Shown here: piece by piece, positions 1 to 24,331 of the stretch
Position numbering within the stretch: position 1 is the first letter of the stretch
Layout: every line of letters starts with the position of its first letter
Virus record (IMG/VR): IMGVR_UViG_2778261216_000006
Strand: one strand, 5' to 3'
Length of the DNA: 24,331 bases
Source of the DNA: a virus
Taxonomy: Duplodnaviria > Heunggongvirae > Uroviricota > Caudoviricetes
Made by a program: the position numbers and the translations under genes
The notes under the pieces: generated by a model
Told to the model about the DNA's origin: nothing
The model's input: the letters and a program-made list of their open reading frames with translations, nothing else
The model's database searches: none

Positions 1-1461
1 ATGAAAAAATTACTGCGTCTTTTTTTCCCGCTCTCACTGCGGGTACGTTTTCTGTTGGCAACGGCTGCGGTAGTACTGGTGCTTTCGCTTGCCTACGGAA
101 TGGTCGCGCTGATCGGTTATAGCGTCAGTTTCGATAAAACTACGTTTCGGCTGTTACGTGGCGAGAGCAATCTGTTCTATACCCTTGCGAAGTGGGAAAA
201 CAATAAGTTGCATGTCGAGTTACCCGAAAATATCGACAAGCAAAGCCCCACCATGACGCTAATTTATGATGAGAACGGGCAGCTTTTATGGGCGCAACGT
301 GACGTGCCCTGGCTGATGAAGATGATCCAGCCTGACTGGCTGAAATCGAATGGTTTTCATGAAATTGAAGCGGATGTTAACGATACCAGCCTCTTGCTGA
401 GTGGAGATCATTCGATACAGCAACAGTTGCAGGAAGTGCGGGAAGATGATGACGACGCGGAGATGACCCACTCGGTGGCAGTAAACGTCTACCCGGCAAC
501 ATCGCGGATGCCAAAATTAACCTTTGTGGTGGTGGATACCATTCCGGTGGAGCTAAAAAGTTCCTATATGGTCTGGAGCTGGTTTATCTATGTGCTCTCA
601 GCCAATCTGCTGTTAGTGATCCCGCTGCTGTGGGTCGCCGCCTGGTGGAGTTTACGCCCCATCGAAGCCCTGGCAAAAGAAGTCCGCGAACTGGAAGAAC
701 ATAACCGCGAATTGCTCAATCCAGCCACAACGCGAGAACTGACCAGTCTGGTACGAAACCTGAACCGATTGTTAAAAAGTGAACGCGAACGTTACGACAA
801 ATACCGTACGACGCTCACCGACCTGACCCATAGTCTGAAAACGCCACTGGCGGTGCTGCAAAGTACGCTGCGTTCTCTGCGTAGTGAAAAGATGAGCGTC
901 AGTGATGCTGAGCCGGTAATGCTGGAGCAAATCAGCCGCATTTCACAGCAAATTGGCTACTACCTGCATCGTGCCAGTATGCGCGGCGGGACATTGCTCA
1001 GCCGCGAGCTGCATCCGGTCGCCCCACTGCTGGACAATCTCACCTCAGCGCTGAACAAAGTGTATCAACGCAAAGGGGTCAATATCTCTCTCGATATTTC
1101 GCCAGAGATCAGCTTTGTCGGTGAGCAGAACGATTTTGTCGAGGTGATGGGCAACGTGCTGGATAATGCCTGTAAATATTGCCTCGAGTTTGTCGAAATT
1201 TCTGCAAGGCAAACCGACGAGCATCTCTATATTGTGGTCGAGGATGATGGCCCCGGTATTCCATTAAGCAAGCGAGAGGTCATTTTCGACCGTGGTCAAC
1301 GGGTTGATACTTTACGCCCTGGGCAAGGTGTAGGGCTGGCGGTAGCCCGCGAAATCACCGAGCAATATGAGGGTAAAATCGTCGCCGGAGAGAGCATGCT
1401 GGGCGGTGCGCGGATGGAGGTGATTTTTGGTCGCCAGCATTCTGCGCCGAAAGATGAATAA
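1..1461 (+). CDS. phoQ: Sensor histidine kinase PhoQ
   Basis: 486-aa ORF; N-terminal TM segment, periplasmic acidic patch (EDDDDAEM), HAMP, H-box (LTHSLKTPL) and HATPase motifs ([15 protein letters not shown]); recognised as PhoQ from memory. Confidence 0.96.
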
Positions 1462-1469
1462 ATATGTCC
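1460..1469. repeat. attL core (10-bp direct repeat, overlaps region just after phoQ stop)
   Basis: AAATATGTCC is repeated at 16609-16618 immediately upstream of roxA. Confidence 0.5.
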
Positions 1470-1540
1470 TTTTATCATTAAACACAACCAACCAATTGAT
1501 TTAATTAAATAAATCTCACTGCAGAAAGTGCCAAAAATCG

Positions 1541-1612
1541 CAAATTGACTACACCATTAACTACACCGTTCGGTGCACTGTATGAAACAACGTGGAACAA
1601 ATAGACACAAGA
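1541..1612. repeat. Left arm-type repeat (ATTGACTACACCATTAACTACACCG ... GAAACAACGTGGAACAA)
   Basis: ~75-bp imperfect direct repeat of 16455-16535; it lies ~70 bp inside the core, as expected for integrase/Xis arm sites. Confidence 0.5.
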
Positions 1613-1898
1613 AATATACAGGCGGGTAATCTTTCCAGGGGGAAGCGCACCAATTCATGAGGGGCGTTAATGTCGATATGGGGATCCCCATAACGGGGCT
1701 ACCGGATTTTTTTTCCGGTTAACCTTTAATCAGGCTGGTGGGTTTTACATACCCTTGATCACCGTAATGATGATCCAGATGTGCACCTTTTCCACCAATG
1801 GCGGAAAGCTCCAACCGTAACGATGATCGCTATGGTTGCCTCGATGGCCTGCGTGGTCATTATGACCATTCAGAATGTGAGGGATGATGTTTCCGCTC

Positions 1899-2305
1899 TC
1901 CTCAAATTGAGGTTACCGGAAATATCAACTACTTAACGATAAACTGGCGAGTAATTAAACTGCGAAAATTTCGTAGCTTGTGACTATCTGAAAGATCGTC
2001 GGTTGTTCCGGCCTCAACCGTTGGCTGTTTCCGAGAATATCAACGGGTTAGCAAAGCGCAATTTTGCACTTTGCTTTAAGTTCAACCAGTTACCGCCAGC
2101 TTCCCCCAATGGGGGATTGTGGAATAATCAACGGTTTAGGCCTTAATCATCTGCGTAAACATAAGTAATCATAATGATCATTCAGCCAGCGCAATTTTGC
2201 GCTTTGCTTTAAGTTCAGCGAGTTACAGCGCCGACTTCCTCAAATTGAGGTTGCCGGAAATATCAACCAGTTACGAGGCTCAAAATTGAGCCGCCTTTAA
2301 ATCAA
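1899..2305. repeat. Structured non-coding repeat region near the island left end
   Basis: No ORF of 60 aa or more; two ~40-bp direct repeats carrying palindrome CCTCAAATTGAGG (1899-1940, 2237-2277), two copies of hairpin AGCGCAATTTTGC(G/A)CTTTGCTTTAAGTTCA (~2056, ~2190), five (A/T)ATCAAC motifs. Confidence 0.5.
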
Positions 2306-2309
2306 CACG

Positions 2310-2591
2310 TTACCGCCGTAACCGCTCCGGCTTCTTCCAGTTGTACGTAATTTTCTCTTTCTCCCTGTACATCTCTACACGGCGATTGTAGGCCAGCATT
2401 TCAAGAACGCGGATCCGTATGTCGCGCATATCCGCATCATTAAGCTGGATACCATCACGGCGCATCACCTCAGCAACAACACGCGCATAATTTTCGGCTG
2501 TCACGCTGTCCGGCTGCGTGGTCTGTTCGTCAGCCTGCTGGCTGATTCCAGAGACGCGGCGGATTAATCGCAGTATTTCGGCTTCTGTCAT
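2310..2591 (-). CDS. Hypothetical protein (93 aa) immediately downstream of terminase large subunit
   Basis: ORF begins 14 nt after the TerL stop with a GAGG ~10 nt upstream; no recognisable family. Confidence 0.5.
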   Translation of the reverse strand: MTEAEILRLIRRVSGISQQADEQTTQPDSVTAENYARVVAEVMRRDGIQLNDADMRDIRIRVLEMLAYNRRVEMYREKEKITYNWKKPERLRR

Positions 2592-2604
2592 GCTGCTGAC
2601 CTCA

Positions 2605-4266
2605 TTACACCCCGCTAAATTCTTCCAGTTTCTGGCGGTGGCTGTCGCTTATATCAAAAGCAAAATCCTCATGCTCTGCCTGGAATGTACCAAACGCCAT
2701 CAGCGCCGCTACGCTCGGGTCTATCTTGTTCGGTGATTTTTTCTTGTTCGGCTTGATATTGGCGTTCGCGTCACTCTGCATCACGACGTTACTCATCGAC
2801 CAGGACAACACCGGATCGCCACGATGCACAATCACCCTGCGGTTAACAAAAACTTCGAACGATTTCGCCGCCGGACTGAATCTGAGGTAGGTTTGCGGGA
2901 ACGGCTCCACCTCAAAACCAGCCCCCTGTAATTGCGTCCTGAGATGCGTGGCGTTCCACGTATCAAAGCCCACCAGCCTGATATTAAATTTCTCCGCATC
3001 CTGCATGATGTCATCTCTGATCCGGTCGTAATCAATGCAGTCACCTGGCGTTGTGCGTATCCAGCCCGCTTTAGCCCACTGGCGATAGACAGCGCGGTTT
3101 TTATTGGCGGGGTTCTGTAGCTGGAACTCCGGCAGATAATGACGGGAAACCAGCATGATATTTTTACCGACCGGAAAGGCATAGCACACGCTGGAAATAT
3201 CGCTGGTTGATGATAAGTCCAGCCCCGCGTAACACTCCTGCCCGTGTAAATCTTCCTCCGTGAACGTTCCGGCACACTCAGCCCATGCGCCGTTACCCAT
3301 CCACGGGGTAGCCCCCTGGCACCAGATATTAAATCGCTTTGTCATCATCTCCACCCATTGCGACGGAATACCCCGCGCTTTCTGGATGGTTGAGGCCAGT
3401 TTTTCACGATCCACGGAAACATCGATGTTAGGGTTAGCCTTTATCCACATCGCCGGATCATCAACCTCGTTTTCGTCGTCCAGCTCGTAAATCAGCACAA
3501 AAATTGAATCGTTGACCTCTTCGCCGTCCAGGATCTGGCAGCAATAATCATAGTGCTGTTTACAGGTTGAAACGACGTTACTGCCCGATGTGGTAATGGC
3601 AAATAACAGCCCTTCGGGACGTGCGCCCATCCCCAGCTCAAGCGCGGAATAAACGCCGTTATCGGGGTGTAGGTGGTATTCGTCCACGATGGAAAGGCTG
3701 GGGTTTGTTCCCTCGATGGTTGCCGCTTTTGCTGCCAGCGGCTTTAACAGGCTGTTGCTTTTCGGGTGCATCACCTTGTGGGCCTGAATATTCACCCGCC
3801 TGCGTAACGGTCGGGATAAAAGGCACATCTGACGCGCATCATCAAAAACGATCCGCGCCTGGTCACGGCTCACCGCTGCGGTGTAAATATCCTGCTGCCC
3901 GTTCTCCATAATCAGAAACCAGTTAGCCAGAATCGCGGCGGTCGTGGATTTCGCATTTTTGCGCGGCACTTCGATAAAGGCGCTCGTGTATTTGCGCCGT
4001 CCGGTGGCCTTAACCTTAAAGCCGAGGATGCACGCAAAGGCGAACTGCTGCCACGGCTCCAGCTCAATGGGTCTGCCACGCATCGGCCCTTTTACGTGCG
4101 GGCACACCCTGGAAAAGGCAATAAACCGCTCCACAACCTCACGATCGAACGTGTAAAGGGGGCTTTCAAGGTCCGAAAAGTACCGTTTAACGGCCTGTTT
4201 CAGCCGTTTACAGGCCGGAATTTTGCCCGTTTTTACGTCTTCTGCGTACTTATTCCAGGCGGTCAA
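2605..4266 (-). CDS. Phage terminase large subunit
   Basis: 553-aa ORF (TTG start in track) with ATPase and nuclease regions typical of HK97-like TerL; start overlaps the TerS stop. Confidence 0.93.
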   Translation of the reverse strand: MTAWNKYAEDVKTGKIPACKRLKQAVKRYFSDLESPLYTFDREVVERFIAFSRVCPHVKGPMRGRPIELEPWQQFAFACILGFKVKATGRRKYTSAFIEVPRKNAKSTTAAILANWFLIMENGQQDIYTAAVSRDQARIVFDDARQMCLLSRPLRRRVNIQAHKVMHPKSNSLLKPLAAKAATIEGTNPSLSIVDEYHLHPDNGVYSALELGMGARPEGLLFAITTSGSNVVSTCKQHYDYCCQILDGEEVNDSIFVLIYELDDENEVDDPAMWIKANPNIDVSVDREKLASTIQKARGIPSQWVEMMTKRFNIWCQGATPWMGNGAWAECAGTFTEEDLHGQECYAGLDLSSTSDISSVCYAFPVGKNIMLVSRHYLPEFQLQNPANKNRAVYRQWAKAGWIRTTPGDCIDYDRIRDDIMQDAEKFNIRLVGFDTWNATHLRTQLQGAGFEVEPFPQTYLRFSPAAKSFEVFVNRRVIVHRGDPVLSWSMSNVVMQSDANANIKPNKKKSPNKIDPSVAALMAFGTFQAEHEDFAFDISDSHRQKLEEFSGV

Positions 4267-4606
4267 GCTCGTCCTCTTCTTCTGTTTCCGGTGGATTTTT
4301 ACGGCGGCTTATCGGGTCAAAACCGAGCAAAGAGGCCATTTTTATCATCACTCTTTCAGCGTCGGATTTTGCGCTTAATGCGGGGTTTCTGCTCTCGCCG
4401 CCCTGACTGTTAACAATGCTGAACCCGCGCGCCGCAAGGTCTGCAACGGCTTTCCGGTAAATGGAGTAGTTGACACAATACAGTTCCAGATTGCTCCAGT
4501 CGGCGGGGGTCAGGTCTCCCCGTTCCGCAAGCTGCCTAGATTTTTCCCGCCACTGCTTCACGGCGATATCATCCAGGTAGGCGGGGGCTTTCGGTGGTCT
4601 TGCCAT
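4250..4606 (-). CDS. Phage terminase small subunit (P27-family-like)
   Basis: 118 aa; LELYCVNYSIYRKA and RNPALSAKSDAERVMIKMASLLGFDP match the small-terminase signature; directly upstream of TerL. Confidence 0.85.
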   Translation of the reverse strand: MARPPKAPAYLDDIAVKQWREKSRQLAERGDLTPADWSNLELYCVNYSIYRKAVADLAARGFSIVNSQGGESRNPALSAKSDAERVMIKMASLLGFDPISRRKNPPETEEEDELDRLE

Positions 4607-4728
4607 GCTTATTTTTCGCCAGATTATTTTTCAAAAAATTCCCGTGCATAAAAATTTGAGGAGGCGTTCGGTGCCCGGCGGGGTCGGGTTTGTCCTGAAA
4701 ACGCCCCCCACCCCGTCATACAGCCTCA

Positions 4729-4911
4729 TCAGCGATTGCGGAAACATTCCATAACCTCGCGGTCACGGTCGGTTAATCGCTTCGCTGTGATGCGTTCTGC
4801 GCGTCCTGACGCTTTATCTTTATGCCCTGTTTCCTGTGTCTTCCATGCGTCACGCTGCCTTATAAGTCCACGGATAAGGCGGTTTTGTTCCCGATCATTC
4901 ATCAGCGTCAT
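4729..4911 (-). CDS. Hypothetical small charged protein (~60 aa) between HNH and TerS
   Basis: C-terminal part of track ORF 4729..5133 lying past the HNH stop (MTLMNDREQNRLIRGL...); the start is my estimate. Confidence 0.35.
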   Translation of the reverse strand: MTLMNDREQNRLIRGLIRQRDAWKTQETGHKDKASGRAERITAKRLTDRDREVMECFRNR

Positions 4912-5335
4912 ACATCCAGTTATTGCGGTTAGCGGCCCGTTCTTCCTCTTCACGAAATCCACCTGCGGCACGCTTGCTTTTTGTTGCCGGATCAAGCCAT
5001 TTCGTTTTCTGGTTATGACACGCCTGACACAATGGTTGATGGTTCCATTCGGGCCAGAAGAGAACATCATCACCGCCATTAATCGGGATAATGTGATCCA
5101 CCACCACGGCGGGCGTATATATCCCCTTCTCAAGGCATCGCACGCATAACGGGTTTTTACTCAGATACATGGCGCGGTATTTGTCCCACTGTCTGGAATA
5201 TCCACGCGCGCGGCGGTGTCCTCGTCTGGCATCCTCTGCACGCCATGCCGCCCGCCTGTGCTCTTCACACTTGCCGGATTTAACGCGCCTGTTACAGCCT
5301 GGTTCTGTGCATCGTCTTAATGGTTGCCACGGCAT
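4895..5335 (-). CDS. HNH endonuclease (phage packaging-associated)
   Basis: 146 aa; Cys-rich N-terminus, VVDHIIPINGG and CQACHNQKT motifs. Confidence 0.9.
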   Translation of the reverse strand: MPWQPLRRCTEPGCNRRVKSGKCEEHRRAAWRAEDARRGHRRARGYSRQWDKYRAMYLSKNPLCVRCLEKGIYTPAVVVDHIIPINGGDDVLFWPEWNHQPLCQACHNQKTKWLDPATKSKRAAGGFREEEERAANRNNWMYDADE

Positions 5336-5631
5336 CAGTACACCCCCACATCACGGTAAGCCGTCCAGAGTGCGCCAATCGTCATGGGTACGCGTGTTTT
5401 TGCGTTATCCGCGACAATCTGGCGATTCTCATACAGGTGAGCGATAAACATCATGCAGCCAATCTTTATGGCTGGCGTGAACTCCAGCCCGTCATCAAAG
5501 CGCCTGCCTATGTGTATCTGGCACGCCTCAAGCGATGCGGCAATGTATCCGCTGATTAACTGGTCTTCCTCGTCGCCATCGATGCGGCAATGGAGTTTCA
5601 CTTCTTCCAGGGTGATAAGTTCTTCTGTCAT
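5335..5631 (-). CDS. gp6-like head-tail connector protein
   Basis: 98 aa; LITLEEVKLHCRIDGDEEDQLISGYIAA N-terminus typical of this family. Confidence 0.8.
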   Translation of the reverse strand: MTEELITLEEVKLHCRIDGDEEDQLISGYIAASLEACQIHIGRRFDDGLEFTPAIKIGCMMFIAHLYENRQIVADNAKTRVPMTIGALWTAYRDVGVY

Positions 5632-6008
5632 TTTTCCGCGCCCTCACGACAAAGAATTTCAAGGCGTGTCCTGGCGGCATCCGGCAGCGGCTGCCCGATG
5701 ATATTCAGTACACGCCCCGCCAGCGGCCCCGTACTGACCTTTATCCGGCTGGTGGCGTTGATGTCCTTCCGGTACCGTATCCAGATCCTTACGGTACCAA
5801 TCGCCAGCTCTGCACCCGATGAAATGGCCTCCTTGCTGCTGACCATGTTCACGCTTGCCCAGAGTGTGTGACCGTCCTCCCACGTTTCGAGTATTTCGCC
5901 GGTTATATCCCTGGTCTGTTTCAGGGTCTGAATCGTTATCCTGTCACGCAGTCGCCCTATGTTCATTCCGGTTTTTCTCCCTCGCTGATTTTTACTTCCT
6001 GTTTCCAT
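5628..6008 (-). CDS. Phage head closure / head-tail adaptor protein
   Basis: 126 aa; MNIGRLRDRITIQ ... VRIWIRYR ... pattern; the true start may be the internal Met near 5966. Confidence 0.78.
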   Translation of the reverse strand: METGSKNQRGRKTGMNIGRLRDRITIQTLKQTRDITGEILETWEDGHTLWASVNMVSSKEAISSGAELAIGTVRIWIRYRKDINATSRIKVSTGPLAGRVLNIIGQPLPDAARTRLEILCREGAEK

Positions 6009-7174
6009 GCCTGGCTGAACTCATCACCACCATCACGCGGTGACAGTCCTTCACGTTCGCGGGCTTCGTTCGGACACATAACGCCGGATTTGATGCCGCG
6101 CTCATAGGTGGCAAAGCGTTCGCCAGGTGTGGCCCGTAACAGGTCCGCGCTGTCAAACTCCACCTGATACCGGATACCAGGTACAGGCGAGGCCACCAGC
6201 AGGGCGTTTTTTATCTGCTGCTCAAAGTTCGCCAGCCACGGGCGCATCGTCATGGTGAGAAATGCGCGGCTTGCCTCGCTGAAATTGCTGTAGGTGCTGT
6301 TGCTGTATTCCTGCAAAAAAATCGGCGAGACGTTGAACATTCGGGCGATGTCTTCAATGGTGAAGCGACGGGAGGCCAGCCATTCAGCATCCTGATTACT
6401 CATGCCCAGCTGCTGATAGCTCATACCCCCTTCAAGGATGGGCGTTTTTCCGGCGTTTCTGGCCCCTTTGTAGCGTTCCAGTGCGGCTAATGCCTGTTTG
6501 CCCTTCACGCCGTCCAGCCATTCGCCTGACGTGATAACCCCTGCCGCCATCATGCCATCACGCATCACGCTCGCGCCGTGGCGTTGTTGGGCCAGCCCAA
6601 GCCCCAGCGATTCGCGGCAGATGGTTACAGGTGAGCGCCCCATAAAGCCGTCATCCGTGGAGTAACGAAGGTGAAGTACTTCCCACGGTAAATAGTTGCG
6701 GGTGTTTCCGGTGTAAGCGTCAGTGATGCAGTAGCGCCAGTTGTGTTCGCCTGTCTGCTCCACGTTCACCGACTGCGGCGGGTAAGGATGTAAAGCCACC
6801 GGAAAACCATCACGCCCCCACTGAATCACCGCATAAGCATTACCGTTTAACAGGCAGTGGCGGATCATCATTCGCTTAAACTGGTAGGGAGTCTGCCACG
6901 CGTTCGGGCGCTCGTTGAGGATGTGATCGACCGGATGAGAATCAAGCCACTCGCGGGCCTCCTTCCCCTTCTCATTGCGTACCAGGTACAGGTAACACGG
7001 CATGGTAGCCACCGCCTCAGAGATGACCGTGACGGCGTTCATAACGGCGGGCAGTGATTCCGCTGTCCCCGATGATACGTACTCACCCGCCCCCGTGTTC
7101 GATGTGCCAGCCAGCGCCATAAACTCATCAAGCGTCATGCTGCGCTGCTCTTTTTTTCTTCTGAAAGGCCACAT
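5963..7174 (-). CDS. Phage portal protein, HK97 family
   Basis: 403 aa; size and conserved blocks of the portal family; lies between protease and head closure genes. Confidence 0.9.
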   Translation of the reverse strand: MWPFRRKKEQRSMTLDEFMALAGTSNTGAGEYVSSGTAESLPAVMNAVTVISEAVATMPCYLYLVRNEKGKEAREWLDSHPVDHILNERPNAWQTPYQFKRMMIRHCLLNGNAYAVIQWGRDGFPVALHPYPPQSVNVEQTGEHNWRYCITDAYTGNTRNYLPWEVLHLRYSTDDGFMGRSPVTICRESLGLGLAQQRHGASVMRDGMMAAGVITSGEWLDGVKGKQALAALERYKGARNAGKTPILEGGMSYQQLGMSNQDAEWLASRRFTIEDIARMFNVSPIFLQEYSNSTYSNFSEASRAFLTMTMRPWLANFEQQIKNALLVASPVPGIRYQVEFDSADLLRATPGERFATYERGIKSGVMCPNEAREREGLSPRDGGDEFSQAWKQEVKISEGEKPE

Positions 7175-7175
7175 A

Positions 7176-7748
7176 TCACACCCCCGCTAAATCCACCCAC
7201 CAGCGGCGATTATCCGCACGCGGCATTTTTTCGGGGTGCTGCTCATACAGGGAACGGCGGGCCAGCTCCACGCCGGAATCGGGGTAAGCCGGTACCGATG
7301 TAACGGTAATTTCGTACAGTTCCGCCACCAGCACGGTGCGCACGCATGGATCTGTTGTGGTATCCCATACATCCTTACGGGAGCGAAAGCCAAAGCTCAT
7401 CCCCGAGATGTCCCCACGCTTAACCAGTTCGATAACGTCGCGCCCTGTACTGGTATCCGGTGGGGTCAGTTCAAAGCGTAACCCTGTTTCGTCCTCTTCC
7501 AGTTTCAGCGTGCCGGAACGGGTGCGCCCCAGTAACATGCTGTGGTCATGCTCATACAGGCCGCGAACGTCATTACCCGCCGCAAGCCATTCAGTAAACG
7601 CCCCCCGCTGGAATTTTTCGTAAAACTCACCCCATAACAGTTCTGAAAGCTTATCCCAGCGAACAACGTAGCCCGTCAGCGTACCGGCTCCGCTGGTGGT
7701 GATTTCCGATGACCGGATTTCCATACTCTTCATAATTTTTTCACCCAT
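7176..7748 (-). CDS. HK97-family prohead serine protease
   Basis: 190 aa; TLTGYVVRWDKLS, HDHSMLLGRT and GMSFGFR blocks. Confidence 0.9.
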   Translation of the reverse strand: MGEKIMKSMEIRSSEITTSGAGTLTGYVVRWDKLSELLWGEFYEKFQRGAFTEWLAAGNDVRGLYEHDHSMLLGRTRSGTLKLEEDETGLRFELTPPDTSTGRDVIELVKRGDISGMSFGFRSRKDVWDTTTDPCVRTVLVAELYEITVTSVPAYPDSGVELARRSLYEQHPEKMPRADNRRWWVDLAGV

Positions 7749-7787
7749 AAAACACTAAAGGGGCTTTTAAGCCCCTTCTGTATGCTG

Positions 7788-8993
7788 TTAATCGTCGTCC
7801 TGTGGCAGTTCCAGAATCTTGATCGCGTTCGAATCCACCACGCCACCGCCTAAATATTTCTGCGTGAAAATTTTGATGAAGCCCGGCTCTGTGAGGTTGT
7901 CCGGTCTGGTGCGAACACCTGTTTCGTGATCAACAATGTAGTAACCGCGTTTGAAGTCACCCAGGGCAATAACGTTATCAGGCATAAACTCCAGATATTC
8001 GACCGGAAGGCCCAGCAACGTATCAGGATCACCCGCCTGTAAACGGTCGCGCCAGATGTAATCACCGTTCGCGTTCTTCACCTTCTGAAGTTTTGCCGCC
8101 GTCGTGGAGTTAACCACCCAGACCGCGTTTTTGCGGTATTTTTTACGTAATGCAAATTTCAGGTCGATCAACGGGTCCGCAGATGTCCACGCCAGAGATT
8201 CGGAAGGTTTAATTACCTGCAACGTACCAAAATCACGCTCTTTGTCGTTCTTCTCTGCACGGGGTACGGATAAAAAACCTTTTGCTTTTTTGTCACCGTC
8301 GCCCACAACCAGATCGCTTTCTTCGGTTTCCGTGAAGGTGTCGCCAATCTCACCCGTCAGCCATGAAAGGATGTCCACATCGGAAAAATCCACGATTTCC
8401 TGTGTGGTGCGCGGGTACGCATAGACCGGATACAGCTTAATGCTCACCTCGTTAATCTGCGGGGTGCTGGTCTGTTCGCGTGTCTTACCCTCTTCACCGT
8501 GGTTAACGGTCGCACCGCCAGCGGAAACAAGCTGCTTAAACTCGTTGCTGCTGATTTTCTTCACGGTACAGATGCGGCGCATGGTGGACTCATCCGCCAG
8601 CATTCGCATGATTTCGGTGTTCAGCTCGGGGATAACGGTATAACCACCATCAGCGGGAACGCCTGTACTTAATGCGCGGGTTTCACCCGTCAGAATGTAG
8701 TTTCGTAGTTCTGCGGGGTCAGTGGTCTGACTGCTTTTACCTGGCTTGCTGCGCTCTTCGTCTGCAATGGCTTCAAGGCGGGAAATGTCTTTATCGAGGG
8801 ATTCAGCTTTAGCGCGTAATTCGTCAAATTTTGCGCCCTCAGCATCGTTAAGACTGCGGTTTTCTTTTTCCGCGTTCTCCAGCATGTCGCGCATCTGATT
8901 TTTAATGGCGGTTTTCTGCTGGCGTAATTCGATTATTCTCGGCATAAAAAAAGTCCTGGGGTTAAGTAAGGAACTCCAGGACGCGGCAAACAC
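7788..8993 (-). CDS. Major capsid protein, HK97 family
   Basis: 401 aa; N-terminal coiled-coil delta-domain-like region, then a conserved HK97-fold body; start (GTG at 8993 or internal Met) uncertain. Confidence 0.93.
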   Translation of the reverse strand: MFAASWSSLLNPRTFFMPRIIELRQQKTAIKNQMRDMLENAEKENRSLNDAEGAKFDELRAKAESLDKDISRLEAIADEERSKPGKSSQTTDPAELRNYILTGETRALSTGVPADGGYTVIPELNTEIMRMLADESTMRRICTVKKISSNEFKQLVSAGGATVNHGEEGKTREQTSTPQINEVSIKLYPVYAYPRTTQEIVDFSDVDILSWLTGEIGDTFTETEESDLVVGDGDKKAKGFLSVPRAEKNDKERDFGTLQVIKPSESLAWTSADPLIDLKFALRKKYRKNAVWVVNSTTAAKLQKVKNANGDYIWRDRLQAGDPDTLLGLPVEYLEFMPDNVIALGDFKRGYYIVDHETGVRTRPDNLTEPGFIKIFTQKYLGGGVVDSNAIKILELPQDDD

Positions 8994-9035
8994 TCAACCG
9001 TTTTTCATAAGGAAATCAGCAATCGCACCGATCGT

Positions 9036-9083
9036 TTTCCCGCCTGGTAATGAATATTGGCGAGCACATTAACAGGCGGGAAA
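9036..9083. promoter_or_regulatory. 11-bp perfect inverted repeat TTTCCCGCCTG / CAGGCGGGAAA with 26-nt spacer in the leader of the capsid operon
   Basis: Read directly; located 45-90 bp upstream of the capsid gene start. Confidence 0.35.
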
Positions 9084-9157
9084 GTGGCCCCAGCGTCCTG
9101 GCACCACGGGCGAGAATAATCATGATTCAGTTCGGGTAAAATATGCCGATCCGCTCA

Positions 9158-9189
9158 GTGAACAACGTGGAACAACCACGAACAAATAA
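9158..9189. promoter_or_regulatory. Dyad motif GTGAACAACGTGGAACAACCACGAACAA upstream of the capsid operon
   Basis: Contains palindrome CGTGG-AACAA-CCACG; near-identical copy, inverted, at 15115-15145; half-sites inside both att arm repeats. Confidence 0.4.
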
Positions 9190-9226
9190 TTTACAAAAAA
9201 TAACAAAAAGCCGGATTGCTCCGGCT
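9190..9226 (-). terminator. Rho-independent terminator (hairpin AGCCGGAGCAATCCGGCT plus T-run on minus strand)
   Basis: Stem-loop followed by TTTTTGTTATTTTTT on the minus strand, just downstream of ORF 9246..9470. Confidence 0.6.
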
Positions 9227-9245
9227 GTATGTGCTGTATGGGTGC

Positions 9246-9470
9246 TCAGTCTCTGATCCCTTTCAGAAATTCTATCAATGCATCTGTCTGTTCAGGATTT
9301 ACTGCCAGCATTTCACCGGATAGCGCGCAACGAACAAAACCATGATGATCCTTTTCAATCAGCGCCCCCGTTTCCAGAAATGCGCGGTAATCAGTGATAT
9401 TCATCGTCTCCATGTTGTCAGCATGGTATTTATCACGCTGTTTAAGTATCTCATCAAATTTCATCGGCAT
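9246..9470 (-). CDS. Hypothetical protein (74 aa), moron-like gene flanked by two copies of the same terminator
   Basis: Internal Met of track ORF 9246..9548, preceded by GAGGAAAACGCA; no family recognised. Confidence 0.55.
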   Translation of the reverse strand: MPMKFDEILKQRDKYHADNMETMNITDYRAFLETGALIEKDHHGFVRCALSGEMLAVNPEQTDALIEFLKGIRD

Positions 9471-9562
9471 TGCGTTTTCCTCTGTTGTGTCTGTTTGTTT
9501 CAGATAGTAACTATGCCGGACCGTGACGAAAAGCCAGTAGTGCTCCATACCGTTTCAAATGA

Positions 9563-9588
9563 CGCAAAAAAGCCGGATTGCTCCGGCT
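9563..9588 (-). terminator. Rho-independent terminator (second copy of AGCCGGAGCAATCCGGCT hairpin)
   Basis: Same hairpin plus T-run on the minus strand, downstream of the PerC-like gene. Confidence 0.6.
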
Positions 9589-9610
9589 GCGTGGTGTGGT
9601 TCTGATATTC

Positions 9611-9859
9611 CTACTCAGCTAATTTGCTCAGCCCCATGTCTGCGTAAGTGCGATTTACTGCATTTCTCAGGTCTGCGTAGTTCTCCGTTGGCGGCTCCGG
9701 TGGCCTCTGTGCCTTCCTGGAACATTCCAGCCGTCGCATCGTAACCTGATGCCGTTCCTTGTCTGTCTCCACCAGTTGCATGACTTCACCCCATCGCGCC
9801 GACGCCCTCCGGTAAAATCCTTTCGCCTCGAGTTCCTCCGCTATGCGGTCATGTACCAT
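9611..9859 (-). CDS. PerC-family-like transcriptional regulator (82 aa)
   Basis: Start at internal Met with strong SD (GAGGGGGTGA); MVHDRIAEELEAKGFYRRASARWGEVM resembles the PerC-family N-terminus (from memory). Confidence 0.5.
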   Translation of the reverse strand: MVHDRIAEELEAKGFYRRASARWGEVMQLVETDKERHQVTMRRLECSRKAQRPPEPPTENYADLRNAVNRTYADMGLSKLAE

Positions 9860-9869
9860 CGTCACCCCC

Positions 9870-10280
9870 TCAGAACGGAATACCGTCACCGTAAGGGTCA
9901 TCGCCTCCCGCTGGTGGCTGATTACCCTGTGTGCCTGTGGTTTTGCGTCTGTTCCCGCCTGGACGTGCCGCGCGGGCACTGATTACGCTGTCTGCAATAA
10001 CCTGATACCCCCGCCGCGTTTCCCCGTTCTGTCCGGTCCACTGGCTTACCTGCATCGTGCCGGATACGCTGGCAACATCGCCTTTTTGATGTTTAGCCAG
10101 GAAATCGGCCTGTTTGCCAAATGCGATAACCGATAACCATAACGTCGCCTGTCCGTCCTGTGCCTGGCTGCATGGCAAAGATACCGCCATACGCGCCAGC
10201 GTCATCGGTGTGCCCTTGCTGGTCTGTTTTACCTGCGGGTCGTCCACCAGCCGCCCGTAAGCCGCTATCTGTGCTGTCAT
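9870..10280 (-). CDS. Single-stranded DNA-binding protein (SSB-like)
   Basis: 136 aa; OB-fold core blocks, Gly/Pro-rich linker and acidic C-terminal tip ending DGIPF; ATGA overlap with the upstream gene. Confidence 0.8.
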   Translation of the reverse strand: MTAQIAAYGRLVDDPQVKQTSKGTPMTLARMAVSLPCSQAQDGQATLWLSVIAFGKQADFLAKHQKGDVASVSGTMQVSQWTGQNGETRRGYQVIADSVISARAARPGGNRRKTTGTQGNQPPAGGDDPYGDGIPF

Positions 10281-10528
10281 GCTGTCTGCTCTCCGGTTTT
10301 AACGTTGATTGTTGTTACCTGTTCCGCTTCGGCAATCTCCCGTTCTGTCAGCGTGGCAAAGTTTGCCGCCGCTGTTGTCATGAATGCGCTTATCAGTTCG
10401 GGATGCTCCTTCGCGTATCCTTCCCCCGCGTGGCGGTCTATCGTTCTGATTGCCACCTTTAAAGCCAGTTCAGCCATATCTAACGCCTTATATTTCGGCT
10501 CTGTTCTGTCTCTGCGTTTTTGGGTCAT
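10277..10528 (-). CDS. Hypothetical protein (start uncertain, 66-84 aa)
   Basis: Track ORF 10277..10558 overlaps the iterons at its 5' end, so an internal Met (10528 or 10477) is the likely start; translationally coupled to ssb. Confidence 0.5.
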   Translation of the reverse strand: MTQKRRDRTEPKYKALDMAELALKVAIRTIDRHAGEGYAKEHPELISAFMTTAAANFATLTEREIAEAEQVTTINVKTGEQTA

Positions 10529-10540
10529 TTCTCGCAACCT

Positions 10541-10730
10541 CTCACTTTTTCGCCTCACTTTTTCAAGCGTCTCACTTCGTCGCAGTTGGGATTTTTGGTT
10601 TTTCTATGTGTGTGTTTCATAAGTATTTTTTTACCCCTCACTTTTGAGGATGTATACAGGTCGAAAAGTGAGGGAGAGCAGGCTAATTTTGGCCCTCTTT
10701 CCACCCCCCTCGCTTTTGCTCCTCACTTTT
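10541..10730. repeat. Iteron array (CTCACTTTT repeats, at least 6 copies in both orientations) with AT-rich spacer: candidate island replication origin
   Basis: Copies near 10541, 10554, 10571 (variant), 10637, 10665 (inverted), 10709 (variant), 10722; immediately downstream of the replication helicase gene. Confidence 0.55.
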
Positions 10731-12138
10731 ATAGCGGCGCTACATCATCCCCATCGATACGAATAACCCCATCTTTTTCCAGCTTGTACAGCCAGCGCCG
10801 GAAGTTTTTCATTTCATACCCCAGTTTTTTCATGTCATCACGTAACAGCGGGATCGTGCACTTGTCGCCGTTCTGTGTGCGTGAACGGATGCACCCCCAT
10901 AGCGCGGTATGGTTTTCCGTCTTGTTCCCTGCCTCCTCGATGCGCTCCAGTTCAACGGGAGGGCGCGGCTTATCCACCACCACCAGCGACGTGATTAACT
11001 CCCCGTCAGCGTCGGTAAAAAGCTCCACCACCCGCAAATCATAGGCAGCCTCTTTGAGTTCCTCCGCGTCCTTCATTTTGGTGCATGAGATAACCAGCGC
11101 TTCGCTTCCTGCGTCCTCCCTGCGTATCCGGTATTCAGCATCCAGTGATGCACGAAATGCACTGGAACCGCGCGCGCCTTTCGTCTCATCCTTGCCGGAA
11201 TGGTGAACCACCAGCACCGTGGCCCCTGTGCGTCGTTTCAGTTCGTCACACCCACGGATAAACGCCCCCATGTCGCGGGAGTCATTTTCATCATTGCCGC
11301 CAAAGCAGCGCGCCAGCGTGTCCAGAATAATCATGCGAACAGGTTTACCCGTTTCCCTCTCCACCTGACTGGCAGCAATAACCAGTTCATCAACATCAAG
11401 CGGGACAGCCGGAAAGATGGGACGGTTTACCAGATACAGATTTTTCACCTGCTCACCGTGCACAACCTCCCAGGCTTTTACACGACGCGGAACGCCGATA
11501 CCGCCTTCACCAACCACATAGAGAACAGCGCCATGCGCCACCCTGCGGCCTCCCCACTGGCGGCCCGTGGAAACGTGACACGCCCACGATCCGGCAAGGA
11601 ATGATTTATAGGAACCGCTCGCCCCGTATATGCTGCAAAGCGACGATGCCGGAATAATCCCCTTTACCACGTAATCAAGCTGTGTGTCGTATCCGGTAGA
11701 TCCAACGCTCATCGGTAGCGTGGTTTTTCGCTGGGGAATTTTTTTCATGACCAGGCTTTCCCCGCGTTCCCATGCCTCCCTAAGCCGTGGAAGCTGGTCG
11801 CTCCATTCCTCCAGCAATTCGAAATTTTCAGAAAGTAGCCGCGCCTCCTGGACTCCGGCGATCGCCAGTTTCGTGGCGATGGTTAACAGCTGCGGCTCTT
11901 CAATATTTCCGGCGCGTATCACCGTCGCCCTGTATCGCCCATCATCAACAATCTGGAGGTTATCCAGTTCGCTTAACTGATAACGCCCCAGATAAACGGG
12001 AGGGACTGGATCGCCTGCTTTTTTGGCCTGTGCAATGATGTAATGCTCTGCGAATGAGTGAGCATCAATACCCGCAAAAATAATCGCATCGGTGTATTTG
12101 TCTTTCGGTAATAGTTTTACGTTCGGTGCCAGTTTCAT
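10729..12138 (-). CDS. Replication protein, RepA-like AAA ATPase/helicase (satellite pri-rep type)
   Basis: 469 aa; Walker A (YGASGSYKSF), Walker B (RMIILDTL), VVHHSGKDETKGARGSSA block. Confidence 0.85.
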   Translation of the reverse strand: MKLAPNVKLLPKDKYTDAIIFAGIDAHSFAEHYIIAQAKKAGDPVPPVYLGRYQLSELDNLQIVDDGRYRATVIRAGNIEEPQLLTIATKLAIAGVQEARLLSENFELLEEWSDQLPRLREAWERGESLVMKKIPQRKTTLPMSVGSTGYDTQLDYVVKGIIPASSLCSIYGASGSYKSFLAGSWACHVSTGRQWGGRRVAHGAVLYVVGEGGIGVPRRVKAWEVVHGEQVKNLYLVNRPIFPAVPLDVDELVIAASQVERETGKPVRMIILDTLARCFGGNDENDSRDMGAFIRGCDELKRRTGATVLVVHHSGKDETKGARGSSAFRASLDAEYRIRREDAGSEALVISCTKMKDAEELKEAAYDLRVVELFTDADGELITSLVVVDKPRPPVELERIEEAGNKTENHTALWGCIRSRTQNGDKCTIPLLRDDMKKLGYEMKNFRRWLYKLEKDGVIRIDGDDVAPL

Positions 12139-12434
12139 TTTTTACCCCTGAATCCGTTAATCATGGTTTTCAGCTTCTGGATGTTTGCCCGTGCCCTGGC
12201 GTTGCTGGTGGGCACGTTATGCGGCGCGGTCTGTACCAGAGAAAAATCACGCCGGAACTGATAAACAGGCATCACGCAATCATATTCGTAACCTTCACGG
12301 CGGTAAGTTACGCACCGTCCCGCCACGCCCTTAATCATTACCATGCCGCCGTACTGGTCGCGGTAAATATCACCGCGCGTAAATTTAGGGTGAGTGTTGC
12401 CACTGGCAGTTAAGCCAGAATATTTAAGTTTCAT
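12135..12434 (-). CDS. Hypothetical protein (99 aa)
   Basis: GGAGA SD ~9 nt upstream; stop overlaps the rep start (ATGA). Confidence 0.55.
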   Translation of the reverse strand: MKLKYSGLTASGNTHPKFTRGDIYRDQYGGMVMIKGVAGRCVTYRREGYEYDCVMPVYQFRRDFSLVQTAPHNVPTSNARARANIQKLKTMINGFRGKK

Positions 12435-12439
12435 TATTT

Positions 12440-12670
12440 TTATTCTCCGGTGTGGGGCGCGTTATTATTTTCGTGAATTGCCATTGCCTTATCCAGTTCA
12501 TCAATAACAGGCGATAGTAATGTCTGAATGGCTGCAAACATTAATGACGAAGATTCTTCGCCAGATTCCGGCACTTCAATTAATTTGCCTAACAACGCAT
12601 TCATTTCCTTTGCGCGGATTAATGCGTTTTCAGAGTGGATTAATACTTCAAAAGGGATTTTATGCATCAC
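12440..12670 (-). CDS. Hypothetical protein (76 aa)
   Basis: AAGGGAG SD upstream; tightly packed in the operon. Confidence 0.5.
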   Translation of the reverse strand: MMHKIPFEVLIHSENALIRAKEMNALLGKLIEVPESGEESSSLMFAAIQTLLSPVIDELDKAMAIHENNNAPHTGE

Positions 12671-12890
12671 AAATTTTCTCCCTTATTCTTTTAATGTCCT
12701 CATTAAGGATGTCTGTAACTTTTATCAGCGAGTTTTTGGCAATTATTTTTATTGTTTTAAGTTTTCTTTTGTCGTGCTCCGACTGTGATTTTCTCTCCAT
12801 GCTCTCCACCATGTGGGTAACATCAACGAGCGCACGTATCAGTATTTGCATTGCTTCTTCTGCTGCGTCCGGTGTGGTTTTATTGTGCAT
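12660..12890 (-). CDS. Hypothetical protein (76 aa), first gene of the replication operon
   Basis: Internal Met of track ORF 12660..12932 with strong SD (AGGGGGAAACCT). Confidence 0.5.
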   Translation of the reverse strand: MHNKTTPDAAEEAMQILIRALVDVTHMVESMERKSQSEHDKRKLKTIKIIAKNSLIKVTDILNEDIKRIREKICDA

Positions 12891-13122
12891 AGGTTTCCCC
12901 CTGGCGAATACGGGCGGCAAATACAGCAACACAACCGGACGGGCAACGGTTACGCGCTTCGCGTTCCGTCCAGGCGGTTACGTGGATGATTTGACGTTCT
13001 GACGCGCCAAAGGCAATAAAGCGCCAGATGTATTTATTCAGGTTGTGCGAGTCCCGCCCTTGCGGGTGTGTGGTATGATTTCTCATAGCTACCTCGATAC
13101 TATTGCTATCGTTGGTGGTTAG

Positions 13123-13156
13123 ACGCCCCGTATGTGTGCCACCACTGCGGGGCGTT
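13123..13156 (+). terminator. Conserved hairpin GACGCCCCG...CGGGGCGTT (copy 1) bounding cassette 1
   Basis: 8-bp GC-rich stem; near-identical copy at 13860-13896. Confidence 0.45.
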
Positions 13157-13167
13157 GCCTTTTGGTG

Positions 13168-13208
13168 CAAGTCACCTTTAAAGGCTATGCTACTTTCAGG
13201 TGACTTGC
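13168..13208. promoter_or_regulatory. 11-bp perfect inverted repeat GCAAGTCACCT / AGGTGACTTGC (operator-like) upstream of cassette 1
   Basis: Read directly; followed by a T-rich tract and TATACT -10-like hexamer (~13241). Confidence 0.4.
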
Positions 13209-13276
13209 ACTTCAAGCCTTTTTTTATTTTTTTTTCTGCGTATACTGAACGCCACCTAACAGTAAGGAGGCCAGTA

Positions 13277-13456
13277 ATGCCAACGGGTACAACCAACAAC
13301 AAATCACAACAAAAAACGGCTAGAGTTCCTCTAGAAGTTTTAAGCGAAATGAATTTGGTCAAAGAAGAAAACGAAACAGACGCGCAATTCATCGTTACAG
13401 CCATGCGCGGCGAAATCAAACGCCGCCAGCGCCGCAAGGCCAAAGAATCAGAATAA
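13277..13456 (+). CDS. Arc-like ribbon-helix-helix DNA-binding protein (59 aa)
   Basis: Strong SD AAGGAGG 6 nt before ATG; RVPLEVLSEMNLVKEENETDAQFIVTAM matches the Arc pattern (P-x-E-V-L ... EEN). Confidence 0.55.
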   Translation: MPTGTTNNKSQQKTARVPLEVLSEMNLVKEENETDAQFIVTAMRGEIKRRQRRKAKESE

Positions 13457-13461
13457 TCACT

Positions 13462-13505
13462 ATCAGCGCCGTGGTGTGAGGAACTCCGGCGCATTGCTTT
13501 ACAGG
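13462..13505 (+). promoter_or_regulatory. Conserved 44-bp intergenic element ATCAGCGCCGTGGTGTGAGGAACTCCGGCGCATTGCTTTACAGG (copy 1)
   Basis: Contains stem GCGCCG/CGGCGC; second copy at 14146-14189 with a single mismatch. Confidence 0.5.
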
Positions 13506-13513
13506 GCAGCACT

Positions 13514-13741
13514 ATGAACGAACACACATCATCACCGGAAAACGGCGAAAGCACGTCAACATATGAAATCATCCGGCAAAGGCAGTCAGAAGCCTGCGCC
13601 AGACTTGAGGAAGAACTAACCAGAACAAAAATACCACCACCAGCGCCGCGCTTAGTGCCACCAGAAAAATTTGCCCTTGAAGATTTTGTCGATAAATACC
13701 CACGGCGGCTTAAATCCGGCAAAAACCGACCGCCAGGATGA
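13514..13741 (+). CDS. Hypothetical small protein (75 aa), partner of the Arc-like gene
   Basis: ATG 9 nt after the conserved element; shares F-A-x-x-x-F-V-D-K-Y-P-R-R block with the 14198..14401 product. Confidence 0.4.
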   Translation: MNEHTSSPENGESTSTYEIIRQRQSEACARLEEELTRTKIPPPAPRLVPPEKFALEDFVDKYPRRLKSGKNRPPG

Positions 13742-13859
13742 GTGCACAAAACCGAACTATGAAACGGATTATTCCGTTTCCGGGGCGTTTGTGTGTGTAT
13801 AAAGAGTAAGCTATGCTCTTTTATAGCCATAATCGTTACCTCAATTAATGGTTTGGTTA

Positions 13860-13902
13860 GACGCCCCGTATGTGTTCCCATCACTGCGGGGCGTTGTTTT
13901 TT
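13860..13902 (+). terminator. Conserved hairpin GACGCCCCG...CGGGGCGTT plus T-run (copy 2), between cassettes
   Basis: Stem followed by GTTGTTTTTTG. Confidence 0.5.
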
Positions 13903-13945
13903 GTGCTAGTTGTGTGTAATGTGTATATACACATAAACACATTAT

Positions 13946-14140
13946 ATGGGTGTAATTGACGTGTCAACACACAAAAATGAAAGGCGTGGTAATCCTCCTT
14001 TCCAGTTCCGTTTAGATCCTGACTTACGGGAAAAGATGGAAAAAGCACAACAACAAGACGGTGATGACTCTTTAGCTGCTTGGATAAAACGAATAATCCG
14101 AAAAGAATTACAGCAACGCGGTATTGAACCCAAAGAATAA
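13946..14140 (+). CDS. Arc-like ribbon-helix-helix DNA-binding protein (59-64 aa)
   Basis: PPFQFRLDPDLREKMEKAQQQDGDDSLAAWIKRIIRKE follows the Arc pattern (from memory); start ATG 13946 or GTG 13961; palindrome ATGTGTATATACACAT just upstream. Confidence 0.55.
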   Translation: MGVIDVSTHKNERRGNPPFQFRLDPDLREKMEKAQQQDGDDSLAAWIKRIIRKELQQRGIEPKE

Positions 14141-14197
14141 AAAACATCAGCGCCGTGGCGTGAGGAACTCCGGCGCATTGCTTTACAGGTACACACA

Positions 14198-14401
14198 ATG
14201 ACCAATAAAGAATCAACCAATACACCATCGCAAAAAACGAACAGAGAGCACGAAAATATGGCGCTCGAGCATGAATCAGAAAGATTCGCTCCATGCGCTT
14301 TTGTCCTTGATGAGTTTCTAAAAAAATATTCACGTTCTGAACGGATGAAAATGGCAGCACAATACGGCCCCAACAAGCAAGGTAATTGCCCACCAGCCTG
14401 A
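14198..14401 (+). CDS. Hypothetical small protein (67 aa), paralogue of the 13514..13741 product
   Basis: Same position relative to the conserved element; shared FxxxxFVLDEFLKKYSR block. Confidence 0.4.
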   Translation: MTNKESTNTPSQKTNREHENMALEHESERFAPCAFVLDEFLKKYSRSERMKMAAQYGPNKQGNCPPA

Positions 14402-14473
14402 TAGCGGCTATCATTCCCGTGCTTATGTTTGGGATCACATACACATAAGGCGCAGCAGGTTAATTGTTCAGAA

Positions 14474-14506
14474 AGGCGGCTCCATATCGGGGCCGCTTTT
14501 TTTATG
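14474..14506 (+). terminator. Rho-independent terminator ending the plus-strand cassettes
   Basis: GCGGC...GCCGC stem followed by TTTTTTT. Confidence 0.55.
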
Positions 14507-14644
14507 CCTGAAAAACCCCAATTTTGTTGTTTTTCAGTTTCACCAGGGCGAACGAATCCCCGCCCACGTTCGGGCGCATATTCAATCTTCATAGTTATAT
14601 CTCTGTATTAGTGGATGTGTGGCGACTGTGTGCCGCCAGTCTTT

Positions 14645-14833
14645 TTAGTGAACTGCCTTGCAGCTATCCTTCCAGGCCAAAACCTCAGATAAAGACCAGC
14701 CAACAGAACGCCCACCAAGTTTACGACGTGATGGGAATTGTCCGGCCTTTTCCAGGCGGTAGCGGCATGAGCGGCTAAGGCCTGTTAGCTTTTCGCATTC
14801 TTTTTCACGTATAAACCGATCAGTGCTTAACAC
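14645..14833 (-). CDS. alpA: AlpA-family phage regulatory protein (Xis-like activator)
   Basis: 62 aa; LSEVLAWKDS-type C-terminus typical of the AlpA family; sits just downstream of the integrase as in PICIs. Confidence 0.88.
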   Translation of the reverse strand: MLSTDRFIREKECEKLTGLSRSCRYRLEKAGQFPSRRKLGGRSVGWSLSEVLAWKDSCKAVH

Positions 14834-14995
14834 TATTGCCCCCTTTCGTTTCTTAAAGAGTTATTTCGTGTTCTATTGCGTTGGGATGTGTCTGATTGTG
14901 TCAGGATGATTCAGAGTTGGCAAATGTTGGTGTCGCATGGTTTACAGAAAGAGGAATAATCAGGATAAAATCATTTAAATTCATGTTAATACAAA

Positions 14996-15030
14996 GGCAT
15001 AAAATCTTGTTTTATGCCTTTTTTCGCACG
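14996..15030. terminator. Hairpin GGCATAAAA-TCTTG-TTTTATGCC with flanking T-run between int and alpA
   Basis: 9-bp perfect stem followed by TTTTTT on the plus strand; weaker T-tract on the minus strand. Confidence 0.45.
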
Positions 15031-15114
15031 CTTTAACGCGTAATTCACTAATGTATAAAAAACCAGTCACACAAATAAAATCAGTCACTTATAAACCTGC
15101 GTACTTTTTCGCCT

Positions 15115-15145
15115 CTTGTTCGTGGTTGTTCCACGTTGTTTCACA
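15115..15145. promoter_or_regulatory. Inverted copy of the GAACAACGTGGAACAACCACGAACAA dyad motif
   Basis: Reverse complement matches 9158-9189 over ~28 bp; ~70 bp downstream of the int stop. Confidence 0.4.
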
Positions 15146-15207
15146 TTGTTCGCCGTTGTATCTGTGTGCTTATCCAGTATACGCATACTGAAAAAACACG
15201 AAAAAAA

Positions 15208-16458
15208 TTATTTTCTTCTGGCTGCTGGTAGTGCGGTTACGTTTTCATGTGTTCCCGCCAGTATCCCTAACCGCTCCGTCCACATATCCAGCGCATTGCG
15301 TTTAGCATCCAGATAACGGGAATGATTATAAACTCGCTGCATTCCTGGCATCTGGTGGCCTGTAAGCTGCTCCACGACGTGCGGATCAACGCCTAAATCG
15401 TTCAGCATGGTTGTAAAGGTGCGCCGGATGTCATGCAGTGACCAGTGAGGGTGTTTAAGCCTCCTGTGCGCTAATCTGCCGTACTGCGACACGCTGGTTT
15501 CCTGTTTCACTTCCCCCAGCAATAAGCCCGTGTGCCTGTTCTGCTCCACCAGCTGCGTGATGAACGGCAGTATCGCTTCCGGTATGGGCCGGAATATGGC
15601 TACCTTCGTTTTACTGTGCTCCTTCGGAACGGTCCAGAGCATTTCGGTAAAATCCCACTCGCCGATCTCAGATAACCTAAGTTCGACCGTCCGGCATCCG
15701 AACACAATCAGGAGGCGGATTAGCGCGATGTAGTAGGGGGAGAATATTTTTTTGTCCAGTGCCTGCAATAATTCGCCAAGTTCTTTGTTGCTTAAGACAC
15801 GCTCGCTTATATCCGGTTTTTTCCCAACGTCAGCCACACTCATATCATCAAGAACGTTGCTGATTGCATAGCGCCGCTTCCTGCAGAACTTAAGCGCCTG
15901 CTTGCATGTCTGTAGCAGGAACCCGGCGGAAACAGGGGCTTTCTTTGCCACCCGATCAAAACAGGCCAGCCAGTGCCGTAGCTCGCATTTATCCAGCGGC
16001 ATAGGGCCAATGTGCTGTATTACGTGATTATTTAGCCGCTTTTTCAGTGGGTCATAATCCACACGGTTTTCCTTTGCGTACGACTCAAGCCAGTAGGTGA
16101 GCGCATCGCCAACCGTTACAGGCTTTAACGCTTCCTGTACGGAGTAATTCATCTCATGGCGTGGATTTTTCCCTTCTGCCAGCCATGCACGACACTGGGC
16201 GGCTTTTTCCCTGGCTGATTTCAGGCTCAGATCAGGATAATTTCCCAGCTTAATGCGTTCCGGTGGTGCCCCCCTTCCCGCTCCGGCCCTGTAAGTGAAA
16301 TACCAGGTTAAAAGGCCGCTGGTTGAATGCCTGACACTCAGGTTTCCACCGTCATTAAGAAAGGCTGTTTTTTGGGCGGGTGTGCCGTTGATTTTCCTTA
16401 GCTGTGTATCGCTCAGTTTGTTAAGTGCTCTGCTCATAATTTTGAATCCGGTCATCAC
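15208..16458 (-). CDS. int: Tyrosine recombinase/integrase, P4-like family
   Basis: 416 aa; N-terminal arm-binding-like region, catalytic-domain blocks (HDIRRTF, LGHQMPG-type); start codon uncertain (GTG 16458, ATG 16455 or 16437). Confidence 0.94.
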   Translation of the reverse strand: MMTGFKIMSRALNKLSDTQLRKINGTPAQKTAFLNDGGNLSVRHSTSGLLTWYFTYRAGAGRGAPPERIKLGNYPDLSLKSAREKAAQCRAWLAEGKNPRHEMNYSVQEALKPVTVGDALTYWLESYAKENRVDYDPLKKRLNNHVIQHIGPMPLDKCELRHWLACFDRVAKKAPVSAGFLLQTCKQALKFCRKRRYAISNVLDDMSVADVGKKPDISERVLSNKELGELLQALDKKIFSPYYIALIRLLIVFGCRTVELRLSEIGEWDFTEMLWTVPKEHSKTKVAIFRPIPEAILPFITQLVEQNRHTGLLLGEVKQETSVSQYGRLAHRRLKHPHWSLHDIRRTFTTMLNDLGVDPHVVEQLTGHQMPGMQRVYNHSRYLDAKRNALDMWTERLGILAGTHENVTALPAARRK

Positions 16459-16535
16459 AATTAACTACACCATTAACTACACCGATCGTTGCACAAAGGG
16501 CTACAACGTGAAACAAGCTGGAACAAGAAAAATCA
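16455..16535. repeat. Right arm-type repeat (ATTAACTACACCATTAACTACACCG ... GAAACAAGCTGGAACAA)
   Basis: Direct repeat of 1541-1612, between the int start and the attR core. Confidence 0.5.
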
Positions 16536-16608
16536 CAAATCTGTTTATAATCAAAAACATAACGCACAACCTGAAACATTATGAAACGGCAAAAAACACT
16601 AATTGATA

Positions 16609-16618
16609 AAATATGTCC
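16609..16618. repeat. attR core (AAATATGTCC)
   Basis: Direct repeat of 1460-1469. Confidence 0.5.
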
Positions 16619-16685
16619 ATACTTCACGCATTACGTTAAGCATCCGTTATAATCGGTTGCAGATACCAGCCTGTGGATGCTTAAC

Positions 16686-17807
16686 ATGGAATACCAACTC
16701 ACTCTTAACTGGCCCGATTTTCTTGAACGTCACTGGCAGAAACGCCCGGTGGTGTTAAAACGCGGCTTTAATAATTTTATTGACCCGATCTCTCCAGACG
16801 AGTTGGCGGGTCTGGCGATGGAAAGCGAAGTTGACAGTCGACTGGTCAGTCACCAGGATGGCAAATGGCAGGTCAGCCACGGCCCGTTCGAAAGCTACGA
16901 TCATCTCGGTGAAACCAACTGGTCATTACTGGTACAGGCAGTGAACCACTGGCATGAGCCGACCGCCGCGCTGATGCGACCGTTCCGTGAACTACCGGAC
17001 TGGCGTATTGATGATCTGATGATCTCTTTTTCTGTACCGGGCGGCGGCGTCGGCCCGCATCTCGATCAGTACGACGTGTTTATCATTCAGGGTACCGGTC
17101 GTCGTCGCTGGCGAGTGGGCGAAAAGCTGCAAATGAAACAGCACTGTCCGCACCCGGATCTGTTACAGGTCGATCCGTTCGAAGCCATCATCGATGAAGA
17201 GCTGGAGCCTGGCGATATTCTTTATATTCCGCCAGGATTCCCGCATGAAGGCTACGCGCTGGAAAATGCGATGAACTATTCCGTGGGTTTTCGCGCGCCA
17301 AATACGCGGGAATTAATTAGCGGATTTGCCGATTATGTGCTGCAACGTGAACTGGGCGGCAACTACTACAGCGATCCGGATGTTCCACCTCGCGCTCATC
17401 CTGCGGACGTTCTGCCGCAAGAGATGGATAAACTGCGTGAGATGATGCTCGAATTGATCAACCAGCCGGAACACTTTAAGCAATGGTTTGGCGAGTTTAT
17501 ATCCCAGTCACGTCATGAACTGGATATCGCGCCGCCGGAACCGCCTTATCAGCCAGATGAAATCTACGATGCGCTGAAACAAGGTGAAGTGCTGGTGCGC
17601 CTGGGTGGTCTGCGCGTATTGCGCATTGGCGACGACGTGTATGCCAATGGTGAGAAGATCGATTCCCCGCACCGTCCGGCACTGGATGCACTCGCCAGCA
17701 ACATTGCGCTGACTGCGGAGAATTTTGGCGATGCGCTGGAAGATCCGTCATTCCTCGCGATGCTCGCGGCGCTGGTCAATAGCGGGTATTGGTTCTTCGA
17801 AGGGTAA
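16686..17807 (+). CDS. roxA: Ribosomal protein L16 arginine hydroxylase (JmjC/cupin oxygenase) RoxA/YcfD
   Basis: Protein MEYQLTLNWPDFLERHWQKRPVVL... recognised as YcfD; track ORF starts 3 codons upstream. Confidence 0.93.
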   Translation: MEYQLTLNWPDFLERHWQKRPVVLKRGFNNFIDPISPDELAGLAMESEVDSRLVSHQDGKWQVSHGPFESYDHLGETNWSLLVQAVNHWHEPTAALMRPFRELPDWRIDDLMISFSVPGGGVGPHLDQYDVFIIQGTGRRRWRVGEKLQMKQHCPHPDLLQVDPFEAIIDEELEPGDILYIPPGFPHEGYALENAMNYSVGFRAPNTRELISGFADYVLQRELGGNYYSDPDVPPRAHPADVLPQEMDKLREMMLELINQPEHFKQWFGEFISQSRHELDIAPPEPPYQPDEIYDALKQGEVLVRLGGLRVLRIGDDVYANGEKIDSPHRPALDALASNIALTAENFGDALEDPSFLAMLAALVNSGYWFFEG

Positions 17808-17819
17808 GTTTGGATTTAA

Positions 17820-17886
17820 GCCGGATGCGGCGCTGATTGCGCCTTATCGTGCCTACATGCACTGAACGCCTGTAGGCACGATAAGT
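17820..17886. repeat. REP/BIME-type extragenic palindromic element
   Basis: GCCGGATGCGGCG...GCGCCTTATC and CGTGCCTACA...TGTAGGCACG palindromes between the convergent roxA and pepT genes. Confidence 0.7.
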
Positions 17887-17952
17887 ATGTTGACCAGTAT
17901 CAATATAACGGTTTCATCCCGGTAATTGGCAGTCCACATACGCATCGGGCAA

Positions 17953-19182
17953 TCACGACTTCCGTTGCGCCGTTAACTCGGCAATACGGACAATCACCTG
18001 CACCGCTTTTTCCATACCTTCCAGAGTCACAAACTCATGCTTACCATGATAGTTGTAACCGCCAGTGAACAGGTTCGGGCACGGTAATCCCATAAACGAC
18101 AACTGCGCGCCGTCGGTACCGCCGCGGATCGGTTTCAGTTCCGGTTCAATATCGCAGTCACGCATCGCCTGCTGGGCGATATCGATAATATGCGGATGCT
18201 CAACCACTTTCTCGCGCATATTGTAGTAACTGTCTTCAATCACCAGTTCAATGTAGCAATCAGGATGTAACCCTTTGCCCACTTTTTTGGCGATCTCCAT
18301 CATTTTACGTTTACGCGCTTCAAACTGTTTACGGTCGAAATCACGGATGATGTAGTGCATATCGGCTCGGTCAACGGTGCCTTTCATGCTCGCCAGGTGA
18401 TAGAAACCTTCATAGCCTTCTGTCATTTCCGGGCTTTCATCCGCCGGAACTTCCGCATGAATACGTGCCGCCAGCGACAGCGCATTTACCATCACTCCTT
18501 TCGCCGTGCCCGGATGAACATTGTTACCGACAATTTTGATATTGACCGATGCGGCGTTGAAGTTTTCAAACTCCAGTTCACCTACGCCACCACCGTCAAC
18601 AGTGTAAGCCCAGCGGGCATCGAAGGCATCAACATCAAAATGTTTCGCCCCTTTGCCCACTTCTTCATCCGGGGTAAAGGCGACGCGAATATCACCATGC
18701 GGAATGTTTTTCTGTTGCAATACCGCCAGCGCGGTCATGATTTCTGCAATACCGGCTTTGTCATCGGCACCTAACAAGGTTTTACCATCGGTAGTAATCA
18801 GCGTCTGACCCAGTAGCTGATGCAGCACCGGGAACATAACCGGTGATAAAACTTCATCGCCGATACCCAGCGCAATATCGCCACCGCGATAGTTTTCAAC
18901 AATTTGCGGATTCACATTTTTGCCGCTGCAATCCGGTGAGGTATCCACATGAGAAATAAAGCCAATCGCCGGGATATTGCCAGGGACGTTAGCCGGTAAC
19001 GTCGCCATCAAAGTGCCCTTCTCACTTAAGGTCACATTGATAAGCCCCATCTCTTCGAGCTGCTCTTTCAGCAGATGCAATAACTTCCATTGGCCTTCCG
19101 TGCTGGGAACCTGTCTCACCCCTGCTTTTGATTGGGTATCCAGAGACACGTAGTTCAAAAATCGCTCAAGTAGTTTATCCAT
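17953..19182 (-). CDS. pepT: Peptidase T (tripeptide aminopeptidase)
   Basis: Protein from [21 protein letters not shown]... recognised as PepT; M20 metallopeptidase motifs; track ORF extends 14 codons upstream. Confidence 0.94.
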
Positions 19183-19431
19183 GTAGTCACCCTCACTTTT
19201 TGTGACAACATTATTAAGAAGCAAGAAAAGACAAATATTGCGTCAGGTCACTTTTACCCCTGCAAGCGGGAATATTTATCAGCATTACCTTAATGAATAT
19301 AAAGCTAAGCCAGTAATTCACAACAAAGATTGGCGATTCAAGCGGTTTGCCGTAGAATTACCGCCCTCATTAAGAGTCACCAAGGTGGTTAACCACAAAC
19401 CCCGCATCGGTAAGCCATCCGTTGCGTTTAC

Positions 19432-20568
19432 ATGGGACAGAGTAAAAAATTGAATAAACAACCGAGTTCGCTTTCACCGCTGGTGCAATTGGCGGGAATT
19501 CGCAAATGCTTTGATGGTAAAGAGGTCATTCCCCAGCTGGATCTGACTATCAACAATGGCGAGTTCCTCACGCTGCTTGGCCCTTCTGGCTGCGGTAAAA
19601 CAACCGTTCTTCGCCTGATTGCAGGTCTGGAAACTGTTGATTCCGGACGCATCATGCTGGATAACGAGGACATCACCCACGTTCCGGCGGAAAACCGCTA
19701 TGTGAACACTGTTTTCCAAAGCTACGCACTTTTCCCCCACATGACCGTGTTCGAAAATGTGGCCTTTGGGTTGCGCATGCAAAAAACCCCCGCTGCTGAA
19801 ATTACGCCCCGCGTGATGGAAGCCCTGCGGATGGTGCAGCTGGAAACCTTCGCTCAACGCAAACCGCATCAGCTCTCTGGTGGTCAACAGCAACGCGTCG
19901 CCATTGCCCGCGCGGTGGTTAACAAGCCTCGTCTGTTGTTGCTGGATGAGTCGCTCTCAGCGCTGGATTACAAACTGCGTAAGCAAATGCAGAACGAGCT
20001 GAAAGCGTTACAGCGTAAGCTTGGCATTACATTCGTCTTCGTGACTCACGACCAGGAAGAAGCACTCACCATGTCGGACAGGATTGTGGTGATGCGCGAT
20101 GGTCGCATTGAGCAAGACGGCACGCCGCGTGAAATCTACGAAGAGCCGAAAAACCTGTTTGTTGCCGGCTTCATTGGCGAAATCAATATGTTTAACGCCA
20201 CGGTCATCGAACGTCTCGACGAGCAGCGCGTACGCGCCAACGTTGAAGGCCGCGAATGTAATATCTACGTTAACTTCGCCGTTGAACCGGGGCAAAAACT
20301 GCATGTTCTGCTGCGCCCGGAAGACTTACGTGTTGAAGAGATTAACGACGACAACCACGCTGAAGGGCTGATTGGTTACGTTCGCGAGCGTAACTACAAA
20401 GGCATGACGCTGGAGTCGGTTGTTGAACTTGAAAATGGCAAGATGGTGATGGTCAGCGAATTCTTCAATGAAGACGACCCTGACTTTGACCACTCTCTCG
20501 ACCAAAAAATGGCCATTAATTGGGTAGAAAGCTGGGAGGTCGTACTGGCTGATGAAGAACACAAGTAA
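19432..20568 (+). CDS. potA: Spermidine/putrescine ABC transporter ATP-binding protein PotA
   Basis: 378 aa; Walker [13 protein letters not shown] signature LSGGQQQRV, Walker B LLLLDE. Confidence 0.96.
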
Positions 20569-21415
20569 GTTCCAGAATGTAGTGATTGTCACTATTGTCG
20601 GTTGGCTTGTGTTGTTTGTCTTTCTGCCCAACCTGATGATCATTGGCACCAGCTTTTTGACCCGCGACGACGCCAGTTTCGTCAAAATGGTCTTTACGCT
20701 GGATAACTACACGCGTCTGCTCGATCCGCTCTATTTTGAAGTGCTATTGCACTCGCTGAATATGGCGCTGATCGCCACCCTCGCCTGCCTGGTGCTGGGC
20801 TACCCGTTTGCCTGGTTTCTGGCGAAGCTGCCACACAAGGTGCGTCCGCTGCTGCTGTTTCTGCTGATTGTTCCCTTCTGGACCAACTCATTGATTCGTA
20901 TCTACGGGCTGAAAATTTTCCTCAGCACCAAAGGCTATCTCAACGAGTTTTTGCTCTGGCTGGGCGTTATCGACACACCAATTCGTATCATGTTCACGCC
21001 CAGTGCGGTGATTATCGGTCTGGTTTACATTCTGCTACCGTTTATGGTGATGCCGCTGTACTCCAGTATCGAAAAACTGGATAAGCCGTTGCTTGAGGCG
21101 GCGCGCGATCTCGGTGCCAGCAAGTTACAGACTTTTATCCGTATCATTATTCCACTGACGATGCCGGGAATTATTGCCGGATGTCTGCTGGTGATGCTGC
21201 CAGCGATGGGCCTGTTCTATGTATCCGACCTGATGGGCGGTGCGAAAAACCTGCTGATCGGTAACGTCATCAAGGTCCAGTTCCTCAATATTCGTGACTG
21301 GCCGTTTGGTGCAGCCACCAGCATTACGCTGACTATCGTAATGGGCCTGATGTTGCTGGTTTACTGGCGCGCTTCTCGTTTGCTGAATAAGAAGGCAACC
21401 GAAATAGATGATTAG
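20552..21415 (+). CDS. potB: Spermidine/putrescine ABC transporter permease PotB (3' end apparently remodelled by prophage insertion)
   Basis: Polytopic permease; potC/potD do not follow; the ORF ends ...NKKATEIDD where I recall the reference ending ...NKKVELE; true start may be GTG at 20582. Confidence 0.9.
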
Positions 21416-21447
21416 TGCTGAATATTCAAAGAGTTAATAGCAAATTT

Positions 21448-21481
21448 GGCATGCTTTTTACTTTTGCGTAAAAAGCATGCC
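21448..21481. other. Perfect 13-bp inverted repeat GGCATGCTTTTTA / TAAAAAGCATGCC with 8-nt loop
   Basis: Read directly just past the potB stop; no clear T-run, so a terminator role is uncertain. Confidence 0.45.
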
Positions 21482-21524
21482 TCTATCCATAAAATCAAAT
21501 AGTTATAATTTAATTTTGGAGAAT

Positions 21525-21564
21525 GTTTTTTTTCAGCGTCCTTTGATCTGATCGCTGAAAAAAC
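21525..21564. terminator. Bidirectional rho-independent terminator (T8 - TCAGCG...CGCTGA - A6)
   Basis: Stem flanked by T-run upstream and A-run downstream. Confidence 0.55.
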
Positions 21565-21572
21565 AACAAATA

Positions 21573-21911
21573 GTATAAAAATGAACAATCCGAATCCATG
21601 CATGACGTGTAGTGCCTGTTGTGCATTTTTCCGCGTCTCTTTTTACTGGGCAGAAGCTGACGATGCTGGCGGAAAGGTTCCGGGTCAGTCTCACTGAGCA
21701 AATATCCCCCTTTCATCGCTGTATGCGCGGCACCAGTCAGAAAAATCCCCGATGTGTCGCTCTGGCGGGAACTCCGGGTAAAAACGCATATTGCTCTGTT
21801 TACAAAAACCGTCCGTCCACGTGCCGGGAATTCGCAATGTCCGGAGAAAATGGCATCGCAAATGAAGCATGCAACCGCGCCCGGGCAAAATACGGACTTC
21901 CGGAAATCTGA
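21573..21911 (+). pseudogene. YkgJ-family CxxCxxCC cysteine-cluster protein gene, frameshifted
   Basis: N-terminus [38 protein letters not shown] stops at TGA; the rest ([14 protein letters not shown]...[29 protein letters not shown]) continues in the +1 frame (track ORF 21612..21911); consistent with loss of CT in a TCTCTC run. Confidence 0.5.
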
Positions 21912-22074
21912 AAAATCATCCATATCAACAGGATGCACGAAAAATGAGAGTTCCGTCACTTCCGGAATTAACTTTTCCGTGGCACTATTTAATCGGCATA
22001 GTGTATATCTTCACAATAATGACATAATCAACGCAGTTTATGGGGGAGGTGATGGTCCCCCATCTTTTTGTCTG

Positions 22075-22749
22075 TTATTCCTGTGCCCAGCCAACCCTGT
22101 ATGCCAGGATCTCATCCGCACTGCTCAGCGATTCCAGGTCCTTCTTCATGGTGCGCTGGCGAATGTGGATTTCCATCCCTTTAGTGAACATCGCCTGCTC
22201 TGCCGCTTCACTCAGCGCAATAAGCTCTTCTGCTGTCACCGGCACATCATTGTTTTCCGCATCCGTCCAGAAAAACGCCTCCGGCAGTTTCCCCGCTTTC
22301 GCTGCAGCCACCGACGGCTCAAGACGCGTCTGCGTTGACTTCCCGTAGTCCCATTTACGCCCATTGTGCTCAAACGTGTAGTTCGCCGCTTCCATCGCAT
22401 TACGCCAGGCGTTAATTTCATCGCCCTTCATCCCTCGCGCTTTCTCCGCGGTCAGCAGGTCCGTGATTTTCTCCCCGTCAAAACCCCAGCGCCCGCTCAG
22501 GTCAATTTTCCGGTTCTCCGGGGTATCCGGCACTTCTGCCACACTCTGGTTCACCGGCCACAGTAACGCAGTGTCCTTACCGTATCCCGTAATCACACCC
22601 CGGCTGTCATACACCACCTTCAGCGTCTCCGGCGAAAACAACGCCTGACACTCATACCAGTCCTGACCATCCTCAGACTTCAGGTACATCGCGCCTGCAA
22701 CATCCGGCTCCGCCGGGGTGTAATACGAAAAATTTCTGATATGCATCAT
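22075..22749 (-). CDS. Phage tail fibre assembly protein (Tfa-like chaperone)
   Basis: 224 aa; SEDGQDWYE ... VVYD ... VAEVPD N-terminal pattern of Tfa proteins; directly downstream of the tail fibre gene. Confidence 0.72.
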   Translation of the reverse strand: MMHIRNFSYYTPAEPDVAGAMYLKSEDGQDWYECQALFSPETLKVVYDSRGVITGYGKDTALLWPVNQSVAEVPDTPENRKIDLSGRWGFDGEKITDLLTAEKARGMKGDEINAWRNAMEAANYTFEHNGRKWDYGKSTQTRLEPSVAAAKAGKLPEAFFWTDAENNDVPVTAEELIALSEAAEQAMFTKGMEIHIRQRTMKKDLESLSSADEILAYRVGWAQE

Positions 22750-22970
22750 GTTTCCGTGCCCTCCTCCGATACCGGCACCCAGACCGGCATTTTTTCCGCA
22801 CCGACGCCCCGCTTCATACCTGCCGGTGCAGCATCCGCTGCAAAGACTTTATACACCACATAATCCACCACAATACCGTCTTCCGGCCAGCGCCCTGCTG
22901 CCTCATAAACCGGCCGCAGGGACAGGGGATAAAACATATTCTCTGACGGTGAAAAAACATACTGTTCCAT
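22746..22970 (-). CDS. Hypothetical small protein (74 aa) between tail fibre and tfa
   Basis: Stop overlaps the tfa start (ATGA coupling); no family recognised. Confidence 0.4.
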   Translation of the reverse strand: MEQYVFSPSENMFYPLSLRPVYEAAGRWPEDGIVVDYVVYKVFAADAAPAGMKRGVGAEKMPVWVPVSEEGTET

Positions 22971-22979
22971 ACAATGCCC

Positions 22980-24331
22980 TCAGTATCCGATCGCTTCCCA
23001 TGAAAACTTGCCGTAGCATCCCCTGACTGTTATCAGAGTCACAGACACTAATGACGGATTCGACAGGGTATACATCTTAATGACGTTGGGGTCTCCCACT
23101 GCAGACACCTGAGCATTCAGAGCAGCAACCGGAAAAGCGACAGGAAAACGGATAGAGTGTTGTGTCATAAGCTTACCATCATCCTCACTTACCTCAATAC
23201 TGCCCCATTGCCGCAAACGACCGGTTACTTCATCACGCTCCCAGCCATTTACTGTCAGGCTTGCTGTTGTGGGCTTGTTTTTTGTGCTGTAATCCACCCG
23301 CCAGTGAAAACGTTGTGTGTCTCCGTAAACTGTACAGGTACAGACCGTGCCGTTCAGAAAACCATCGCCACCGTATTCGCCGATGGTGACCCGGACTATG
23401 GCTGCGTTATACGTCCCCATCACCTCAATGGCGCAGCCTCCCAGATTGAGTTTTCCCGGTCCGACATCCGTGATGACCTTATTAAATTCCGCAAGCAGTG
23501 ATGCCTTCATCATCCAGTAAGGCTGGTCAAATGCCCCCTTTTCTTTCAGCCAGGCCACAAACTCACTCGTGGTCCATTCACCGGTCTCCGTATGAATGTC
23601 CCGCCCGTATACTCTGGCTGCTCCCACGGTGTTCAGAAACTTCACCTTATCCGGGATATCGTCACCGTTTTTCGCTTTCTCCAGGCATCCGTCCGCTTTG
23701 TCCATTGCCGCTTTCACCGCTTTCGGGGTGGCTGCCTTCGTTTCATCATCACTGTCCGTTGCGCTGCTTAACTGCACAATTCCCTTCTGTGCCGTCGTCG
23801 CATCCGGCCCTCCCGGCTCGCCTTTTTCGCCCTTCTCTCCCCGTTCACCTTTCACACCCTGAAGCCCTGTGGTCCTGTCTCACCACGCTCACCCTTTGGC
23901 CCCCGCTCGCCGGTATCGCCTTTTGGCCCGGGAATACCCTGCGGCCCGGTGTCCCCCTTATCCCCCTTCGGTCCCCGCGCATTCTCTGCCCGTTTTTTTG
24001 CCTCCTCCGCACTGGCTGCGGAGGCTTCCGCACGTTTCAGGATTTCCGCTGCCACCGCTTCCAGCTCTGCAAGGGCTTTCGGGTAATACTGTGCGTCTTC
24101 CAGGTCCATCAGAAATTTATTCAGCGTTCCCGGTGCAGAATCCGCCTTCACCAGAATGTCACCCACATATGACGGCGCGTACCCTTCCGTGTTCAGCGTC
24201 ACCCGGTACAGACCCGGCTCAACATCCATACTGTAACTGCCGGTTTCCCCCGGCTGACCATACGCCACCGTGGTGACAATCACCGTCTCCGTTGTACGGC
24301 GCGCTTTCAGCTCTATCGTGCATCCCGGTAC
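22980..24331 (-). pseudogene. Side tail fibre protein with collagen-like Gly-X-Y repeats, frameshifted near 23852 (5' part beyond window)
   Basis: Upstream frame (open to the window edge) ends ...GERGETGPQGFRV*; the repeats continue in another frame as GVKGERGEKGEKGEPGGPD...; a single missing base in GGC(C)TTCAGGGT would restore one ORF. Confidence 0.7.

Follow-up and report, generated by a model that had tools for sequence, protein, structure and literature searches.

A 15-kb island at the 3' end of phoQ is very probably a capsid-forming PICI of the EcCIEDL933 lineage

Background

EcCIEDL933, from E. coli O157:H7 EDL933, is the prototype capsid-forming PICI (cf-PICI) and was characterised in 2022-2025 (Alqurainy et al., bioRxiv 10.1101/2022.09.08.507074; He et al., bioRxiv 10.1101/2025.02.11.637232). 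Each of its packaging genes is needed for transfer, its capsids are small, both alpA and phage tails are required, and its wGRR to phages is at most 0.09 (bioRxiv 10.1101/2022.09.08.507074). The capsid is T=4 and 47.5 nm, tail-less capsids are released, and the size given for cf-PICIs is about 10-18 kb (bioRxiv 10.1101/2025.02.11.637232). SatelliteFinder treats lysis genes and a tail module as forbidden components within such an element (PMC10085698).

Three other systems matter for comparison. EcCICFT073 is a classical E. coli PICI in the same phoQ/roxA site (PMC6092414, PMC6739421). It has lambda-like capsid and decoration homologues and depends on helper capsids and terminase, but lacks portal, protease, connector, HNH, TerS and TerL. 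Phage HK97, whose capsid is T=7 where that of EcCIEDL933 is T=4, shares with its relatives an HK97-fold capsid, an S78 protease, a portal, a gp6-like connector and packaging that depends on HNH, TerS and TerL. Satellite P4 resizes the capsid of its helper.

Here we describe a window of 24,331 nucleotides from a viral record (IMGVR_UViG_2778261216_000006). We believe that the 15-kb insert it contains is very probably a cf-PICI of the EcCIEDL933 lineage, integrated by its own P4-type tyrosine integrase at the 3' end of phoQ. It is an already known element: the published prototype, which occupies the same chromosomal site, is closely related to it.

The integration site

An earlier reading made without database searches (the sequence-only reading) held that phoQ and roxA are neighbours in reference E. 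coli and suggested an alignment to K-12. The two genes are indeed 75 bp apart in K-12 and about 15.2 kb apart in the window. By BLAST, window positions 1-1469 (99.7% identity) and 16609-17831 (98.7%) match two K-12 segments that lie side by side and share exactly 10 bp, so the flanks are contiguous and the empty site is confirmed. The overlap is the duplicated core AAATATGTCC; the K-12 attB, AAATATGCCC, differs from it by one base. Against the core repeats (1460-1469 and 16609-16618), the limits of 1458-16618 first given for the island are essentially exact.

The crossover core takes in the final two bases of the stop codon of phoQ (TAA, 1459-1461), so the site is the 3' end of phoQ rather than the middle of the spacer, and phoQ is unbroken. 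The sequence-only reading had described the site as intergenic rather than a tRNA gene. A non-tRNA site is normal for E. coli PICIs, since EcCIEDL933 and EcCICFT073 both occupy phoQ/roxA. The IHF-consensus site beside attL is likely a bending site of attP, and the two att arm repeats are 77% identical to each other. An island lies at this junction in about 11% of complete E. coli genomes, and about 8% have the packaging module of the island described here.

Table 1. Features of the window, with positions counted from its first nucleotide
Feature	Position	Strand	Basis or remark
phoQ	1-1461	+	intact
attL core, AAATATGTCC	1460..1469	.	overlaps last 2 bases of phoQ stop codon
IHF-consensus site, WATCAANNNNTTR	1489..1501	-	20 bp from attL core
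att arm repeat, ACTACACC x2 then three 10-bp-phased RAACAA hexamers	1543..1617	+	
Hairpin-rich non-coding block	1666..1871	.	conserved in cf-PICIs and classical PICIs
Five units, each a short hairpin and an IHF-consensus site	1899..2312	+	
93-aa protein (phrog_1561), last gene of packaging operon	2310..2591	-	PHROG
Large terminase TerL (ATPase and nuclease domains)	2605..4266	-	Pfam
Small terminase TerS (Terminase_4 / P27 family)	4250..4606	-	Pfam
HNH-TerS spacer	4607..4911	-	
60-aa ORF (phrog_3173) in HNH-TerS spacer	4729-4911	-	PHROG
HNH endonuclease, packaging cofactor	4895..5335	-	Pfam
gp6-like head-tail connector	5335..5631	-	Pfam
Head closure / head completion protein ('adaptor')	5628..5966	-	Pfam
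Portal protein	5963..7174	-	Pfam
HK97-family prohead protease (S78)	7176..7748	-	Pfam
HK97-fold major capsid protein, 385 aa	7788..8945	-	Pfam; near-identical to PDB 9GYI
Three phased RAACAA hexamers	9160..9185	+	215-240 bp upstream of capsid gene
Terminator hairpin	9209-9226		RAACAA hexamers 9160..9185 come just after
74-aa protein (phrog_1957)	9246..9470	-	PHROG
PerC-family regulator	9611..9859	-	Pfam
Single-stranded DNA-binding protein (SSB)	9870..10280	-	Pfam
83-aa protein (phrog_1231)	10277..10528	-	PHROG
Origin: six AAAAGTGRGG iterons (five direct, one inverted) around an A+T-rich stretch	10540..10728	-	
RepA-family helicase (AAA_25), replication initiator	10729..12138	-	Pfam
DUF4222 protein	12135..12434	-	Pfam
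Two small ORFs, 76 aa (phrog_2196) and 90 aa	12440..12932	-	PHROG for 76-aa ORF
Icd-like protein, 68 aa	12880..13086	-	
Two tandem opposite-strand cassettes, variable accessory region	13277..14401	+	
YlcI/YnfO-like ribbon-helix-helix genes, one per cassette	13277-13456, 13946-14140	+	
Small ORFs, one per cassette	13514-13741, 14198-14401	+	
AlpA regulator, 62 aa	14645..14833	-	PF05930, E=5e-18
Five phased RAACAA hexamers, int-alpA spacer	15116..15161	-	about 285-330 bp upstream of alpA
P4-type tyrosine integrase, 409 aa	15208..16437	-	Pfam
att arm repeat, ACTACACC x2 and phased RAACAA hexamers	16459..16533	+	
attR core, AAATATGTCC	16609..16618	.	
roxA	about 16686-17807	+	

The gene content of the island

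Every feature of a cf-PICI that can be looked for in sequence is found in the island (bioRxiv 10.1101/2025.02.11.637232; PMC10085698). It is 15,149 bp long, measured between equivalent core-repeat positions, with an integrase at one end (15208-16437), discrete att sites and a contiguous empty site in K-12. The sequence-only reading saw an integrase, AlpA, a replication module with iterons, and a complete HK97-type head and packaging set of TerS, TerL, HNH, portal, protease, capsid and connectors. All are present. Pfam hits above curated cut-offs comprise Arm-DNA-bind_3 with Phage_integrase, AlpA, DUF4222, AAA_25, SSB and PerC for regulation and replication, and Phage_capsid, Peptidase_S78, Phage_portal, Phage_HCP, Phage_connect_1, HNH, Terminase_4, TerL ATPase and TerL nuclease for packaging; the iterons are borne out by a motif count. 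The reported lack of tail, lysis and cI-type genes also holds, as Pfam, PHROG and NCBIfam scans place no island ORF in a tail, holin, endolysin or cI family. With the empty site and att repeats, these results uphold the original cf-PICI interpretation, and no feature of the sequence counts against membership of the family. An ORF of 334 aa listed at the Icd-like locus was rejected as an over-extension of the 68-aa gene.

The eight head and packaging genes are contiguous and intact, each above its Pfam cut-off, and the capsid protein matches a solved structure, PDB 9GYI, with E=3e-256. By analogy with the HK97 gene order, we take the HNH-TerS spacer to be the position of the island's own cos site. 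The 60-aa ORF within this spacer is probably 'gene 1792' of EcCIEDL933, judging by gene order. There is no lambda-type cosN in the island, whereas EcCICFT073 has two exact copies. We infer from the 99.7% capsid identity, from PDB 9GYI and from the prototype experiments that the island would make its own small capsids and package only its own DNA, where P4 resizes those of a helper.

The island also has its own replication module, a RepA-family helicase with a six-iteron origin, although PICIs usually have primase-type replication proteins and this helicase is of none of the primase types of the prototype. The motif AAGTGAGR occurs six times in 10540-10728, directly 3' of repA, against 0.9 expected in the whole window. 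This cluster is statistically strong, and the iteron positions are conserved, with every copy altered together in a related island.

Comparison with known elements

EcCIEDL933 has the same attB, the same 10-bp core, the same gene order and the same four places for the conserved cis motifs as the island. Its DNA is 95.5% identical to the window over 2056-10530 and 92% over 14105-17831. Over their full length the head proteins are 99.7% (capsid), 99.5% (portal), 97% (protease), 100% (connector) and 96% (head closure) identical, and the packaging proteins 99% (HNH), 100% (TerS) and 98% (TerL), with no frameshifts. Identity is 96% for Int, 97% for AlpA, 99% for SSB, 80% for PerC and 91% for the phrog_1561 homologue. 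The main differences, on sequence comparison, lie in the replication module and in the accessory region after alpA, both of which have been swapped. The RepA AAA_25 protein of 469 aa stands in place of a DUF927 protein of 710 aa, related only in about 120 N-terminal residues, and the iterons differ. Two opposite-strand YlcI/YnfO cassettes replace a 744-nt gene after alpA. The left-end repeat array is rearranged, and the length is 15.15 kb against about 15.46 kb.

Other E. coli islands show further combinations. The one in 2014C-3097 (NZ_CP027449.1) has the same site, the same architecture with a RepA helicase, and packaging proteins 96-100% identical, but its RepA is only 80% identical, its SSB 82%, and its PerC is frameshifted. 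The one in S19-141 (NZ_CP075640.1) has a packaging module 99.4% identical in DNA and a RepA 98% identical, but lies at thiM/rcnR with Int and AlpA 67% identical and another iteron variant. EcCICFT073 shares Int (95%), AlpA (95%), the Icd-like, DUF4222, SSB and PerC proteins, a YlcI/YnfO cassette, the last gene (phrog_1561) and the left-end conserved block. A classical cos-type PICI of its kind is nevertheless ruled out by the portal, TerL and connectors and by the missing lambda cosN.

The likeness to P4 is limited to a P4-type integrase, an AlpA/Vis-like regulator, an Icd-like gene and helper dependence, the last expected from the prototype. A P4-like satellite is ruled out: only the Int, AlpA-like and Icd-like genes are in common, and the same three scans found no homologue of Sid, Psu, Delta or the alpha-primase among the island ORFs. 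Phages including HK97 have low sequence identity to the head and packaging module, and a temperate HK97-like prophage is ruled out by the absence of tail, lysis and cI/cro-type immunity modules between the att sites.

Is the island mobile, or even a satellite?

By descent the island could be a true cf-PICI and still be unable to move in this strain, either through module swaps (a mismatch of RepA and origin, or interrupted transcription after alpA) or for want of a compatible helper. The gene order from alpA to the replication genes is one-directional except for the two opposite-strand cassettes, which bring terminators with them; but mobile EcCICFT073 also has an opposite-strand YlcI cassette. 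The origin carries the iteron variant AAGTGAGG, where S19-141 has AAGTGGGG beside a 98%-identical RepA, yet this RepA and the AAGTGAGG origin are also paired elsewhere, in other genomes at 97.8% identity and in several IMG/VR contigs. It is also true that no resident EDL933 prophage mobilised the prototype efficiently (bioRxiv 10.1101/2022.09.08.507074). Every gene of the island is intact, however, and we consider immobility unlikely.

Much less probable is a dead remnant, a decayed HK97-like prophage from which the tail, lysis and immunity genes were deleted. The head and packaging genes do come from phages, and the PDB neighbours of the capsid are HK97-fold capsids. Yet the packaging ORFs are all intact and 96-100% identical to those of an experimentally mobile element, and the module is absent from phage records (0 of 50,697 above about 70% identity). 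EcCICFT073, which occupies this site too, has the int, AlpA, Icd-like, DUF4222, SSB and PerC half in common with the island. Islands of this same compact build, with the same ends, are found in hundreds of genomes, and the island holds no trace of tail or lysis pseudogenes.

The notion that a single phage was split or rearranged into two halves, the island and the tail-fibre genes at 21.4-24.3 kb, deserves almost no credence: tail-fibre and tail-fibre-assembly-like genes do lie 4.8 kb to the right of attR, where a related genome is annotated with gpJ and a tail fibre, but the intervening roxA, pepT, potA and potB are colinear with K-12 at 98.7-99.1% identity, the island is bounded by att repeats of its own, a distinct junction, at 21395, marks the second element, and in EDL933 and CFT073 too an independent lambdoid prophage lies at potB. 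Tail or lysis genes of the same element just outside the att sites had been named as what would refute a cf-PICI; on sequence grounds, these tail fibres are part of another prophage, located at the 3' end of potB.

A proposed life cycle

If the island is the cf-PICI we take it to be, its life cycle can be proposed from experiments with the near-identical EcCIEDL933. A helper phage, or spontaneous expression, would switch on alpA. AlpA would activate the island, and Int-mediated recombination between the two AAATATGTCC cores would excise it. The circle would replicate from the iteron origin beside repA with the help of the RepA helicase and of the SSB that the island encodes. The packaging operon would then supply capsid, protease and portal for the assembly of small T=4 HK97-fold capsids, and TerS, TerL and HNH of the island would cleave the DNA at the island's own cos site and fill the capsids with nothing but the 15-kb island. 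Once finished by the head closure and connector proteins, the head would still be tail-less, and would become infectious only when joined to the tail of a siphovirus such as HK106.

The 10-bp-phased RAACAA arrays may add a regulatory layer. They stand at four places (both att arms, the int-alpA spacer and upstream of the capsid gene), and we found no description of them in the cited PICI and cf-PICI literature. The array ahead of the capsid genes is present in cf-PICIs, but none precedes the capsid-like genes of EcCICFT073; it is a candidate operator of the packaging operon. We tentatively raise the possibility, which we hold with less than even confidence, that all are the operator of one island protein, most likely AlpA. 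If so, one regulator would directly couple excision, its own auto-activation and the switching on of the capsid and packaging operon, and the addition of an array before a captured phage head module would be the step that led from a classical PICI to a capsid-forming one.

Conclusions

cf-PICIs are abundant satellites that build their own heads, borrow tails and are able to carry DNA across species boundaries. Spotting them is important for annotation, in which they usually pass wrongly for incomplete prophages, and for following gene flow in pathogenic E. coli. The island described here brings no new principle. It is an instance of the modular shuffling already described for the family, in which the same head module is found with different integrases, replicons and accessory genes, and its conserved non-coding elements could guide the study of cf-PICI regulation and packaging.

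The insertion site

The window is E. coli chromosome. A BLAST comparison with K-12 aligns phoQ (1-1461) at 99.7% identity and roxA-pepT-potA-potB (16609-21395) at 98.7-99.1%, and the gap between phoQ and roxA, only 75 bp in K-12, is about 15.2 kb here. The K-12 segments that align to the two flanks share an overlap of exactly 10 bp, the direct repeat AAATATGTCC; the empty K-12 site reads AAATATGCCC in its place. The island unit is 15,149 bp long. The sequence-only reading had put a capsid-forming satellite at 1458-16618, between genes that would adjoin without it; these limits are essentially exact and the flanks are indeed contiguous in K-12. It had also called the site intergenic and not a tRNA gene. 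No tRNA gene was found in the window, but the left core shares its first two bases with the end of the phoQ stop codon, which puts the integration point at that gene's 3' end and leaves phoQ intact. The roxA-pepT spacer (17831-17958) has no alignment to K-12, though both neighbouring genes align.

Identity of the island

At the phoQ/roxA site of EDL933 (O157:H7) lies an island of 15.4 kb that has the same core and gene order. Its size and gene content match those published for EcCIEDL933, the prototype capsid-forming phage-inducible chromosomal island (cf-PICI). EcCIEDL933 and the window are 95.5% identical in DNA over 2056-10530 and 92% over 14105-17831, with little alike over 12450-14105 and nothing alike over the replication gene. 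The island proteins align to their counterparts at full length with zero frameshifts. The capsid also matches PDB 9GYI (E=3e-256), a 385-residue 'major head protein' with four chains in the entry, which fits EcCIEDL933, whose 47.5-nm capsid is T=4 with four subunits in the asymmetric unit (He et al., bioRxiv 10.1101/2025.02.11.637232).

Members of the class are 10-18 kb long and carry integrase, regulator, replication and complete packaging modules (bioRxiv 10.1101/2025.02.11.637232), and SatelliteFinder treats lysis genes and a tail module as forbidden components (PMC10085698). Every one of these features that sequence can test is as expected in the island, and its packaging proteins are 96-100% identical to those of EcCIEDL933, which supports the capsid-forming PICI reading. 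The island belongs to the EcCIEDL933 lineage, at the same site, and the element is already known.

Features of the island, its genes in the order of transcription, with repeats below (L007 and L009 are comparison island loci with their own coordinates)
Feature	Position	Strand	Protein identity to EcCIEDL933
P4-type integrase (Int)	15208-16437	-	96%
AlpA	14645-14833	-	97%
Icd-like protein	12880-13086	-	
Two small ORFs	12440-12932	-	
DUF4222 protein	12135-12434	-	
RepA-family AAA_25 helicase	10729-12138	-	
Origin (iterons)	10540-10728		
phrog_1231 protein	10277-10528	-	
SSB	9870-10280	-	99%
PerC	9611-9859	-	
phrog_1957 protein (74-aa ORF)	9246-9470	-	
Capsid	7788-8945	-	99.7%
S78 protease	7176-7748	-	97%
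Portal	5963-7174	-	99.5%
Head closure protein (adaptor)	5628-5966	-	96%
gp6-like connector	5335-5631	-	100%
HNH	4895-5335	-	99%
60-aa ORF	4729-4911	-	
TerS	4250-4606	-	100%
TerL	2605-4266	-	98%
93-aa protein	2310-2591	-	
Core direct repeat AAATATGTCC, 10 bp	1460-1469 and 16609-16618		
Tandem 8-mer ACTACACC x2, found only in the two att arms	1548-1567 and 16464-16483		
RAACAA hexamer arrays, 10-bp spacing	1585-1610, 9160-9185, 15116-15161, 16503-16526		
Tandem arm repeats in comparison loci	L007 12884-12903 and 24103-24122; L009 near 8745-8770 and 23700-23725		

The integrase, AlpA, the replication module with iterons and the full head and packaging set that the earlier reading listed are all found, almost all on the minus strand, and it was also right about what is lacking: no island ORF matched a tail, holin, endolysin, cI/Cro or known defence family. 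PADLOC found no defence system in ten small island ORFs, and the small proteins without family assignment have, in our reading of the translations, no obvious membrane-spanning stretch. Two identical terminator-like hairpins on the minus strand, AGCCGGAGCAATCCGGCT followed by a T run, lie at 9571-9588 after perC and at 9209-9226 after the 74-aa ORF, the latter just before the RAACAA array upstream of the capsid gene.

The region after alpA is already on record as variable. At the position of a 744-nt gene of EcCIEDL933 the window has two tandem YlcI/YnfO cassettes on the plus strand, running opposite to the other island genes; they are a sequence of about 700 bp duplicated in tandem (13100-14440). 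In each copy a hairpin comes with a YlcI/YnfO-like ribbon-helix-helix gene, a conserved spacer of 68 nt and a small ORF, and neither has a PADLOC match.

Frequency and mosaicism

Among 5,426 complete E. coli genomes, a 401-bp probe spanning attL is at least 80% present in 600 and the packaging module is at least 80% present in 413. A scan for exact 22-mers gave 0 matches in a set with one genome per species, and IMG/VR supplied 31 loci. Among 50,697 phage records none exceeds about 70% identity to the packaging module, and the best matches there are 'phages' of 15-16.5 kb, namely LR881103.1 (16,548 bp, 'Escherichia phage vB_KppS-Ant') and OR544139.1 (15,321 bp, 'Pasteurella phage Pmp8'). Since these are of satellite size and head the matches to the packaging module, they are probably cf-PICIs deposited as phages.

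The closest packaging module (99.4%) belongs to an island at thiM/rcnR with just 67% identity to the window in Int and AlpA. EcCICFT073, a classical PICI at the same phoQ/roxA site in CFT073, has Int and AlpA 95% identical to the window's. The window island is thus a mosaic of known modules.

Alternative explanations

It is possible that the island is a cf-PICI family member that is immobile in this strain. The idea that it is a decayed prophage is contradicted: its genes are intact, its left half is of the PICI type common to EcCICFT073, identical boundaries recur and no phage record matches. The idea that it is one half of a split phage, completed by the tail-fibre genes at 21.4-24.3 kb, is contradicted too: 4.8 kb of K-12-colinear core genes lie between them, the tail-fibre genes have a junction of their own at 21395, in the 3' end of potB, and EDL933 and CFT073 have independent prophages at potB. 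A second prophage, of the lambdoid kind, has its end at 21395-24331, with a tail-fibre repeat protein and a DUF4376 / tail-fibre assembly-like protein, and its chromosome junction falls within the last 20 bp of potB.

Packaging and transfer

In the prototype AlpA activates its own promoter, is required for excision, replication and transfer, and is expressed when helper phages trigger it (PMC6092414; bioRxiv 10.1101/2022.09.08.507074). In EcCIEDL933 every packaging gene is needed for transfer and for small capsids; the helper need not supply genes for capsid and terminase, but its tail genes are essential (bioRxiv 10.1101/2022.09.08.507074). DNA-filled heads without tails are released and are able to join free tails, and the adaptor and connector proteins set the choice of tail, which for EcCIEDL933 is that of HK106 (bioRxiv 10.1101/2025.02.11.637232). 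By extension from the prototype, the window island would be activated through AlpA, build its own small capsids and take helper tails. Our best guess is tails of the HK106 type, because the connector is identical to that of EcCIEDL933 and the adaptor 96% identical.

There is no lambda-type cosN in the window island, whereas EcCICFT073 has two exact copies; this fits packaging by the island's own terminase. By analogy with the HK97 gene order around cos, the island's cos site may lie in the HNH-TerS spacer, 4607-4895. The 60-aa ORF in this spacer is probably the prototype's 'gene 1792', counting genes from the capsid, which is gene 1786 (bioRxiv 10.1101/2025.02.11.637232); mutation of gene 1792 strongly reduced transfer (bioRxiv 10.1101/2022.09.08.507074).

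Phased repeats and the att arms

Each att arm has a RAACAA array; a further one lies between int and alpA, and another 215-240 bp upstream of the capsid gene. There are 8 strict matches where 0.04 are expected and 11 relaxed matches where 0.7 are expected. They occur at the same places in EcCIEDL933 and are conserved in position in the other comparison loci (L007, L009) and those from IMG/VR. The array upstream of the capsid gene is present in all 17 loci holding that region. Of 11 loci with AlpA 94-98% identical, the window counted, 10 have an array 273-310 bp upstream of alpA. In EcCICFT073 the att arms and alpA have their arrays, and the capsid-like genes have none upstream. We read the arrays as putative AlpA-binding sites, and they are a candidate operator set for AlpA (or Int). 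PhoP boxes are spaced 11 bp apart; we set aside PhoP/OmpR-type host regulators as the binders on the 10-bp spacing and because the arrays also lie in an island away from phoPQ.

The tandem ACTACACC 8-mers are probably the arm-type sites of the integrase; where an island's integrase is 67% identical, ACTGACCACAC x2 takes the place of ACTACACC x2.

The left end

The last 840 bp of the island toward attL are non-coding. Within them a block of about 200 bp (1666-1871), rich in palindromes and hairpins, is kept in classical PICIs and cf-PICIs with differing integrases; 1,008 of the 5,426 genomes have it, and it is annotated in none. Its minus strand folds with z = -4.4, and Rfam finds no family in the whole window at the gathering threshold or in 1440-2340 at E up to 1. 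An RNA gene is not supported, since RNAalifold on 23 distinct variants keeps only the invariant hairpins, with essentially zero covariation and no conserved consensus fold. We also rejected a lambda-type cos: the two cosN copies of EcCICFT073 lie elsewhere in its island. A hydrophobic ORF of 37-51 aa (1781-1936, plus strand) has no coding signature, as its changes from the EDL933 counterpart are all non-synonymous.

Downstream of the last gene of the packaging operon, at 1899-2312, are five units in the same orientation; in each, a short hairpin precedes a perfect match to the IHF consensus, WATCAANNNNTTR. By our reading the changes from one unit's stem to another's are compensatory (CCTCA/TGAGG, CCCCC/GGGGG, GGCTCA/TGAGCC).

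The replication origin

Six copies of AAGTGAGR fall within the 189-bp origin, where 0.9 are expected across the whole window; they sit either side of an A+T-rich stretch, and their positions are kept in related islands. In the S19-141 island (L009 17690-17900) every iteron position reads AAGTGGGG instead of the window's AAGTGAGG, as would be expected of functional iterons, and the initiator is almost unchanged despite this concerted change (RepA 98% identical).

RepA residues 1-121 (11776-12138) share 46% identity with the N-terminal end of the EcCIEDL933 DUF927 protein (5139-5516 in L004, the EcCIEDL933 locus), and the two are unrelated beyond these 120 or so residues. This likeness suggests a common N-terminal domain borne by exchangeable replication enzymes. 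The RepA variant occurs in 666 complete E. coli genomes, near full length in 114.

Conclusions

The observation of a capsid-forming satellite is confirmed, and the island itself is a known one, of the prototype lineage and at the prototype's site. We believe the cis-element observations are the only part of this analysis which may be new.

Follow-up and report, generated by a model that had tools for sequence, protein, structure and literature searches.

The DNA analyzed here, a stretch of 24,331 nucleotides (IMG/VR record IMGVR_UViG_2778261216_000006; the whole stretch is called the window), has its closest described counterparts in the phage-inducible chromosomal islands (PICIs) EcCICFT073 and EcCIEDL933, which occupy the same insertion site and have the same published core (PMC6092414; preprint 10.1101/2022.09.08.507074). 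Both sources give the core only and make no mention of arm modules, arm geometry or RAACAA arrays. Helper-phage induction and transfer of EcCIEDL933 and EcCICFT073 are known from the literature. Its arms are near-identical to those of EcCICFT073, which has the same arm modules and an array between int and alpA, and its gene order and capsid module are those of cf-PICIs. The integrase is ca. 97% identical to that of its closest relatives (L002 and IMG/VR loci).

An arm layout of the same kind was reported for the helper-embedded PICIs (HE-PICIs), whose attP contains a tandem doubled motif with a 12-bp period in two co-oriented copies, one 81 ± 2 bp upstream of the attP centre and the other 132 ± 2 bp downstream (PMC10111431). 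According to that paper other PICIs lack this motif; it makes no mention of RAACAA arrays. In the window the corresponding distances are 78 and 132 bp. The motif itself is different (gGTGTAGTTAAt versus tgTGTATTGCa), and HE-PICIs integrate into prophage late genes whereas the site in the window is intergenic. Furthermore, the HE-PICI integrase is only ca. 43% identical to that of the window. The element has an HE-PICI-like layout and is not a member of the HE-PICI clade.

Phage P4 is like the window in having a P4-family integrase, encoded by an int gene that is read away from attP. The P4 core lies inside a tRNA-Leu gene and is 20 bp long, compared to the 10-bp intergenic core of the window. 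The P4 RDF and regulator Vis is an AlpA-family protein; it reportedly binds between int and the core, and late promoters are said to be regulated by it as well. The RDF sites of lambda and P4 (the Vis boxes in P4) are known from one arm only, and arrays on both arms are unusual. In the P4 sequence (GenBank X51522) contiguous, co-oriented pairs of 12-bp arm repeats occur at 3942-3965 and 4151-4174, around the core at 4078-4097, with one pair just upstream of the int start and the other on the opposite arm. The P4 arm distances are 122.5 and 63.5 bp versus 132 and 78 bp in the window, and the arm motif is ATGCCCCCAA versus ACTACACC.

The systems of lambda Xis, 186 Apl and P2 Cox have arm-type sites that are distinct from core-type sites, as in the window (PMC7498355). 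RDF operators are usually direct repeats one helical turn apart, and the RDFs Apl and Cox also regulate promoters (PMC7498355). Such phased repeats and promoter regulation resemble what we propose for the putative arrays described below. At sequence level the proteins belong to different families (P4-type Arm-DNA-bind_3 and Phage_AlpA in the window), and the number and placement of the sites differ, with putative RDF arrays in both arms of the window.

Table 1. Features of the island, its attachment sites and its flanks (positions in the window).
Feature	Position	Strand	Remarks
phoQ, 3' part	1-1461	+	Left flank, B side; stop TAA at 1459-1461
attL copy of the 10-bp identity block	1460-1469	+	AAATATGTCC; presumed 7-bp overlap TATGTCC at 1463-1469
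C' core-type site (sequence inference)	1470-1477	+	TTTTATCA; perfect inverted repeat of TGATAAAA at 16604-16611
IHF-consensus match	1489-1501	-	AATCAATTGGTTG (WATCAANNNNTTR); exact; between core and P' doubled motif
P'-arm doubled motif	1544-1567	+	ATTGACTACACC then ATTAACTACACC; 12-bp period; candidate Int arm-type pair; 78 bp from overlap centre
P'-arm RAACAA units	1584-1611	+	GAAACAACGTGGAACAAATAGACACAAG; 10-bp phasing; candidate AlpA (RDF) sites
Internal RAACAA array	9160-9185	+	Three units; upstream of capsid operon
alpA	14645-14833	-	Pfam Phage_AlpA
int-alpA RAACAA array	15116-15159	-	Four to five units, in opposite orientation to the arm arrays; between int stop and alpA
int	15208-16437	-	Tyrosine integrase, N-terminal Arm-DNA-bind_3; likely start ATG at 16437
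P-arm doubled motif	16460-16483	+	ATTAACTACACC then ATTAACTACACC; candidate Int arm-type pair; 132 bp from overlap centre
P-arm RAACAA array	16501-16527	+	CTACAACGTGAAACAAGCTGGAACAAG; three units, 10-bp phasing; between doubled motif and core
C core-type site	16604-16611	+	TGATAAAA
attR copy of the identity block	16609-16618	+	AAATATGTCC; presumed overlap at 16612-16618
roxA (ycfD)	16677-17807	+	Right flank; ATG at 16677

The island and its integrase

The insert between phoQ and roxA is a 15.1-kb phage satellite, a capsid-forming PICI (cf-PICI) of the EcCIEDL933 type that comprises positions 1470-16608 (15,139 bp). Pfam matches were found for TerL, TerS, HNH, two connector proteins, portal, S78 protease and capsid, and further for SSB, an AAA_25 helicase, AlpA and Int. 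The capsid and packaging module is complete, the int, alpA and replicase genes are co-directional, and no tail genes were found in the island by Pfam searches and annotation comparison. The annotation of L002, which matches 91% of the query at 96% identity, agrees with that of the island. The attachment site is PICI-specific, being located at ycfD-phoQ with core GGACATATTT as in EcCICFT073 and EcCIRM12579. Rfam and tRNA scans of the window were both empty, and therefore the site is no tRNA or tmRNA target. Both junctions are present in 600 of 5426 E. coli genomes. Of the complete genomes of E. coli, 11% carry a member of the element family at this one site.

The int gene adjoins the att site and its product has the two parts needed for a heterobivalent att site, an N-terminal arm-binding domain (Arm-DNA-bind_3, residues 8-95, E 6e-18) and a catalytic domain (Phage_integrase, residues 214-375).

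The core and the presumed crossover region

A sequence-only reading of the window had placed a 10-bp core repeat right after the phoQ stop and ca. 60 bp upstream of roxA, and implied that the core would be found in the empty site of related strains. Both points were confirmed. The sequence AAATATGTCC occurs exactly twice in the window, each time on the plus strand, with 0.07 occurrences expected. The left copy begins within the phoQ stop codon, of which it covers the last two bases, and the right copy ends 58 bp before the roxA start codon. The empty site L001 contains a single AAATATGTCC, and the partners of attL and attR switch exactly at that block, which is common to attL, attR and empty attB. 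Among the empty-site E. coli genomes listed, homology on the left ended mostly at 1469, with a few rows ending at 1463-1466, and homology on the right started mostly at 16609. The core GGACATATTT already published for EcCICFT073 at ycfD-phoQ (PMC6092414 Table S1) is the reverse complement of AAATATGTCC.

The reconstructed attP reads TGATAAAA - TATGTCC - TTTTATCA. At sequence level, such inverted core-type sites around a 7-bp spacer occur in seven islands with six different cores. The C' site is (A/T)TTTATCA in five of seven sister islands, and one-base variants occur in L008 (TTTTCTCA) and L062 (TTTTATAA). From this arrangement we infer that the identity block consists of 3 bp of a core-type site plus the 7-bp overlap TATGTCC, where strand exchange would take place.

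The predicted phoQ-type attP junction gave no match in viral contigs, and the single metagenome match, L097, lies within an unrelated coding sequence and was discarded as fortuitous. The excised form has therefore been sequenced only for a tqsA-type sister island, for which the circular 11.1-kb metagenome contig L041 has the P' arm, core and P arm joined, i.e. an assembled attP.

Repeats in the attachment site arms

The sequence-only reading also described imperfect direct repeats of ca. 80 bp, some 70 bp inside each core, with a doubled motif spaced about one helical turn, and likened these to P and P' arm sites for integrase and Xis/AlpA that would flank the core symmetrically in the excised circle. 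The repeats are indeed present as co-oriented 75-nt sequences at 1543-1617 and 16459-16533, with 58 of 75 positions identical (77%); the first begins 73 bp inward of the left core and the second stops 75 bp short of the right core. Each is composed of a doubled motif with a 12-bp period (GGTGTAGTyAAT twice, int strand) and an array of RAACAA units phased at 10 bp. The window has no more than four exact copies of ACTACACC, which form two pairs spaced 12 bp apart, at 1548 and 1560 and at 16464 and 16476. The symmetry did not hold: as both repeats point the same way, the functional sites lie at unequal distances on the two sides of the core (78 versus 132 bp from the overlap centre for the doubled motif). 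The designation as P and P' arm sites agrees with the comparison to the sister islands, L041, P4 and the HE-PICIs; its division between Int and AlpA is a proposal made at the level of sequence.

The distance of the doubled motifs from the overlap centre is invariant, 132-133 and 76-78 bp in seven related islands with six cores, and the arm modules are retained in sister islands with other cores. Repeated candidate arm-type sites, whose sequence differs from that of the core-type sites, are present on both sides of the core at fixed distances. The P-arm doubled motif lies 22 bp upstream of the int ATG and overlaps the int promoter region. The P' arm contains one exact match to the IHF consensus, of which the AATCAAT core is retained in most sister P' arms, and the P arm has a one-mismatch match only (16549-16561). 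In PMC6092414 Table S1 the sequence given as 'att core' of EcCIDI14 and of the 'yejM-luxR' PICIs is the doubled arm motif itself; the actual crossover region of L006 is the tRNA-Pro 3' end.

Phased RAACAA arrays

Allowing at most one mismatch, RAACAA-N4-RAACAA has 11 matches in the window where 0.7 are expected. Besides the arms, two regions within the island have such arrays, one at 9160-9185 and an inverted one at 15116-15159; both had escaped the sequence-only reading. The array at 9160-9185 is directly downstream of a terminator (9209-9226, minus strand), ca. 170 bp upstream of the first in-frame start of the capsid ORF (8993) and ca. 215 bp from the capsid start that matches the L002 annotation. 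This late-operon array is conserved in other cf-PICIs and an HE-PICI, and is kept with both AlpA alleles. The EcCICFT073 equivalent of the int-alpA array has 6-7 units and is located inside the AlpA-activated PalpA-lacZ fragment (L095 2628-3083). A motif-first scan of viral contigs for TTGTTC arrays recovered the late arrays of cf-PICIs and of the HE-PICI L117 and was otherwise mostly noise, with Int or AlpA relatives encoded by 12 of 117 new loci.

The RAACAA arrays are probably operators for AlpA. PICI excision requires alpA (PMC6092414) and AlpA activates its own expression (PMC11773190). In the tRNA-Pro PICI L006, whose AlpA is 27% identical, another repeat with 10-bp phasing, CACCGGA, is found in the P arm and again 25-35 bp upstream of the alpA ATG, with nine copies on one strand and none on the other. 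Against AlpA binding, islands of the L005 and L008 types keep the arm arrays and have no clear array upstream of alpA, and the int-alpA array of the window lies ca. 130-240 bp from the best promoter-like hexamers, which are not enriched over shuffled sequences. Promoter scans in the vicinity of the arrays did not exceed the expectation from shuffled sequences. In P. aeruginosa the mapped AlpA element is GGGACGN5GGTA, which is dissimilar to RAACAA. An EcCICFT073 Pint-lacZ fusion did not respond to AlpA (PMC6092414); its forward primer was apparently in roxA (by eye, with a one-base discrepancy), but neither Pint primer could be mapped on L095, so that the fragment may or may not include the P-arm array. 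That the arrays constitute a four-site AlpA operator set, with members in both att arms, upstream of alpA and upstream of the capsid operon and with a sequence covarying with AlpA across PICI lineages, is a tentative proposal to which we give somewhat less than an even chance.

Proposed assignment of the motifs to proteins

The doubled motif is most likely the arm-type site of Int, because its variants track the arm-binding domain of Int and not AlpA. In 55 of 55 arms examined the variant follows the Int N-domain class: RHSTSGLL/RHSTNGLL integrases occur with yAA (37 arms), KYLTSGKL with CAC (16) and KHSKGGKL with CAG (2). We regard it as quite unlikely that the roles are swapped or shared, with AlpA or another island protein on the doubled motif and RAACAA serving as a second class of Int arm sites. 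The authors of the HE-PICI study did leave the binder open between Int arm domains, AlpA and an unknown protein (PMC10111431), and as this clade passes on Int and AlpA together in nearly all cases, their respective roles at the arm arrays are difficult to disentangle. However, L005 and L008 have a similar AlpA and different doubled motifs, whereas the window and L005 have the same doubled motif with AlpA proteins that are only 61% identical. Moreover, the late-operon RAACAA array persists in L117 together with a 43%-identical Int and its own, different doubled motif, and an equivalent array lies within the AlpA-responsive promoter fragment. An AlpA-based scan using one genome per species gave six loci, mostly remote, and was of no help in separating Int from AlpA. 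In the circle the two arms are ca. 200 bp apart and the P-arm motif is 22 bp from the N-terminal codons of int; therefore the covariation could reflect linkage or gene conversion. Structures of homologous domains in the PDB are those of the apo N-domain and of AlpA-family proteins, with no DNA complex among them. Alternatively, the 75-nt repeats might be a relic without function, left over from an old duplication or tandem-island recombination, with only the 10-bp core being of importance. In favour of this, the two copies are only 77% identical. Against it, in the otherwise diverged arms of L005 and L008 the motif blocks and core distances stay conserved, the four half-sites change in concert between Int classes, and the attPs of P4 and HE-PICIs have the same layout. 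We consider a relic very improbable.

It appears unlikely that the RAACAA units are replication iterons or sites for a host protein that binds direct repeats, such as a response regulator of the OmpR/PhoB family, although short repeats with a 10-bp phase are characteristic of iterons and response-regulator boxes as well. Phage P4 has crr iteron clusters ca. 200 bp from attP, and the TTGTTC unit loosely resembles the type 1 repeats of P4 ori/crr, TGTTCACC, to which the alpha protein binds. Arrays are nevertheless unchanged between islands with two unrelated replicases, the RepA-type AAA_25 helicase (window, L002) and a primase (L003-L005, L008, EcCICFT073). PICI origins are located 3' of rep (PMC6092414), where the window has separate repeats (10546-10730; D12/D18). 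The arrays are positioned at the att arms, in the int-alpA gap and upstream of the capsid gene, and since they show no covariation with the replicase the iteron reading was rejected. As for a host regulator, the unrelated tRNA-Pro PICI has replaced RAACAA by CACCGGA in both its arm and its alpA promoter, which points to a factor encoded by the island and differing from one island to the next, and not to a fixed host factor.

Proposed mechanism and significance

We consider it likely that the locus as a whole is a cf-PICI inserted by a P4-family Int, with composite arms of Int arm-type pairs and AlpA operators. In the mechanism that we propose, the P4-family tyrosine integrase would insert the island between phoQ and roxA via the 7-bp overlap TATGTCC. 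The N-terminal domain of Int would bind the 12-bp pairs at 132 bp (P) and 78 bp (P') from the overlap centre, so that one Int tetramer could bridge both arms and the core on bent DNA; the P' arm contains an IHF-like site. The three helically phased RAACAA units in each arm would be operators for AlpA, the putative winged-helix RDF and activator of the island. Upon helper-phage induction AlpA would accumulate and coat the arrays of attL and attR, thereby shaping an excisive intasome. AlpA may also act at the array upstream of alpA, for autoactivation, and at the one upstream of the capsid and packaging operon.

The att layout is an ordinary P4-type layout with one modest, testable new detail. 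The analysis gives a base-level map of a PICI attP with predicted overlap and core-type sites, arm-type pairs and candidate RDF operators. It extends the 132/78-bp arm geometry of HE-PICIs to another integrase clade, with a resemblance to phage P4, and indicates that some published 'att cores' are really arm repeats. Current understanding is thereby refined and made testable, and is not overturned. For AlpA, the master regulator of Gram-negative PICIs for which no mapped site was found in the literature searched, it provides a concrete candidate operator. If the four-site operator set is real, RDF filaments on both attP arms would have no described counterpart in lambda or P4, and other PICI lineages would follow the same rule of a common phased repeat at an att arm and the alpA promoter, e.g. 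CACCGGA in tRNA-Pro PICIs. One small winged-helix protein would then couple excision of the island to transcription of its regulatory and packaging genes.

Identity of the island

The two copies of AAATATGTCC in the window are separated by 15,139 bp. Gene and Pfam content show that the head and packaging module of the island is complete, whereas tail genes are absent among the genes encoded between positions 1470 and 16608. One E. coli island (L002) is 96% identical over 91% of the query and its annotation agrees with that of the window island, which is a capsid-forming phage-inducible chromosomal island (cf-PICI) of the EcCIEDL933 type (10.1101/2022.09.08.507074).

Features of the island and its attachment sites (window coordinates)
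Feature	Position	Strand	Remark
AAATATGTCC, attL copy	1460-1469
AAATATGTCC, attR copy	16609-16618
75-nt arm repeat, P'	1543-1617
75-nt arm repeat, P	16459-16533
IHF consensus, exact match	1489-1501	minus	P' arm
Tyrosine integrase (int)	15208-16437	minus
AlpA (alpA)	14645-14833	minus
AAA_25 helicase-type replicase and SSB	within island	minus
HK97-like head/packaging genes		minus	capsid, S78 protease, portal, two connector proteins, HNH, TerS, TerL
Inverted RAACAA array	15116-15159		four to five units, between int and alpA
RAACAA array	9160-9185		three units, directly after terminator, upstream of capsid gene
TTTTnCnCCTCACTTTT, three copies	10546-10562, 10629-10645, 10714-10730		directly 3' of replicase gene

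The variable zone contains a 68-nt direct repeat (13450-13517 and 14134-14201, 85% identical). The two copies end at the ATG codons of small plus-strand ORFs (13514-13741; 14198-14401) that run against the island gene direction, and the repeat looks like a duplicated promoter or leader module. Small plus-strand ORFs, one of the YlcI/YnfO family, are annotated in the same zone of L002. The TTTTnCnCCTCACTTTT copies are spaced 83-85 bp, with a longer repeat pair at 10519-10562 / 10687-10730, and since PICI origins have been reported 3' of the replicase gene (PMC6092414) these repeats are probably the origin. A family of four 37-42-nt repeats, spaced at intervals of 88-135 bp, occupies positions 1899-2317, in the stretch from the P' arm to the last island gene. 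Every one includes a short palindrome, e.g. CCTCAAATTGAGG, and the CFT073 and ATCC 25922 PICIs have comparable repeats at the corresponding end.

Junctions and core

The sequence-only reading had proposed a 10-bp core direct repeat at both ends of the island, and this was confirmed. The 24.3-kb window has exactly two copies of AAATATGTCC, against 0.07 expected; the left one shares bases with the phoQ stop codon TAA (1459-1461) and the right one ends 58 bp ahead of the roxA start. The empty site L001 has a single copy, and comparison with it showed that attL (left flank plus island) and attR (island plus right flank) are both joined exactly at the 10-mer. Among the empty-site genomes listed, left-flank homology mostly ends at 1469, with a few rows at 1463-1466, and right-flank homology mostly begins at 16609. 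The outcome that would have refuted the sequence-only reading, absence of the 10-bp match from the empty site of related strains, was therefore not seen. The full attL junction was present in 600 of 5426 complete E. coli genomes, as was the full attR junction (600/5426). The core sequence is not new: GGACATATTT was published as the core at ycfD-phoQ for EcCICFT073 and EcCIRM12579 (PMC6092414 Table S1).

The reconstructed attP core region reads TGATAAAA / TATGTCC / TTTTATCA, in which 7 bp separate the halves of a perfect 8-bp inverted repeat. From this pattern, which sister islands with other cores share, we infer a 7-bp overlap at 1463-1469 / 16612-16618, in which case bases 1-3 of the 10-mer would be part of a core-type site.

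Arm repeats and the excised form

The imperfect direct arm repeats with a doubled motif, also described from sequence, are co-oriented and identical at 58 of 75 positions. Both contain the doubled motif ATTrACTACACC ATTAACTACACC, with a period of 12 bp, and a phased array of three RAACAA units at 10-bp spacing; exact ACTACACC is confined to the doubled motifs within the window. On the int side 132 bp separate the start of the doubled motif from the overlap centre, and its end is 22 bp away from the int ATG; on the far side it lies 78 bp from the centre. The AATCAAT core of the P'-arm IHF match is kept in most sister arms, whereas the P arm has at best a one-mismatch match. The P-side blocks adjoining the core are conserved across islands with different cores.

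Islands with 67-97% identical integrases occupy other sites (tqsA, allC-allE, cspD-clpS, rcnR-thiM and others). Their cores differ but the arm modules are the same, with distances of 132-133 and 76-78 bp in seven islands with six cores. A search of viral contigs and metagenomes for the excised phoQ-type attP junction gave no genuine match. The 11,098-bp metagenome contig L041 (IMGVR_UViG_3300045988_152974) has a 119-bp terminal overlap and is therefore circular; in it P' arm, core and P arm are joined and attP is intact. This is the predicted excised form, but of a tqsA-type sister and not of the phoQ type. It supports the proposal that the arms flank the core in the circle, but the proposed symmetry did not hold, since the 75-nt repeats are direct and the sites asymmetric about the core (132 versus 78 bp). 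Sequence L091 (1-300) has an attP-type junction and then, at its far end, a normal junction with clpS, which points to tandem copies or to a mixed assembly.

Comparison with known attachment sites

In outline the arm layout is already known from phage P4 and helper-embedded PICIs (HE-PICIs). The P4 GenBank record (L096) lists contiguous 12-bp pairs, 'attP arm sequence repeats', flanking the core on both sides at 122.5 and 63.5 bp, one pair directly upstream of int. HE-PICIs carry the doubled motif tgTGTATTGCantgTGTATTGCa in co-oriented copies, whose distances from the attP centre are 81 +/- 2 and 132 +/- 2 bp, with Int arm domains, AlpA or another factor given as possible binders (PMC10111431). 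The window island has the same geometry but a different doubled motif, and its Int is ~43% identical to one HE-PICI Int. In the PICIs at yicC-dinD (L007) and tRNA-Pro (L006), which have unrelated P4-family integrases, each arm likewise bears a doubled motif with a 12-bp period; the L007 distances (~124 and 63 bp) match those of P4. Their motifs are GTGTACAyAA and TTTAGTTATACG (L007 1586-1645, 13303-13330; L006 1245-1310), each island having two inverted copies adjoining int.

For some PICIs, the sequences published as 'att cores' turn out to be arm repeats. The EcCIDI14 'att site core' CGGTGTAGTTAATGGTGTAGTTAATT matches the window doubled motif (1544-1567/16460-16483) in reverse complement, and the yejM-luxR PICI 'core' TTTGTAGTTATACGTTTGTAGTTATACGG is a doubled arm motif as well (both PMC6092414 Table S1). 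The true L006 junction is the tRNA-Pro 3' end (L006 1043-1310 and 12505-12600 compared).

Candidate binders of the arm sites

The arm repeats had been read as sites for integrase and AlpA, and the comparisons support this assignment at the level of sequence. Int contains Pfam Arm-DNA-bind_3, and in every arm examined the doubled-motif variant matches the Int N-domain class: RHSTSGLL/RHSTNGLL with GGTGTAGTyAAT (37 arms), KYLTSGKL with GGTGTAGTCACT (16 arms) and KHSKGGKL with TGTGTGGTCAGT (2 arms). The motif does not track AlpA; the latter is similar in sister islands L005 and L008, whose motifs differ, and 61% identical between the window and L005, whose motif is the same. Linkage is a caveat on the covariation, as the P-arm site lies directly against the 5' end of int and the arms are near each other in the circle. 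Int is very probably the binder of the doubled motif. Both the phoQ core (L032) and the tqsA core are found with the KYLTSGKL class, and the arm module and N-domain therefore recombine independently of core specificity. L032 combines the KYLTSGKL domain and GGTGTAGTCACT arms, which are tqsA-type traits, with a phoQ-roxA flank and the variant core GGGCATATTT (compared with L003 and the window), and is evidence of modular exchange between an arm/N-domain and a core/catalytic module.

For the RAACAA arrays AlpA is the best candidate, with a likelihood we put slightly above even, on several observations taken together. Operators of recombination directionality factors (RDFs) typically repeat in direct orientation at intervals of one helical turn and are bound cooperatively, and RDFs often regulate promoters too (PMC7498355); the arrays have the same architecture. 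PICI excision requires alpA (PMC6092414; PMC11773190). AlpA activates a lacZ fusion of a 456-bp CFT073 fragment (PMC6092414), and this fragment, placed by mapping the supplement primers on the EcCICFT073 locus (L095), includes the counterpart of the int-alpA array with 6-7 units. The late-operon array is kept in an HE-PICI (L117) with different Int and doubled motif and in cf-PICIs with either AlpA allele, and the arrays are the same in islands with unrelated replicases. The ATCC 25922 tRNA-Pro PICI is an independent case: its AlpA and Int are 27% and 23% identical to the window proteins, it has no RAACAA, and a different 10-bp-phased repeat, CACCGGA, is present in three plus two copies in the P arm and another two 25-35 bp ahead of the alpA ATG, with a strand bias of 9 copies to 0 in 14 kb. 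Against AlpA, however, L005- and L008-type islands have no obvious array upstream of alpA, the window array there is distant from any promoter-like hexamers, and Pint-lacZ expression was unchanged by AlpA (PMC6092414).

Between the late-operon array and the capsid gene, the leader contains a 17-bp-stem inverted repeat at 9036-9083 (TTTCCCGCCTGGTAATG...CATTAACAGGCGGGAAA), kept in other cf-PICIs and with no T-run behind it, which might form a regulatory structure at the RNA or DNA level. In P4 (L096), three contiguous 10-bp CAyTTAAAGy units (9176-9205) carry the annotation 'ori type 2 repeats'. They lie ~150 bp ahead of ORF88 (vis) and recall the phased PICI arrays located upstream of alpA.

What is added here is a specific arm motif and fixed geometry for this integrase clade, evidence tying the doubled motif to the Int N-domain, and the recognition of some published PICI 'att cores' as doubled arm repeats. 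The RAACAA arrays add a candidate AlpA operator set that is shared by the two arms with two regulatory regions inside the island.

Follow-up and report, generated by a model that had tools for sequence, protein, structure and literature searches.

The stretch of DNA analyzed here (the window; 24,331 nucleotides, IMG/VR record IMGVR_UViG_2778261216_000006) carries, between positions 2605 and 8993, a set of HK97-type head and packaging genes in an order that is not that of HK97, which raises the question of what kind of element they belong to and how the order came about. The strand assignments and gene order given in an earlier note on this DNA proved correct: by Pfam and PHROGs, all genes of the module lie on the minus strand and run capsid, protease, portal, head closure (Hc1), gp6-like adaptor (Ad1), HNH endonuclease, a 60-aa ORF, small terminase subunit (TerS), and large terminase subunit (TerL). 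In the direction of transcription, the module reads as follows.

7788..8945, minus strand: 385-aa major capsid protein with the HK97 fold; the module starts with this gene (PF05065, 2e-61; phrog_10)
7757..7778, minus strand: hairpin of high GC content with a T-rich tail, immediately 3' of the capsid gene, a terminator-like match
7176..7748, minus strand: prohead serine protease, S78 (PF04586, 7e-48; 97% identical to EDL933)
5963..7174, minus strand: portal protein (PF04860, 9e-91; 99.5% identical to EDL933)
5628..5966, minus strand: head-closure protein Hc1, HK97 gp7-like (PF05521, 2e-23; phrog_25)
5335..5631, minus strand: gp6-like head-tail adaptor Ad1 (PF05135, 8e-12; phrog_40; 100% identical to EDL933)
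4895..5335, minus strand: HNH endonuclease, terminase cofactor for cos cleavage (PF01844, 2e-8; phrog_144, 8e-45)
4729..4911, minus strand: 60-aa ORF between HNH and cos (phrog_3173; 98% identical to EDL933)
4623..4714, minus strand: putative cos region, a non-coding block conserved in 22 of 23 diverse loci
4250..4606, minus strand: TerS, P27/Terminase_4 family (PF05119, 1e-23; 100% identical to EDL933)
2605..4266, minus strand: TerL (nuclease PF20441, 2e-50; ATPase PF03354, 2e-25; 98% identical to EDL933)
2310..2591, minus strand: conserved 93-aa ORF after TerL (phrog_1561, 1e-54)

The longest ORF at the capsid gene spans 7788-8993, with a likely start at 8945, and the protein is 99% identical to the capsid of EcCIEDL933, the cryptic prophage CP-933C of E. 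coli O157:H7 EDL933 and the prototype capsid-forming PICI (cf-PICI). Its residues D257, K290, D295, E319, and R345 (385-aa numbering) agree with those reported for EcCIEDL933, and its SxGxxAD maturation motif at residue 93 agrees with the published numbering. Hc1, called the "head-tail adaptor" in the cf-PICI papers (Ad1 being their "head-tail connector"), has a longest ORF of 5628-6008 and a likely start at 5966, overlapping the portal stop codon. The 60-aa ORF, carried as an annotated CDS in L001 and EDL933, is probably the counterpart of the hypothetical gene 1792 of EcCIEDL933, judging from position and gene numbering rather than from a statement in the paper.

The module is part of an island of approximately 15.0 kb (about 1543 to 16533), with phoQ on one side and roxA on the other, whose ends and remaining genes are these.

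1543..1617, no strand: att repeat copy at the phoQ-side island end, a 75-nt direct repeat 77% identical to 16459-16533
16459..16533, no strand: att repeat copy at the roxA-side island end, immediately beside int, pairing with 1543-1617
9611..16458, minus strand: PICI backbone, upstream of the module (Pfam and PHROGs, as for its genes below)
15208-16458, minus strand: int
14645-14833, minus strand: alpA
10729-12138, minus strand: RepA/AAA_25 helicase
9870-10280, minus strand: SSB
9611-9979, minus strand: PerC
within 9611..16458, minus strand: a repressor-like ORF and DUF4222

This is the makeup of a cf-PICI. The island, bounded by imperfect 75-nt direct repeats, falls within the approximately 10 to 18 kb expected between att repeats, EcCIEDL933 itself being 15.4 kb (Alqurainy et al., bioRxiv 10.1101/2022.09.08.507074); an integrase, an AlpA-type regulator, and a replication module share one orientation, all on the minus strand; and the head and packaging families and their order are those of the published description and of EDL933. 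No tail or lysis families were found among the island ORFs in the Pfam and PHROGs scan, and the only tail or lysis genes in the window lie at 22075-23855, outside the island. A complete HK97-like temperate phage (approximately 35 to 45 kb, with tail, lysis, and lysogeny modules) was rejected on the grounds that the element is approximately 15 kb and lacks tail and lysis genes; the order of such a phage, (HNH)-TerS-TerL-portal-protease-capsid-Ad1-Hc1, also differs from that of the window.

The likeness to the prototype is close. The nine module proteins are 97 to 100% identical to those of EcCIEDL933, where 50 to 90% would place a module within the proteobacterial family; the insertion site (roxA/phoQ), the roxA/int ... 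phoQ layout, and the order of the nine genes are the same; and nucleotide identity to the EDL933 chromosome is 95.6% over window positions 2056-10530. The int, alpA, SSB, and PerC backbone and the 93-aa ORF after TerL are common to both, the last being present downstream of TerL in roughly half the related loci, chiefly close E. coli relatives. The replication and regulation segment differs, with a RepA/AAA_25 helicase in the island and a DUF927 primase-type protein in EDL933; positions 10530-14117 are largely non-homologous to EDL933, and PerC is only 84% identical. We consider it very probable that these nine genes form the capsid and packaging operon of a cf-PICI that is an allele of EcCIEDL933, an explanation that covers mechanism, cos, and order jointly; no finding speaks against the identification. 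The older designation "cryptic prophage CP-933C" suggests instead a decayed, functionless remnant of an HK97-like prophage with scrambled genes, and the lack of tail and lysis genes, as well as the label "prophage CP-933C" that the homologous capsid still bears in some sources, would fit such a remnant. However, none of the nine ORFs is broken, and they sit close together, with start codons overlapping stop codons; nearly full-length copies of the module occur in 413 complete E. coli genomes, and the order is conserved across three bacterial orders. Published experiments on the near-identical prototype, which is mobilizable and has a solved capsid structure, refute decay, and we give it almost no credence.

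Work on EcCIEDL933 indicates how a cf-PICI of this type would operate. The prototype builds small T=4 capsids of its own, packages no DNA but its own, and needs a helper for tails only; when each of the nine module genes was mutated, transfer was lost in every mutant except that of gene 1792, in which it was severely reduced. By analogy, self-made T=4 capsids, self-packaging, and dependence on helper tails would carry over to the island. On the model of the prototype experiments, induction of a helper phage would lead to excision and replication of the island; expression of the operon would yield small T=4 HK97-fold capsids from the island capsid, protease, and portal; TerS, TerL, and HNH would cleave island DNA at the island cos and package it as monomers; and Hc1 and Ad1 would complete the neck, to which helper-made tails could attach.

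The earlier note had also proposed that the order is diagnostic of this satellite lineage, and here the synteny comparison with HK97-like phages and cf-PICIs agrees. All 156 loci with a related capsid (identity of at least 55%; about 60 species of Enterobacterales, Orbales, and Pasteurellales) kept the satellite order, which is therefore no chance arrangement, and it was seen in none of the phages searched. Among scorable loci, capsid preceded protease in 151 of 151, protease preceded portal in 142 of 142, portal preceded Hc1 and Hc1 preceded Ad1 in 96 of 96 each, Ad1 preceded HNH in 130 of 130, and TerS preceded TerL in 125 of 125; HNH preceded TerS in 124 of 125, the lone exception being a record that begins just upstream of terS. 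In the proteobacterial cf-PICI clade this order appears to be a fixed signature, and one that is already known: capsid-protease-portal-connectors followed by hnh-terS-terL, unlike the order of the helper HK106, has been published as typical of proteobacterial cf-PICIs (Alqurainy et al. 2022/23, bioRxiv 10.1101/2022.09.08.507074), and the cf-PICI search criteria of He et al. 2025 (10.1101/2025.02.11.637232) name the genes in this order. As a marker, gene order reliably and cheaply separates proteobacterial cf-PICIs from degraded HK97-like prophages, a point already in the literature and in search criteria.

Measured against HK97, the departure is confined to part of the module. HK97 and 77 of 77 loci of the nearest phage lineage sampled (VW-6S-like) run HNH-TerS-TerL-portal-protease-capsid-Ad1(-Hc1), as the note had stated; in HK97 itself, TerL is followed by portal-protease-capsid-Ad1-Hc1 and then by tail, lysis, and lysogeny genes, whereas the island places capsid-protease-portal-Hc1-Ad1 ahead of HNH and lacks genes for tail and lysis. 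The head block thus lies upstream of HNH rather than downstream of TerL, capsid and portal trade places around the protease, and Hc1 and Ad1 are swapped. The claim that the parts are permuted consequently applies to the head block, which is moved and internally reordered; on a circular HK97 map, HNH-cos-TerS-TerL is unchanged. The satellite-specific feature appears to be the position of the head genes upstream of HNH, as capsid-protease-portal-Hc1-Ad1.

A circular map also invites the reading that the order is merely a cyclic permutation of the canonical prophage map, set by where an att site or the start of a record cuts the circle. Rotating HNH-cos-TerS-TerL-portal-protease-capsid-Ad1-Hc1 could put the head genes before HNH-TerS-TerL, and one group of Firmicutes cf-PICIs opens its operon with portal, protease, and capsid, the other opening with HNH-TerS-TerL (bioRxiv 10.1101/2022.09.08.507074). 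Yet the remainder of the circle is PICI backbone (int, alpA, rep) and not tail genes, and rotation cannot swap capsid and portal (142/142 loci) or Hc1 and Ad1 (96/96), which refutes a reading that we regard as extremely improbable.

The unchanged unit appears to include the cos site. The non-coding block upstream of terS contains a G-run, GGGGTGGGGGG, followed approximately 35 nt on by CACCGAACGCCTCCTCAAATTTTTATGCACGGGAATTTTTTGAAAAATAA; it is conserved from E. coli to Pasteurellaceae, the single exception among the 23 loci being the chimeric P12620-1, and it has architecture and motifs in common with the junction of the HK97 right and left ends. This suggests that cos lies between the 60-aa ORF and terS, in an HNH-cos-TerS-TerL unit like that of HK97, with a predicted cleavage point near 4650-4665 on the basis of conservation and HK97 analogy. 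HNH upstream of the putative cos, with terS and terL downstream, is the layout of HK97-type HNH-dependent cos packaging.

Shared families and cos architecture notwithstanding, the module is distant from phages. HK97, HK106, and HK022 have the same protein families as the island (capsid fold, S78 protease, portal, Ad1, Hc1, HNH, TerS, and TerL), but only Hc1 is close, at 48% identity to HK97 gp7 over 112 aa; for the rest of the module, identity to HK97 does not exceed 27% or similarity is undetectable, with none for the capsid by BLASTP and approximately 26 to 27% identity for TerL and portal. In a search of 50,697 phage records, identity of capsid, TerL, and portal fell from 57 to 82% in satellite-sized records to at most 37 to 40% in any phage, and the nearest phage was a different one for each of the three proteins. 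Every record at least 57% identical to one of them was satellite-sized (10.7 to 16.5 kb), a short fragment, or a chimeric assembly.

These data bear on the proposal of the note that the module was reorganized rather than captured intact, which is plausible: the collections searched yielded no phage arranged like the satellites, and that absence favors reorganization within the satellite lineage. Most likely an HK97-type module would have been rearranged a single time, at an early stage of the proteobacterial cf-PICI clade, with no recent capture. The proposal is unproven, since the donor could be an unsampled or extinct phage lineage that already had capsid-protease-portal-Hc1-Ad1-HNH-TerS-TerL, in which case nothing was reorganized in the satellite. 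We judge such an intact capture unlikely, though it merits serious consideration. HK97-type head order is not fixed, and satellite proteins so remote from every known phage (at most 37 to 40% identical) leave room for such a donor; set against this are the nature of all matches of at least 57% among the phage records, the different nearest phage for each protein, and the 156 order-bearing loci, in none of which tail genes of the same element were seen.

Variable head order is seen in the Stx phage 2851/YYZ-2008 type (Pankowvirus) and the EDL933 potB/potC prophage, which run HNH-TerS-TerL-(protease-capsid fusion)-portal-Ad1-Hc1 and then tail genes. Like the island, the phage 2851 type has an HNH-dependent HK97-family module with capsid ahead of portal, and its Hc1 shares 44% identity with that of the island; it differs in placing the terminase first, in the fusion of protease and capsid, in having Ad1 before Hc1, and in belonging to full-size phages of 55 to 65 kb. 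Phage 2851 is a functional Stx phage. Because phages with other non-canonical orders exist, head-gene order in HK97-type modules is more plastic than the note assumed, and its canonical order holds as a majority rule only. The two groups of Firmicutes cf-PICIs, which match the proteobacterial ones in gene content and lifestyle (own capsid, helper tails only), were inferred to have independent origins by Alqurainy et al. (bioRxiv 10.1101/2022.09.08.507074).

Whether the order is itself adaptive is a separate matter. Capsid-first order with a hairpin behind it might let a single operon, with no phage antiterminator, make much capsid and progressively less portal, connectors, and terminase. Gene order roughly tracks copies per T=4 particle: a full shell has 240 capsid subunits, portal and connector rings are taken to be 12-mers, and terminase would be needed in catalytic amounts. 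The hairpin at 7757..7778, which may be an attenuator or an mRNA-stabilizing element, is conserved in position across the satellite lineage, with 55 of 85 unique satellite sequences carrying a perfect-stem T-tailed hairpin within 60 nt 3' of the capsid stop. Phages whose capsid comes last in the head block have it too, however, including 32 of 53 VW-6S-like sequences and HK97, where gp5 is followed by an annotated putative terminator. Its presence behind phage capsid genes as well means that the hairpin was inherited with the gene and is not satellite specific. A consensus scan found no promoter upstream of the capsid gene, and Firmicutes cf-PICI groups use other orders (bioRxiv 10.1101/2022.09.08.507074). 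We consider an adaptive order improbable; were capsid-first order to set T=4 subunit stoichiometry, the arrangement of the genes would count as functional design in satellites that make their own capsids.

Equally doubtful in our estimation, the order might record stepwise assembly and ongoing cassette exchange rather than a single capture, with capsid-first order perhaps also setting T=4 stoichiometry. The HNH-cos-TerS-TerL unit, and the capsid with its 3' hairpin, could then act as intact HK97-type phage cassettes. The tail-facing Hc1 is far nearer to helper-type phages than is the rest of the module (44 to 50% versus at most approximately 31% identity), and between otherwise near-identical islands its identity ranges from 25% to 100%.

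For annotators and engineers of satellites, small additions that may be of use are the HK97-like cos block between the 60-aa ORF and terS, the confinement of the permutation to the head block, the unusual nearness of Hc1 to helper phages, and the existence of real phages with other non-canonical orders; they leave the understanding of the cf-PICI system unchanged. Related cf-PICIs (capsid 67 to 73% identical) occur as HE-PICIs inside the terL of an HK97-like prophage; an "A:Terminase_1:245/246" site type is listed in the work on HE-PICIs (NAR Genom Bioinform 2023, PMC10111431). Unlike these, the island is chromosomal, with phoQ and roxA as its neighbors and an integrase only 43 to 48% identical to those of the embedded relatives. 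Several cf-PICIs are deposited as "phages" in phage databases.

Pfam and PHROGs scans, with which gene families and strands were assigned, bore out the coordinates, strands and gene order that the earlier note had read for the head and packaging module, which lies entirely on the minus strand.

Genes of the module in order of transcription, with identity to EDL933; assignments are from Pfam/PHROGs, and the Hc1 start is from alignment to HK97 gp7.
7788-8993 (longest ORF; likely start 8945, giving 385 aa), minus: capsid; 99%
7176-7748, minus: S78 prohead protease; 97%
5963-7174, minus: portal; 99.5%
5628-6008 (likely start 5966), minus: head-closure protein Hc1; 97%
5335-5631, minus: gp6-like adaptor Ad1; 100%
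4895-5335, minus: HNH endonuclease; 99%
4729-4911, minus: 60-aa ORF; 98%
4250-4606, minus: TerS, P27/Terminase_4 family; 100%
2605-4266, minus: TerL; 98%
2310-2591, minus: conserved 93-aa ORF

Packing is tight, most adjacent genes overlapping or lying 1-13 nt apart, with two real gaps, one of 39 nt 3' of the capsid gene and one of 122 nt between the 60-aa ORF and terS; we infer a single co-oriented operon. A sigma-70 scan predicted no promoter on the minus strand ahead of the capsid gene, but its hits were fewer than expected by chance, which makes it uninformative.

This order has already been published and studied by experiment in EcCIEDL933, a nearly identical element and the prototype capsid-forming phage-inducible chromosomal island (cf-PICI), which occupies the same chromosomal site in E. 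coli O157:H7 EDL933 and has the same layout gene for gene. Alqurainy et al. give it as the order of proteobacterial cf-PICIs, and the cf-PICI search criteria of He et al. (10.1101/2025.02.11.637232) name the genes in the same sequence. The island in the window (~15 kb) lies between phoQ and roxA and is bounded by imperfect 75-nt direct repeats (1543-1617 and 16459-16533). Upstream of the module, on the minus strand, are PerC, SSB, a RepA/AAA_25 helicase, DUF4222, a repressor-like ORF, AlpA and a tyrosine integrase (int; 95% identical to that of EDL933); no tail or lysis gene was found among the island ORFs with Pfam/PHROGs, and PADLOC gave no defense system match for the accessory ORFs. Positions 2056-10530 are 95.6% identical in nucleotide sequence to EDL933, and only the replication/regulation segment has been swapped out, window 10530-14117 being largely nonhomologous, with the RepA/AAA_25 helicase taking the place of a DUF927 protein in EDL933. 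The capsid carries D257, K290, D295, E319, R345 (385-aa numbering) and an SxGxxAD motif at residue 93, exactly as published for the EcCIEDL933 capsid structure. In EcCIEDL933, mutation of every module gene abolished transfer, except for hypothetical gene 1792, whose loss reduced it severely; the 60-aa ORF probably corresponds to this gene, judging by position. Of 5,426 complete E. coli genomes, 1,307 contain the module, 413 of them in nearly full-length form. Firmicutes cf-PICIs form two groups with other layouts (Alqurainy et al., 10.1101/2022.09.08.507074). Within 10530-14117, internal duplications (13116-13164 with 13854-13903; 13450-13517 with 14134-14201) surround the repressor-like ORF (12880-13884).

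Synteny was surveyed by tblastn with the window proteins against 80 IMG/VR loci, 80 loci from species-representative genomes (including Shigella, Proteus, Providencia, Xenorhabdus, Serratia, Erwinia, Pantoea, Pectobacterium, Gilliamella, Frischella and several Pasteurellaceae) and satellite-sized records deposited as phages. In the 156 loci whose capsid reached 55% identity or more, all adjacencies that could be scored matched the window order bar one, HNH before TerS, in a record whose start falls just upstream of terS. By contrast, among 80 control loci around capsids related to that of Pseudomonas phage VW-6S, the nearest true phage, the portal preceded the capsid wherever both genes were present (77/77), as did TerL (75/75), the typical string being HNH-TerS-TerL-portal-protease-capsid-Ad1; HK97 runs TerS-TerL-portal-protease-capsid-Ad1-Hc1, with HNH at the right genome end. 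The uniform order of the satellites, against the canonical order of the phage controls, makes the order diagnostic of the satellite lineage, as the earlier note had suggested, and it is neither a chance arrangement nor an annotation artifact. A single Xenorhabdus genome can carry several copies of this type of satellite (L094-L134; for example, five loci in X. anantnagensis and five in X. innexi), some of them truncated.

The comparison with HK97 also indicates which part of the map has changed. Within the 122-nt gap before terS lies a noncoding block (~4714-4623, minus strand) whose conservation across Enterobacterales, Orbales and Pasteurellales exceeds that of the flanking ORFs. Its consensus is GGGGTGGGGG, about 35 variable nucleotides, then ACCnCCCnCCnCCTCAAATTTTTAyGCrCGGnrATTTTTTTGAAAATAA. 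The joined right and left ends of HK97 have the same architecture, namely, a G-run, a spacer and GACCGCCGCCAAA | GTTTGAATTTAACGC...CGATTTTTTTAG, followed by terS. By this analogy, the block at 4623-4714 is probably the island's cos site, with cleavage predicted near 4650-4665; we found no cos mapping for it in two cf-PICI preprints. The ends of the vB_KppS-Ant record (LR881103), which begins 22 nt before terS and has the terminal sequence GGGGTGGGGGAGGTTTTCAGGAC, were rejected as cos termini, since about 75 nt of the block conserved in its relatives are missing and the ends are thus untrustworthy. With the putative cos block between the HNH side and terS, the HNH-cos-TerS-TerL unit is the same as on the circular HK97 map. 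Three differences remain: the satellite head block lies upstream of HNH rather than downstream of TerL, the capsid and portal genes have traded places around the protease, and Hc1 and Ad1 have swapped positions. A cyclic permutation of the canonical map was rejected because rotation explains the position of the head block but not the two internal swaps.

Other noncanonical orders exist among phages. A full-size lambdoid prophage of EDL933 at potB/potC (L248, 24209-32565) has HNH-TerS-TerL, a 645-aa S78 protease-capsid fusion, portal, Ad1, Hc1, gp10 and tail genes, and head modules of this type occur in 117 phage records, mostly Stx converting, including the functional Stx2c phage 2851 (L250). 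Ordinary full-size E. coli phages of the HNH/HK97 type can thus also have the capsid gene ahead of the portal gene, which weakens the case that a noncanonical order must mean satellite-specific reorganization. The 2851-type order nevertheless differs from that of the satellites, and the satellite order was not found to be common in ordinary HK97-like prophages. In the window, similarity to EDL933 ends at ~21607, EDL933 having its lambdoid prophage between potB and potC; window 21600-24331, downstream of potB, is prophage, with a tail-fiber assembly gene (22075-22749) and a tail-fiber gene (22980-23855) in the same potB-adjacent position as that prophage.

Searches with capsid, TerL and portal gave the same picture for all three: a few phage database records at 57-82% identity, all satellite sized, fragmentary or chimeric (vB_KppS-Ant, 16.5 kb; Pmp8, 15.3 kb; Pmp7, 10.7 kb; a Salmonella fragment, 3.8 kb; and the chimeric P12620-1), and then matches of at most 37-40%, scattered over unrelated phages from several phyla, with a different nearest phage for each protein. 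No recent donor phage for these proteins was present in the phage collections searched, and a large protein search, in which the matches listed were all at least 66% identical, left the 40-57% gap between phages and satellites unfilled. Our preferred reading, which we consider reasonably probable, is that rearrangement within the satellite lineage gave rise to the order. Its origin in an unsampled phage, to which the capsid-before-portal phages of E. coli lend some room, seems to us unlikely. Two candidates did not withstand inspection: Klebsiella phage P12620-1 (106 kb), apparently a large phage with the satellite order, is a chimeric assembly ending in a cf-PICI, because its homology begins inside terS and ends inside the small ORF at the record end, and locus L080, apparently an intermediate arrangement ("portal, capsid, HNH"), is a phage rather than a satellite fragment, in which Pfam recognizes a fused protease-capsid gene, an HNH gene insertion, a gp6-like connector and a gene for tail completion. 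The vB_KppS-Ant record and Pasteurella phage Pmp8, although deposited as phages, have the layout of a cf-PICI, and the TerL of Pmp7 is of the satellite type (phage records concerned, including P12620-1: LR881103.1, OR544139.1, OR544138.1 and PQ569648.1).

The module is mosaic at the tail-facing Hc1 (5628-5966). Along its full length this protein shares 48% identity with HK97 gp7, and it is 44% identical to Hc1 of the EDL933 prophage and 50% to Hc1 of a VW-6S-like prophage, whereas Ad1, TerL and portal are 22-27% identical to their HK97 counterparts and BLASTP detects no similarity for the capsid. In related islands the identity of Hc1 varies between 25% and 100% with neighboring genes nearly constant (in L066, portal 97%, Hc1 47% and HNH 100%). 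This pattern fits the published exchange of adaptor and connector genes in cf-PICIs to suit different helper tails, and the sequence of Hc1 suggests a cassette that can be exchanged to match helper tails. Related cf-PICIs with a different integrase (capsid 67-73% identical) sit inside terL of an HK97-like prophage (L044, 27-21065; L217, L218/L076, L048, L049, L051, L071 and L074; also L060 and L064), with the N-terminal half of the phage TerL on one side and the C-terminal half on the other, so that both gene orders occur on one contig. Two split points are seen, at about residues 300-325 and 206-252, and the arrangement resembles the "A:Terminase_1:245/246" site type of helper-embedded PICIs (PMC10111431).

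A GC hairpin with a T-rich tail (7757-7778) occupies the 39-nt gap 3' of the capsid gene, a position conserved among satellites. It was rejected as a satellite-specific device: VW-6S-like phages also have one 3' of their capsid gene, and a putative terminator occupies this position in HK97. The hairpin thus moves along with the capsid gene and did not originate in the satellites. Experiments with EcCIEDL933 have established helper-dependent induction, self-made T=4 capsids, self-packaging and the use of helper tails; the capsid-first layout and the hairpin might together permit graded expression of the operon. Farther upstream, a small ORF (9246-9548; phrog_1957) between perC and the capsid gene is flanked by two identical copies of a 23-nt terminator-like hairpin sequence (9205-9227 and 9567-9589); the island of strain S19-141 (L001), otherwise 99% identical, lacks this ORF. 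The noncoding stretch from the phoQ-side att repeat to the 93-aa ORF contains four copies of a 37-nt repeat (1899-2273), each with a short palindrome (CCTCAAATTGAGG), and a 42-nt repeat pair (2055-2096 and 2188-2229).

Follow-up and report, generated by a model that had tools for sequence, protein, structure and literature searches.

Packaging sites of related phages and satellites

The cos site of lambda is laid out as cosQ, cosN and cosB. Its ends have 12-nt 5' overhangs, no HNH endonuclease is involved, its TerS is gpNu1, and cosB is IHF-assisted. The same three-part logic, with an upstream element, a cut site made by staggered nicks and a downstream TerS binding region beside the TerS gene, appears to recur in the locus described here, although the lambda TerS is unrelated and there is no sequence similarity.

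Closer comparisons come from the Shigella phages SfI and SfV and from HK97. For SfI, run-off sequencing of virion DNA in comparison to the prophage left a 10-nt gap, 5'-TGCCCGCCCC-3', which was taken to be the cohesive end (PMC3636060). Since the run-off reads show a gap and not an overlap, we infer that the overhangs are 3'. The cos regions of SfI and SfV are one base apart; the SfV record ends, after the HNH gene, in GAGGGGAGGGGCGGGTCAAATCTCTGTGACCTGACGTCT and starts with TCCGGACTGCCCGCCCCATCGTTTTTTTATACCCGCGAAAAATGAAAT, followed by terS. HK97 cos has a 10-nt 3' overhang, and the minimal site for its TerS runs from +15 to +29 and includes a T-tract at +24 to +29 (PMC11331095). The HK97 record ends in GGGCAGGGGGGGGGATCAAATCTTCAAAACCTTTGCCCCAAATGACCGCCGCCAAA and starts with GTTTGAATTTAACGCTAACCCGATTTTTTTAG. 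The published numbering (T16, A:T pairs 24–29; PMC11331095) fits that record, and so the cleavage point is the record junction. The HNH protein of HK97, gp74, is encoded upstream of cos, and cleavage is HNH-stimulated.

The third point of reference is the capsid-forming PICIs (cf-PICIs), a recently described and widespread family of satellites whose hallmark is the exclusive packaging of their own DNA. Proteobacterial cf-PICIs carry capsid, protease, portal and connector genes followed by hnh, terS and terL (bioRxiv 10.1101/2022.09.08.507074), and the definition of the group includes having no tail or lysis genes (bioRxiv 10.1101/2025.02.11.637232). For KpCIDSM30104, which like EcCIEDL933 comes from the Penades laboratory, He et al. 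describe DNA concatemers joined through cohesive cos ends (bioRxiv 10.1101/2025.02.11.637232). In the literature we found cos packaging and cohesive ends stated, and no published cos map for any enterobacterial cf-PICI.

The island and the gap upstream of terS

The DNA analyzed here, called the window, is the whole 24,331-nt stretch of IMG/VR record IMGVR_UViG_2778261216_000006. The element in it is a cf-PICI satellite of E. coli, located between phoQ and roxA, and is no phage; the initial annotation had argued from HK97-like genomes, but in gene content, gene order and size the element agrees with the published definition of cf-PICIs. A 21-nt direct repeat brackets the island (Table 1) and makes it 14.9 kb long; the repeat-to-repeat unit of 14,916 bp is therefore also the predicted cos-to-cos packaged length. 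Besides this size, the island has an integrase, PerC, SSB, an AAA_25 replication protein and the full head and packaging set, as in cf-PICIs, and neither family search nor annotation gave a tail or lysis family among its ORFs. Nearly all of its genes are on the minus strand.

Table 1. Features of the island and of the gap upstream of terS, in window coordinates.
Feature	Position	Strand	Remarks
phoQ	1-1461	+	recognized from translation
Island	1548..16484	-	bounded by 21-nt direct repeat ACTACACCATTAACTACACCG at 1548-1568 and 16464-16484, putative att core
93-aa ORF	2310-2591	-	after TerL
TerL, ATPase + nuclease	2605..4266	-	PF03354 + PF20441
TerS, P27/Terminase_4 family	4250..4606	-	PF05119, E 1.3e-23
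Block R, A/T-tract element downstream of predicted cut	4623..4660	-	CTCAAATTTTTATGCACGG + GAATTTTTTGAAAAATAAT; mean pairwise identity of halves 0.87, 0.78
Predicted 10-nt cohesive end, cosN equivalent	4661..4670	-	CGAACGCCTC on minus strand, GAGGCGTTCG on plus strand; identity 0.78
Spacer, variable sequence, fixed length	4676..4688	-	mean pairwise identity 0.37
Block L, G-run element upstream of predicted cut	4689..4714	-	GGGGTGGGGGGCGTTTTCAGGACAAA; mean pairwise identity 0.76 (26 sequences)
60-aa ORF, function unassigned	4729..4911	-	phrog_3173, E 5.5e-36, full length; RefSeq hypothetical WP_000174068
HNH endonuclease, packaging accessory nuclease	4895..5335	-	PF01844, E 1.8e-8; phrog_144, E 8e-45
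Head-tail connector	5335-5631	-	
Head completion protein	5628-6008	-	
Portal	5963-7174	-	
Prohead protease	7176-7748	-	
Major capsid	7788-8993	-	
Replication/regulation module		-	AAA_25 replication protein, SSB, PerC; after integrase on minus strand
Integrase	15208-16458	-	
roxA	from 16677		beyond right-hand repeat

In kind of element, gene order and size the island is like EcCIEDL933 and KpCIDSM30104, and the gap architecture of KpCIDSM30104, whose sequence is that of vB_KppS-Ant, is the same as the island's. The island nevertheless represents another E. coli sublineage. Identity of its TerS is 84% with the Klebsiella element and 81% with a contig from an EDL933 lysate, DNA identity in the packaging region is about 70%, and the replication and regulation module (AAA_25, PerC, SSB) and the phoQ-roxA location set it apart from both. 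The same series of genes occurs in the closest RefSeq relative, E. coli 2012C-4502, at another chromosomal site, between allC and allE. Of 5426 complete E. coli genomes, 515 contain the hnh-terS stretch. Copy numbers of the terS family can be unusually high for a satellite, with nine loci in one Pasteurellaceae genome (Pasteurellaceae bacterium Macca) and two in Symbiopectobacterium.

On the minus strand the genes are met in the order HNH, 60-aa ORF, gap, TerS, TerL. Family matches bear out the identification of HNH, TerS and TerL as neighbors of the gap, all on that strand, with the 60-aa ORF intervening between HNH and the gap. This small ORF shares 17 nt with the end of hnh, and its C-terminal residues FRNR* stay the same from genus to genus while the codons change synonymously. 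SfV, with no more than about 58 nt beyond its HNH stop, lacks a counterpart. The protein may serve cf-PICIs specifically as an accessory factor in packaging.

The gap itself is 122 bp of intergenic DNA (4607–4728), from the stop of the 60-aa ORF at 4729 to the TerS ATG at 4606, and it is sharply divided in composition. The stretch 4661–4717 is 72% G+C in a window of 51% G+C, and only 0.23% of 57-nt windows match that richness; the TerS side, 4607–4660, is 30% G+C and falls in the lowest 1.5%. The two strings quoted in the initial annotation are found on the plus strand at 4663–4695 (GGCGTTCGGTGCCCGGCGGGGTCGGGTTTGTCC) and 4702–4715 (CGCCCCCCACCCCG), and coordinates and composition scan agree that a G/C-rich block separates the HNH gene and small ORF from TerS. 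The block had been described as lying in an otherwise AT-richer region. That is accurate for the 54 nt beside TerS and inaccurate elsewhere; the contrast is a local one because the neighboring genes are 50–58% G+C.

Conservation, mapped cos sites and particle DNA

Regions upstream of terS were collected from IMG/VR loci and from one genome per species, giving 26 aligned sequences from more than 20 genera. These include E. coli, Klebsiella, Citrobacter, Enterobacter, Kosakonia, Kluyvera, Pluralibacter, Erwinia, Pantoea, Rosenbergiella, Serratia, Photorhabdus, Symbiopectobacterium, Aeromonas, Testudinibacter, Aggregatibacter and Pasteurella. From Enterobacterales to Pasteurellaceae the gap is kept as two blocks at a fixed spacing, with no indels. 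Read along the minus strand, the consensus is GGGGTGGGGG-AG-GTTTTCAGGACAAA (block L), 13 variable nucleotides, GGCAC, the decamer CGCCCGCCCC, then CTCAAATTTTTACGCACGG-TGATTTTTTTGAAAATAA (block R) and about 20 variable nucleotides up to the terS ATG.

The mean pairwise identities of the blocks (Table 1) can be set beside those of the adjacent sequence. The stretch just before the terS ATG is at 0.45. Over terS codons 8–100 in the same genomes, identity is 0.83 at codon positions 1 and 2 and 0.48 at position 3. Judged from these alignments, the blocks in the gap are under strong purifying selection, about as constrained as the positions that determine amino acids. Constraint of this kind together with the fixed spacing is the behavior of a protein–DNA recognition site. 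The A/T-rich segment 4623–4660, which had been treated as mere background to the G/C-rich tract, is itself conserved and forms part of the site.

The decamer of the window, CGAACGCCTC, departs from the consensus CGCCCGCCCC at 3 of 10 positions, while the blocks on both sides of it match the consensus. Among E. coli copies with identical TerS, the decamer is polymorphic, occurring as CGAACGCCTC, CGACCGCCTC and CGACCGCCCC. This polymorphism fits a cut that is placed by geometry from the flanking sites and not by the sequence of the decamer. The off-consensus decamer could instead be a sign that the site is a decayed relic in an island that no longer packages, and decay does occur in this family: in Shigella flexneri SFBU1023 (CP182556.1), a 98-nt deletion between two CCCCGCC repeats has cost the copy its predicted cohesive end as well as block R and the start of terS, leaving a natural cos-less, terS-less derivative. 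We nevertheless regard decay in our island as very improbable. Every ORF for packaging and for the capsid is intact in the window and has its full length, the flanking blocks are those of the consensus, and many E. coli genomes share this variant of the gap, at several chromosomal locations, which speaks for recent mobility.

The junctions of the window, the Klebsiella element, the EDL933-lysate contig, an Aggregatibacter element, SfV and HK97 align by MAFFT without gaps from block L to block R. In this alignment window positions 4670–4661 fall in the columns of the SfI decamer and of the final 10 nt of HK97. The mapped end of SfI, TGCCCGCCCC, and the cf-PICI consensus CGCCCGCCCC agree at 9 of 10 bases. 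In both SfI/SfV and the island, cos lies between hnh and terS and is made up of a G-run block, a spacer of the same length, a C-rich decamer and A/T tracts; the G-runs of SfV, GGGGAGGGGCGGGTCAAATC, and of HK97, GGGCAGGGGGGGGGATCAAATC, align to block L at the same distance from the cut. The surroundings differ. SfI and SfV are complete 37–38-kb tailed phages with the order terS-terL-portal-protease-capsid, whereas the island is a 14.9-kb satellite with the head genes upstream of hnh and with the decamer CGAACGCCTC, and the sequence downstream of the cut is ATCGTTTTTTTATACCCGCGAAAAATG in the island versus CTCAAATTTTTATGCACGGGAATTTTTTG in SfI/SfV.

At the protein level, SfV TerS is 36% identical to that of the island (E 4e-21), the HNH protein 37%, and TerL 30% over 558 aa (E 4e-82). 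HK97 gp74 is 39% identical to the island HNH protein, and HK97 shares with the island both the G-run block at the same distance and a C-rich decamer before the cleavage point. The T-tracts are also similarly placed: counted from the cut, which in cf-PICIs is the predicted one, that of cf-PICIs is at +23 to +29 and that of HK97 at +24 to +29(30), a shared span of about +22 to +30. HK97 TerS (gp1), on the other hand, has no detectable similarity to the island TerS and no Terminase_4 match. Because these two proteins are not similar in sequence, a residue-by-residue transfer of the HK97 TerS–DNA contacts was dropped.

Information on physical ends comes from record LR881103.1 (vB_KppS-Ant, 16,548 bp, linear), a SPAdes contig of particle DNA from a lysate of K. 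pneumoniae DSM 30104 (PMC8006926). It is filed as an "Escherichia phage", in fact being a cf-PICI of K. pneumoniae DSM 30104, and its annotation calls a 2.3-kb ORF after terL a tape measure protein. The paper calls the element a filamentous ssDNA prophage, gives >99% identity to the host genome and describes no re-ordering of the contig (PMC8006926). The gene map runs cos-to-cos, with terS and terL first, the integrase in the middle, and capsid through HNH and the small ORF last. The contig crosses the att junction, going from the terL side into int, and is therefore not chromosomal contamination. Its first base lies 22 nt ahead of the terS ATG, and its last bases are ...GGGGTGGGGGAGGTTTTCAGGAC. 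In the chromosome of K. pneumoniae ATCC 13883, which we take to be the same strain as DSM 30104, the two contig ends are separated by the 69 nt GAACACGAGGGCGCCAGGCACCACCCGCCCCCTCAAATTTTTTCGCACGGTGATTTTTTTGAAAATAAA, and there are 0 mismatches over the 2409 nt and 2876 nt that flank the missing segment. An end comparison found no terminal overlap in the contig. The missing 69 nt correspond to window 4691–4623, and the decamer CACCCGCCCC is nt 22–31 of them.

A linear molecule with unique ends whose extremes were under-sampled by library preparation fits this picture exactly at the level of the assembly. The break could in principle also be a dropout of coverage in a G/C-rich homopolymer region, and taken at face value it leaves an uncertainty of 69 nt in the position of the ends. 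A second record, PQ569648.1 (Klebsiella phage P12620-1, a 106.5-kb "complete genome"), closes with a related cf-PICI in cos-to-cos order at 90,64x–106,503, which begins at terS codon 2, where it is joined to unrelated DNA, and breaks off 2 nt short of the stop of the small ORF; the rest of the record is unrelated and the whole is probably an assembly chimera. It fits ends in the gap, but at a resolution too low to count as a second end-mapped record. No contig end falls at the site among the IMG/VR loci found with TerS and the motif CTCAAATTTTTDYGCRCRG. Nearly all of those many loci are prophage predictions from isolate genomes; they are silent on physical ends and served only to show sequence variation. 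A metagenome scan with a 28-nt motif found 47 contigs, 0 of them ending at the predicted cut. One metagenome contig, ERZ1023299.94 NODE_94 (15,632 bp, 454x coverage), has the cos motif internally and is probably a highly induced or circularized cf-PICI in that sample.

The same particle contig bears on whether the island might be packaged by headful (pac), or from somewhere else such as the repeats at 1899–2317, in which case the gap would be some other binding site. This is a very unlikely alternative in our estimation, even though 1899–2317 holds dispersed, palindrome-containing repeats and has two occurrences of the block R 9-mer CCTCAAATT, which is present in 3 copies in the window versus 0.37 expected. 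The vB_KppS-Ant contig is unbroken downstream of terL and through att, the gap being its sole break, which also speaks against the suggestion that the ends might map to the repeat region at 1700–2300. The contig is also without the terminal redundancy expected of headful DNA. Cohesive ends are reported for the relative KpCIDSM30104 (He et al., bioRxiv 10.1101/2025.02.11.637232), and HNH-terS-terL modules are tied to cos packaging in those passages of bioRxiv 10.1101/2022.09.08.507074 that cite Kala 2014 and Quiles-Puchalt 2014. Each of the repeats at 1899–2317 contains a short palindrome (TCCTCAAATTGAGGT, AGCGCAATTTTGCGCT, CCCCCAATGGGGG), and the group follows the 93-aa ORF, close to the end of the island; similar palindromes are found between block R and terS in Pasteurellaceae islands.

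A gap directly upstream of terS might also be conserved for the transcription of terS-terL and not for packaging, acting as a promoter, as a structured 5' leader, or as a terminator or attenuator that follows the head genes. There are TTGAAA-like hexamers in its A/T-rich part, yet a consensus scan of the gap gave no terminator-like site and no minus-strand promoter, the only promoter-like match being on the plus strand. The minimum-energy RNA fold of the gap pairs G-rich with C-rich runs, but it is no better than that of shuffled sequence (z = -0.93), and Rfam has no match anywhere in the window. A transcriptional function would also leave the particle-contig ends and the homology to mapped cos ends unexplained. 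We consider it improbable, if slightly less so than decay or headful packaging, and only partly exclusive, in that a promoter could coexist with cos. The hairpin between the G-run (4700–4708) and the C-run (4660–4668) was rejected as a conserved structure, as relatives are non-compensatory and have A, T or C opposite G.

Proposed action of the site and its significance

Three independent lines of comparison, the alignment to mapped cos sites, the ends of a relative's particle contig and the purifying selection on non-coding blocks, support the reading, already put forward in the initial annotation, that the gap at 4607–4728 is the cos site of the cf-PICI in this island; from sequence comparison we put the probability at about 85%. 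The further expectation that the G/C-rich block holds the cut site is supported as far as the predicted cohesive end at 4661–4670 is concerned, with the qualification that this lies at the TerS-proximal edge of the tract and not in its middle. We infer one minus-strand nick just after 4661 and a second nick on the opposite strand at a distance of 10 nt, with positions good to about ±2 nt, which would leave 3' overhangs. This prediction leans on SfV, whose TerS has 36% identity to that of the island, and on HK97, whose TerS has no detectable similarity to it.

By analogy, block R is the proposed TerS binding site, equivalent to cosB. Block L has a cosQ-like position on the last-packaged side and may have the role of cosQ. 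Since HK97 has this block as well, despite an unrelated TerS, we suggest that it is read by the conserved TerL/HNH pair.

There is also an imperfect inverted repeat at 4628–4644/4685–4701, 71% complementary and including TTTTCA...TGAAAA. Its center, 4664.5, is 1 nt from the center of the predicted 10-nt overhang. A count on the HK97 record sequence found the equivalents there not centered likewise, and the TTTTCA/TGAAAA dyad was not retained as a general feature.

The packaging cycle would then run as follows. A helper phage would induce the island, leading to excision at the 21-nt att repeats and replication. The island's own TerS would bind the A/T-tract element at 4623–4660, just downstream of the cut, and TerL with HNH would nick the two strands 10 nt apart in the decamer at 4670–4661 (CGAACGCCTC) to generate 3' cohesive ends. 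The terS-terL end would enter the small, island-encoded capsid first. Packaging would proceed for about 14.9 kb to the next cos of the concatemer, where block L (4689–4714) and the cut site would be met and the DNA cut again.

The site lies where a specialist would expect it, and its comparative definition at the base level is a modest addition. The exclusive packaging that is the hallmark of cf-PICIs must have its basis in the cos site together with the TerS that acts on it, and a base-level prediction with conserved and variable parts is a direct target for experiments. The 19–28-nt signature also finds cf-PICI islands in genomes and metagenomes. More tentatively, and with rather less than even confidence, the G-run block, fixed spacer, C-rich decamer and CTCAAATTTTTAYGCACGG-N-T-tract might be one signal throughout the cf-PICIs of Enterobacterales, Aeromonas and Pasteurellaceae, of common descent with the cos sites of SfV/HK97 type. 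If that were true, the upstream G-run block would be a recognition element of the TerL/HNH pair and not of TerS, the exclusivity of satellite versus helper would rest on the few positions of block R that differ from cos of the SfV/HK97 type, and cf-PICIs of distant hosts could package each other's DNA.

Follow-up and report, generated by a model that had tools for sequence, protein, structure and literature searches.

What would place one short sequence in both arms of an island's attachment site, upstream of alpA and upstream of the capsid operon? The question arises from a stretch of 24,331 nucleotides (hereafter the window), in which a first-pass annotation had noticed a shared motif, described it as a dyad, and proposed AlpA or a helper-phage activator as the protein coupling excision to capsid expression. 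The window comprises E. coli phoQ, a 15.1-kb capsid-forming PICI (cf-PICI; 1470–16618) and roxA. Removal of 1470–16618 in silico gave a junction 100% identical to the empty phoQ|roxA site across 420 bp, and that empty junction is at least 80% covered in one piece in 4822/5426 E. coli genomes. The island measures 15,149 bp between its 10-bp core copies and, by Pfam assignments, carries int, alpA, replication genes and a complete capsid/packaging set, with a specific attachment site and no tail genes. Gene set and order are the same as those of EcCIEDL933-type cf-PICIs, which are likewise ~15 kb and without tail genes (bioRxiv 10.1101/2022.09.08.507074): int, alpA, replication, SSB, PerC, HK97-type capsid, protease, portal, connectors, HNH, TerS and TerL. 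No cis-regulatory element is described for the capsid operon or AlpA in the EcCIEDL933 paper (Alqurainy et al., bioRxiv 10.1101/2022.09.08.507074), and the ACAA arrays presented here are anatomy additional to that description. Coordinates are collected in Table 1; the terminator that closes the early operon has an identical copy at 9571–9588.

Table 1. Features of the island and of its ACAA arrays (positions in the window).
Feature	Position	Strand	Remarks
att core, left copy, AAATATGTCC (10 bp)	1460-1469		attL junction; phoQ stop codon 1459-1461
P' arm doublet, ACTACACC x2	1548-1567	+	12-bp spacing; candidate integrase arm-type sites
P' arm ACAA array	1584-1613	+	3 units, cores 1587, 1597, 1607
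Capsid-operon leader	8945-9108	-	5' hairpin 9107-9084; 17-bp stem 9083-9036; hairpin + U7
Candidate sigma-70 capsid promoter	9113-9140	-	-35 TTTACC (9140-9135), 16-bp spacer, -10 TATTCT (9118-9113); by eye
Capsid-upstream ACAA array	9159-9185	+	3 canonical units, cores 9162, 9172, 9182
AT-rich distal pair, ACAAATAATTTACAAA(AAATAACAAA)	9186-9206	+	two ACAA units, cores 9193/9203, 11/10-bp spacing
Intrinsic terminator	9209-9226	-	closes early (alpA to orf100) operon; just upstream of array
PerC-family gene	9611-9979		just upstream of capsid-upstream array
alpA, 62 aa	14645-14833	-	excisionase-family winged-helix (PF05930, E = 5e-18); proposed binder
Best-conserved sigma-70-like promoter before alpA	14895-14923	-	TTGCCA-17-CACAAT
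Conserved hairpin between array and alpA	14993-15021		terminator-like in both directions
int-alpA ACAA array	15113-15162	-	5 units, cores 15116/26/36/46/56
int, tyrosine integrase	15208-16458	-	Arm-DNA-bind_3 N-terminal domain
P arm doublet, ACTACACC x2	16464-16483	+	directly upstream of int start
P arm ACAA array	16490-16529	+	4 units, cores 16493/16503/16513/16523
att core, right copy, AAATATGTCC (10 bp)	16609-16618		attR junction

The shared sequence is real. GAACAACGTGGAACAACCACGAACAA occurs exactly at 9160–9185 (+), and its inverted copy between int and alpA (15116–15141, −) departs from it by a single mismatch at the outermost base, leaving 25 nt perfectly complementary; no match of this type was found in 100 shuffles. 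Related copies lie at 1584–1613 and 16490–16529. GAAACAACGTGGAACAA is exact at 1584–1600 and 15126–15142 (−), with overlapping copies in the right arm (16500–16516, 3 mismatches; 16510–16526, 2 mismatches), and matches the window six times against 0.12 expected. The underlying element is an array of 3–6 head-to-tail units with consensus ~GGAACAAC, in which ACAA is directly repeated in a 10-bp phase, with one orientation within each array. Chance is excluded as its source: five chains with three or more units are found in the window, compared with a mean of 0.05 in 300 Markov simulations, none of which produced a chain of five or more units. No array is present in the 9.2 kb of chromosome that flanks the island in the window. 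One motif is indeed common to four control regions: both arms, the region upstream of alpA and that upstream of the capsid operon.

The dyad fared less well. CGTGG-AACAA-CCACG is literally present at 9166–9180 and 15121–15135, but in relatives this symmetry is not kept: most alleles (for example TGTGGAACAACTACG, CCTGGAACAACCACG and CCACGAAAGAACACG) lack the palindrome and retain only the ACAA cores and the 10-bp phase, so that, judged by the alleles compared, the palindrome is an accident of this one. Likewise, the supposed half-sites in the att arms are arrays of three and four units. A palindromic operator through which a dimeric regulator, such as the PerC-family protein encoded nearby, controls the capsid operon is thus contradicted by the comparative data and scarcely credible, the more so as islands without any PerC gene keep the capsid array (L038, L078–L080) or the other arrays (L006).

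A search of related islands, which the first-pass annotation had suggested, found the motif conserved in ~170. Across 42 distinct array alleles, 126/139 unit spacings were 10 bp and 12/139 were 11 bp. In an unbiased alignment of the whole int–alpA spacer (A1), the array's invariant columns coincide with the (A)ACAA cores and the bases directly flanking them, and the spacers vary; the CFT073 allele has six units with unrelated spacers. Where AlpA is at least 90% identical, almost every island has 3–6 units in its int–alpA array. AlpA was present in every island sampled, one locus set having been picked by AlpA similarity, so that its constancy there is partly by construction; AlpA-like genes were also found in most capsid-selected loci.

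The arrays are kept whichever replication module an island has (RepA-helicase, P4-type primase or D5-type primase), whether PerC is present or absent, and whatever the accessory genes, an independence that rejects both PerC and origin iterons. The latter idea, that the arrays are iterons for an island initiator like the P4 ori/crr pair flanking the alpha operon, draws on the fact that two arrays flank the early operon, on the AT-rich stretch adjoining the 9160 array, and on the similarity of TTGTTC to the P4 iteron, TGTTCACC. It is nonetheless contradicted, and very improbable: the same arrays accompany three unrelated replication modules, unchanged across initiator families, and they do not lie 3′ of the initiator. 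PICI origins are published as lying directly 3′ of the rep gene, a position occupied by separate repeats, here CCTCACTTTT at 10546–10730, and in D5-primase islands true TGTTCACC iterons directly follow the primase, alongside the ACAA arrays (L091).

The 75-nt copies at 1543–1617 and 16459–16533 (77% identical), previously read as att arm repeats, are not the att core; both lie inside the island, where they form the P and P′ arms of attP. In both arms a doubled ACTACACC motif stands beside an ACAA array, at a distance of 10–20 bp, which favours the AlpA-box reading developed below. ACTACACC occurs four times in the window, twice per arm, against 0.34 expected. The P arm array is placed between doublet and core, and recurs in islands that have integrated elsewhere (tqsA, fis), hence it is island DNA; the P′ arm array is retained at the far end whichever of the two capsid modules an island carries. 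Doublet sequence varies by integrase clade (ACTACACC, CTGACCACAC, GTGATACAC, TGGTCCAAA, GGTTGCATGA or TGTATTGC), yet TGTT(C/T)-type phased units persist beside the doublets despite this change, again as AlpA boxes would. Confinement to the attP arms, a mark of integrase arm-type sites, is seen for the doublets and not for the ACAA arrays, and the doublets are likely to be the integrase arm sites.

The attP of HE-PICIs has a tandem-doubled 8-bp motif, co-oriented in both arms ~80 and 130 bp from the centre (PMC10111431); its analogue here is the ACTACACC doublets, whose centres lie 93 and 140 bp away from the core, and one island (L225) carries the exact HE-PICI motif TGTATTGC adjoining TTGTTCG units. 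The HE-PICI doublet is an element different from the ACAA array, and neither the neighbouring phased units nor the internal copies were reported by its authors (PMC10111431). Tommasini, Mageeney and Williams (2023) left undecided whether Int or AlpA binds the doubled motif (PMC10111431). This leaves room for the reverse assignment, in which the ACAA arrays are arm-type sites of the integrase N-terminal domain, the doublets belong to AlpA or another factor, and the internal copies are extra Int sites, serving for example autoregulation or synapsis. Int does possess an Arm-DNA-bind_3 domain, arrays and int always co-occur, and tyrosine-integrase arm-type sites, as in lambda, are likewise helically phased direct repeats present in both arms. 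However, two of the arrays lie ~1.45 kb and 7.5 kb from the core, upstream of alpA and the capsid operon, at places for which no role of Int is known; it is the doublets that are restricted to the two arms, and from one integrase clade to another they change to a greater degree than the arrays; the capsid array moves with its capsid module and not with int; and a fragment that responds to AlpA (see below) has an array and no doublet. Integrase is therefore an unlikely binder of the arrays.

AlpA, one of the two binders that the first-pass annotation had thought most plausible, is the best candidate: the geometry of the arrays is that of sites for winged-helix excisionases, AlpA is a conserved small DNA-binding protein, and the AlpA-responsive PalpA fragment contains an array. 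Its AF2 model (pLDDT 86.8) has a winged-helix fold of three helices and two strands, and its best fold matches are the GIsul2 excisionase (8c3t, TM 0.83–0.90), RdfS, Pukovnik Xis and TorI (structures 8dgl, 4j2n and 1z4h), so that AlpA models as a member of the winged-helix excisionase, or recombination directionality factor (RDF), family. Its gene, next to int, would supply the cognate small RDF; the arrays are head-to-tail direct repeats one helical turn apart, located in the att arms beside the putative Int sites, and the same operator type recurs outside att at conserved positions upstream of alpA and the capsid operon, whose promoters were assigned from consensus. The Q-like antiterminator AlpA of Pseudomonas aeruginosa was also considered and rejected: that protein is eight-helix and 21Q-like, has DNA-contact residues numbered up to H142, binds between −35 and −10 and loads onto RNA polymerase, and shares only its name with the 62-aa winged-helix AlpA of the island.

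Published genetics bear on the int–alpA array. Induction has been shown to need AlpA. In EcCICFT073, AlpA activates a PalpA-lacZ fragment (pJP2038), which maps to 18129–17674 of the corresponding locus (L007) and holds a six-unit array without a doublet, in keeping with an AlpA box; in the prototype capsid-forming island alpA is essential for induction (bioRxiv 10.1101/2022.09.08.507074). Several observations count against AlpA boxes. The array, on the same strand as alpA and ~280–330 bp upstream of its start, is ~190–240 bp upstream of the best-conserved alpA promoter (retained as TTGCCA-17-(C/A)ACAAT in three diverged alleles in A1), with a terminator-like hairpin, probably the int terminator, in between, a geometry that is odd for a simple activator. 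A Pint-lacZ fragment contains the P-arm array and its expression is unchanged by AlpA, and in marine PICMI satellites AlpA is an excisionase without any change in transcription. Nor was there clean covariation of AlpA sequence and motif across the islands compared: islands with clade-B AlpA (45–53% identity) still carry ACAA-type units, and one of them (L222) carries the full capsid array.

Transcription of alpA depends on helper phage, the published work did not identify the inducer, and no later identification was found in the literature searched; a helper-encoded activator might accordingly bind the arrays and switch on alpA, together with the capsid operon where the island is capsid-forming. 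We consider this improbable. Lambda, a proven EcCICFT073 helper, has no array of at least three units in its whole 48.5 kb, so that a lambda protein of this specificity would lack any site in its own genome; a recombination factor accounts more readily for arrays in both att arms; and overexpressed AlpA alone brings about excision and replication without any phage.

Upstream of the capsid operon, the distance of ~170 bp given by the first-pass annotation holds for the GTG at 8993 (167 bp), but the start homologous to that of relatives is ATG 8945, 215 bp from the motif. The array is antisense to capsid transcription, at ~−57 to −77 from the start predicted by the candidate promoter; this promoter was not flagged by a consensus scan, but diverged capsid modules have equivalent TTTAC(A/T)-16-TAnnTT elements at the same place. 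Arrays lie ~170–210 bp upstream of HK97-type capsid genes of 62–100% identity, although three AlpA-selected cf-PICI loci fall below the 3-unit cut at this site, and PICIs with a lambda-E-type capsid lack the capsid-upstream array. The inverted repeat annotated in the leader is present at 9036–9083, with arms of 17 nt rather than 11 (9036–9052 and 9067–9083, 94% complementary), and a hairpin followed by U7 immediately precedes ATG 8945. The folded leader (MFE −66.4 kcal/mol, z = −4.8, 0/200 shuffles as stable) makes RNA-level control plausible, as a feature separate from the arrays.

Within the capsid-upstream element, conservation is highest in the AT-rich distal pair, which is kept across AlpA clades, and this speaks against AlpA as its ligand. 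Many of the 78 capsid-selected loci retain TTTGTAAATTATTTGT, which lies 88–89 bp from the conserved leader hairpin in 49/50 loci with both elements (90 bp in this module). The pair could belong to another factor. A host protein (Fis, IHF or an OmpR-family response regulator) may bind it, or even the arrays in general, and would tie island expression to host physiology. This fixed distance (88–90 bp in 50/51 cases) would suit such a protein, as would a motif almost unchanged across integrase clades and AlpA of 45–100% identity; Fis, moreover, cooperates with Xis in lambda excision, and GTAAATTATTTGTTC, read directly, fits the degenerate Fis core consensus GNNNAWWWWWTNNNC. That consensus is so degenerate, however, that ~6 chance matches are expected per window, and strict 10-bp head-to-tail arrays of up to six units are atypical for Fis or IHF. 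The C within ACAA is invariant, which points to recognition of specific bases and not of an A-tract bend, and the flanking chromosome is free of arrays. A host protein is on the whole an unlikely reader of the arrays or of the pair.

The four-array layout is, by analogy, that expected for the sites of a small excisionase-like AlpA. Given the observed anatomy of the arrays, their conservation, their independence from other modules and the fold of AlpA, we infer AlpA as the binder, together with its effect at each site: on balance the arrays are probably AlpA boxes, for excision, for alpA autoregulation and, in capsid-forming islands only, for the capsid operon. Helper-phage infection would raise alpA transcription; AlpA would then coat each array cooperatively, one monomer per helical turn, bending the DNA as proteins of its fold do. 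Filling of the arm arrays beside the doubled ACTACACC Int sites would shape attL and attR for excision, and filling of the 5–6-unit array upstream of its own gene would give positive feedback. In capsid-forming islands alone, occupation of the three-unit array upstream of the capsid/packaging promoter would lead to capsid production. It is possible, though we hold this more ambitious version only tentatively, that AlpA is a filament-forming master switch, reading one 10-bp-phased code at four places for att remodelling, its own amplification and direct firing of the capsid/packaging promoter. If so, a single helper-triggered protein times the whole life cycle of capsid-forming islands, and the capsid module came under AlpA through three AlpA boxes gained beside an older, widely conserved promoter element.

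Among known systems, the micro-filament formed by lambda Xis on X1-X1.5-X2 with Fis in attR resembles the island in its head-to-tail sites between an Int arm site and the core and in a possible Fis-type site adjacent (PMC7498355). Lambda Xis, however, acts on one arm only and is not known to have a promoter-activating role of this kind. RDFs recognise direct repeats at intervals of one turn, and action at promoters is described as well for Apl, Cox, Vis and RdfS (PMC7498355; PMC11963761). The island system is best read, by analogy, as of this dual-function kind. In 186 Apl, P2 Cox, P4 Vis (the AlpA homologue of that satellite), ICEMlSymR7A RdfS and KplE1 TorI, as here, the gene for a small winged-helix protein neighbours int; the operators are direct repeats spaced by one helical turn, in the attachment site and again at promoters, and one protein links excision with transcription, as AlpA would in the island (PMC7498355; PMC11963761). 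The island differs from these in having arrays in both attP arms, each with an Int-type doublet, where the usual layout is one-armed. Apl and Cox repress, whereas AlpA, its binding here being putative, is reported as an activator, and the extra array of the island precedes a structural (capsid/packaging) operon and is not sited at a lysis–lysogeny switch.

Every site in the window that carries the shared motif is a run of ACAA cores at exact 10-bp steps. The motif itself, reported by the first-pass annotation at two internal sites, is real (26-mer exact at 9160-9185; reverse complement at 15116-15141 with one terminal mismatch; no match in shuffled sequence), and its 17-mer ‘half-site’ occurs exactly at 1584-1600 and as two copies with 2-3 mismatches at 16500-16526, but its description as a dyad was not borne out. 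Five chains of ACAA units were present, against a mean of 0.05 in first-order Markov simulations, which never produced a five-unit chain. Four of these are the arrays listed in the table; the fifth, of three units (GGTACAACCAACAACAAATCACAACAAAAA), lies at 13286-13315 on the plus strand, within and antisense to orf334. Its sequence was found in one other locus of the comparison set only, and not in the whole islands L001, L002, L006 and L007, a rarity suggesting that it is probably A/C-rich coding sequence and not a site. The supposed att arm repeats (1543-1617 and 16459-16533) are both internal to the island and are not core repeats: they are copies, one in each arm of the reconstructed attP (P', left; P, right), of a 75-nt module in which a doubled ACTACACC at 12-bp spacing, hereafter the doublet, is followed by an ACAA array. 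Within the window, ACTACACC is confined to these two modules.

Gene identities were taken from Pfam assignments and matches to annotated E. coli genomes, and every island gene is on the minus strand. Deletion of 1470-16618 gave a junction that matches the empty phoQ-roxA site at 100% identity over 420 bp, making the island 15,149 bp; the empty junction was at least 80% covered in one piece in 4822/5426 complete E. coli genomes, and arrays were found in 759-787 of the 5426, approximately 1 in 7. The gene set is the same as that in the published description of EcCIEDL933, the type of the capsid-forming PICIs.

Features of the island and its flanks, in order of position
Feature	Coordinates	Strand	Remarks
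phoQ	1-1461		left flank of island
10-bp core AAATATGTCC	1460-1469 and 16609-16618		bounds island
P' arm array	1587-1610		3 ACAA cores
TerL	2605-4266	-	
Prohead protease, portal, head completion protein, connector, HNH, TerS		-	listed after capsid gene
HK97-type capsid gene	7788-8993, or 7788-8945 from homologous ATG	-	
Candidate capsid promoter	-35 9140-9135; -10 9118-9113		inferred by eye across diverged modules
Capsid-upstream array	9162-9185		3 ACAA cores; plus two AT-rich units at 9193 and 9203
orf100		-	between PerC-family gene and capsid gene
PerC-family gene	9611-9979	-	
DUF4222, then SSB		-	between RepA/AAA_25 helicase and PerC-family gene
RepA/AAA_25 helicase	10729-12138	-	
Variable zone		-	after alpA, before RepA/AAA_25 helicase gene
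alpA	14645-14833	-	PF05930, E = 5e-18
int-alpA array	15116-15159	-	5 ACAA cores
int	15208-16458	-	Arm-DNA-bind_3 and Phage_integrase domains
P arm array	16493-16526		4 ACAA cores
roxA, pepT, potAB			right flank, beyond mobile island

A motif search in related islands showed that phased ACAA arrays are kept across alleles while the palindrome is mostly lost. Whole islands from E. coli (L001, L002, L006 and L007, the last being EcCICFT073) and a Shigella locus (L003) were compared, together with viral-contig loci selected by AlpA similarity (n=80) and loci selected by capsid similarity (n=78). Nearly all islands with AlpA at least 90% identical carried 3-6 units on the strand of alpA, approximately 300 bp ahead of the gene. 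This int-alpA array has many alleles, varying in spacer bases and unit number, and yet unit spacing was exactly 10 bp in 126/139 array spacings and, when the whole spacer was aligned, the array's invariant columns were the (A)ACAA cores and the bases directly flanking them. Few alleles retain the CGTGG/CCACG palindrome, which led us to reject a dyad operator, and the 25-nt identity of the two internal sites is particular to the window allele. Two further scans added little: one for AlpA in genome contigs gave 3 loci only, and another, which looked in viral contigs for 5-unit array patterns, was uninformative, being swamped by giant-virus tandem repeats among the matches listed.

The arrays also behave independently of the rest of the island, co-occurring with RepA helicase, P4-type primase or D5-type primase, whether PerC is present or absent, and alongside widely differing accessory genes. 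PerC was therefore rejected as binder, arrays being kept in islands that lack it, and recognition by PerC or through a dyad is contradicted strongly enough to be barely credible. That the arrays are origin iterons, by analogy with P4 ori/crr, is similarly far-fetched given this independence and the separate iterons found 3' of rep. PICI origins are reported to lie 3' of the initiator gene, and directly 3' of its RepA-type helicase the window has repeats of its own at 10546-10730 (3-4 copies of TTTT(n)C(n)CCTCACTTTT, at intervals of 83-85 bp); D5-primase islands (L091) have P4-type TGTTCACC iterons at the equivalent place 3' of the primase, besides their ACAA arrays.

The P-arm doublet next to int varied by integrase clade (ACTACACC, CTGACCACAC, GTGATACAC, TGGTCCAAA, GGTTGCATGA or TGTATTGC, the last a motif already published for helper-embedded PICIs, PMC10111431), while phased TGTT(C/T) units stayed beside the changing doublets, even in Geobacter and in one metagenomic contig flanked by high-GC sequence. 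This difference favours the doublet as integrase arm sites and the array as the target of another, more conserved factor. Doublet type did not track overall Int arm-domain identity cleanly: at 60%, L086 carries another doublet, whereas L008 and L082 (54-61%) keep ACTACACC. That the arrays themselves are integrase arm sites is improbable, since copies occur internally and doublets are present alongside. Far relatives, including L011 and L005, share the layout of phased units, clade-specific doublet (TGGTCCAAA, GGTTGCATGA) and int, and in L225, approximately 30 bp upstream of the int start, the published helper-embedded doubled motif (TGTGTATTGCA x2) adjoins TTGTTCG-type phased units.

AlpA is the most economical candidate binder, and on balance we lean towards it, because of its modelled excisionase-type fold, the published behaviour of AlpA and of excisionases, and the presence of an array within the PalpA fragment. 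The AlpA model is a confident one (pLDDT 86.8), a three-helix, two-strand winged helix whose best structural matches are excisionases (GIsul2 8c3t, TM 0.83-0.90; RdfS; Pukovnik Xis; TorI). Excisionase-type proteins bind head-to-tail and highly cooperatively on direct repeats one turn apart, bending the DNA, and the operators that Apl, Cox, Vis and RdfS occupy at att also serve them at promoters (PMC7498355, PMC11963761). In E. coli PICIs, published work shows AlpA to be needed for induction, sufficient for excision and replication, and an activator of its own promoter; induction of the capsid-forming prototype likewise requires alpA. Mapping of published primers placed the AlpA-responsive PalpA-lacZ fragment at L007 18129-17674, where a 6-unit array is present and the doublet absent. 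The Pint-lacZ fragment, AlpA-insensitive in the published assay, contains the P-arm doublet and array, which fits an architectural rather than transcriptional role for that array. A helper-phage activator, the other binder proposed initially, is a poor candidate, given that lambda, a known helper, lacks any array and that AlpA alone induces the island.

Some observations sit awkwardly with AlpA. The best-conserved alpA promoter, TTGCCA-17-CACAAT (14923-14895), is approximately 200 bp downstream of the array, and a conserved hairpin (14993-15021), terminator-like in both directions, stands between them; in PICMI satellites, AlpA is reported to act without changing transcription. Motif and AlpA gave no clean covariation, TGTT/ACAA-type units persisting at 45-100% AlpA identity, and so little does the motif change between AlpA clades that covariation lends the assignment no support. 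The literature search found no published AlpA binding site or helper inducer for E. coli PICIs. Overall, the first-pass annotation was probably right to name AlpA, if wrong, on the comparative data, about a dyad. The promoter form TTGCCA-17-(C/A)ACAAT is retained in three diverged alleles; there is an ACAA core within its -10 hexamer and, 10 bp further on, a GACACA unit. The alpA transcript is predicted to start near 14888 (or 15043). Capsid-forming islands L224-L226, L231, L238, L244, L245 and L285 have two AlpA-family matches. In most of these islands both lie upstream of the capsid gene with approximately 300 bp between them, the one N-terminally extended (clade B, the AlpA group at 45-53% identity) and the other short; in L285 the second is on the opposite side of the capsid gene.

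The capsid-upstream array is part of the HK97-type capsid module, approximately 170-210 bp before the capsid gene (capsid proteins 62-100% identical). Three AlpA-selected capsid-forming loci (L068, L082, L091) fell under the 3-unit cut, and PICIs whose capsid gene is of lambda-E type, EcCICFT073 among them, lack the array. Across the capsid-selected set the most conserved part is the distal AT-rich pair (transcribed strand, TTTGTAAATTATTTGT), which lies 88-89 bp from the leader hairpin GTGGCACTCAGACGTGAGCCGCCAC in 49/50 loci with both elements (90 bp in the window); spacing of 88-90 bp holds in 50/51 even where a terminator replaces the ACAA units in the gap. A host factor is an unlikely binder of the arrays generally, and most plausible for this pair, which fits the Fis core, a very degenerate consensus (element 9186-9201, GTAAATTATTTGTTC, minus strand). 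Comparison of diverged modules suggests the promoter form TTTAC(A/T/C)-16-TAnnTT, and the proposed hexamers, with a start predicted near 9106, would put the three canonical units at about -57, -67 and -77; consensus promoter scans found nothing near the capsid array, this by-eye promoter included, and nothing in the P arm.

The leader inverted repeat noted earlier is present, with arms of 17 nt and not 11 bp. It is one of three hairpins in the capsid leader (8945-9108, minus strand), which folds far better than shuffles (z = -4.8); the last, followed by U7, abuts ATG 8945, where a Shine-Dalgarno is not obvious. Diverged capsid modules have a different leader, likewise hairpin-rich, with GTGGCACTCAGACGTGAGCCGCCAC as an invariant 25-nt 5' hairpin. 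Control at the RNA level, separate from the ACAA arrays, is plausible. An Rfam search of 8800-16700 gave no meaningful match. The terminator-like hairpins in both leaders prompted comparison with the Pseudomonas AlpA antiterminator, a link that was rejected, that protein being unrelated, much larger and 21Q-like. An identical 23-nt terminator sequence flanks orf100 (9205-9227 and 9567-9589), labelled ‘trigger factor’ in RefSeq matches; since in islands without orf100 PerC is followed directly by one terminator copy, orf100 looks like a cassette put in by recombination at the terminator.

Other repeats were also evident. In the approximately 700-bp non-coding stretch from the P' arm to orf93/TerL, a 37-nt repeat occurs four times (1899-2273), every copy containing a small palindrome (CCTCAAATTGAGG type), and a 42-nt repeat (2055-2096, 2188-2229) is interleaved among the copies; the whole could serve in packaging, as a cos region, or as a further platform for binding. 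Downstream of alpA, within the variable Icd-like/Bro zone, a 68-nt direct repeat (13450-13517 and 14134-14201, 85% identical), without an Rfam match, may be related to the repeats of immunity RNA known from P4-like elements.

Capsid-forming PICIs, a widespread class of phage satellite, were recognised recently, and the literature searched gave no account of how their capsid genes are switched on or of where AlpA acts. The arrays offer a concrete, mutable cis-element at every step of the cycle, from excision through alpA feedback to capsid expression. Were AlpA not to bind them, they would indicate a host or helper factor, with a bearing on helper induction of Gram-negative PICIs; were it to bind, the motif could guide the annotation of satellites for AlpA regulons and attP arms. 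The arrays are probably operators of a dual-function excisionase-type protein, a kind already known; what is distinctive is their position beside Int-type doublets in each of the two att arms, and the presence of one ahead of a capsid operon that the satellite itself encodes. Binding by AlpA would have the satellite join Apl, Cox, Vis and RdfS, extending the role of excisionase as transcription factor to structural genes.

Follow-up and report, generated by a model that had tools for sequence, protein, structure and literature searches.

The stretch of DNA that we analyzed, here called the window, is a viral sequence of 24,331 nucleotides. A Pfam scan of the window found an integrase (PF00589 and PF13356) and AlpA (PF05930) at one end, a rep/pri module, and genes for RepA, SSB, PerC, capsid, protease, portal, and packaging. 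We found the following order on the minus strand. A RepA helicase gene of the AAA_25 type (12138..10729; PF13481) is followed by a small gene of the phrog_1231 family (10277..10558; E = 3.6e-51), whose stop overlaps by 4 nt the start of the SSB gene (9870..10280; PF00436, E = 6e-17). The last gene of this group encodes a PerC-family regulator (9611..9859; PF06069, E = 3e-35), for which RefSeq annotates an equivalent 82-aa coding sequence. Then come a hairpin (hairpin B), a leader, a 74-codon gene that we call ORF74, a spacer, a second hairpin (hairpin A), a second leader, and the HK97-type major capsid gene (7788..8945; PF05065, E = 2e-61), which starts as in RefSeq. The capsid gene heads the packaging operon, and genes for an S78 protease and then a portal lie downstream of it, also on the minus strand. 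By Pfam, the packaging set is complete (capsid, S78 protease, portal, head-completion, connector, HNH, TerS, and TerL), and none of the scanned island ORFs matched a tail family.

[quoted passage not shown] Passages of 10.1101/2022.09.08.507074 describe that architecture and show, for the island EcCIEDL933, helper-dependent induction and the use of helper tails. Hundreds of Escherichia coli chromosomes match the ORF74 region of the window. They include O157 Sakai, where the element is labeled "prophage Sp7; untypable" and carries annotations for SSB, pchE, a 74-aa hypothetical protein (ECs_1589), and a major head protein; over the ORF74 region, it is 90.9% identical to the window. As far as passages of 10.1101/2022.09.08.507074 and 10.1101/2025.02.11.637232 describe the cf-PICI prototype EcCIEDL933, the window shares its island architecture and gene set, and Sakai Sp7 is probably equivalent to it. 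We concluded that, by gene content, the window is a cf-PICI of the Sakai Sp7 type.

ORF74 (9246..9470, minus strand) starts at the ATG at 9470, with AGAGGAA before it, and stops at 9246. Its product is an acidic protein of 74 aa (pI 5.0) that belongs to the phrog_1957 family (E = 2.4e-40), with a full-length match of residues 1 to 74 to positions 1 to 74 of the 82-position profile. RefSeq annotates this 74-aa product in related genomes. We rejected a 100-aa ORF that is extended at the N terminus (start at 9548): the extension is not conserved and is disrupted in the locus L196, the homologues align from MP..., and the ribosome-binding site (RBS) precedes the ATG at 9470. From 43 loci, we obtained 15 nucleotide alleles, 14 of which are intact. 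The window and Sakai alleles differ by 13 synonymous and 6 nonsynonymous changes (dS, 0.37; dN, 0.035; dN/dS, 0.09), and the mean dN/dS was 0.13 over allele pairs with a dS of >0.1. The gene is conserved as coding sequence, and because dN/dS is about 0.1, we concluded that, judged by its codons, ORF74 is a real protein-coding gene.

An initial annotation of the window had described the ORF as lying between two near-identical hairpin terminators, one after PerC and one after the ORF itself, just upstream of the capsid operon. We confirmed this placement and found that the two copies are in fact identical, with all of the elements on the minus strand. The hairpin sequence AGCCGGAGCAATCCGGCT occurs exactly twice in the 24.3-kb window with 0 mismatches (9588..9571 and 9226..9209); 0.01 matches are expected by chance, and 0 of 100 shuffled sequences had two copies. 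Around the hairpins, we found a 23-nt direct repeat that is 100% identical in its two copies (9205..9227 and 9567..9589), with a spacing of 362 nt. Hairpin B (9566..9588) starts 22 nt past the PerC stop codon and has a 7-bp stem-loop with a GCAA loop (9588..9571) and a U-tract (9570..9566). Hairpin A (9205..9226) starts 19 nt past the ORF74 stop and has a stem-loop (9226..9209), a U-tract (9208..9205), and a T-rich stretch after it. The spacer between the ORF74 stop and hairpin A (9227..9245) carries a 9-nt tandem duplication, CATACAGCA/CATACAGCC (9240..9223). The capsid gene follows hairpin A after a 258-nt leader (8946..9204).

Both hairpins pass an intrinsic-terminator scan (7-bp stem, 5 GC pairs, 4-nt loop, and T-run). 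The predicted folds have energies of -14.1 kcal/mol for hairpin A (z = -5.0) and -16.1 kcal/mol for hairpin B (z = -3.7). In silico, both thus have the form of a terminator: in the sense orientation, each has a GC-rich stem that closes a short loop and is followed by a U-tract on the 3' side. Because hairpin B is of canonical form, most transcripts of the PerC operon should stop there. Among the loci, the loop is GCAA, GAAA, GTAA, or GGAA; all are GNRA loops in which only the N varies, as expected if an RNA hairpin is under selection. The hairpin is found after PerC, after ORF74, and, in decoration-type islands, after a third gene, where a third copy closes another gene about 2.27 kb downstream. 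The exact 23-mer was present in only 48 of 2.9 million IMG/VR contigs, and those whose names overlap the loci that we fetched belong to the ORF74 island family. The two hairpins therefore seem to be copies of one predicted GNRA-loop terminator that is confined to this island family and closes several of its modules.

The ORF74 leader (9471..9565, 95 nt, minus strand) has a freely evolving proximal part and a constrained distal part. The distal 60 nt (9530..9471) contain a -10-like TACTAT (9509..9504), an invariant AACAAACAGACACAACA (9499..9483), and the RBS AGAGGAA (9483..9477). Only 4 of these 60 sites vary, compared with 19 of 74 third codon positions (P = 0.005). The distal 60 nt are conserved like first and second codon positions, the proximal 40 nt behave like synonymous sites, and the untranslated-region motif is kept in the divergent locus L196. 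No consensus σ70 promoter was called in the leader on the strand of the gene, and we found no stable fold for the leader RNA (z = +1.05). Because the leader is constrained and has a -10-like element and no consensus promoter was called, the unit may have its own promoter, one that would be weak or activator dependent. Alternatively, ORF74 could rely for its expression on transcription that reads through hairpin B.

The E. coli islands occur in two states. "Filled" islands have two hairpins and ORF74, and "empty" islands have one hairpin and are exactly 362 nt shorter. Consistently with this, several genomes matched a 996-nt query in two pieces that span about 634 to 641 nt. The locus L001, which matches the window at 99% identity, is shorter by 362 nt; its single hairpin lies between the PerC-side flank, upstream, and the capsid-side flank, downstream. 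The complete gene was present in 40 loci, 39 of them on IMG/VR contigs and 1 in a Shigella flexneri chromosome, and all 40 have both hairpins, at -119/-120 and at +10/+19; the loci of the +10 class do not have the 9-nt tandem duplication of the spacer. The 80 IMG/VR loci that we anchored on PerC comprised 33 filled, 46 empty, and 1 truncated locus. No PerC-anchored or gene-bearing locus had ORF74 with a single hairpin or two adjacent hairpins without ORF74. We found both states with both PerC allele groups and with both types of capsid module (HK97 type and lambda-E/decoration type). In complete E. coli genomes, there were 592 ORF74 sites in 539 genomes versus 917 PerC-type sites in 784 genomes, so that about two-thirds of the sites are filled in census samples that were not dereplicated and in which O157:H7 is overrepresented.

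The breakpoints of the difference between filled and empty islands lie in or at the hairpin. Homology between the window and L004, which have different capsid modules, ends at hairpin A. On the background of a PerC-A flank and an HK97-type leader, we found two forms of empty junction, ...CACACCACGC-hairpin and ...CACACCATAC-hairpin, the second of which carries two bases that flank hairpin A in filled islands. The two forms indicate different crossover points and thus independent events. The cassette is also a mosaic block of its own: between the window and L008, we counted 11 substitutions in 344 nt of cassette versus 5 in 901 nt of the immediate flanks (Fisher's exact test, P = 7e-4). We used these local flanks because other mosaic blocks confound a Fisher test over 3.5 kb. 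The cassette of the Shigella locus shares 99.7% identity with that of the window, although the regions upstream differ.

Exhaustive and word-seeded profile searches found relatives of ORF74 in Klebsiella, Enterobacter, Citrobacter, Raoultella, Salmonella, Xenorhabdus, Arsenophonus, and others. They are 65 to 90 aa long, share 31 to 49% identity with ORF74, and are all annotated as hypothetical. In satellites of Klebsiella, Enterobacter, Citrobacter, Salmonella, and Xenorhabdus, the homologue is in the same slot, which comes after rep/pri and an iteron-rich origin and directly precedes the capsid gene. In these islands, the terminator is found only downstream of the homologue. The family adjoins three kinds of replication gene (RepA AAA_25, D5/DUF5906 primase, and Toprim primase) and three types of capsid gene, namely, an HK97-like type, a fusion of ClpP and capsid, and the lambda-E type, which occurs in E. 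coli. A small gene ends 9 to 18 nt upstream of the homologue in L131, Salmonella, and Xenorhabdus. We found three exceptions: in Arsenophonus, the homologue lies after TerL and not before the capsid gene, one divergent homologue is an orphan chromosomal gene, and another lies in a PICI-like island without a recognized capsid gene. In some other genera, further genes without a known function also separate the ORF74 homologue from the capsid gene.

Within E. coli, the cassette is linked to its neighbor. The allele of PerC predicted the allele of the cassette leader in 38 of 38 loci (7 of 7 and 31 of 31). Between the two PerC groups, the cassettes are 89 to 90% identical and the PerC regions are 85 to 89% identical. 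The most divergent allele of the E. coli type, that of L196 (74% amino acid identity), already has the order PerC, hairpin, leader, ORF, and second hairpin; in this locus, hairpin B is decayed and hairpin A is shortened. Because the family holds the same slot in other genera, because the cassette is linked to PerC and has diverged with it, and because L196 has both hairpins, we favor recurrent loss. We concluded that ORF74 is probably old and that its presence and absence in E. coli would mainly reflect recurrent loss and allelic exchange and not recent insertion as a moron.

We propose that ORF74 is an old satellite gene in a unit that can be deleted or exchanged at the duplicated terminator and that its product is a dispensable protein acting in trans. 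As a whole, we consider this explanation probable. According to this model, terminator B, the constrained leader with its RBS, ORF74, and terminator A would form a self-contained unit that separates the end of the replication/regulation module, marked by PerC, from the capsid operon. Since the two terminator copies lie in an exact 23-nt direct repeat with a 362-nt spacing, a recombination event or a slip of replication from one copy to the other would remove exactly one unit and leave one hairpin. Recombination at the hairpin would also swap the neighboring module. In several other enterobacterial genera, the family member is just the last gene before the capsid operon, with a single terminator. 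A perfect direct repeat of 23 nt is near the minimal length for RecA-dependent exchange, and such a repeat would lend itself to slippage of replication at a hairpin or to single-strand annealing that helper-encoded recombinases carry out. A recombination mechanism of this kind at the repeat is likely, going by the repeats and junctions.

How the second terminator copy arose in E. coli is a separate matter, and one origin is compatible with the model proposed above. The ancestor would have had a small gene, ORF74, and a terminator, and a block of SSB, PerC, and a terminator would have inserted upstream, splitting the operon and creating the second copy. The Xenorhabdus island agrees with this, as its phrog_1231 and ORF74 homologues are 18 nt apart and its phrog_1231 protein (L140:4749-4982) is 47% identical to that of the window (E = 3e-15). 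We also found neither SSB nor PerC in the interval among the sampled cf-PICI-like islands of other genera, and the GC profile sets the SSB-PerC block (57 to 60%) apart from its surroundings (44 to 55%). However, this adjacency was seen in only one genus, and the partner in L131 and Salmonella is an unrelated small protein. Furthermore, the 4-nt overlap between the phrog_1231 stop and the SSB start suggests that integration is of long standing, and phrog_1231 was directly beside ORF74 in 0 of 40 E. coli loci. We regard this origin as credible but short of probable.

The initial annotation called the gene moron-like and suggested that the cassette had been inserted by recombination at the terminator. 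In this account, the empty one-terminator state is ancestral, and ORF74 entered by recombination at the terminator, which was thereby duplicated. The comparison of relatives that it called for did uncover the expected polymorphism, with both hairpins in every filled E. coli locus and 33 filled to 46 empty loci among those anchored on PerC. Empty sites are common and precise, the cassette is a discrete unit and a separate mosaic block with breakpoints at the hairpin, its GC content (44 to 46%) is lower than that of the upstream block (57 to 60%), and it carries a constrained leader and a terminator of its own. What did not find support is the insertion itself. Members of the family sit in this slot in other genera too, cassette alleles were never found on the "wrong" PerC allele (38 of 38) and are about as diverged as PerC, and the divergent L196 already has both hairpins. 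Perfect linkage to PerC is a pattern that a repeatedly arriving mobile cassette would not show. The gene with a single terminator in related islands, which the annotation had named as evidence against its proposal, is the arrangement in the other genera but not within E. coli.

The junctions bear on the same question. A model of deletion only would account for all of the junctions seen, but an insertion model requires at least one deletion, since the empty junction ...CACGC still demands one. For any single event, junctions alone do not prove the direction: a filled structure of this kind would also result if a hairpin-leader-ORF segment had inserted upstream of a hairpin already in place. Taken together, these data make an ancestral empty state with moron insertion unlikely.

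Comparison with the morons of lambdoid phages shows which part of the term fits. The moron concept was reportedly developed for phages HK97 and HK022 by Juhala, Hendrix, and colleagues in 2000. Like those genes, ORF74 is a single extra gene of variable presence between functional modules. It is present or absent among relatives, by exactly 362 nt, between otherwise adjacent genes, and it has its own predicted factor-independent terminator downstream (hairpin A and its U-tract). Its constrained leader also suggests expression signals of its own. In contrast to lambdoid morons, no consensus promoter was found for ORF74, it keeps a syntenic slot across genera and codiverges with its neighbor, its polymorphism would come from loss between duplicated terminators, and its host element is a satellite and not a phage. 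The description as added foreign DNA does not apply, as the slot is occupied in five other genera and the alleles codiverge with PerC. A gene flanked by terminators thus need not be a recent insertion.

What the ORF74 protein does was approached through searches and a structure model. When three members of the family were used as tblastn queries against 50,697 deposited phage genomes, no member turned up. The family is uniformly acidic (pI 4.4 to 5.5). Neither ORF74 nor the 23 to 49 family members compared matched Pfam, NCBIfam, or PADLOC; against the defense models of PADLOC-DB 2.0, ORF74 had no hit and 23 family members gave only noise (E > 0.01). In the AlphaFold2 (AF2) model (pLDDT, 89), three helices precede a three-stranded sheet and a further helix forms the C terminus, and a search for a structural neighbor of this model found none. 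N.BspD6I appeared in a sequence-profile search of the PDB with a whole-sequence E value of 0.003 and a per-domain E value of 3.3, and we treated it as noise. We also rejected a two-gene module or toxin-antitoxin pair: the small gene upstream is not conserved, as two unrelated families of small proteins are found there, and ORF74 can be lost alone.

ORF74 is absent from many islands that look intact, and it is probably dispensable for island transfer. Because the protein is acidic, has no nucleic-acid-binding signature, is not found in phages, and is dispensable, and because the gene is not coupled to a particular replicon, capsid type, or capsid leader, we tentatively suggest that the product is a factor that binds proteins of the helper phage or the host and works in trans. 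This suggestion draws on exclusion and composition, and we hold it as possible but doubtful. Such a factor could serve in interference, in counterdefense, or in the protection of replicating island DNA. The initial annotation had called phage interference or antidefense plausible, and our results neither conflict with this nor give it specific support. A broader version, likewise speculative, is that ORF74 founds an uncharacterized family of small acidic proteins, apparently limited to PICI-type satellites and without a structural neighbor, that stays beside the junction of origin and capsid in the cf-PICIs of many Enterobacterales. It would be a new helper-manipulation or counterdefense factor, which might bind a protein of the helper or host and so promote the packaging or survival of the satellite, with the duplicated terminators making it a rapidly switchable trait.

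A different role has been considered for the same protein, that of an activator or other cis-coupled regulator of the adjacent capsid (late) operon. ORF74 does lie immediately upstream of the capsid leader in most genera, and the three helices and small sheet of the AF2 model loosely recall winged-helix proteins. We judge such a role to be quite improbable.

Known satellite genes offer partial parallels to the trans-acting factor that we suggest. The small protein Ppi of SaPIs is a satellite-encoded protein that interferes with the helper. ORF74 would resemble it in being small, satellite specific, located between replication and packaging genes, apparently dispensable, and allelic; this would be a purely functional analogy. 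The accessory/immune region beside pri that encodes the Tai systems of PICIs (PMC11364771) likewise has a mid-island position, past the replication gene and ahead of packaging. However, TaiEcA is a protein of 26 kDa and ORF74 is one of 8.6 kDa, and ORF74 had no PADLOC hit. ORF74 also differs from the PICI cargo genes of that report (PMC11364771) in being conserved across genera.

cf-PICIs have been recognized only recently, and published work has centered on their packaging genes. The packaging module and alpA are described in passages of 10.1101/2022.09.08.507074 and 10.1101/2025.02.11.637232, and the passages searched there make no mention of the ORF74 gene, PerC, or the terminators. A text search for the locus tags of ORF74 found nothing. 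The genes between the replication and capsid modules of cf-PICIs are thus so far undescribed. ORF74 represents a conserved small-protein family that appears only in PICI-type satellites, which makes it a clear target for knockout and expression. It is an uncharacterized gene in an arrangement of an already known kind, and it may be a conserved accessory gene that can be deleted and exchanged through a duplicated, island-specific terminator. One such terminator would act as a transcription stop, as a module boundary, and, if duplicated, as a built-in deletion device. The locus would then be a clean case of terminator-mediated modular evolution and an example, at the level of sequence, of how satellites gain, lose, and shuffle accessory functions.

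Short sequences at module ends have a precedent in lambdoid phages. Clark et al. reportedly described "linker" or boundary sequences at lambdoid module junctions in 2001, and modular evolution is said to go back to Susskind and Botstein. As in those phages, a short conserved sequence recurs at the ends of modules in the islands, and homology breaks exactly there. Unlike the lambdoid sequences, the repeat here looks like a functional terminator, and it is present twice in tandem around one gene, where it would drive deletion within a single element. That the hairpins are instead recognized by a dedicated recombinase (site specific or single strand), as integron attC sites or the ends of IS200/IS605 elements are, with ORF74 as a true mobile cassette, is extremely improbable: hairpin repeats do bracket a single gene and recur at other module ends, but the cassette occupies one genomic slot in 40 of 40 loci, crossover points vary within and beside the repeat, the island has no IntI- or TnpA-type or other dedicated recombinase gene for such a cassette, and the hairpins look like canonical terminators, follow three different genes in the sense orientation, and keep the GNRA pattern where their loops vary.

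The leader of the capsid operon has features of its own. We found the motif TTTGTAAATTATTTGTTCG at 9197..9179, an inverted repeat with 17-nt arms at 9036-9083, and a third terminator-like hairpin with a U7 tract (8982..8946) that abuts the capsid ATG.

We found a third copy of the hairpin that forms terminators A (after ORF74) and B (after PerC) in decoration-type islands, where, with a GAAA loop, it closes a 137-aa gene. This gene and its hairpin lie between the decoration-protein module and the Nu1-type TerS gene; the hairpin falls at position 270 in L006, at 3120 in the divergent E. coli-type allele L196, and about 2,270 nt beyond hairpin A (+2270) in L013, L026, and others. In two loci a hairpin is followed by about 280 nt of noncoding filler: the PerC hairpin in L005 and hairpin A in L196. 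The start of this filler resembles the flank of the third copy, a sign that the hairpin may have mediated further rearrangements. On a smaller scale, hairpin A shares its first bases with a 9-nt tandem duplication (CATACAGCA/CATACAGCC; window 9223-9240, minus strand). Loci of the +19 class have this duplication and those of the +10 class lack it, the classes being defined by the distance from ORF74 to hairpin A; it may record slippage at the edge of the hairpin. In a Shigella flexneri genome (CP182556.1; L050:2600-2900), a deletion has produced a fusion of the SSB 5' end with the PerC 3' end. Hairpin B follows closely and is intact, and the cassette downstream of the fusion is 99.7% identical to that of the window.

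The leader of the capsid operon contains further candidate control elements. A motif directly 3' of hairpin A (TTTGTAAATTATTTGTTCG; 9179-9197, minus strand) recurs in L131, an island from another member of the Enterobacteriaceae, at 5246-5270, where it comes directly after the ORF81 homologue's stop codon. A conserved region controlling the late operon may begin at this motif. Farther along, 9036-9083 holds an inverted repeat, with 17-nt arms that are 94% complementary and enclose a 14-nt loop; it may serve as an operator or form an RNA structure. The capsid start codon (ATG at 8945) adjoins a terminator-like hairpin, the third in the window (GTCCTGGAGTT...AACCCCAGGAC plus U7; 8946-8982, minus strand; -14.1 kcal/mol, z -3.4), and the likely capsid ribosome-binding site (AGGA) lies within its 3' arm. 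This hairpin is kept in L001 to L003, L005, and L007 and may attenuate or gate capsid-operon expression.

The 5' untranslated region of ORF74 carries an invariant motif, AACAAACAGACACAACA. We found a near-copy with two mismatches at 1596-1612 on the plus strand, past the TerL end of the island; the window holds 2 matches where chance predicts 0.08. The stretch from the 3' end of PerC through hairpin B into the ORF74 leader (L200:711-826; L004:1808-1936) bears a RefSeq gene call that differs between genomes, being a "trigger factor" pseudogene with a frameshift in one and a hypothetical protein of 42 aa in another. Both are almost certainly spurious calls on noncoding sequence.

In islands of other genera, the interval that separates the replication gene from the ORF74 homologue, or from the homologue's small upstream partner gene, contains iteron arrays (4786-5000 in both L134 and L137; L140:4630-4720). 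The unit, [AT][AG][AG]TGCGGC, is repeated at least eight times, and the Xenorhabdus repeats read TTGTCGGT. These arrays are probably the island replication origins. Enterobacter, Citrobacter, and Klebsiella islands carry additional genes of 170 to 272 aa between the homologue and the capsid gene (L134:5409-6194; L190:4316-5134 and L137:5294-5806, both minus strand). None of them matched Pfam or PADLOC, and this stretch resembles a hotspot for accessory genes.

Members of the ORF74 family are also encoded on island-sized "non-mobilizable plasmids," namely, CP018459.1 from Klebsiella pneumoniae (16,971 bp) and CP038627.1 and CP123539.1 from Arsenophonus nasoniae (about 16 kb). These records probably represent cf-PICI-like elements that are circular, excised or episomal. 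The two from Arsenophonus have genes for a portal, a terminase, and a primase as well, and in Arsenophonus the ORF74 homologue follows TerL rather than preceding the capsid gene.

Follow-up and report, generated by a model that had tools for sequence, protein, structure and literature searches.

A probable PICI-type iteron origin behind a RepA-family rep gene in a capsid-forming phage satellite

Introduction

The replication origins of SaPIs were reportedly the subject of work by Ubeda et al. in 2007. In PICIs and SaPIs, the origin lies directly 3' of rep and comprises two iteron sets around an A+T-rich stretch (PMC6092414; PMC9371898). SaPI Reps read 6–12 iterons right after rep via a C-terminal winged helix (Qiao et al., 2022; PMC9371898), and, in the SaPI description, the A+T-rich region is flanked on either side by two or more iterons, in opposite directions (PMC9371898). 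With the rep-ori of EcCICFT073, a plasmid was maintained, and rep as well as ori was needed for this (PMC6092414); the EDL933 rep has been stated to be identical to the EcCICFT073 rep (10.1101/2022.09.08.507074). Capsid-forming PICIs (cf-PICIs) are recognized by a length of 10–18 kb, an integrase, regulation and replication modules, their own capsid, protease, portal, connectors and HNH, the presence of TerS and TerL, and the absence of lysis genes and of a complete tail module (10.1101/2025.02.11.637232); their gene content is also given in 10.1101/2022.09.08.507074.

Here we analyse a stretch of viral DNA of 24,331 nt (IMG/VR record IMGVR_UViG_2778261216_000006, Caudoviricetes), the whole of which is called the window. 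A preliminary description of this stretch had proposed an iteron-type replication origin downstream of a RepA-like helicase gene. Our comparisons lead us to regard positions 10529–10731 as very probably the vegetative replication origin of an E. coli cf-PICI, with the neighbouring rep gene encoding the protein that reads it. Judged by its layout, it is a PICI/SaPI-style iteron origin, and this kind of origin is already known. The parts of the literature available to us yielded no description of this particular Rep/iteron pair, and Fig. 2a of PMC6092414, which concerns the iterons of several E. coli PICIs, may depict it. The supplements of that paper contain no iteron sequences, full-text searches for AAAAGTGAG and CTCACTTTT returned unrelated primer or sequence coincidences only, and the INPHARED phage collection holds no match to rep plus ori.

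The island and its genes

The window contains an island of about 15 kb, inserted between phoQ and roxA, in which the order around the repeats is DUF4222, rep, repeat array, 83-aa gene, ssb and perC. The features to which the text refers are:

1–1461: phoQ, flank
2605–8993: HK97-type head and packaging module (capsid, protease, portal, head closure (Hc1), adaptor (Ad1), HNH, TerS and TerL)
4250–4606: terS
9870–10280, minus strand: ssb, likely a replicon accessory (PF00436, E = 5.8e-17; phrog_44)
10277–10528, minus strand: 83-aa gene (phrog_1231), a conserved neighbour, with its ATG at 10528
10729–12138, minus strand: rep, an initiator-helicase by family, 469 aa, with its TAA stop codon at 10731–10729
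10732–10926, minus strand: part of rep coding for the winged helix (aa 405–469), the proposed iteron reader
15208–16458: tyrosine integrase
16677–17807: roxA/ycfD, flank

Small regulatory genes (Icd-like, YlcI/YnfO-like and AlpA-like HTH) were assigned by homology to annotated relatives, and tail or lysis genes were absent among the large open reading frames of the window. The island thus has the gene content described for cf-PICIs, and it is by this content that it is here known as a cf-PICI.

The Rep protein

Rep matches Pfam PF13481 (AAA_25) over aa 151–318 (E = 3.7e-43; 147.9 bits against a cutoff of 27) and phrog_2850 along its full length, and its close relatives are named 'helicase RepA family protein' at NCBI. 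Its sole sequence match in the PDB is RSF1010 RepA (1g8y), with an E-value of 0.0097, and NCBIfam gave sub-threshold RadA matches only. The protein can be divided into an N-terminal domain (approximately aa 1–130), a RepA/AAA_25 RecA-fold core (approximately aa 150–390) and a winged helix (aa 405–469); Pfam has no match for the N-terminal 135 or the C-terminal 75 residues. AlphaFold models an N-terminal alpha/beta domain (aa 1–125) and the C-terminal domain (aa 405–469) confidently and the ATPase core poorly, with pLDDT below 50 over much of aa 130–397, because the alignment is shallow. Since the core is poorly modelled, it is family membership, and not the model, that predicts helicase activity: Rep appears to be a member of the RSF1010-type RepA helicase family, for which hexameric 5'–3' activity is predicted. 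Its Walker A motif, GASGSYKS, is atypical, yet invariant across the family.

Foldseek searches with the whole model recovered RadA/Rad51 RecA cores only and were uninformative on the end domains. Modelled alone, the C-terminal domain reached a pLDDT of 88.5 with an H-H-H-beta-beta arrangement (H14–29, H35–44, H52–61, E65–68 and E71–74), and its Foldseek matches were the LexA DNA-binding domain, IdeR/DtxR, MexR, linker histone H1, an ORC winged helix and DnaD-N. These matches had TM scores of 0.6–0.75 and probabilities of 0.9–0.99, with E-values of just 0.08–0.3; weak E-values are usual for a domain of 65 residues. The C-terminus of Rep is therefore predicted with confidence to be a winged-helix DNA-binding domain, in which N445 immediately precedes the modelled recognition helix (aa 446–455).

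Many relatives of Rep are 680–730 aa long. In other genera, a primase module replaces the N-terminal 130 residues, as in P0120, which carries PF08273 and PF13362. The presence of a primase module in relatives fits a replication role for the family, and suggests that the short form found here may recruit a primase in trans.

The repeat array

Seven AAAAGTGAG(G) units lie at 10541–10730, five of them exact (one inverted) and two variant. Listed from the rep stop codon onward, the array consists of:

10721–10730, minus strand: iteron 1, AAAAGTGAGG, with exact AAAAGTGAG at 10722–10730; overlaps the rep stop codon
10708–10717, minus strand: iteron 2, variant, AAAAGCGAGG, with the 9-nt form AAAAGCGAG at 10709–10717
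10664–10674, plus strand: iteron 3, the sole inverted copy, AAAAGTGAGGG on the plus strand, with exact AAAAGTGAG at 10664–10672
10651–10658, no strand: palindrome TGTATACA, at the centre of the inverted pair
10635–10645, minus strand: iteron 4, AAAAGTGAGGG, with exact AAAAGTGAG at 10637–10645; pairs with iteron 3
10580–10634, no strand: A+T-rich spacer of 55 nt, a candidate DNA-unwinding element
10571–10579, minus strand: iteron 5, variant, CGAAGTGAG
10553–10562, minus strand: iteron 6, AAAAGTGAGG, with exact AAAAGTGAG at 10554–10562
10541–10549, minus strand: iteron 7, AAAAGTGAG, followed by AGG

The 8-mer AAAGTGAG occurs six times in the 24.3-kb window against 0.62 expected, with five of the six copies inside the 190-bp array, and none of 100 shuffled sequences reached six copies. 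Together, iterons 3 and 4 make up an inverted repeat whose two 11-bp arms match perfectly and stand 18 nt apart. The units fall into a rep-proximal set of four (10635–10730) and a distal set of three (10541–10579). G+C content falls to 32% at 10600–10649 and to 28% at 10585–10634, compared with 51% for the whole window. Iteron 7 also doubles as a purine-rich, Shine-Dalgarno-like stretch before the ATG of the next gene.

What the preliminary description had said of the array itself is confirmed. It had counted at least six units, two variant and one inverted, and seven were found, with two variant, one inverted and the coordinates accurate; the A+T-rich spacer is present; the array abuts the rep stop codon, which iteron 1 in fact overlaps; and the placement downstream of rep is true for the strand that codes for rep, the minus strand. 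The claimed PICI/SaPI layout stands in that two iteron sets flank an A+T-rich stretch directly 3' of rep. It does not extend to the opposed orientation described for SaPIs, as the two sets otherwise share one orientation and the lone inverted copy lies within the rep-proximal set.

Between 10480 and 10800, no DnaA box (TTATNCACA, one mismatch allowed), IHF consensus or GATC was found, and a DnaA-dependent iteron plasmid oriV is not supported given the absence of the DnaA box. Loose Fis-like A-tract matches occur in the same interval. A structured RNA was rejected on the basis of zero Rfam matches in the window at gathering thresholds and an RNA-fold z-score of −0.79. A terminator was likewise rejected, as no T-run follows the 11-bp inverted repeat and a consensus scan of 10200–11000 returned no intrinsic terminator.

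Survey across Enterobacterales

A scan with an alignment of Rep homologues, using one genome per species, yielded 80 loci, of which the 70 with a complete or nearly complete Rep relative formed the survey set. At each locus, the stretch examined was 260 nt long and opened with the last 12 nt of rep, stop codon included. All but one of the 70 loci carried 3–10 copies of one core in this stretch, and a second core class was essentially absent from any given locus, the exceptions being single stray matches and the overlap between GTGGGG and GTGGGGG. The GTGAGG class was found in E. coli, Xenorhabdus and one Rosenbergiella; GTGCGGC in Citrobacter, Leclercia, Kosakonia, Phytobacter, Enterobacter soli and Kluyvera; GTGGGG(A) in Kluyvera, Pantoea, Superficieibacter and Trabulsiella; and GTGGGGG in Serratia, Pectobacterium, Morganella, Erwinia, Dickeya and others.

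The positions of the repeats, counted from the rep stop codon, are nearly identical in all classes. Direct copies at approximately +0–3, +11–15 and +21–25 are followed by an inverted copy at approximately +41–58, about 18 nt with a TGTATATA-like centre, and a direct copy at approximately +72–87; a spacer of about 55 nt then leads to three or four direct copies (approximately +132–153, +157–172, +169–184 and, in some loci, +192). The slots of the window fit this scheme: that of iteron 1 (+0 to +3) is filled in nearly all related loci, those of iterons 2 (+11 to +15) and 5 (+153) are kept in relatives, and those of iterons 4 (+82 to +87), 6 (about +170) and 7 (about +183) are conserved. The inverted iteron at +41 to +58 is present in essentially all related loci, whatever their iteron class, and a TGTATATA/TATATACA-like centre inside the inverted pair, conserved in the alignment, was seen in 17 of 17 representative loci covering all classes. 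Identical positions occupied by different words, which change jointly within a locus, are to be expected if the sites are read by a protein and this protein has changed too.

The A+T-rich part is less general. The A+T-richest 40 nt begin at approximately +90 to +110 in loci of the GTGAGG and GTGGGGG classes and lie elsewhere than the inner spacer in the GTGCGGC, GTGCGCG and GTGGGG classes, so that an 'A+T-rich unwinding element' is not a family-wide feature.

Pairing of iteron class with the winged helix

The residue at position 445 of Rep was found to correspond with the iteron class. It is N in 26 of 26 GTGAGG loci, S in all eight GTGCGGC loci, H in all six GTGGGG loci and also in the two GTGGGGGC loci, and K in 27 of 27 GTGGGGG loci. 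Loci fetched after this rule had been set (n = 3) all fit. A later-fetched Salmonella Rep has N at 445 and AAAGTGAGG iterons, and two later-fetched Reps with G at 445 accompany a further class, GTGCGCG. The correlation, which spans only about five classes, suggests that residue 445 may add to base specificity.

A neighbour-joining tree of the winged-helix domain (last 80 residues) grouped the loci strictly by iteron class. In the corresponding tree of the ATPase core, the classes were interleaved: L043 (GTGCGGC) paired with L034 (GTGGGG), L032 and L037 (GTGCGGC) grouped with L038 (GTGGGG), L035 (GTGGGG) paired with L052 (GTGGGGG), and L084 (GTGAGG) fell amid GTGCGGC and GTGGGG loci. Because the ATPase-core tree mixes the classes and the winged-helix tree does not, the association between class and residue is not due to shared ancestry alone. 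The two trees together imply that the winged-helix domain and the iterons recombine as a unit and have been exchanged together several times. On this comparative evidence, iteron class follows the Rep winged-helix domain, and not the ATPase core or the neighbouring genes. The proposal of an iteron origin in the preliminary description is supported: the repeats track the winged-helix domain over about 70 loci, and everything that such an origin, served by the Rep next to it, would predict at the level of sequence is seen.

Distribution in E. coli and sister islands

The 212-bp origin matches 491 of 5426 complete E. coli genomes, 377 of them at 95% identity or more. In L002 and L003, whose rep genes are 83% and 80% identical, the AAAGTGAGG units occupy the same places and the intervening sequence has changed. 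The same rep-ori module, at 83–98% identity, also occurs in islands with different packaging modules, which include a decoration protein and capsid in the island of O157 strain Z1832, a ClpP-capsid fusion in those of EC42405 and STEC1587, and an SDH protease in the island of an ETEC strain.

The converse exchange was observed as well. In EDL933, the same DUF4222, 83-aa, ssb and perC neighbours surround a 710-aa DUF927 rep followed by a dozen TAACCCGCA/TGCGGGTTA units, and the 83-aa gene is approximately 92% identical despite the entirely different iterons. In OkiPb01677, the same neighbours accompany GGTAGAGG units that lie behind a 582-aa rep annotated as 'DNA primase family protein'. We rejected the 83-aa protein and the DUF4222 protein as iteron readers, given that their genes also stand beside these unrelated arrays. 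Across these islands, the repeats go with rep and not with the neighbouring genes. Swaps of the rep family and of the winged helix thus provide comparative evidence that the iterons are specific to the cognate Rep. Because the EDL933 rep is stated to be that of EcCICFT073, for which the ori has been tested, the slot occupied by the array in the window is the slot of an experimentally supported origin.

Alternative readings

The next gene begins just after the array, the last copy of which overlaps the Shine-Dalgarno-like stretch, and PerC and an AlpA-like HTH protein are among several regulators that the island encodes. Plasmid iteron initiators, moreover, often autoregulate. The repeats might therefore be operator or enhancer sites that control the downstream operon (83-aa gene, ssb, perC and capsid genes), instead of or besides being an origin, with Rep or some other regulator of the island binding them to set the timing of late expression. 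We consider this unlikely. The scan of 10200–11000 returned no sigma-70-like promoter; the repeats change with the rep family and the winged helix, whereas the downstream, DUF4222 and regulatory genes remain constant; and in Xenorhabdus, Serratia and other loci the array again stands behind rep although the genes downstream are different. A purely regulatory role would also leave the conserved A+T-rich or palindromic centre unexplained. Binding of Rep at the array may nevertheless have a secondary regulatory effect. Judged by its gene content, the island relies on a TerS and a TerL of its own to package its DNA. Since short repeats in series are common at the sites that terminases recognize, the array could be a packaging site (cos/pac, bound by the small terminase). 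This reading is contradicted by the shuffling of rep-ori and head modules and is very improbable: EDL933 has the same kinds of neighbour and head genes with entirely different repeats in the slot, the same repeats (83–98% identity) are found alongside other head modules, and the array is about 6 kb from terS.

It is also conceivable that the array is what is left of an origin that has decayed or become inactive, and that it would support no autonomous replication or would need helper or host functions. Besides the two variants among its seven units, three further iteron positions of relatives, at approximately +25, +142 and +193, are degenerate here, and versions with 8–9 iterons exist among relatives (for example, L002 and L088); the array of the window is possibly weakened because it has fewer intact iterons than these. 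However, Rep is full length with every residue that is invariant in the family, five exact copies are intact, including the inverted pair, and the same origin variant is present at 95% identity or more in approximately 377 complete E. coli genomes. We therefore regard a remnant as quite improbable, less so than a packaging site, and retain the reading as an origin.

A model of initiation and its implications

If the region is an origin, a helper phage would induce the island, which would excise, and the 469-aa Rep would then bind the AAAAGTGAGG iterons via its C-terminal winged helix, with N445 at the start of the recognition helix helping to set base specificity. The rep-proximal set (two direct copies and the inverted pair around TGTATACA) and the distal set of three direct copies would gather Rep around the spacer of 28% G+C, and the duplex would melt at the spacer or at the palindrome. 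The RepA/DnaB-like RecA-fold motor of Rep could form a ring on the exposed single strand and act as the replicative helicase, and the fork would be completed by the SSB of the island together with host primase and DNA polymerase III. It is from the comparisons above that we infer Rep binding, melting, helicase loading and the Rep-dependence of replication at 10541–10730.

A bolder version of this model, which we put forward only tentatively and consider rather doubtful, is that Rep represents a loader-free RecA-fold helicase of the RepA/DnaB-like type (superfamily 4) that recognizes its own origin through a fused winged helix and assembles at the pair bracketing TGTATACA, its specificity being swappable and set largely by residue 445 (N, S, G, H and K with GTG-AGG, -CGGC, -CGCG, -GGGG and -GGGGG, respectively). 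If true, it would be a bacterial counterpart of the double-hexamer loading of SV40 T-antigen or E1 and would define replication-incompatibility classes among the phage satellites of Enterobacterales.

The probable origin leaves the current picture of PICI replication unchanged. What it adds is the co-swapping of winged helix and iterons and the conserved inverted pair around a palindrome, and it would locate the cis-acting half of the replicon for a satellite family present in approximately 1 in 11 complete E. coli genomes, many O157:H7 strains included. With a winged-helix variant to match each of them, the five iteron classes constitute a testable pairing of protein and site, which could predict cross-replication or incompatibility of co-resident satellites or serve as orthogonal Rep/ori pairs.

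Comparison with known systems

The origins of SV40 large T antigen and papillomavirus E1 consist of an inverted pair of short elements around a palindrome with an adjacent A+T-rich tract. In these eukaryotic viruses, the initiator is itself the hexameric helicase, with an SF3 AAA+ motor. The likeness to the locus described here is an analogy of layout, the origin-binding domain being unrelated. Among iteron plasmids, the initiators pPS10 RepA, F RepE and R6K pi have a winged-helix domain that reads direct repeats next to an A+T-rich unwinding element. They lack a helicase domain and depend on DnaA boxes and DnaB/DnaC, whereas in the island no DnaA box was found and the initiator carries, by family, a motor of its own. 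The IncQ plasmid RSF1010 uses a helicase of the same family (RepA, 1g8y), and its oriV also combines iterons with an A+T-rich stretch. There, reading of the 20-bp iterons falls to a separate RepC, and priming at the ssi sites to RepB'; here, in contrast, helicase and predicted winged helix are parts of one protein, with no sign of a separate initiator.

The resemblance to SaPIs includes the position of the origin right after rep, short iterons, an A+T-rich centre and a Rep predicted to combine initiator and helicase with a winged-helix reader. The motors differ: those of SaPI Reps are of the AAA+ type (superfamily 3 or 6) and of 3'–5' polarity, and the Rep of the island has a RecA-fold RepA/DnaB-like core (AAA_25). 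The iterons are 5–6 nt long in SaPIs against 9–10 nt here. Another close system is the pri-rep-ori of EcCICFT073/EcCIEDL933 (Fillol-Salom et al., 2018; PMC6092414), which occupies the same slot (DUF4222-rep-ori-83-aa gene-ssb-perC) and likewise has its ori immediately 3' of rep, with two iteron sets and a spacer. Its Rep is a 710-aa DUF927 protein, in place of the 469-aa RepA/AAA_25 protein of the island, and its iterons are at least a dozen copies of TAACCCGCA within an intergenic region of 370 bp, compared with 200 bp here.

Iteron content and packing of the probable origin

The window origin carries five exact and two variant iterons, as compared to eight to nine in L002 (a more divergent E. 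coli copy), L088 and Xenorhabdus. This lower number arises because three iteron positions are degenerate:

Window 10531-10539, about +193 nt after the rep stop codon: degenerate iteron position
Window 10696-10704, about +25: degenerate iteron position
Window about 10585-10593, about +142: degenerate iteron position

Relatives bear GGTGAGGA-type iterons at these sites, and the O157 variant is degenerate at the same positions as the window. Both ends of the array are shared with neighbouring genes:

Window 10529-10552: last iteron (GTGAGAGG), upstream of an 83-aa gene

The rep stop codon is overlapped by the first iteron, and the last doubles as a Shine-Dalgarno-like purine stretch that lies 9 nt before the 83-aa gene's ATG; the origin therefore has no free sequence at either end. 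In the ETEC island L003, additional origin-like sequence is found:

L003 2720-2900, minus strand: partial second origin-like block, about 100 bp past the first

This block holds additional GTGAGG copies, the iteron class of the window, and an additional inverted iteron pair, CCTCACTTTT ... AAAAAGTGAG, flanking TATATATA.

In the GTGCGGC, GTGCGCG and GTGGGG classes, the inner spacer between the iteron sets is not markedly A+T-rich and contains a conserved motif in which a string of the form GAAACCCGCnnnATTACTGG precedes a T/A-run. These observations come from the spacers of L032, L035, L043, L052, L080, L084, L087 and L090. A resembling string, GAAAGCCGCGCCATTACTGA, lies at 3790-3815 in the origin of L086, an island whose rep belongs to an unrelated family, and no GAAACCCGCnnnATTACTGG-type motif is present in the spacer of the window origin. 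The motif may act as a signal for a host factor or for priming.

Rep N-terminal domain and adjacent genes

Window 11734-12138: Rep N-terminal domain, aa 1-135
Window 9611-9979: PerC-family regulator gene, two genes downstream of the origin

Sequence comparison indicates that the Rep N-terminal domain is mosaic. Many E. coli relatives share about 95% identity over the segment covering the origin and Rep aa 130-469 and diverge in the first 130 aa, and in other genera a primase module takes the place of this domain, giving proteins of 680-730 aa (Prim_Zn_Ribbon and Toprim_3 in P0120, a Rep relative from another genus). The domain has no Pfam match and adopts an alpha/beta fold in a confident predicted model.

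A tandem duplication within the regulatory region is marked by a 68-nt direct repeat with 85% identity, whose copies (window 13450-13517 and 14134-14201) are spaced by 684 bp. By homology to L086, the duplicated unit is predicted to be a plus-strand two-gene cassette of a YlcI/YnfO-family gene and a hypothetical gene. Two long ORFs listed on the minus strand here (12880-13884 and 13942-14592) look spurious. Some PICI homologues of PerC are activators of the LEE pathogenicity island (PMC6092414).

Insertion sites and replication modules

The window island is inserted between phoQ (1-1461) and roxA/ycfD (16677-17807), and the STEC1587 island, with the same rep-ori module, sits at thiM/rcnR instead. 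The OkiPb01677 island, with another rep type, adjoins tqsA/pntB. Because islands with the same rep-ori module differ in insertion site, integration and replication modules assort independently.

Follow-up and report, generated by a model that had tools for sequence, protein, structure and literature searches.

An ortholog of the regulator RgdR within a five-gene early operon of an OI-51-type capsid-forming PICI of Escherichia coli

The window, a 24,331-nucleotide stretch of viral DNA (Caudoviricetes; IMG/VR record IMGVR_UViG_2778261216_000006), carries three small open reading frames whose coding strand, not given in the initial annotation, is the minus strand and whose limits are exactly those first claimed. 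Gene A runs from 12890 to 12660, begins with ATG and encodes a 76 amino acid protein of pI 8.8, within a sequence of low GC content. Gene B extends from 12667 to 12440 and encodes 75 amino acids from an ATG, which is also the start chosen by RefSeq for gene B in relatives, or 76 from an alternative GTG at 12670. Gene C (12434 to 12135) encodes a DUF4222 protein of 99 amino acids and is the ortholog of rgdR. On the same strand, the three are preceded by an Icd-like gene (13086 to 12880; 68 amino acids), recognised by a match to NF033153 and by RefSeq annotation in relatives, and are followed by rep (12138 to 10729), which encodes a RepA-family (AAA_25) replicative helicase of 469 amino acids.

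The stop of icd and the start of A share 11 nt (ATGCACAATAA), and GGGGGA lies 6 nt upstream; the overlap of the A stop with the B start measures 8 nt for the ATG and 11 nt for the GTG, and GGGAG lies 7–10 nt upstream. A gap of 5 nt separates the stop of B from the start of C, which has GGAG 10 nt upstream, and the stop of C and the start of rep meet in an ATGA junction with AGGGG upstream. SD-like sites are thus found before each of A, B and C, and the three coupled genes of 76, 76 (75 from the ATG) and 99 amino acids, which the initial annotation put directly before rep in an island of the PICI type, are present as described. The overlapping stop and start codons it reported are found at icd/A, A/B and C/rep, but not at B/C. 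It had also put the three genes at the head of the operon, a position they do not hold because the Icd-like gene is coupled upstream of them; the product of this gene scores 61 bits against the phage_ICD_like model NF033153 (cutoff 25), and it is the true first gene. The icd-A-B-rgdR-rep cluster is a translationally coupled early operon of five genes, in which A, B and C are genes 2 to 4.

The operon belongs to an island of about 15 kb that is flanked by phoQ (1–1461) and roxA (from 16677). Pfam matches between 2310 and 16458 provide the gene set of a cf-PICI, with int, alpA, replicase, capsid, protease, portal, head-tail connectors, TerS and TerL, and none of the remaining island ORFs of at least 90 amino acids could be a tail gene. 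The window holds, at a site between phoQ and roxA, a capsid-forming PICI of the OI-51/Sp7/EcCIEDL933 type. With EcCIEDL933/Sp7 (10.1101/2022.09.08.507074) it shares int, alpA, rep, ssb, perC/pchE, the HK97-type capsid, protease, portal, connectors, HNH, TerS and TerL, and the nucleotide sequence of Sp7 is 95% identical over 2056–10530 and 91% identical over 14105–17328. In contrast, Sp7/EcCIEDL933 has another module in place of the central 3.6 kb of the window island (10530–14105), where rep, rgdR, B, A and icd lie together with the cassettes. Of 5426 complete E. coli genomes, just 39 contain the window-type icd-A-B-rgdR stretch at 80% of its length or more.

A, B and C are more than chance open reading frames, on the strength of RefSeq annotation, homolog clusters, dN/dS, third-position bias and a broken antisense frame. 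All three are annotated in a RefSeq island that is 97% identical to the window, and they have homologs in 24, 107 and 362 protein clusters, respectively. These homologs are under purifying selection, with dN/dS values of 0.43 for A (few pairs, from four distinct DNA sequences), 0.23 for B and 0.30 for C; third codon positions hold an excess of the variable sites, and internal stops occur in no homolog. An antisense ORF of 160 amino acids is interrupted by stops in relatives of 95% identity. When 50,697 phage records were searched with tblastn, A had no match and C and B had one weak match apiece, each time in a record of satellite size (8.6 and 16.5 kb); genes of these types are essentially absent from true phages. 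No NCBIfam model matches A, B or C, and neither these three nor icd match any defence family in PADLOC-DB at E values up to 0.1. Profile searches of the PDB with the alignments of A, B and C gave nothing for C and A and noise alone for B. Gene order was counted in a set of 86 related loci; a contig scan with patterns that were too specific returned only two loci.

The initial annotation had recognised no family among the three genes, which does not hold. The product of C matches PF13973 (DUF4222) with 81.8 bits (gathering cutoff 27; E 2.5e-23) over model positions 1–53 of 53, and it also matches phrog_285 (E 4.7e-31). It aligns without gaps to ECs_1581 of the Sakai strain over residues 1–99 with 76.8% identity, and is 95% identical to another O157:H7 allele; the identity floor reported for RgdR orthologs is about 77% (PMC3378721). 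The protein carries the RGD motif at residues 20–22 (...KFTRGDIY...), together with K35 and R61. Residues R-G-D 20–22 and K35 of RgdR have been shown to matter for T3S activation (PMC3378721). Across the DUF4222 family G21 and D22 are invariant, position 20 is R, L, N or P, and residues 40–68 of RgdR form a near-invariant core. By sequence, gene C is orthologous to the gene for RgdR/ECs1581, a regulator already described.

RgdR was described from island OI-51 of O157:H7, where it increases LEE1 transcription and type III secretion (Flockhart et al. 2012, PMC3378721). It also lowers motility and raises Congo-red binding, it binds DNA non-specifically or with low specificity in EMSA, and plasmid-borne rgdR alone is tolerated, active and able to complement deletion of the whole island (PMC3378721), although these phenotypes refer to proteins that are 77–83% identical to C. 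Every E. coli PICI that was analysed is reported to carry the gene, which is conserved in roughly one in four complete E. coli genomes. ECs1581, from OI-51 (= CP-933C = Sp7), is like C in its 99 residues, its RGD at 20–22, K35 and R61, and in its place directly before the island replicase gene, to which it is joined by an ATGA junction, and both islands occupy the phoQ/roxA site of the chromosome. The two proteins differ at 23 positions, for example VAGRCV in C versus VEERRV (36–41), A10 versus D10 and R45 versus H45, and have different versions of the C-terminal helix. The surroundings differ too, since the replicase downstream is of the RepA type (469 amino acids) in the window and a 710 amino acid primase in OI-51, and the small genes upstream of rgdR are ECs1578–1580 in OI-51 in place of A and B.

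The window allele of RgdR is basic, with a pI of 10.2 and a net charge of +11.6 over its 99 residues. Its structure model consists of a five-stranded Tudor/SH3-like barrel (about residues 21–68), the core of which has a pLDDT above 90, followed by a basic amphipathic helix (77–96). The Tudor domains of UvrD/PcrA helicases are among the best fold matches of the model, and a BFVD structure search with C returned uncharacterised small barrels and DUF1653 alone, at E 7e-4 or weaker. Small barrels of the Tudor/KOW/SH3-like kind dock on RNA polymerase in several proteins, including the C-terminal Tudor of UvrD/PcrA, the RID of CarD/CdnL and the KOW of NusG/Spt5, and CarD combines such a barrel with a basic part that binds DNA non-specifically. 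Residues 21–68 of RgdR are predicted to belong to this fold class. Among the 80 DUF4222 representatives found in 1.84 billion proteins, nearly all stand alone at 110 amino acids or fewer. One 179 amino acid protein (cluster P0304) joins DUF4222 to a primase zinc ribbon, a single case that is possibly a frameshift artefact, and two long fusion hits proved to be spurious Rib-repeat proteins. The ATGA coupling of rgdR to the replicase is present in 86 of the 86 related loci, whichever replicase follows, whether of the RepA type, the D5/primase type or a 711–714 amino acid type. The rep product of the window itself matches PF13481 (E 3.7e-43) and phrog_2850. A conserved domain in the replicase N-terminus was considered as a partner for RgdR and rejected, as no Pfam hit lies there.

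Gene B matches phrog_2196 (E 4e-10), to which no function is assigned, and the named members of its 107 clusters are from Escherichia or Shigella. The AF2 model (pLDDT 81.7) has helices at residues 6–31 and 38–68, so that B is predicted to be an acidic two-helix hairpin, with a pI of 4.9 and a net charge of -7; thousands of structures resemble such a hairpin. The structure prediction and remote homology search proposed at the outset yielded a barrel for C and a hairpin for B, but no solved-structure homolog by sequence for A, B or C. A B-like gene lies immediately upstream of rgdR in about 80 of the 86 loci, and two loci have rgdR without B. The SD of rgdR sits within the C-terminal codons of B, where ...TGE is kept in divergent B subfamilies; these fall to 26–35% identity while RgdR holds 77–95%. 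As RgdR is active in trans without B, B is dispensable for RgdR activity.

Gene A matches phrog_5146 (E 5.7e-6), likewise with no function assigned, and every named member of its 24 clusters is from Escherichia. A and B are not paralogs (hhalign probability 0.2%). A lies in the stretch of lowest GC content (33–41%), and the N-terminal 38 amino acids of its product are 47% identical to the N-terminal half of a 154 amino acid O157 protein. Most of the related loci contain A-like genes, whose products share an N-terminus and vary in the remainder, and what lies between icd and B is a strongly mosaic slot, where A-like genes, M (73–77 amino acids), g70 and other small genes change from island to island. 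A and B are members of recurrent small-protein families of E. coli phage satellites.

Upstream of icd lies a putative operon promoter (13215..13165, minus strand), with TTGAAG at -35 (13215–13210) and TAGCAT at -10 (13192–13187). It was recognised by aligning 64 distinct upstream regions, in which promoter-like hexamers keep their position, and is missed by a simple scan because it has just 8 of 12 consensus matches and is thus weak. A perfect 13-nt inverted repeat (13210–13198 and 13177–13165) brackets the -10 element; such repeats are island-specific across the 64 regions and represent a candidate operator. Divergent to the operon is a 59 amino acid YlcI/YnfO-family gene (13277..13456, plus strand; NF041551, E 7.6e-17), whose product is a candidate Arc-like ribbon-helix-helix repressor. 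The YlcI/YnfO family aligns with a second RHH-like family (hhalign probability 80%, P 1.4e-5), the sole PDB profile matches of which are Mnt (E 0.16) and Arc (E 0.61), both sub-threshold. A relative in that second family reaches E 0.038 with the Pfam Arc domain, which is again sub-threshold, the 59 amino acid protein itself has no Pfam hit, and the similarity of the YlcI/YnfO family to Arc is also sub-threshold (P 8.6e-4). The beta-strand peptide type of this candidate repressor pairs 1:1 with the type of inverted repeat, independently of the AlpA allele, a pairing that could reflect linkage alone. AlpA was rejected as the reader of the repeat, with one AlpA allele accompanying at least nine repeat types. 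The alpA gene itself lies further upstream (14833..14645, minus strand; PF05930, E 5e-18). AlpA is the activator of the early genes of Gram-negative PICIs, and helper induction of such PICIs works via alpA expression (Fillol-Salom 2018).

The arrangement can be compared with those of P4, P1 and P22. The left operon of P4 runs vis–kil/eta/CI–epsilon–orf151–cnr–alpha; as in the window, a primase/helicase gene is transcribed together with several small genes that lie before it, and a gene of the AlpA/Vis type lies upstream. P4 cnr, directly upstream of alpha, has the same operon position as rgdR before rep, and Cnr is a copy-number regulator that tunes the P4 alpha protein. This resemblance is positional only, as A, B and C have no match to the Cnr family DUF5375 (PF17345), which P4 Cnr itself matches with E 2.9e-63. 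Nor do they match the epsilon family PF25738 in Pfam at E values up to 0.1, and hmmsearch and hhalign comparisons with P4 epsilon gave nothing; P4 epsilon itself scores E 2.9e-50 against this family. Homology of DUF4222 to ORF151 was considered and set aside, as the weak N-terminal motif likeness (GEIYR... and ...RFLREFT; hhalign P 0.002–0.008) is not significant given that about 15 comparisons were made. The P1 immI region has the order c4-icd-ant, with icd overlapping ant, and P22 has arc-mnt-ant. The window icd leads and overlaps the next gene, as P1 icd does with ant, and the candidate Arc/Mnt-like gene beside the window promoter would resemble the P22 layout. Unlike P1 and P22, the window has no Ant homolog and no c4 RNA, and A, B, rgdR and the replicase come after icd. 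Rfam searches at gathering and permissive thresholds detected neither a P1-like c4 nor a P4 CI immunity RNA upstream of icd, a difference from P4 as well.

The reading that is favoured, and considered fairly probable, is that icd-A-B-rgdR-rep is the early operon of an OI-51-type cf-PICI in which RgdR is a host co-factor, B and A are modulators and the promoter is under repressor control. The weak promoter upstream of icd probably sets expression and would need AlpA, and it would be shut when the putative divergent Arc-like repressor binds to the inverted repeat that surrounds the -10 element. In the integrated state there would be a low basal level of RgdR, and on island induction RgdR would be made together with Icd and Rep. 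RgdR may have a host target, at which it would serve as a general co-factor of transcription or of the nucleoid, and the virulence phenotypes would be side effects of this activity. Most likely, B and A are small modulators that bind proteins, and neither enzymes nor DNA-binding proteins; B is probably a partner or buffer of RgdR, and A would be an exchangeable accessory, one allele of a family of about 75 amino acids that occupies the mosaic slot.

It is rather unlikely that RgdR is instead a replication accessory that tunes origin binding or copy number, with B and A as further subunits of the replication module. The constant ATGA coupling to three replicase types, the equivalent position of P4 cnr, the P0304 fusion and the UvrD/PcrA Tudor matches all lean that way. 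However, a plasmid with ori and only rep, expressed from an arabinose promoter, replicates in DH5alpha (PMC6092414), and rgdR alone restores the host phenotypes without the island or its replicase (PMC3378721). Every junction of the operon is coupled, and so coupling is not specific to rgdR and rep; identity between replicase types falls to 41% in the replicase N-terminus where it is 80% in RgdR, so that replicase and RgdR do not move together as a single conserved unit, and similarity to Cnr is absent and the fusion may be artefactual, as noted above. Another arrangement, in which acidic B neutralises the basic, DNA-binding RgdR in the manner of an antitoxin or anti-factor until B is degraded or out-titrated, would make sense of their strict adjacency, their opposite charges and the position of the rgdR SD within conserved B codons. 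Such an antagonist pair is nonetheless improbable, given that plasmid-expressed RgdR alone is tolerated and active (PMC3378721), that toxin/antitoxin family matches are absent in Pfam, NCBIfam and PADLOC, that two loci carry rgdR without B, and that the disparity in identity between B and RgdR is unusual for a tightly co-evolving pair.

A role in sensing or interfering with the helper phage, through P4 epsilon-like anti-repressors or inhibitors of helper proteins, is also doubtful. The mosaic slot between icd and B, with its A-like genes of common N-terminus and variable remainder, and the near absence of these genes from true phages would suit such a role, as would the equivalent place of the P4 helper-derepression gene epsilon and the epsilon homolog reported in some cf-PICIs (PMC10085698). 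Yet A, B, C, M and g70 match neither PF25738 nor any PADLOC model, RgdR and B are conserved in a manner that is not arms-race-like, with residues 40–68 of RgdR nearly invariant, and helper induction targets alpA expression. The initial annotation had described helper-sensing or interference genes as reported at this place; no such report for Gram-negative PICIs was found in the literature, and the interference known from E. coli PICIs is due to Rpp or to the cf-PICI capsid genes, both in the packaging region. P4 epsilon is the only positional precedent, one to which A, B and C are not homologous, and a putative helper-directed role is possible for the variable A slot only. That the ORFs, or A at least, are chance open frames in an AT-rich spacer is very improbable. 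A does have the lowest GC content, the weakest family match and the highest dN/dS of the three, and its third-position excess is mild (18 variable sites against 11 and 12). Against this, its 76 amino acid frame is free of stops and frameshifts down to 75% protein identity amid different island neighbours, it has an SD and start/stop overlaps at both ends, RefSeq and independent gene calls concur on it, and the antisense frame is broken in relatives. The lack of conservation or coding signature that would have told against the three genes is not seen in their cluster numbers and dN/dS values.

A bolder proposal, which is unlikely, is that RgdR did not arise to regulate virulence by design but is a universal host-takeover factor of E. 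coli PICIs, whose Tudor-like barrel docks on a conserved host machine whilst the basic helix holds DNA and B serves as a dedicated partner. The machine might be the beta lobe of RNA polymerase, as for CarD and the C-terminal domain of UvrD, or the H-NS nucleoid filament. If this were true, a general relief of silencing, needed by the island for its own AT-rich early genes, would bring about LEE activation, loss of motility and Congo-red binding as by-products.

The main outcome is the correction of an annotation gap, in that one 'unknown' gene corresponds to a published virulence-modulating regulator. The finding is largely ordinary, RgdR having been described already and A and B being recurrent small satellite proteins. 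With its predicted Tudor-like fold and with acidic B fixed beside it, RgdR does offer concrete candidate partners to pursue, and the mosaic slot after icd is a defined site for exchangeable accessory functions in Gram-negative PICIs. The founding paper left open whether Gram-negative PICIs possess any master repressor, and the side result may matter more, namely a candidate Arc-like repressor gene and an island-specific operator candidate at the operon promoter.

The three small genes A, B and C lie in an island of approximately 15 kb that is inserted between phoQ (1-1461) and roxA/ycfD (16677 onwards), the minus strand of which reads integrase, alpA, a 1.5-kb stretch of small ORFs on the opposite strand, icd, A, B, C and rep, followed by a phrog_1231 gene, ssb and a PerC homologue. 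The remainder encodes an HK97-type capsid, prohead protease, portal, head completion, connectors, HNH, TerS and TerL, a gene set that, as judged from sequence, is that of a capsid-forming phage-inducible chromosomal island (cf-PICI). The insertion site is that of OI-51/CP-933C/Sp7 of O157:H7, the prototype cf-PICI EcCIEDL933. Nucleotide identity to Sakai Sp7 is 95% over 2056-10530 and 91% over 14105-17328, whereas 10530-14105, with rep, C, B, A, icd and the opposite-strand ORFs, is a module unlike its Sakai counterpart, the replicase being a RepA-type helicase in the window and a 710-aa primase in Sp7. The island is a mosaic: its packaging half and int/alpA arm resemble those of Sp7 (91-95% identity), and its replication and early module has been swapped.

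Gene A runs from 12890 to 12660 (ATG start, 76 aa), gene B from 12670 to 12440 (76 aa from a GTG, or 75 aa from the ATG at 12667, which is the RefSeq choice in relatives) and gene C from 12434 to 12135 (99 aa), all on the minus strand; rep, on the same strand from 12138 to 10729, encodes a 469-aa RepA-family AAA_25 helicase (E 3.7e-43; phrog_2850). Read as the reverse complement, the ATG of A falls inside the end of icd with an 11-nt overlap and has GGGGGA 6 nt upstream, the A stop and the B start, the latter preceded by GGGAG, overlap by 8 or 11 nt, C starts 5 nt past the B stop with GGAG 10 nt upstream, and the C stop and rep start share ATGA. The lengths, Shine-Dalgarno sites and overlaps reported in the initial annotation are therefore all present, and its limits enclose exactly three consecutive minus-strand ORFs. 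The trio does not head the replication operon, as had been proposed, since icd (13086 to 12880, minus strand, 68 aa) precedes A and its stop overlaps the A start. The icd product scores 61 bits (cutoff 25) against NCBIfam NF033153, 'host cell division inhibitor Icd-like protein', and is annotated as Icd-like in every relative retrieved.

The ORFs are conserved and carry a coding signature, so that neither of the two grounds for refutation named in the initial annotation applies. Homologue searches gave 24 protein clusters for A, 107 for B and 362 for C. DNA comparison of related loci gave dN/dS values of 0.23 for B, 0.30 for C and 0.33 for icd, and 0.43 for A from only five informative pairs; third codon positions are enriched in variable sites, and none of the homologues has an internal stop. 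Two stops interrupt the antisense 160-aa ORF (12520-13002) in relatives of 95% identity, and a 97%-identical RefSeq island has these four small CDS with the helicase gene next in line. Of the three, A is the least well supported, but its 76-aa frame is maintained down to 75% identity in islands with differing neighbours. For B and C a chance ORF is excluded, and for A it is very unlikely. The GC content of A and B is 33-41%, against 48-60% for icd, rgdR and rep.

The initial annotation recognised no family for any of the three genes. For A and B, searches of Pfam, NCBIfam, PADLOC and PDB returned nothing, but C covers the whole Pfam DUF4222 model (E 2.5e-23). The alignment of C with Sakai ECs_1581 is gap-free, with 76.8% identity and with R20-G21-D22, K35 and R61 retained, and C is 95% identical to an allele from another O157:H7 strain. 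C is RgdR, the already known part of the finding, and RgdR/ECs1581 is the only case found in the functional literature on DUF4222. Flockhart et al. (PMC3378721) mapped the type III secretion defect of an OI-51 deletion to RgdR, a protein of 99 aa and pI 10, and complemented both the rgdR and the whole-island deletion with rgdR alone. Whether or not Ler is present, RgdR activates the LEE1 promoter; it also represses motility and increases Congo-red binding. In purified form it binds DNA non-specifically, and its activity is modulated by R20, within the RGD tripeptide, and by K35 (PMC3378721). A literature search turned up neither later mechanistic studies of RgdR nor tests of a role in the satellite life cycle. 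Since a PerC/Pch-family gene is found at 9611-9979 (minus strand), just upstream of the capsid module and placed like pchE in Sakai, the island encodes two LEE regulators familiar from studies of EHEC, RgdR and a Pch homologue, which may natively serve to control late genes of the island itself.

Structure prediction, one of the checks suggested at the outset, gave an AlphaFold2 model of C (43 homologues; pLDDT >90 for residues 21-60) with five strands (23-26, 31-38, 41-46, 52-56 and 64-68) and a C-terminal helix (77-96) containing seven basic residues and no acidic ones. Among the fold matches are eukaryotic Tudor domains, FeoA and DUF1653. The fold class of the model is firm, but it points to no specific partner. 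HMMER, run in full against 1.84 billion representative proteins, recovered DUF4222 in only 80 clusters, nearly all of them stand-alone proteins of at most 110 aa. In a single cluster (database protein P0304, 179 aa) an N-terminal DUF4222 is joined to the primase-helicase zinc ribbon PF08273, which is either a natural fusion of rgdR to the downstream primase or a frameshift artefact.

B is acidic (pI 4.9, net charge -7) and was modelled confidently as an antiparallel two-helix hairpin (pLDDT 81.7), the fold matches of which are generic, whilst A is mildly basic (pI 8.8) and has no detectable relatedness to B. Among 50,697 phage records neither has a counterpart, except for one weak B match beside a primase; the record concerned, an 'induced prophage' of 16.5 kb, resembles a further satellite. 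A and B are uncharacterised members of recurrent satellite gene families.

The recurrence was followed through 86 loci, comprising the window, 80 IMG/VR contigs and five genome records. The rgdR stop and the next start form ATGA in all 86, and the gene 3' of rgdR encodes a RepA-type helicase (about 49 loci), a D5_N/DUF5906 primase-helicase (about 31) or a 711-714-aa protein (three), or is truncated (four). A B-like gene lies directly 5' of rgdR in about 80 of the 86, either of the window type (75 aa) or of a 77-aa type at 35% identity, with Sakai ECs1580 (80 aa) still more distant; all terminate in ...(T/I)GE, the codons of which hold the rgdR Shine-Dalgarno sequence. The interval from icd to B is mosaic in content. 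Its commonest order is icd-A-M-B-rgdR, where M encodes 73-77 aa and is fused with an A-like half in a 154-aa O157 protein; the window order icd-A-B-rgdR occurs in six loci, icd-B-rgdR in three and icd-rgdR in two. A-like proteins have in common an N-terminus (MxNKTTPDAAxEA..L..AL.D) and a tail (...SLN(D/E)...C...) around variable middles. Amongst 5426 complete E. coli genomes, 39 match the window-type stretch over at least 80% of its length and 1298 match it partially, mostly in rgdR. The first 120-140 residues of the replicases (rep residues 1-140, 11719-12138) are common to the RepA-helicase, primase and Sakai 710-aa types at 41-67% identity; they match no Pfam family and may form a shared domain that binds the origin or a partner.

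The trio belongs to a coupled early operon of a cf-PICI and one member is the regulator RgdR; confidence in these statements of identity and architecture, taken together, is high. Close orthologues of RgdR act on host promoters without other island genes (PMC3378721). The mechanism is tentative as a whole, and we would sooner expect it to need revision than to stand. RgdR would be a host-directed, low-specificity transcription or nucleoid co-factor, with the Tudor-like barrel for protein contact and the basic helix for DNA. When AlpA turns the island on (Fillol-Salom 2018), RgdR would be made along with Icd and Rep; basal RgdR would also be produced in the integrated state, which would account for the deletion phenotype in uninduced EHEC. 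B, fixed beside rgdR and opposite in charge, would most simply be a partner or buffer, one that is dispensable for RgdR activity in trans (PMC3378721), and A an exchangeable accessory.

The universal coupling of rgdR to a replicase of any type, together with the P4 operon order epsilon-orf151-cnr-alpha, suggests instead that RgdR is a Cnr-like replication accessory. However, all of the operon junctions are coupled, rep and ori alone replicate a plasmid (PMC6092414), RgdR works in an island-free background (PMC3378721) and it has no similarity to Cnr. P4 ORF151 (7440-7895 of the phage P4 locus) occupies a comparable place in the P4 left operon, and its N-terminus contains the pair of best-conserved DUF4222 motifs in matching order (GEIYR...; ...PLGRFLREFT). 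The statistics are weak (hhalign P 0.002-0.008); the resemblance may be a distant connection between the early operons of P4-like elements and PICIs. Helper sensing or interference, the role first envisaged for the small genes, fits their mosaic slot, but family evidence for it was absent from searches that included Pfam, PADLOC and P4 epsilon. The observation itself is confirmed and its interpretation partly supported. It is also possible that B and RgdR form an antagonist pair, against which stands the fact that RgdR alone is tolerated.

Mageeney et al. called the alpA-to-icd interval, upstream of the operon, a dynamic 'Bro zone' in which some islands have immunity RNAs; an Rfam search detected none in the window. 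The interval (13100-14640) contains two tandem plus-strand units of small ORFs, each of about 685-740 bp, with ribbon-helix-helix-like genes at 13277-13456 and 13946-14140, 67-75-aa partner genes at 13514-13741 and 14198-14401, and marked out by the direct repeats 13450-13517/14134-14201 and 13116-13164/13854-13903. On the minus strand, an ORF of 334 aa (12880-13884) continues in frame into icd; RefSeq labels such stretches Icd-like pseudogenes, and some relatives have two to three icd copies. The interval looks like stacked remnants of immunity modules. The predicted icd 5' leader has a GC-rich hairpin, ACGCCCCG-N16-CGGGGCGT (13123-13155, minus strand), with a second copy near 13860-13895. 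Its arms co-vary in one related locus (AAGCCCCG / CGGGGCTT, a compensatory pair), a short T-run follows it on the plus strand, and no Rfam family matched.

Alignment of the 170 nt 5' of the icd start from 64 distinct loci revealed a position-conserved sigma-70-like promoter. In the window the putative elements, on the minus strand, are a -35 TTGAAG (13215-13210) and a -10 TAGCAT (13192-13187) with a 17-nt spacer and an A-tract before; a simple promoter scan missed it because the consensus match is only 8/12. Around the -10 is a perfect 13-nt inverted repeat, GTGCAAGTCACCT (13210-13198) and AGGTGACTTGCAC (13177-13165), also on the minus strand, and other islands have different repeats in the same place, of at least 12 types with arms of 8-14 nt that are complementary in each. 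Divergent from icd and 190 nt away is the 59-aa YlcI/YnfO-family gene (NF041551; 13277-13456, plus strand). It aligns to a second small family (represented in the window by 13946-14140) with an hhalign probability of 80% and to Arc with P 8.6e-4; the sole PDB matches of the second family are P22 Mnt (E 0.16) and Arc (E 0.61), and neither gave anything significant in Pfam. The five residues before an invariant Arg, aligned to the DNA-reading beta-strand of Arc, are the most variable of the 59-aa protein, and each of 12 such peptide types goes with exactly one repeat sequence. One AlpA allele (98-100% identical) occurs with at least nine repeat types, and two repeat types are each found with AlpA alleles only 64% identical. 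This pairing, independent of AlpA allele, is the pattern of a candidate repressor-operator specificity module, though it could come from linkage alone because gene and repeat are adjacent.

The putative promoter, the candidate operator and the Arc-like gene merit separate study. A global repressor in Gram-negative PICIs was left open by Fillol-Salom 2018, and our literature search found no papers tying a ribbon-helix-helix protein to these islands; the candidate switch could represent a master repressor, which had not been known in Gram-negative PICIs.

Follow-up and report, generated by a model that had tools for sequence, protein, structure and literature searches.

Ribbon-helix-helix and operator modules between alpA and the replication operon of a capsid-forming PICI, antisense to a leader frame that is kept open

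Organization of the locus

The DNA stretch analyzed (IMG/VR record IMGVR_UViG_2778261216_000006, 24,331 nucleotides, hereafter the window) contains int, alpA and a gene coding for a RepA-like helicase, and the island also carries the TerL, TerS, portal, protease, capsid and head completion genes. The definition applied asks for a dedicated attachment site, for int, alpA, a gene for replication and genes for capsid and packaging, and for the absence of tail and lysis genes; by this definition, it corresponds to a Gram-negative PICI of the capsid-forming type. The island is located at the phoQ/roxA interval, a site shared with EcCICFT073, which is an experimentally studied PICI (PMC6092414); the activator of Gram-negative PICIs is encoded by alpA (PMC6092414). 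Between alpA and the Icd-like gene, the first one of the leftward replication operon, two plus-strand modules were found at positions 13117-13741 (module 1) and 13855-14401 (module 2), each consisting of a hairpin (HP), a ribbon-helix-helix gene (RHH), a linker (EL) and a gene for a small protein (S). This layout had been proposed in an earlier note on the same DNA, and it has been confirmed by direct repeats and four plus-strand ORFs; the antisense orientation of these genes relative to the island operon was also borne out. The genes and elements of the locus are the following:

12880..13086, minus strand: Icd-like protein, 68 aa (ATG at 13086, stop at 12880), NCBIfam NF033153, E=8e-17
13122..13156, plus strand: hairpin HP1, with the start of Icd translation on one side and the operators on the other (folding -26.5 kcal/mol, z=-2.8)
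13277..13456, plus strand: RHH1, YlcI/YnfO-family ribbon-helix-helix protein, 59 aa, NCBIfam NF041551
13450..13517, plus strand: linker EL1, from the last RHH1 codons to the S1 start codon, with a possible stem-loop at 13466-13492
13514..13741, plus strand: S1, small protein, 75 aa, found in E. coli only
13860..13903, plus strand: hairpin HP2 (13860-13895) followed by TTGTTTTTTG (folding -23.8 kcal/mol, z=-4.2)
13961..14140, plus strand: RHH2, Arc-like ribbon-helix-helix protein, 59 aa from the GTG at 13961, in an ORF open from the ATG at 13946
14134..14201, plus strand: EL2, second copy of the linker, with a possible stem-loop at 14150-14176
14198..14401, plus strand: S2, small protein, 67 aa, with the core motif EHESERFAPCAFxLExFLKxY
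14472..14500, plus strand: module-2 terminator, a strong hairpin followed by T7 (folding -21.7 kcal/mol, z=-4.4)
14645..14833, minus strand: alpA, Pfam Phage_AlpA, E=4.8e-18

The gene order Int-AlpA-[S-EL-RHH-operators-HP]-Icd-...-Rep was found in 42/42 unique IMG/VR loci and also in EcCICFT073. The module is a regulatory region located between alpA and the Icd-like/replication operon in enterobacterial PICIs, and no description of it was found in a literature search. The module-2 terminator sits before alpA, within the minus-strand leader ORF described below, and a hairpin downstream of S is kept in most of the islands compared.

Ribbon-helix-helix genes and predicted operators

Profile searches carried out with the RHH proteins revealed that RHH1 is a member of the YlcI/YnfO family (63 bits and E=1.9e-17 against NF041551, with a cut-off of 30 bits), a family that is kept across genera, and that RHH2 lies outside it by the model test because its score of 19.7 bits is under the curated 30-bit cut-off. 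The RHH1 family and RHH2 align in register, and RHH2 matches PHROG 228, 'Arc-like repressor' (E=2e-6). Its translation likely starts at the GTG at 13961, to judge from the PGAP start in H1 and from homologues beginning with MST. Pfam and PADLOC scans were uninformative for both RHH proteins. A Foldseek search of the PDB with the RHH1 model gave no match, and the PDB search by sequence gave none for RHH1 either and, for RHH2, ArtA alone (E=1.1). Taking the fold as a dimerising beta-alpha-alpha unit of about 45 residues, only about 10 residues are C-terminal to it. The earlier assignment of these proteins to the Arc type is supported by family and profile comparison, which place both among Arc/CopG-like RHH proteins with operators upstream. 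The RHH allele of the L050 PICI shows 43% identity with K-12 YlcI, and no description of YlcI/YnfO function was found in a literature search.

The operator and promoter regions of both modules, with promoter hexamers predicted directly from the sequence, contain the following features:

13165..13255, unstranded: module-1 operator/promoter region with operators O3, O2 and O1
13165-13175: O3, GTGCAAGTCAC
13200-13210: O2, GTGACTTGCAC
13245-13255: O1, CTGAACGCCAC
13215-13187, minus strand: P_left1, predicted (-35 TTGAAG at 13215-13210, -10 TAGCAT at 13192-13187)
13241-13246, plus strand: -10 TATACT of P_RHH1, predicted
13901..13967, unstranded: module-2 operator/promoter region with a palindrome and predicted promoters
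13901-13929, plus strand: P_RHH2, predicted (TTGTGC at 13901-06, 17 nt, TATATA at 13924-29)
13967-13941, minus strand: P_left2, predicted (TTGACA at 13967-13962, 15 nt, TATAAT at 13946-13941)

The operator-like palindromes that had been noticed upstream of the RHH genes are present in both modules. In module 1, the palindrome has 13-bp arms (13165-13177 and 13198-13210) that are 100% complementary, and YlcI-type modules contain three 11-bp GTG-N5-CAC sites at -112, -77 and -32 from the RHH start. Arc-type modules have palindromes of their own; that of module 2, ATGTGTATATACACAT at 13919-13934, occurs once in the window versus 0.1 times expected. The operator sequence varies with the N-terminal strand of RHH (at least 10 types in three genera), the same RHH being accompanied by an identical operator sequence across the three genera, and the core promoter hexamers are conserved while the operators are variable. 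This covariation predicts that RHH binds to the repeated or palindromic operators through its N-terminal strand. O2 is placed within the spacer of the predicted leftward promoter and O1 at the predicted start of the RHH transcript, and two of the three operator sites cover the predicted leftward promoter. The 15-nt spacer of P_left2 is suboptimal. Further operator copies were searched near alpA and int, and none was found.

Hairpin and linker elements

The HP copies are direct repeats (13116-13164 and 13854-13903) of about 93% identity, and the EL copies (13450-13517 and 14134-14201) share 85% identity over 68 nt and 97.7% over a 44-nt core. Both elements had been described as conserved hairpins, which holds for HP and not for the EL stem-loop. 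Among 17 HP variants, including those from Klebsiella and Morganella, pairing amounts to 96.6% and four compensatory pairs were found, and this covariation indicates that HP is a real structure. The covariation test was negative for the EL stem-loop, conserved at the sequence level only, and the proposal of EL as a structured RNA was dropped for this reason. An Rfam 15 scan of positions 12000-15500 with E up to 5 gave no match over HP, EL or the whole 13100-14510 region, with only matches far below threshold nearby, and the region does not correspond to a known structured RNA. A scan of the GTDB species representatives with the EL pattern gave 0 matches; EL and S have been seen in E. coli only.

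HP2 together with TTGTTTTTTG is likely the intrinsic terminator of module 1. In the 17 variants, HP contains many G.U pairs that fit a plus-strand RNA alone, a pattern that favours such an RNA, although the main model proposed below gives no such transcript in single-module islands. One possibility is that HP ends an antisense plus-strand RNA of about 75 nt that would start from TGGTATGAT (13071-13079) and cover the Icd ribosome-binding site. Two other candidates were rejected: HP is too short for an integron attC and both core sites are missing, and a minus-strand RNA of the sar type with its end at EL would depend on a weak minus promoter within the 5' part of S and on a U-tract that follows EL in Arc-type modules only.

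S proteins and exchange of RHH and S types

The S proteins are 57-75 aa long, hydrophilic and fast-evolving. Homologues of S1 form 11 clusters, every one of them E. coli 'hypothetical', and those of S2 form nine clusters among 1.84 billion representatives. The short block that had been recognized in both proteins was recovered as a common motif by profile-profile comparison (18 residues, E=1.4e-4). Neither S1 nor S2 gave a significant match in Pfam, NCBIfam or PADLOC, toxin and defence families included, and both lack a named family; the sole significant match of S2 is a PHROG of unknown function, and its sub-threshold matches were Cas8g2/Cas8g (17.6 bits) and DUF2371 (12.6 bits). The AF2 model of S2 consists of helices with pLDDT of about 77-91 in the core only, and the S model is mostly of low confidence beyond one or two helices. 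In the plus frame of S2, amino acid replacements are conservative.

The idea that the modules represent an exchangeable slot with allelic variants is supported by the context census of islands, in which different RHH/S pairs occupy the same slot and the segments exchanged between islands are flanked by the conserved HP and EL. With RHH divided into three classes and S into two, 6/6 combinations were found around EL, and this indicates that RHH and S are not cognate partners. For instance, near-identical S2 proteins (98-100%) are preceded by an RHH of the YlcI type or of the Arc type, depending on the island. S is missing in some E. coli islands and, in the L049 island type, a different gene replaces S after EL. 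It was also considered whether S could be an N-like arginine-rich RNA binder, which was discarded as the ARKRRRRK stretch is missing in S1 and in the S2 of the window, and whether the S type tracks the AlpA allele, discarded as well given that the same AlpA is accompanied by more than one S type, and one S2 by more than one int/alpA.

These data bear on two of the functions suggested in the earlier note. A type II toxin-antitoxin or abortive infection system, with RHH as antitoxin, S as toxin and two allelic copies, is now very improbable: the same S2 appears behind unrelated RHH types, in line with the 6/6 combinations, the residues that follow the RHH fold are too few for a toxin-binding domain, and S, with its hydrophilic and poorly modelled sequence, matches no toxin family and is absent both from other genera and from part of the E. 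coli islands, so that the RHH-first gene order, the small second gene and the apparent autoregulation are the features left in agreement with it. The other suggestion, an effector operon with its autoregulator (acr-aca-like, or helper-directed) in which S is the payload and RHH only throttles the S promoter, is unlikely, although it would account for the leading position of the RHH gene and the operator at its promoter, for a fast-evolving S restricted to E. coli, for S types swapped independently of RHH as would be expected of an arms-race payload, and for the other gene found in the place of S in the L049 type. However, RHH with the same operators is found without S at the same locus position in Klebsiella/Salmonella and Morganellaceae islands, which indicates that RHH has a role of its own, and, of the three operator sites, two fall on the predicted leftward promoter and not on that of RHH. 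S itself may have an acr-aca-like role, but such a role does not explain this arrangement, and the absence of S matches in PADLOC and in annotated families also argues against a payload.

The open frame on the opposite strand

The minus strand opposite to the modules contains three consecutive ORFs:

13942..14592, minus strand: eta-like leader ORF, first segment, 216 codons, antisense to the terminator, S2, EL2 and RHH2
13841..13942, minus strand: bridging ORF, 33 codons, read directly from the sequence, which reads through HP2
12880..13830, minus strand: eta/kil-like nested ORF, in frame with the Icd-like gene and antisense through S1, EL1, RHH1, the operators and HP1

This chain starts 52 nt downstream of the alpA stop codon, and homology was found between its N-terminal sequence, MKIEYAPERGRGFVRP, and the beginning of the long ORF of EcCICFT073; the 13942..14592 product gave no family match. 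The ATG of the bridging ORF overlaps the preceding stop codon (TAATG) and its TGA is located in the Shine-Dalgarno (SD) sequence, 10 nt before the next ATG, at 13830, within a minus frame that is open from 12880 to 13884. The wobble-sharing frame is broken in the module-2 operator region of the window, where continuity needs two short coupled ORFs. The NF033153 domain is found at residues 266-309 in the long form of the window, 381-424 in CFT073 and 307-345 in Morganellaceae, and across islands the long minus frame is either in frame with Icd or stops at the Icd SD or start codon. The reporter of EcCICFT073 'ORF3', assumed here to be this long ORF, is AlpA-dependent (PMC6092414).

The minus frame is open in all islands compared. 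In 51 unique ORFs, the minus frame that shares wobble positions with the plus genes contains one stop in 3573 codons, versus 28.8 +/- 4.7 expected from synonymous resampling, and the other frames contain 140-230 stops. Noncoding DNA shows the same bias in 24 representatives, with 12 stops in the kept frame versus 91 and 88 in the two remaining ones of the minus strand and a shuffle mean of 74.6 +/- 8.2. A BLOSUM test revealed that non-synonymous changes are conservative in the plus frame and not in the minus frame, from which it follows that the plus-strand proteins are real and that the minus frame is merely kept open. The pN/pS of the minus frame is just slightly above that of the plus frame, a value that by itself cannot separate the strands because the minus frame shares its wobble positions with the plus genes. 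The opposite strand is under selection to stay open, without amino-acid constraint.

The opposite view, that the long Eta-like minus ORF is the sole real gene and the small plus ORFs are by-products of composition, is hardly credible. Its openness in every island, the small pN/pS difference and the 351-aa minus-strand product annotated by gene callers in Morganellaceae would agree with it, but RHH1 passes a curated model of a family conserved across genera, differences in RHH sequence are matched by differences in the operators, only the plus frame shows conservative replacements, and outside its Icd-like end the long minus product has no above-threshold domain, its one other match being a Bro-N fragment that scores below threshold in the ORF of CFT073.

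Junction between the two modules

The DNA between both modules has the following composition:

13762..13853, unstranded: junction with the S1-flank hairpin (13762-13781), followed by an Icd 5' remnant and the leader of another island

The remnant retains a minus-strand ATG at 13830 and an SD at 13839-13842, and the junction is homologous to the Icd-start regions of L011/L053-type islands. The tandem junction was detected in 55/5426 complete E. coli genomes, the module being normally single. Of the tandem duplication initially described, the presence of two copies stands and a local duplication does not: the tandem consists of two alleles of a usually single module that have been juxtaposed, not of two copies of one local ancestor. 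The order is constant in all tandem islands, with S1 proximal and S2 distal, which suggests a single ancestral tandem event, and within this framework RHH has been replaced repeatedly in either module.

Such a rare junction, with the Icd-start stub of another island and an order pointing to one event, could also be expected if module 2 were an inert recombination scar and only the Icd-proximal module worked. We regard this as quite unlikely given that the ORFs, palindrome, promoter hexamers and terminator of module 2 are intact, that RHH replacements have affected both modules, and that no break in the minus frame is left at the junction, where it is either bridged or kept open.

Proposed working of the modules

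The cassette is reasonably likely to be a regulatory, immunity-type RHH/operator module lying antisense in an eta/kil-like leader and working as the switch outlined here, for which we infer the promoters, the DNA binding, the minus-strand translation and the involvement of Rho. RHH would bind its cognate operator, present in two or three copies over back-to-back promoters, the leftward one driving the Icd-like gene with the replication operon and the rightward one serving RHH, followed in the E. coli form by the EL linker, the accessory S and the terminator. In the silent state, RHH would close the leftward promoter and cap its own synthesis. When the helper phage turns on alpA, transcripts would continue beyond this gene, and translation of the stop-free leader by ribosomes would suppress both hairpin and Rho-dependent termination, allowing the polymerase to reach the Icd-like and replication genes. 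Convergent transcription would also stop RHH expression, freeing the leftward promoter. We know of no helper-encoded anti-repressor for the island RHH.

The second module would have been acquired from another island along with its Icd-start stub. The modules are differently specific repressor/operator copies that probably keep the island silent, and their arrangement in series would mean that one operon is fed by two leftward promoters, each under a repressor. More tentatively, and with doubts about the whole, the same DNA could be an induction switch read in two ways, as a hypervariable RHH repressor on one strand and on the other as a leader of irrelevant sequence that has to be translated and links alpA transcription, induced by the helper, to replication; convergent transcription and translation would flip the island, and the RHH/operator types would define immunity groups.

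Gram-negative PICIs have been described as unidirectional and activator-driven, and AlpA overexpression is enough for induction (PMC6092414); for this reason, the repressor layer may be secondary. Oppositely oriented RHH genes with covarying operators are found not only in EcCICFT073 but also in PICIs of the capsid-forming type and in those of other genera, and RHH may be the repressor reported as unclear or missing in Gram-negative PICIs. If so, island silence and helper induction would become directly testable, the hypervariable interval between alpA and the replication genes would be explained as an immunity locus, and these islands would be linked mechanistically to P4. The purging of stops over coding and noncoding DNA is an unusual and clean case of selection on the act of translation, and this strand-specific signature could be sought elsewhere. 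In addition, orthogonal RHH/operator pairs could serve as parts for engineered PICI 'drones'.

Comparison with known systems

RHH-antitoxin modules (ParD, CopG/TacA, MazE-RHH) resemble the island modules in the RHH fold, predicted for the latter, the RHH-first two-gene operon and the operator at their own promoter, but the island has no toxin family, cognate pairing or toxin-binding tail, and its second gene is dispensable in other genera. YlcI/YnfO of the lambdoid prophages DLP12 and Qin belong to the same NCBIfam family as RHH1; the prophage ylcI is located near terminase/cos and its K-12 flanks are full of opposite-strand stops, unlike those of the island.

In the immI region of P22 (mnt / arc-ant, with the sar antisense RNA), as in the island, an Arc-type RHH gene comes first in a short operon, autoregulated in P22 and apparently so in the island, with a second gene behind it. 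The operator lies over divergent promoters, which in the island are predicted, and a short conserved intercistronic segment precedes the second gene. However, the island S (57-75 aa) is unrelated to P22 Ant, and the minus promoter sought within the 5' part of S for a sar-like RNA is weak. The Stl(Rpr)-Str region of SaPIs and Gram-positive PICIs also has a hypervariable repressor divergent from the excision/replication operon and beside int (PMC6092414). The SaPI repressor is a large HTH protein, whereas that of the island would be an RHH of about 60 aa that coexists with AlpA and is antisense in a predicted translated leader.

The P4 immunity region (vis - eta/kil - CI RNA, seqA/seqC - epsilon - alpha) is similar to the island in its alpA/vis homologue followed by a long ORF that ends in an Icd-like domain, is placed upstream of the primase/replication genes and has the immunity determinant, a proposed one in the island, embedded inside. 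P4 Eta (8168..8812) contains NF033153 at residues 161-208 (E=1.4e-20), and the Icd-like protein is the counterpart of its C-terminal (Kil) part; only the NCBIfam model revealed the shared domain. A BLASTP comparison of the P4 'cI' ORF with the Icd-like protein gave no match, and tblastn of the Icd-like protein against phage records retrieved a single satellite-like record. The window leader starts 52 nt after alpA, whereas P4 eta overlaps vis. An ORF-internal promoter is known in P4 and predicted in the island. In P4, coupling has been described between eta and the alpA homologue, and translation of eta prevents termination (PMC10111431); the island frame is kept free of stops with no constraint on its amino acids. 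P4 uses a sense-strand RNA repressor, with Rfam C4 and isrK matches inside eta, which are absent from the CFT073, Klebsiella and Morganella loci and from the window (E up to 5), whereas the island carries an antisense RHH gene with operators, plus S in E. coli. From this comparison, the CI RNA of P4 would be replaced in the island by an antisense gene encoding a protein repressor.

Island setting and census of the modules

The gene order in the window is phoQ, an island of about 15 kb, roxA, pepT and potA/B, and this insertion between phoQ and roxA lies at the chromosomal site used by EcCICFT073, the prototype Gram-negative PICI. The island genes encode an integrase, AlpA, the Icd-like protein, DUF4222, a RepA-like helicase, SSB, TerS, TerL, a portal protein, an S78 prohead protease, the major capsid protein and a head completion protein, and no tail genes were found in the annotated gene set, which identifies a capsid-forming PICI (window 1-16600).

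A repeat search has confirmed the two direct-repeat families reported in the earlier note, the hairpin HP (13116-13164 and 13854-13903) and the linker EL (13450-13517 and 14134-14201), the two EL copies being 85% identical over 68 nt and 97.7% over a 44-nt core. The four plus-strand ORFs (RHH1, S1, RHH2 and S2) were also recovered, and the operator-like palindromes proved exact (13-bp arms at 13165-13177 and 13198-13210; ATGTGTATATACACAT at 13919-13934, with a single occurrence in the window). The coding parts between the repeats have diverged as described: RHH1 and RHH2 align at profile level only, and the S1 and S2 families have one motif of 18 residues in common.

IMG/VR was scanned with exact EL and HP patterns, yielding 54 loci with 42 unique Icd-to-AlpA intervals. 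All 42, together with EcCICFT073, share the order Int, AlpA, an opposite-strand block (S, EL, RHH, operators, HP), Icd-like gene and replication genes. Most islands carry a single module; two modules were found in 10 of 43 unique intervals, with S1 in the Icd-proximal and S2 in the distal module of every tandem island. Among 5426 complete E. coli genomes, 1746 match some part of the region and 55 contain the tandem junction of the window. Three RHH classes (59-aa YlcI type, 101-aa YlcI type with a C-terminal extension and 57-59-aa Arc type) and two S classes were distinguished, and the census of the EL and HP context proposed earlier revealed different RHH/S combinations at the same slot, with 6/6 class combinations observed. 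The RHH-to-S spacing is invariant over all of them (stop codon, 9 nt, 27-nt EL core, 21 nt, ATG), and the same S2 protein (98-100% identity) is found behind unrelated RHH types. This free combination indicates that HP and EL are conserved borders of an exchangeable operator-plus-RHH segment, S being swapped separately.

RHH proteins, operators and predicted promoters

RHH1 scored 63 bits on the curated YlcI/YnfO model (cut-off 30 bits) and its homologues form 114 clusters across Enterobacterales, with a strongly conserved helix pattern and with variation centred on the N-terminal AR-x-P-x-x-V strand. For RHH2, the match was to the PHROG 'Arc-like repressor'. Every YlcI-type gene is preceded by three 11-bp GTG-N5-CAC sites (O1-O3), positioned at -112, -77 and -32 relative to its start codon. 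Across at least ten types the site sequence varies together with the RHH N-terminus, and it is the same (GTGAATCGCAC) where E. coli, Klebsiella and Morganella islands carry essentially one RHH. Arc-type modules have their own palindromes, in two to three copies each.

The invariant sequence between the sites corresponds to two predicted promoters. As read from the sequence, the rightward one has its -10 (TATACT) directly ahead of O1, and the leftward one a -35 TTGA(A/C)(G/A) with a TA-rich -10 at 17-18 nt, O2 lying inside the spacer and O3 just downstream; a simple promoter scan called neither. The RHH protein would thus repress its own promoter and that reading into the Icd-like/replication operon.

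A PICI RHH allele (L050, 289-486) is 43% identical to DLP12 YlcI of K-12 (L063, 3252-3446; E=7e-17), and YlcI adjoins the terminase/cos region in lambdoid prophages. This identity indicates a regulator family common to islands and helper-type phages, through which cross-talk such as induction or interference is a possibility. In the regions extracted for two further loci, L008 and L013, a 41-codon ORF after S (about 806-931), ending ...EIKRRQRRKDKEQE, is the 3' portion of a different YlcI-type RHH gene, apparently one more recombination scar.

Small proteins S1 and S2

Homologues of S1 and S2 were found in E. coli only, all unnamed, and a profile search of 1.84 billion representatives returned nine clusters. 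Neither protein had a significant match in Pfam, NCBIfam or PADLOC; S2 gave weak sub-threshold matches in these searches and matched an unannotated PHROG. The S-family core motif also occurs in 13 separate stretches of a 1141-aa repeat protein (database match P0029). In the S2 family, non-synonymous differences had a mean BLOSUM62 score of -0.14 in the plus frame versus -1.39 in the opposite frame, the plus-frame replacements being as conservative as in RHH controls. S1 and S2 are probably real proteins, the test for S1 itself being uninformative. The S2 structure model is confident over the conserved core helix only.

Klebsiella/Salmonella and Morganellaceae islands have neither S nor EL, and RHH is by itself between alpA and Icd in them; in one type of E. 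coli island another gene takes the place of S behind a retained EL. S is thus accessory. In four loci that lack S (L049, L048, L054 and L021), a 178-aa product with hydrophobic stretches is encoded about 340 nt beyond EL, so the slot after EL can carry other cargo. The toxin-antitoxin pair suggested in the earlier note fails on this evidence, because there is no cognate pairing, the family searches gave no toxin match and S is dispensable. An effector with its autoregulator is a less probable reading of S, and it leaves unexplained both the RHH alone in other genera and the operators over the predicted leftward promoter.

Conserved hairpin and linker

HP is a genuine structure: over 17 variants, two other genera among them, the paired cells amount to 96.6%, with compensatory changes at four pairs, and slid controls gave 39-54% pairing. 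G.U pairs occupy 33/238 cells; read on the minus strand they would not pair, so the evidence favours plus-strand RNA. The sequence after HP2, TTGTTTTTTG, fits a terminator of module 1. In single-module islands HP has the Icd ribosome-binding site on one side and the operators on the other, a position with no known plus-strand transcript that would account for it. Facing HP, within the first Icd codons, lies an extended -10-like motif, TGGTATGAT (13071-13079, plus strand; region 13066-13090), from which a transcript would be an antisense RNA of about 75 nt over the Icd Shine-Dalgarno, ending at HP1. Other alleles have similar TA-x-x-x-T hexamers at this position, but conservation of the Icd codons may be all that lies behind the motif.

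The primary sequence of EL is conserved from the last RHH codons through the first S codons. Covariation was not found in EL and its folding was no better than that of shuffled sequence; EL is treated as a linker and putative translation-initiation region rather than as an established RNA structure.

Stop-free frame on the minus strand

A very long minus-strand stop-free frame spans the entire module in every island (334 codons in the window, 500 over both modules of L050, 299 over the whole Icd-to-AlpA interval of L053 and 433 in EcCICFT073). RHH and S always share one plus frame, whose wobble positions coincide with those of the open minus frame. In 51 unique ORFs it contained 1 stop in 3573 codons versus 28.8 +/- 4.7 expected from synonymous resampling, and the other alternative frames had 140-230. 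In the noncoding 150 nt upstream of RHH (24 representatives, <80% identical) it had 12 stops; the remaining two minus frames had 91 and 88, and shuffling gave 74.6 +/- 8.2. In the K-12 prophage ylcI, used as control, antisense stops numbered 0 inside the gene and eight in the 300 nt upstream. A BLOSUM62 replacement test found no amino-acid-level constraint in the minus frame.

This frame either continues in register into the Icd-like gene or stops in the Icd Shine-Dalgarno or a few codons beyond the Icd ATG, and where it is interrupted the next frame opens at an overlapping ATGA or TAATG. The path in the window is the following:

14592 to 13942, minus strand, first segment
13942 to 13841, minus strand, second segment, a 33-codon ORF
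13830 (ATG) to 12880, minus strand, third segment, in frame to the Icd stop

The Klebsiella/Salmonella type has 246 open codons in frame with Icd, and in Morganellaceae the gene caller gives a 351-aa product with the Icd-like domain at its end, wholly overlapping the RHH gene. A weak Bro-N-like stretch (Pfam E=0.069) opens the long ORF after alpA in EcCICFT073 (L057, 11767-12100); the window homologue of this ORF has lost the stretch and kept the N-terminal peptide MxxxYxPExGRGFVRP. That only the minus-strand ORF is real, as its openness might suggest, is contradicted by the curated-model match and 114 homologue clusters of RHH1, by operators covarying with RHH and by conservative replacements in the plus frame.

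Proposed mechanism and tandem state

All functional statements on the module are drawn from sequence comparison, including the mechanism that we infer as a whole. In the silent state RHH would occupy the operators, holding down both the leftward promoter and its own, and terminators at HP2 and 14472-14500 would bar plus-strand transcription from the next module and from alpA. Two further hairpin-forming repeats (14508-14537 and 14619-14641, the latter terminator-like on the plus strand) lie between the module-2 terminator and alpA; together these three plus-strand stops would shield alpA from convergent transcription. Between int and alpA, a weak Rfam BSnc120 match (14976-15057, minus strand; 27 bits, gathering score 114, E=0.0025) is probably due to chance and looks like an A/T-rich hairpin terminator after int.

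Activation of alpA is helper-dependent in EcCICFT073 (PMC6092414). After it, transcription would run on past alpA, and ribosomes on the stop-free frame would suppress hairpins and Rho, leading to expression of the Icd-like/replication operon. Transcription opposing the RHH gene should cut RHH synthesis, freeing the leftward promoter. The AlpA-dependence of the EcCICFT073 'ORF3' reporter (PMC6092414) fits leftward transcription through the region, provided that ORF3 and the long ORF are the same.

Other islands have, at their Icd start and leader, sequence homologous to the left flank of HP2 (13783-13853), indicating that module 2 came in one piece comprising an Icd stub, HP, operators, RHH, EL and S. 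From the leftward promoter predicted for it (TTGACA, 15 nt, TATAAT), transcription would read HP2, the stub start codon and then antisense over module 1, in frame into Icd. Silence is predicted to require both repressors, of different specificity.

Comparison with known systems

RefSeq already labels these genes 'YlcI/YnfO family protein' and 'hypothetical protein', and the module was unmentioned in the openly accessible papers searched. Papers in this set, PMC6092414 among them, describe these islands as unidirectional and leave the repressor question open.

In satellite P4, where vis is the alpA homologue, an ORF (8168..8812) overlaps the vis end. Its C-terminal end is the same Icd-like domain (E=1.4e-20), and it encloses the CI RNA and seqA (matches to Rfam C4 and isrK). 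In PHROG, the Icd-like gene has further matches, to families labelled 'transcriptional repressor'; the labels presumably stem from the old 'cI' annotation of the P4 ORF. Transcripts from a constitutive P4 promoter inside eta are terminated through CI/seqA, and full-length eta translation from the upstream late promoter blocks termination, so that downstream genes are read (PMC10111431). The PICI has the same skeleton of alpA, long leader ORF, Icd-like end and replication genes. However, the C4 and isrK RNAs were absent from the PICI loci in Rfam searches, and at the equivalent place the PICI has an antisense RHH module with operators over the predicted internal leftward promoter.
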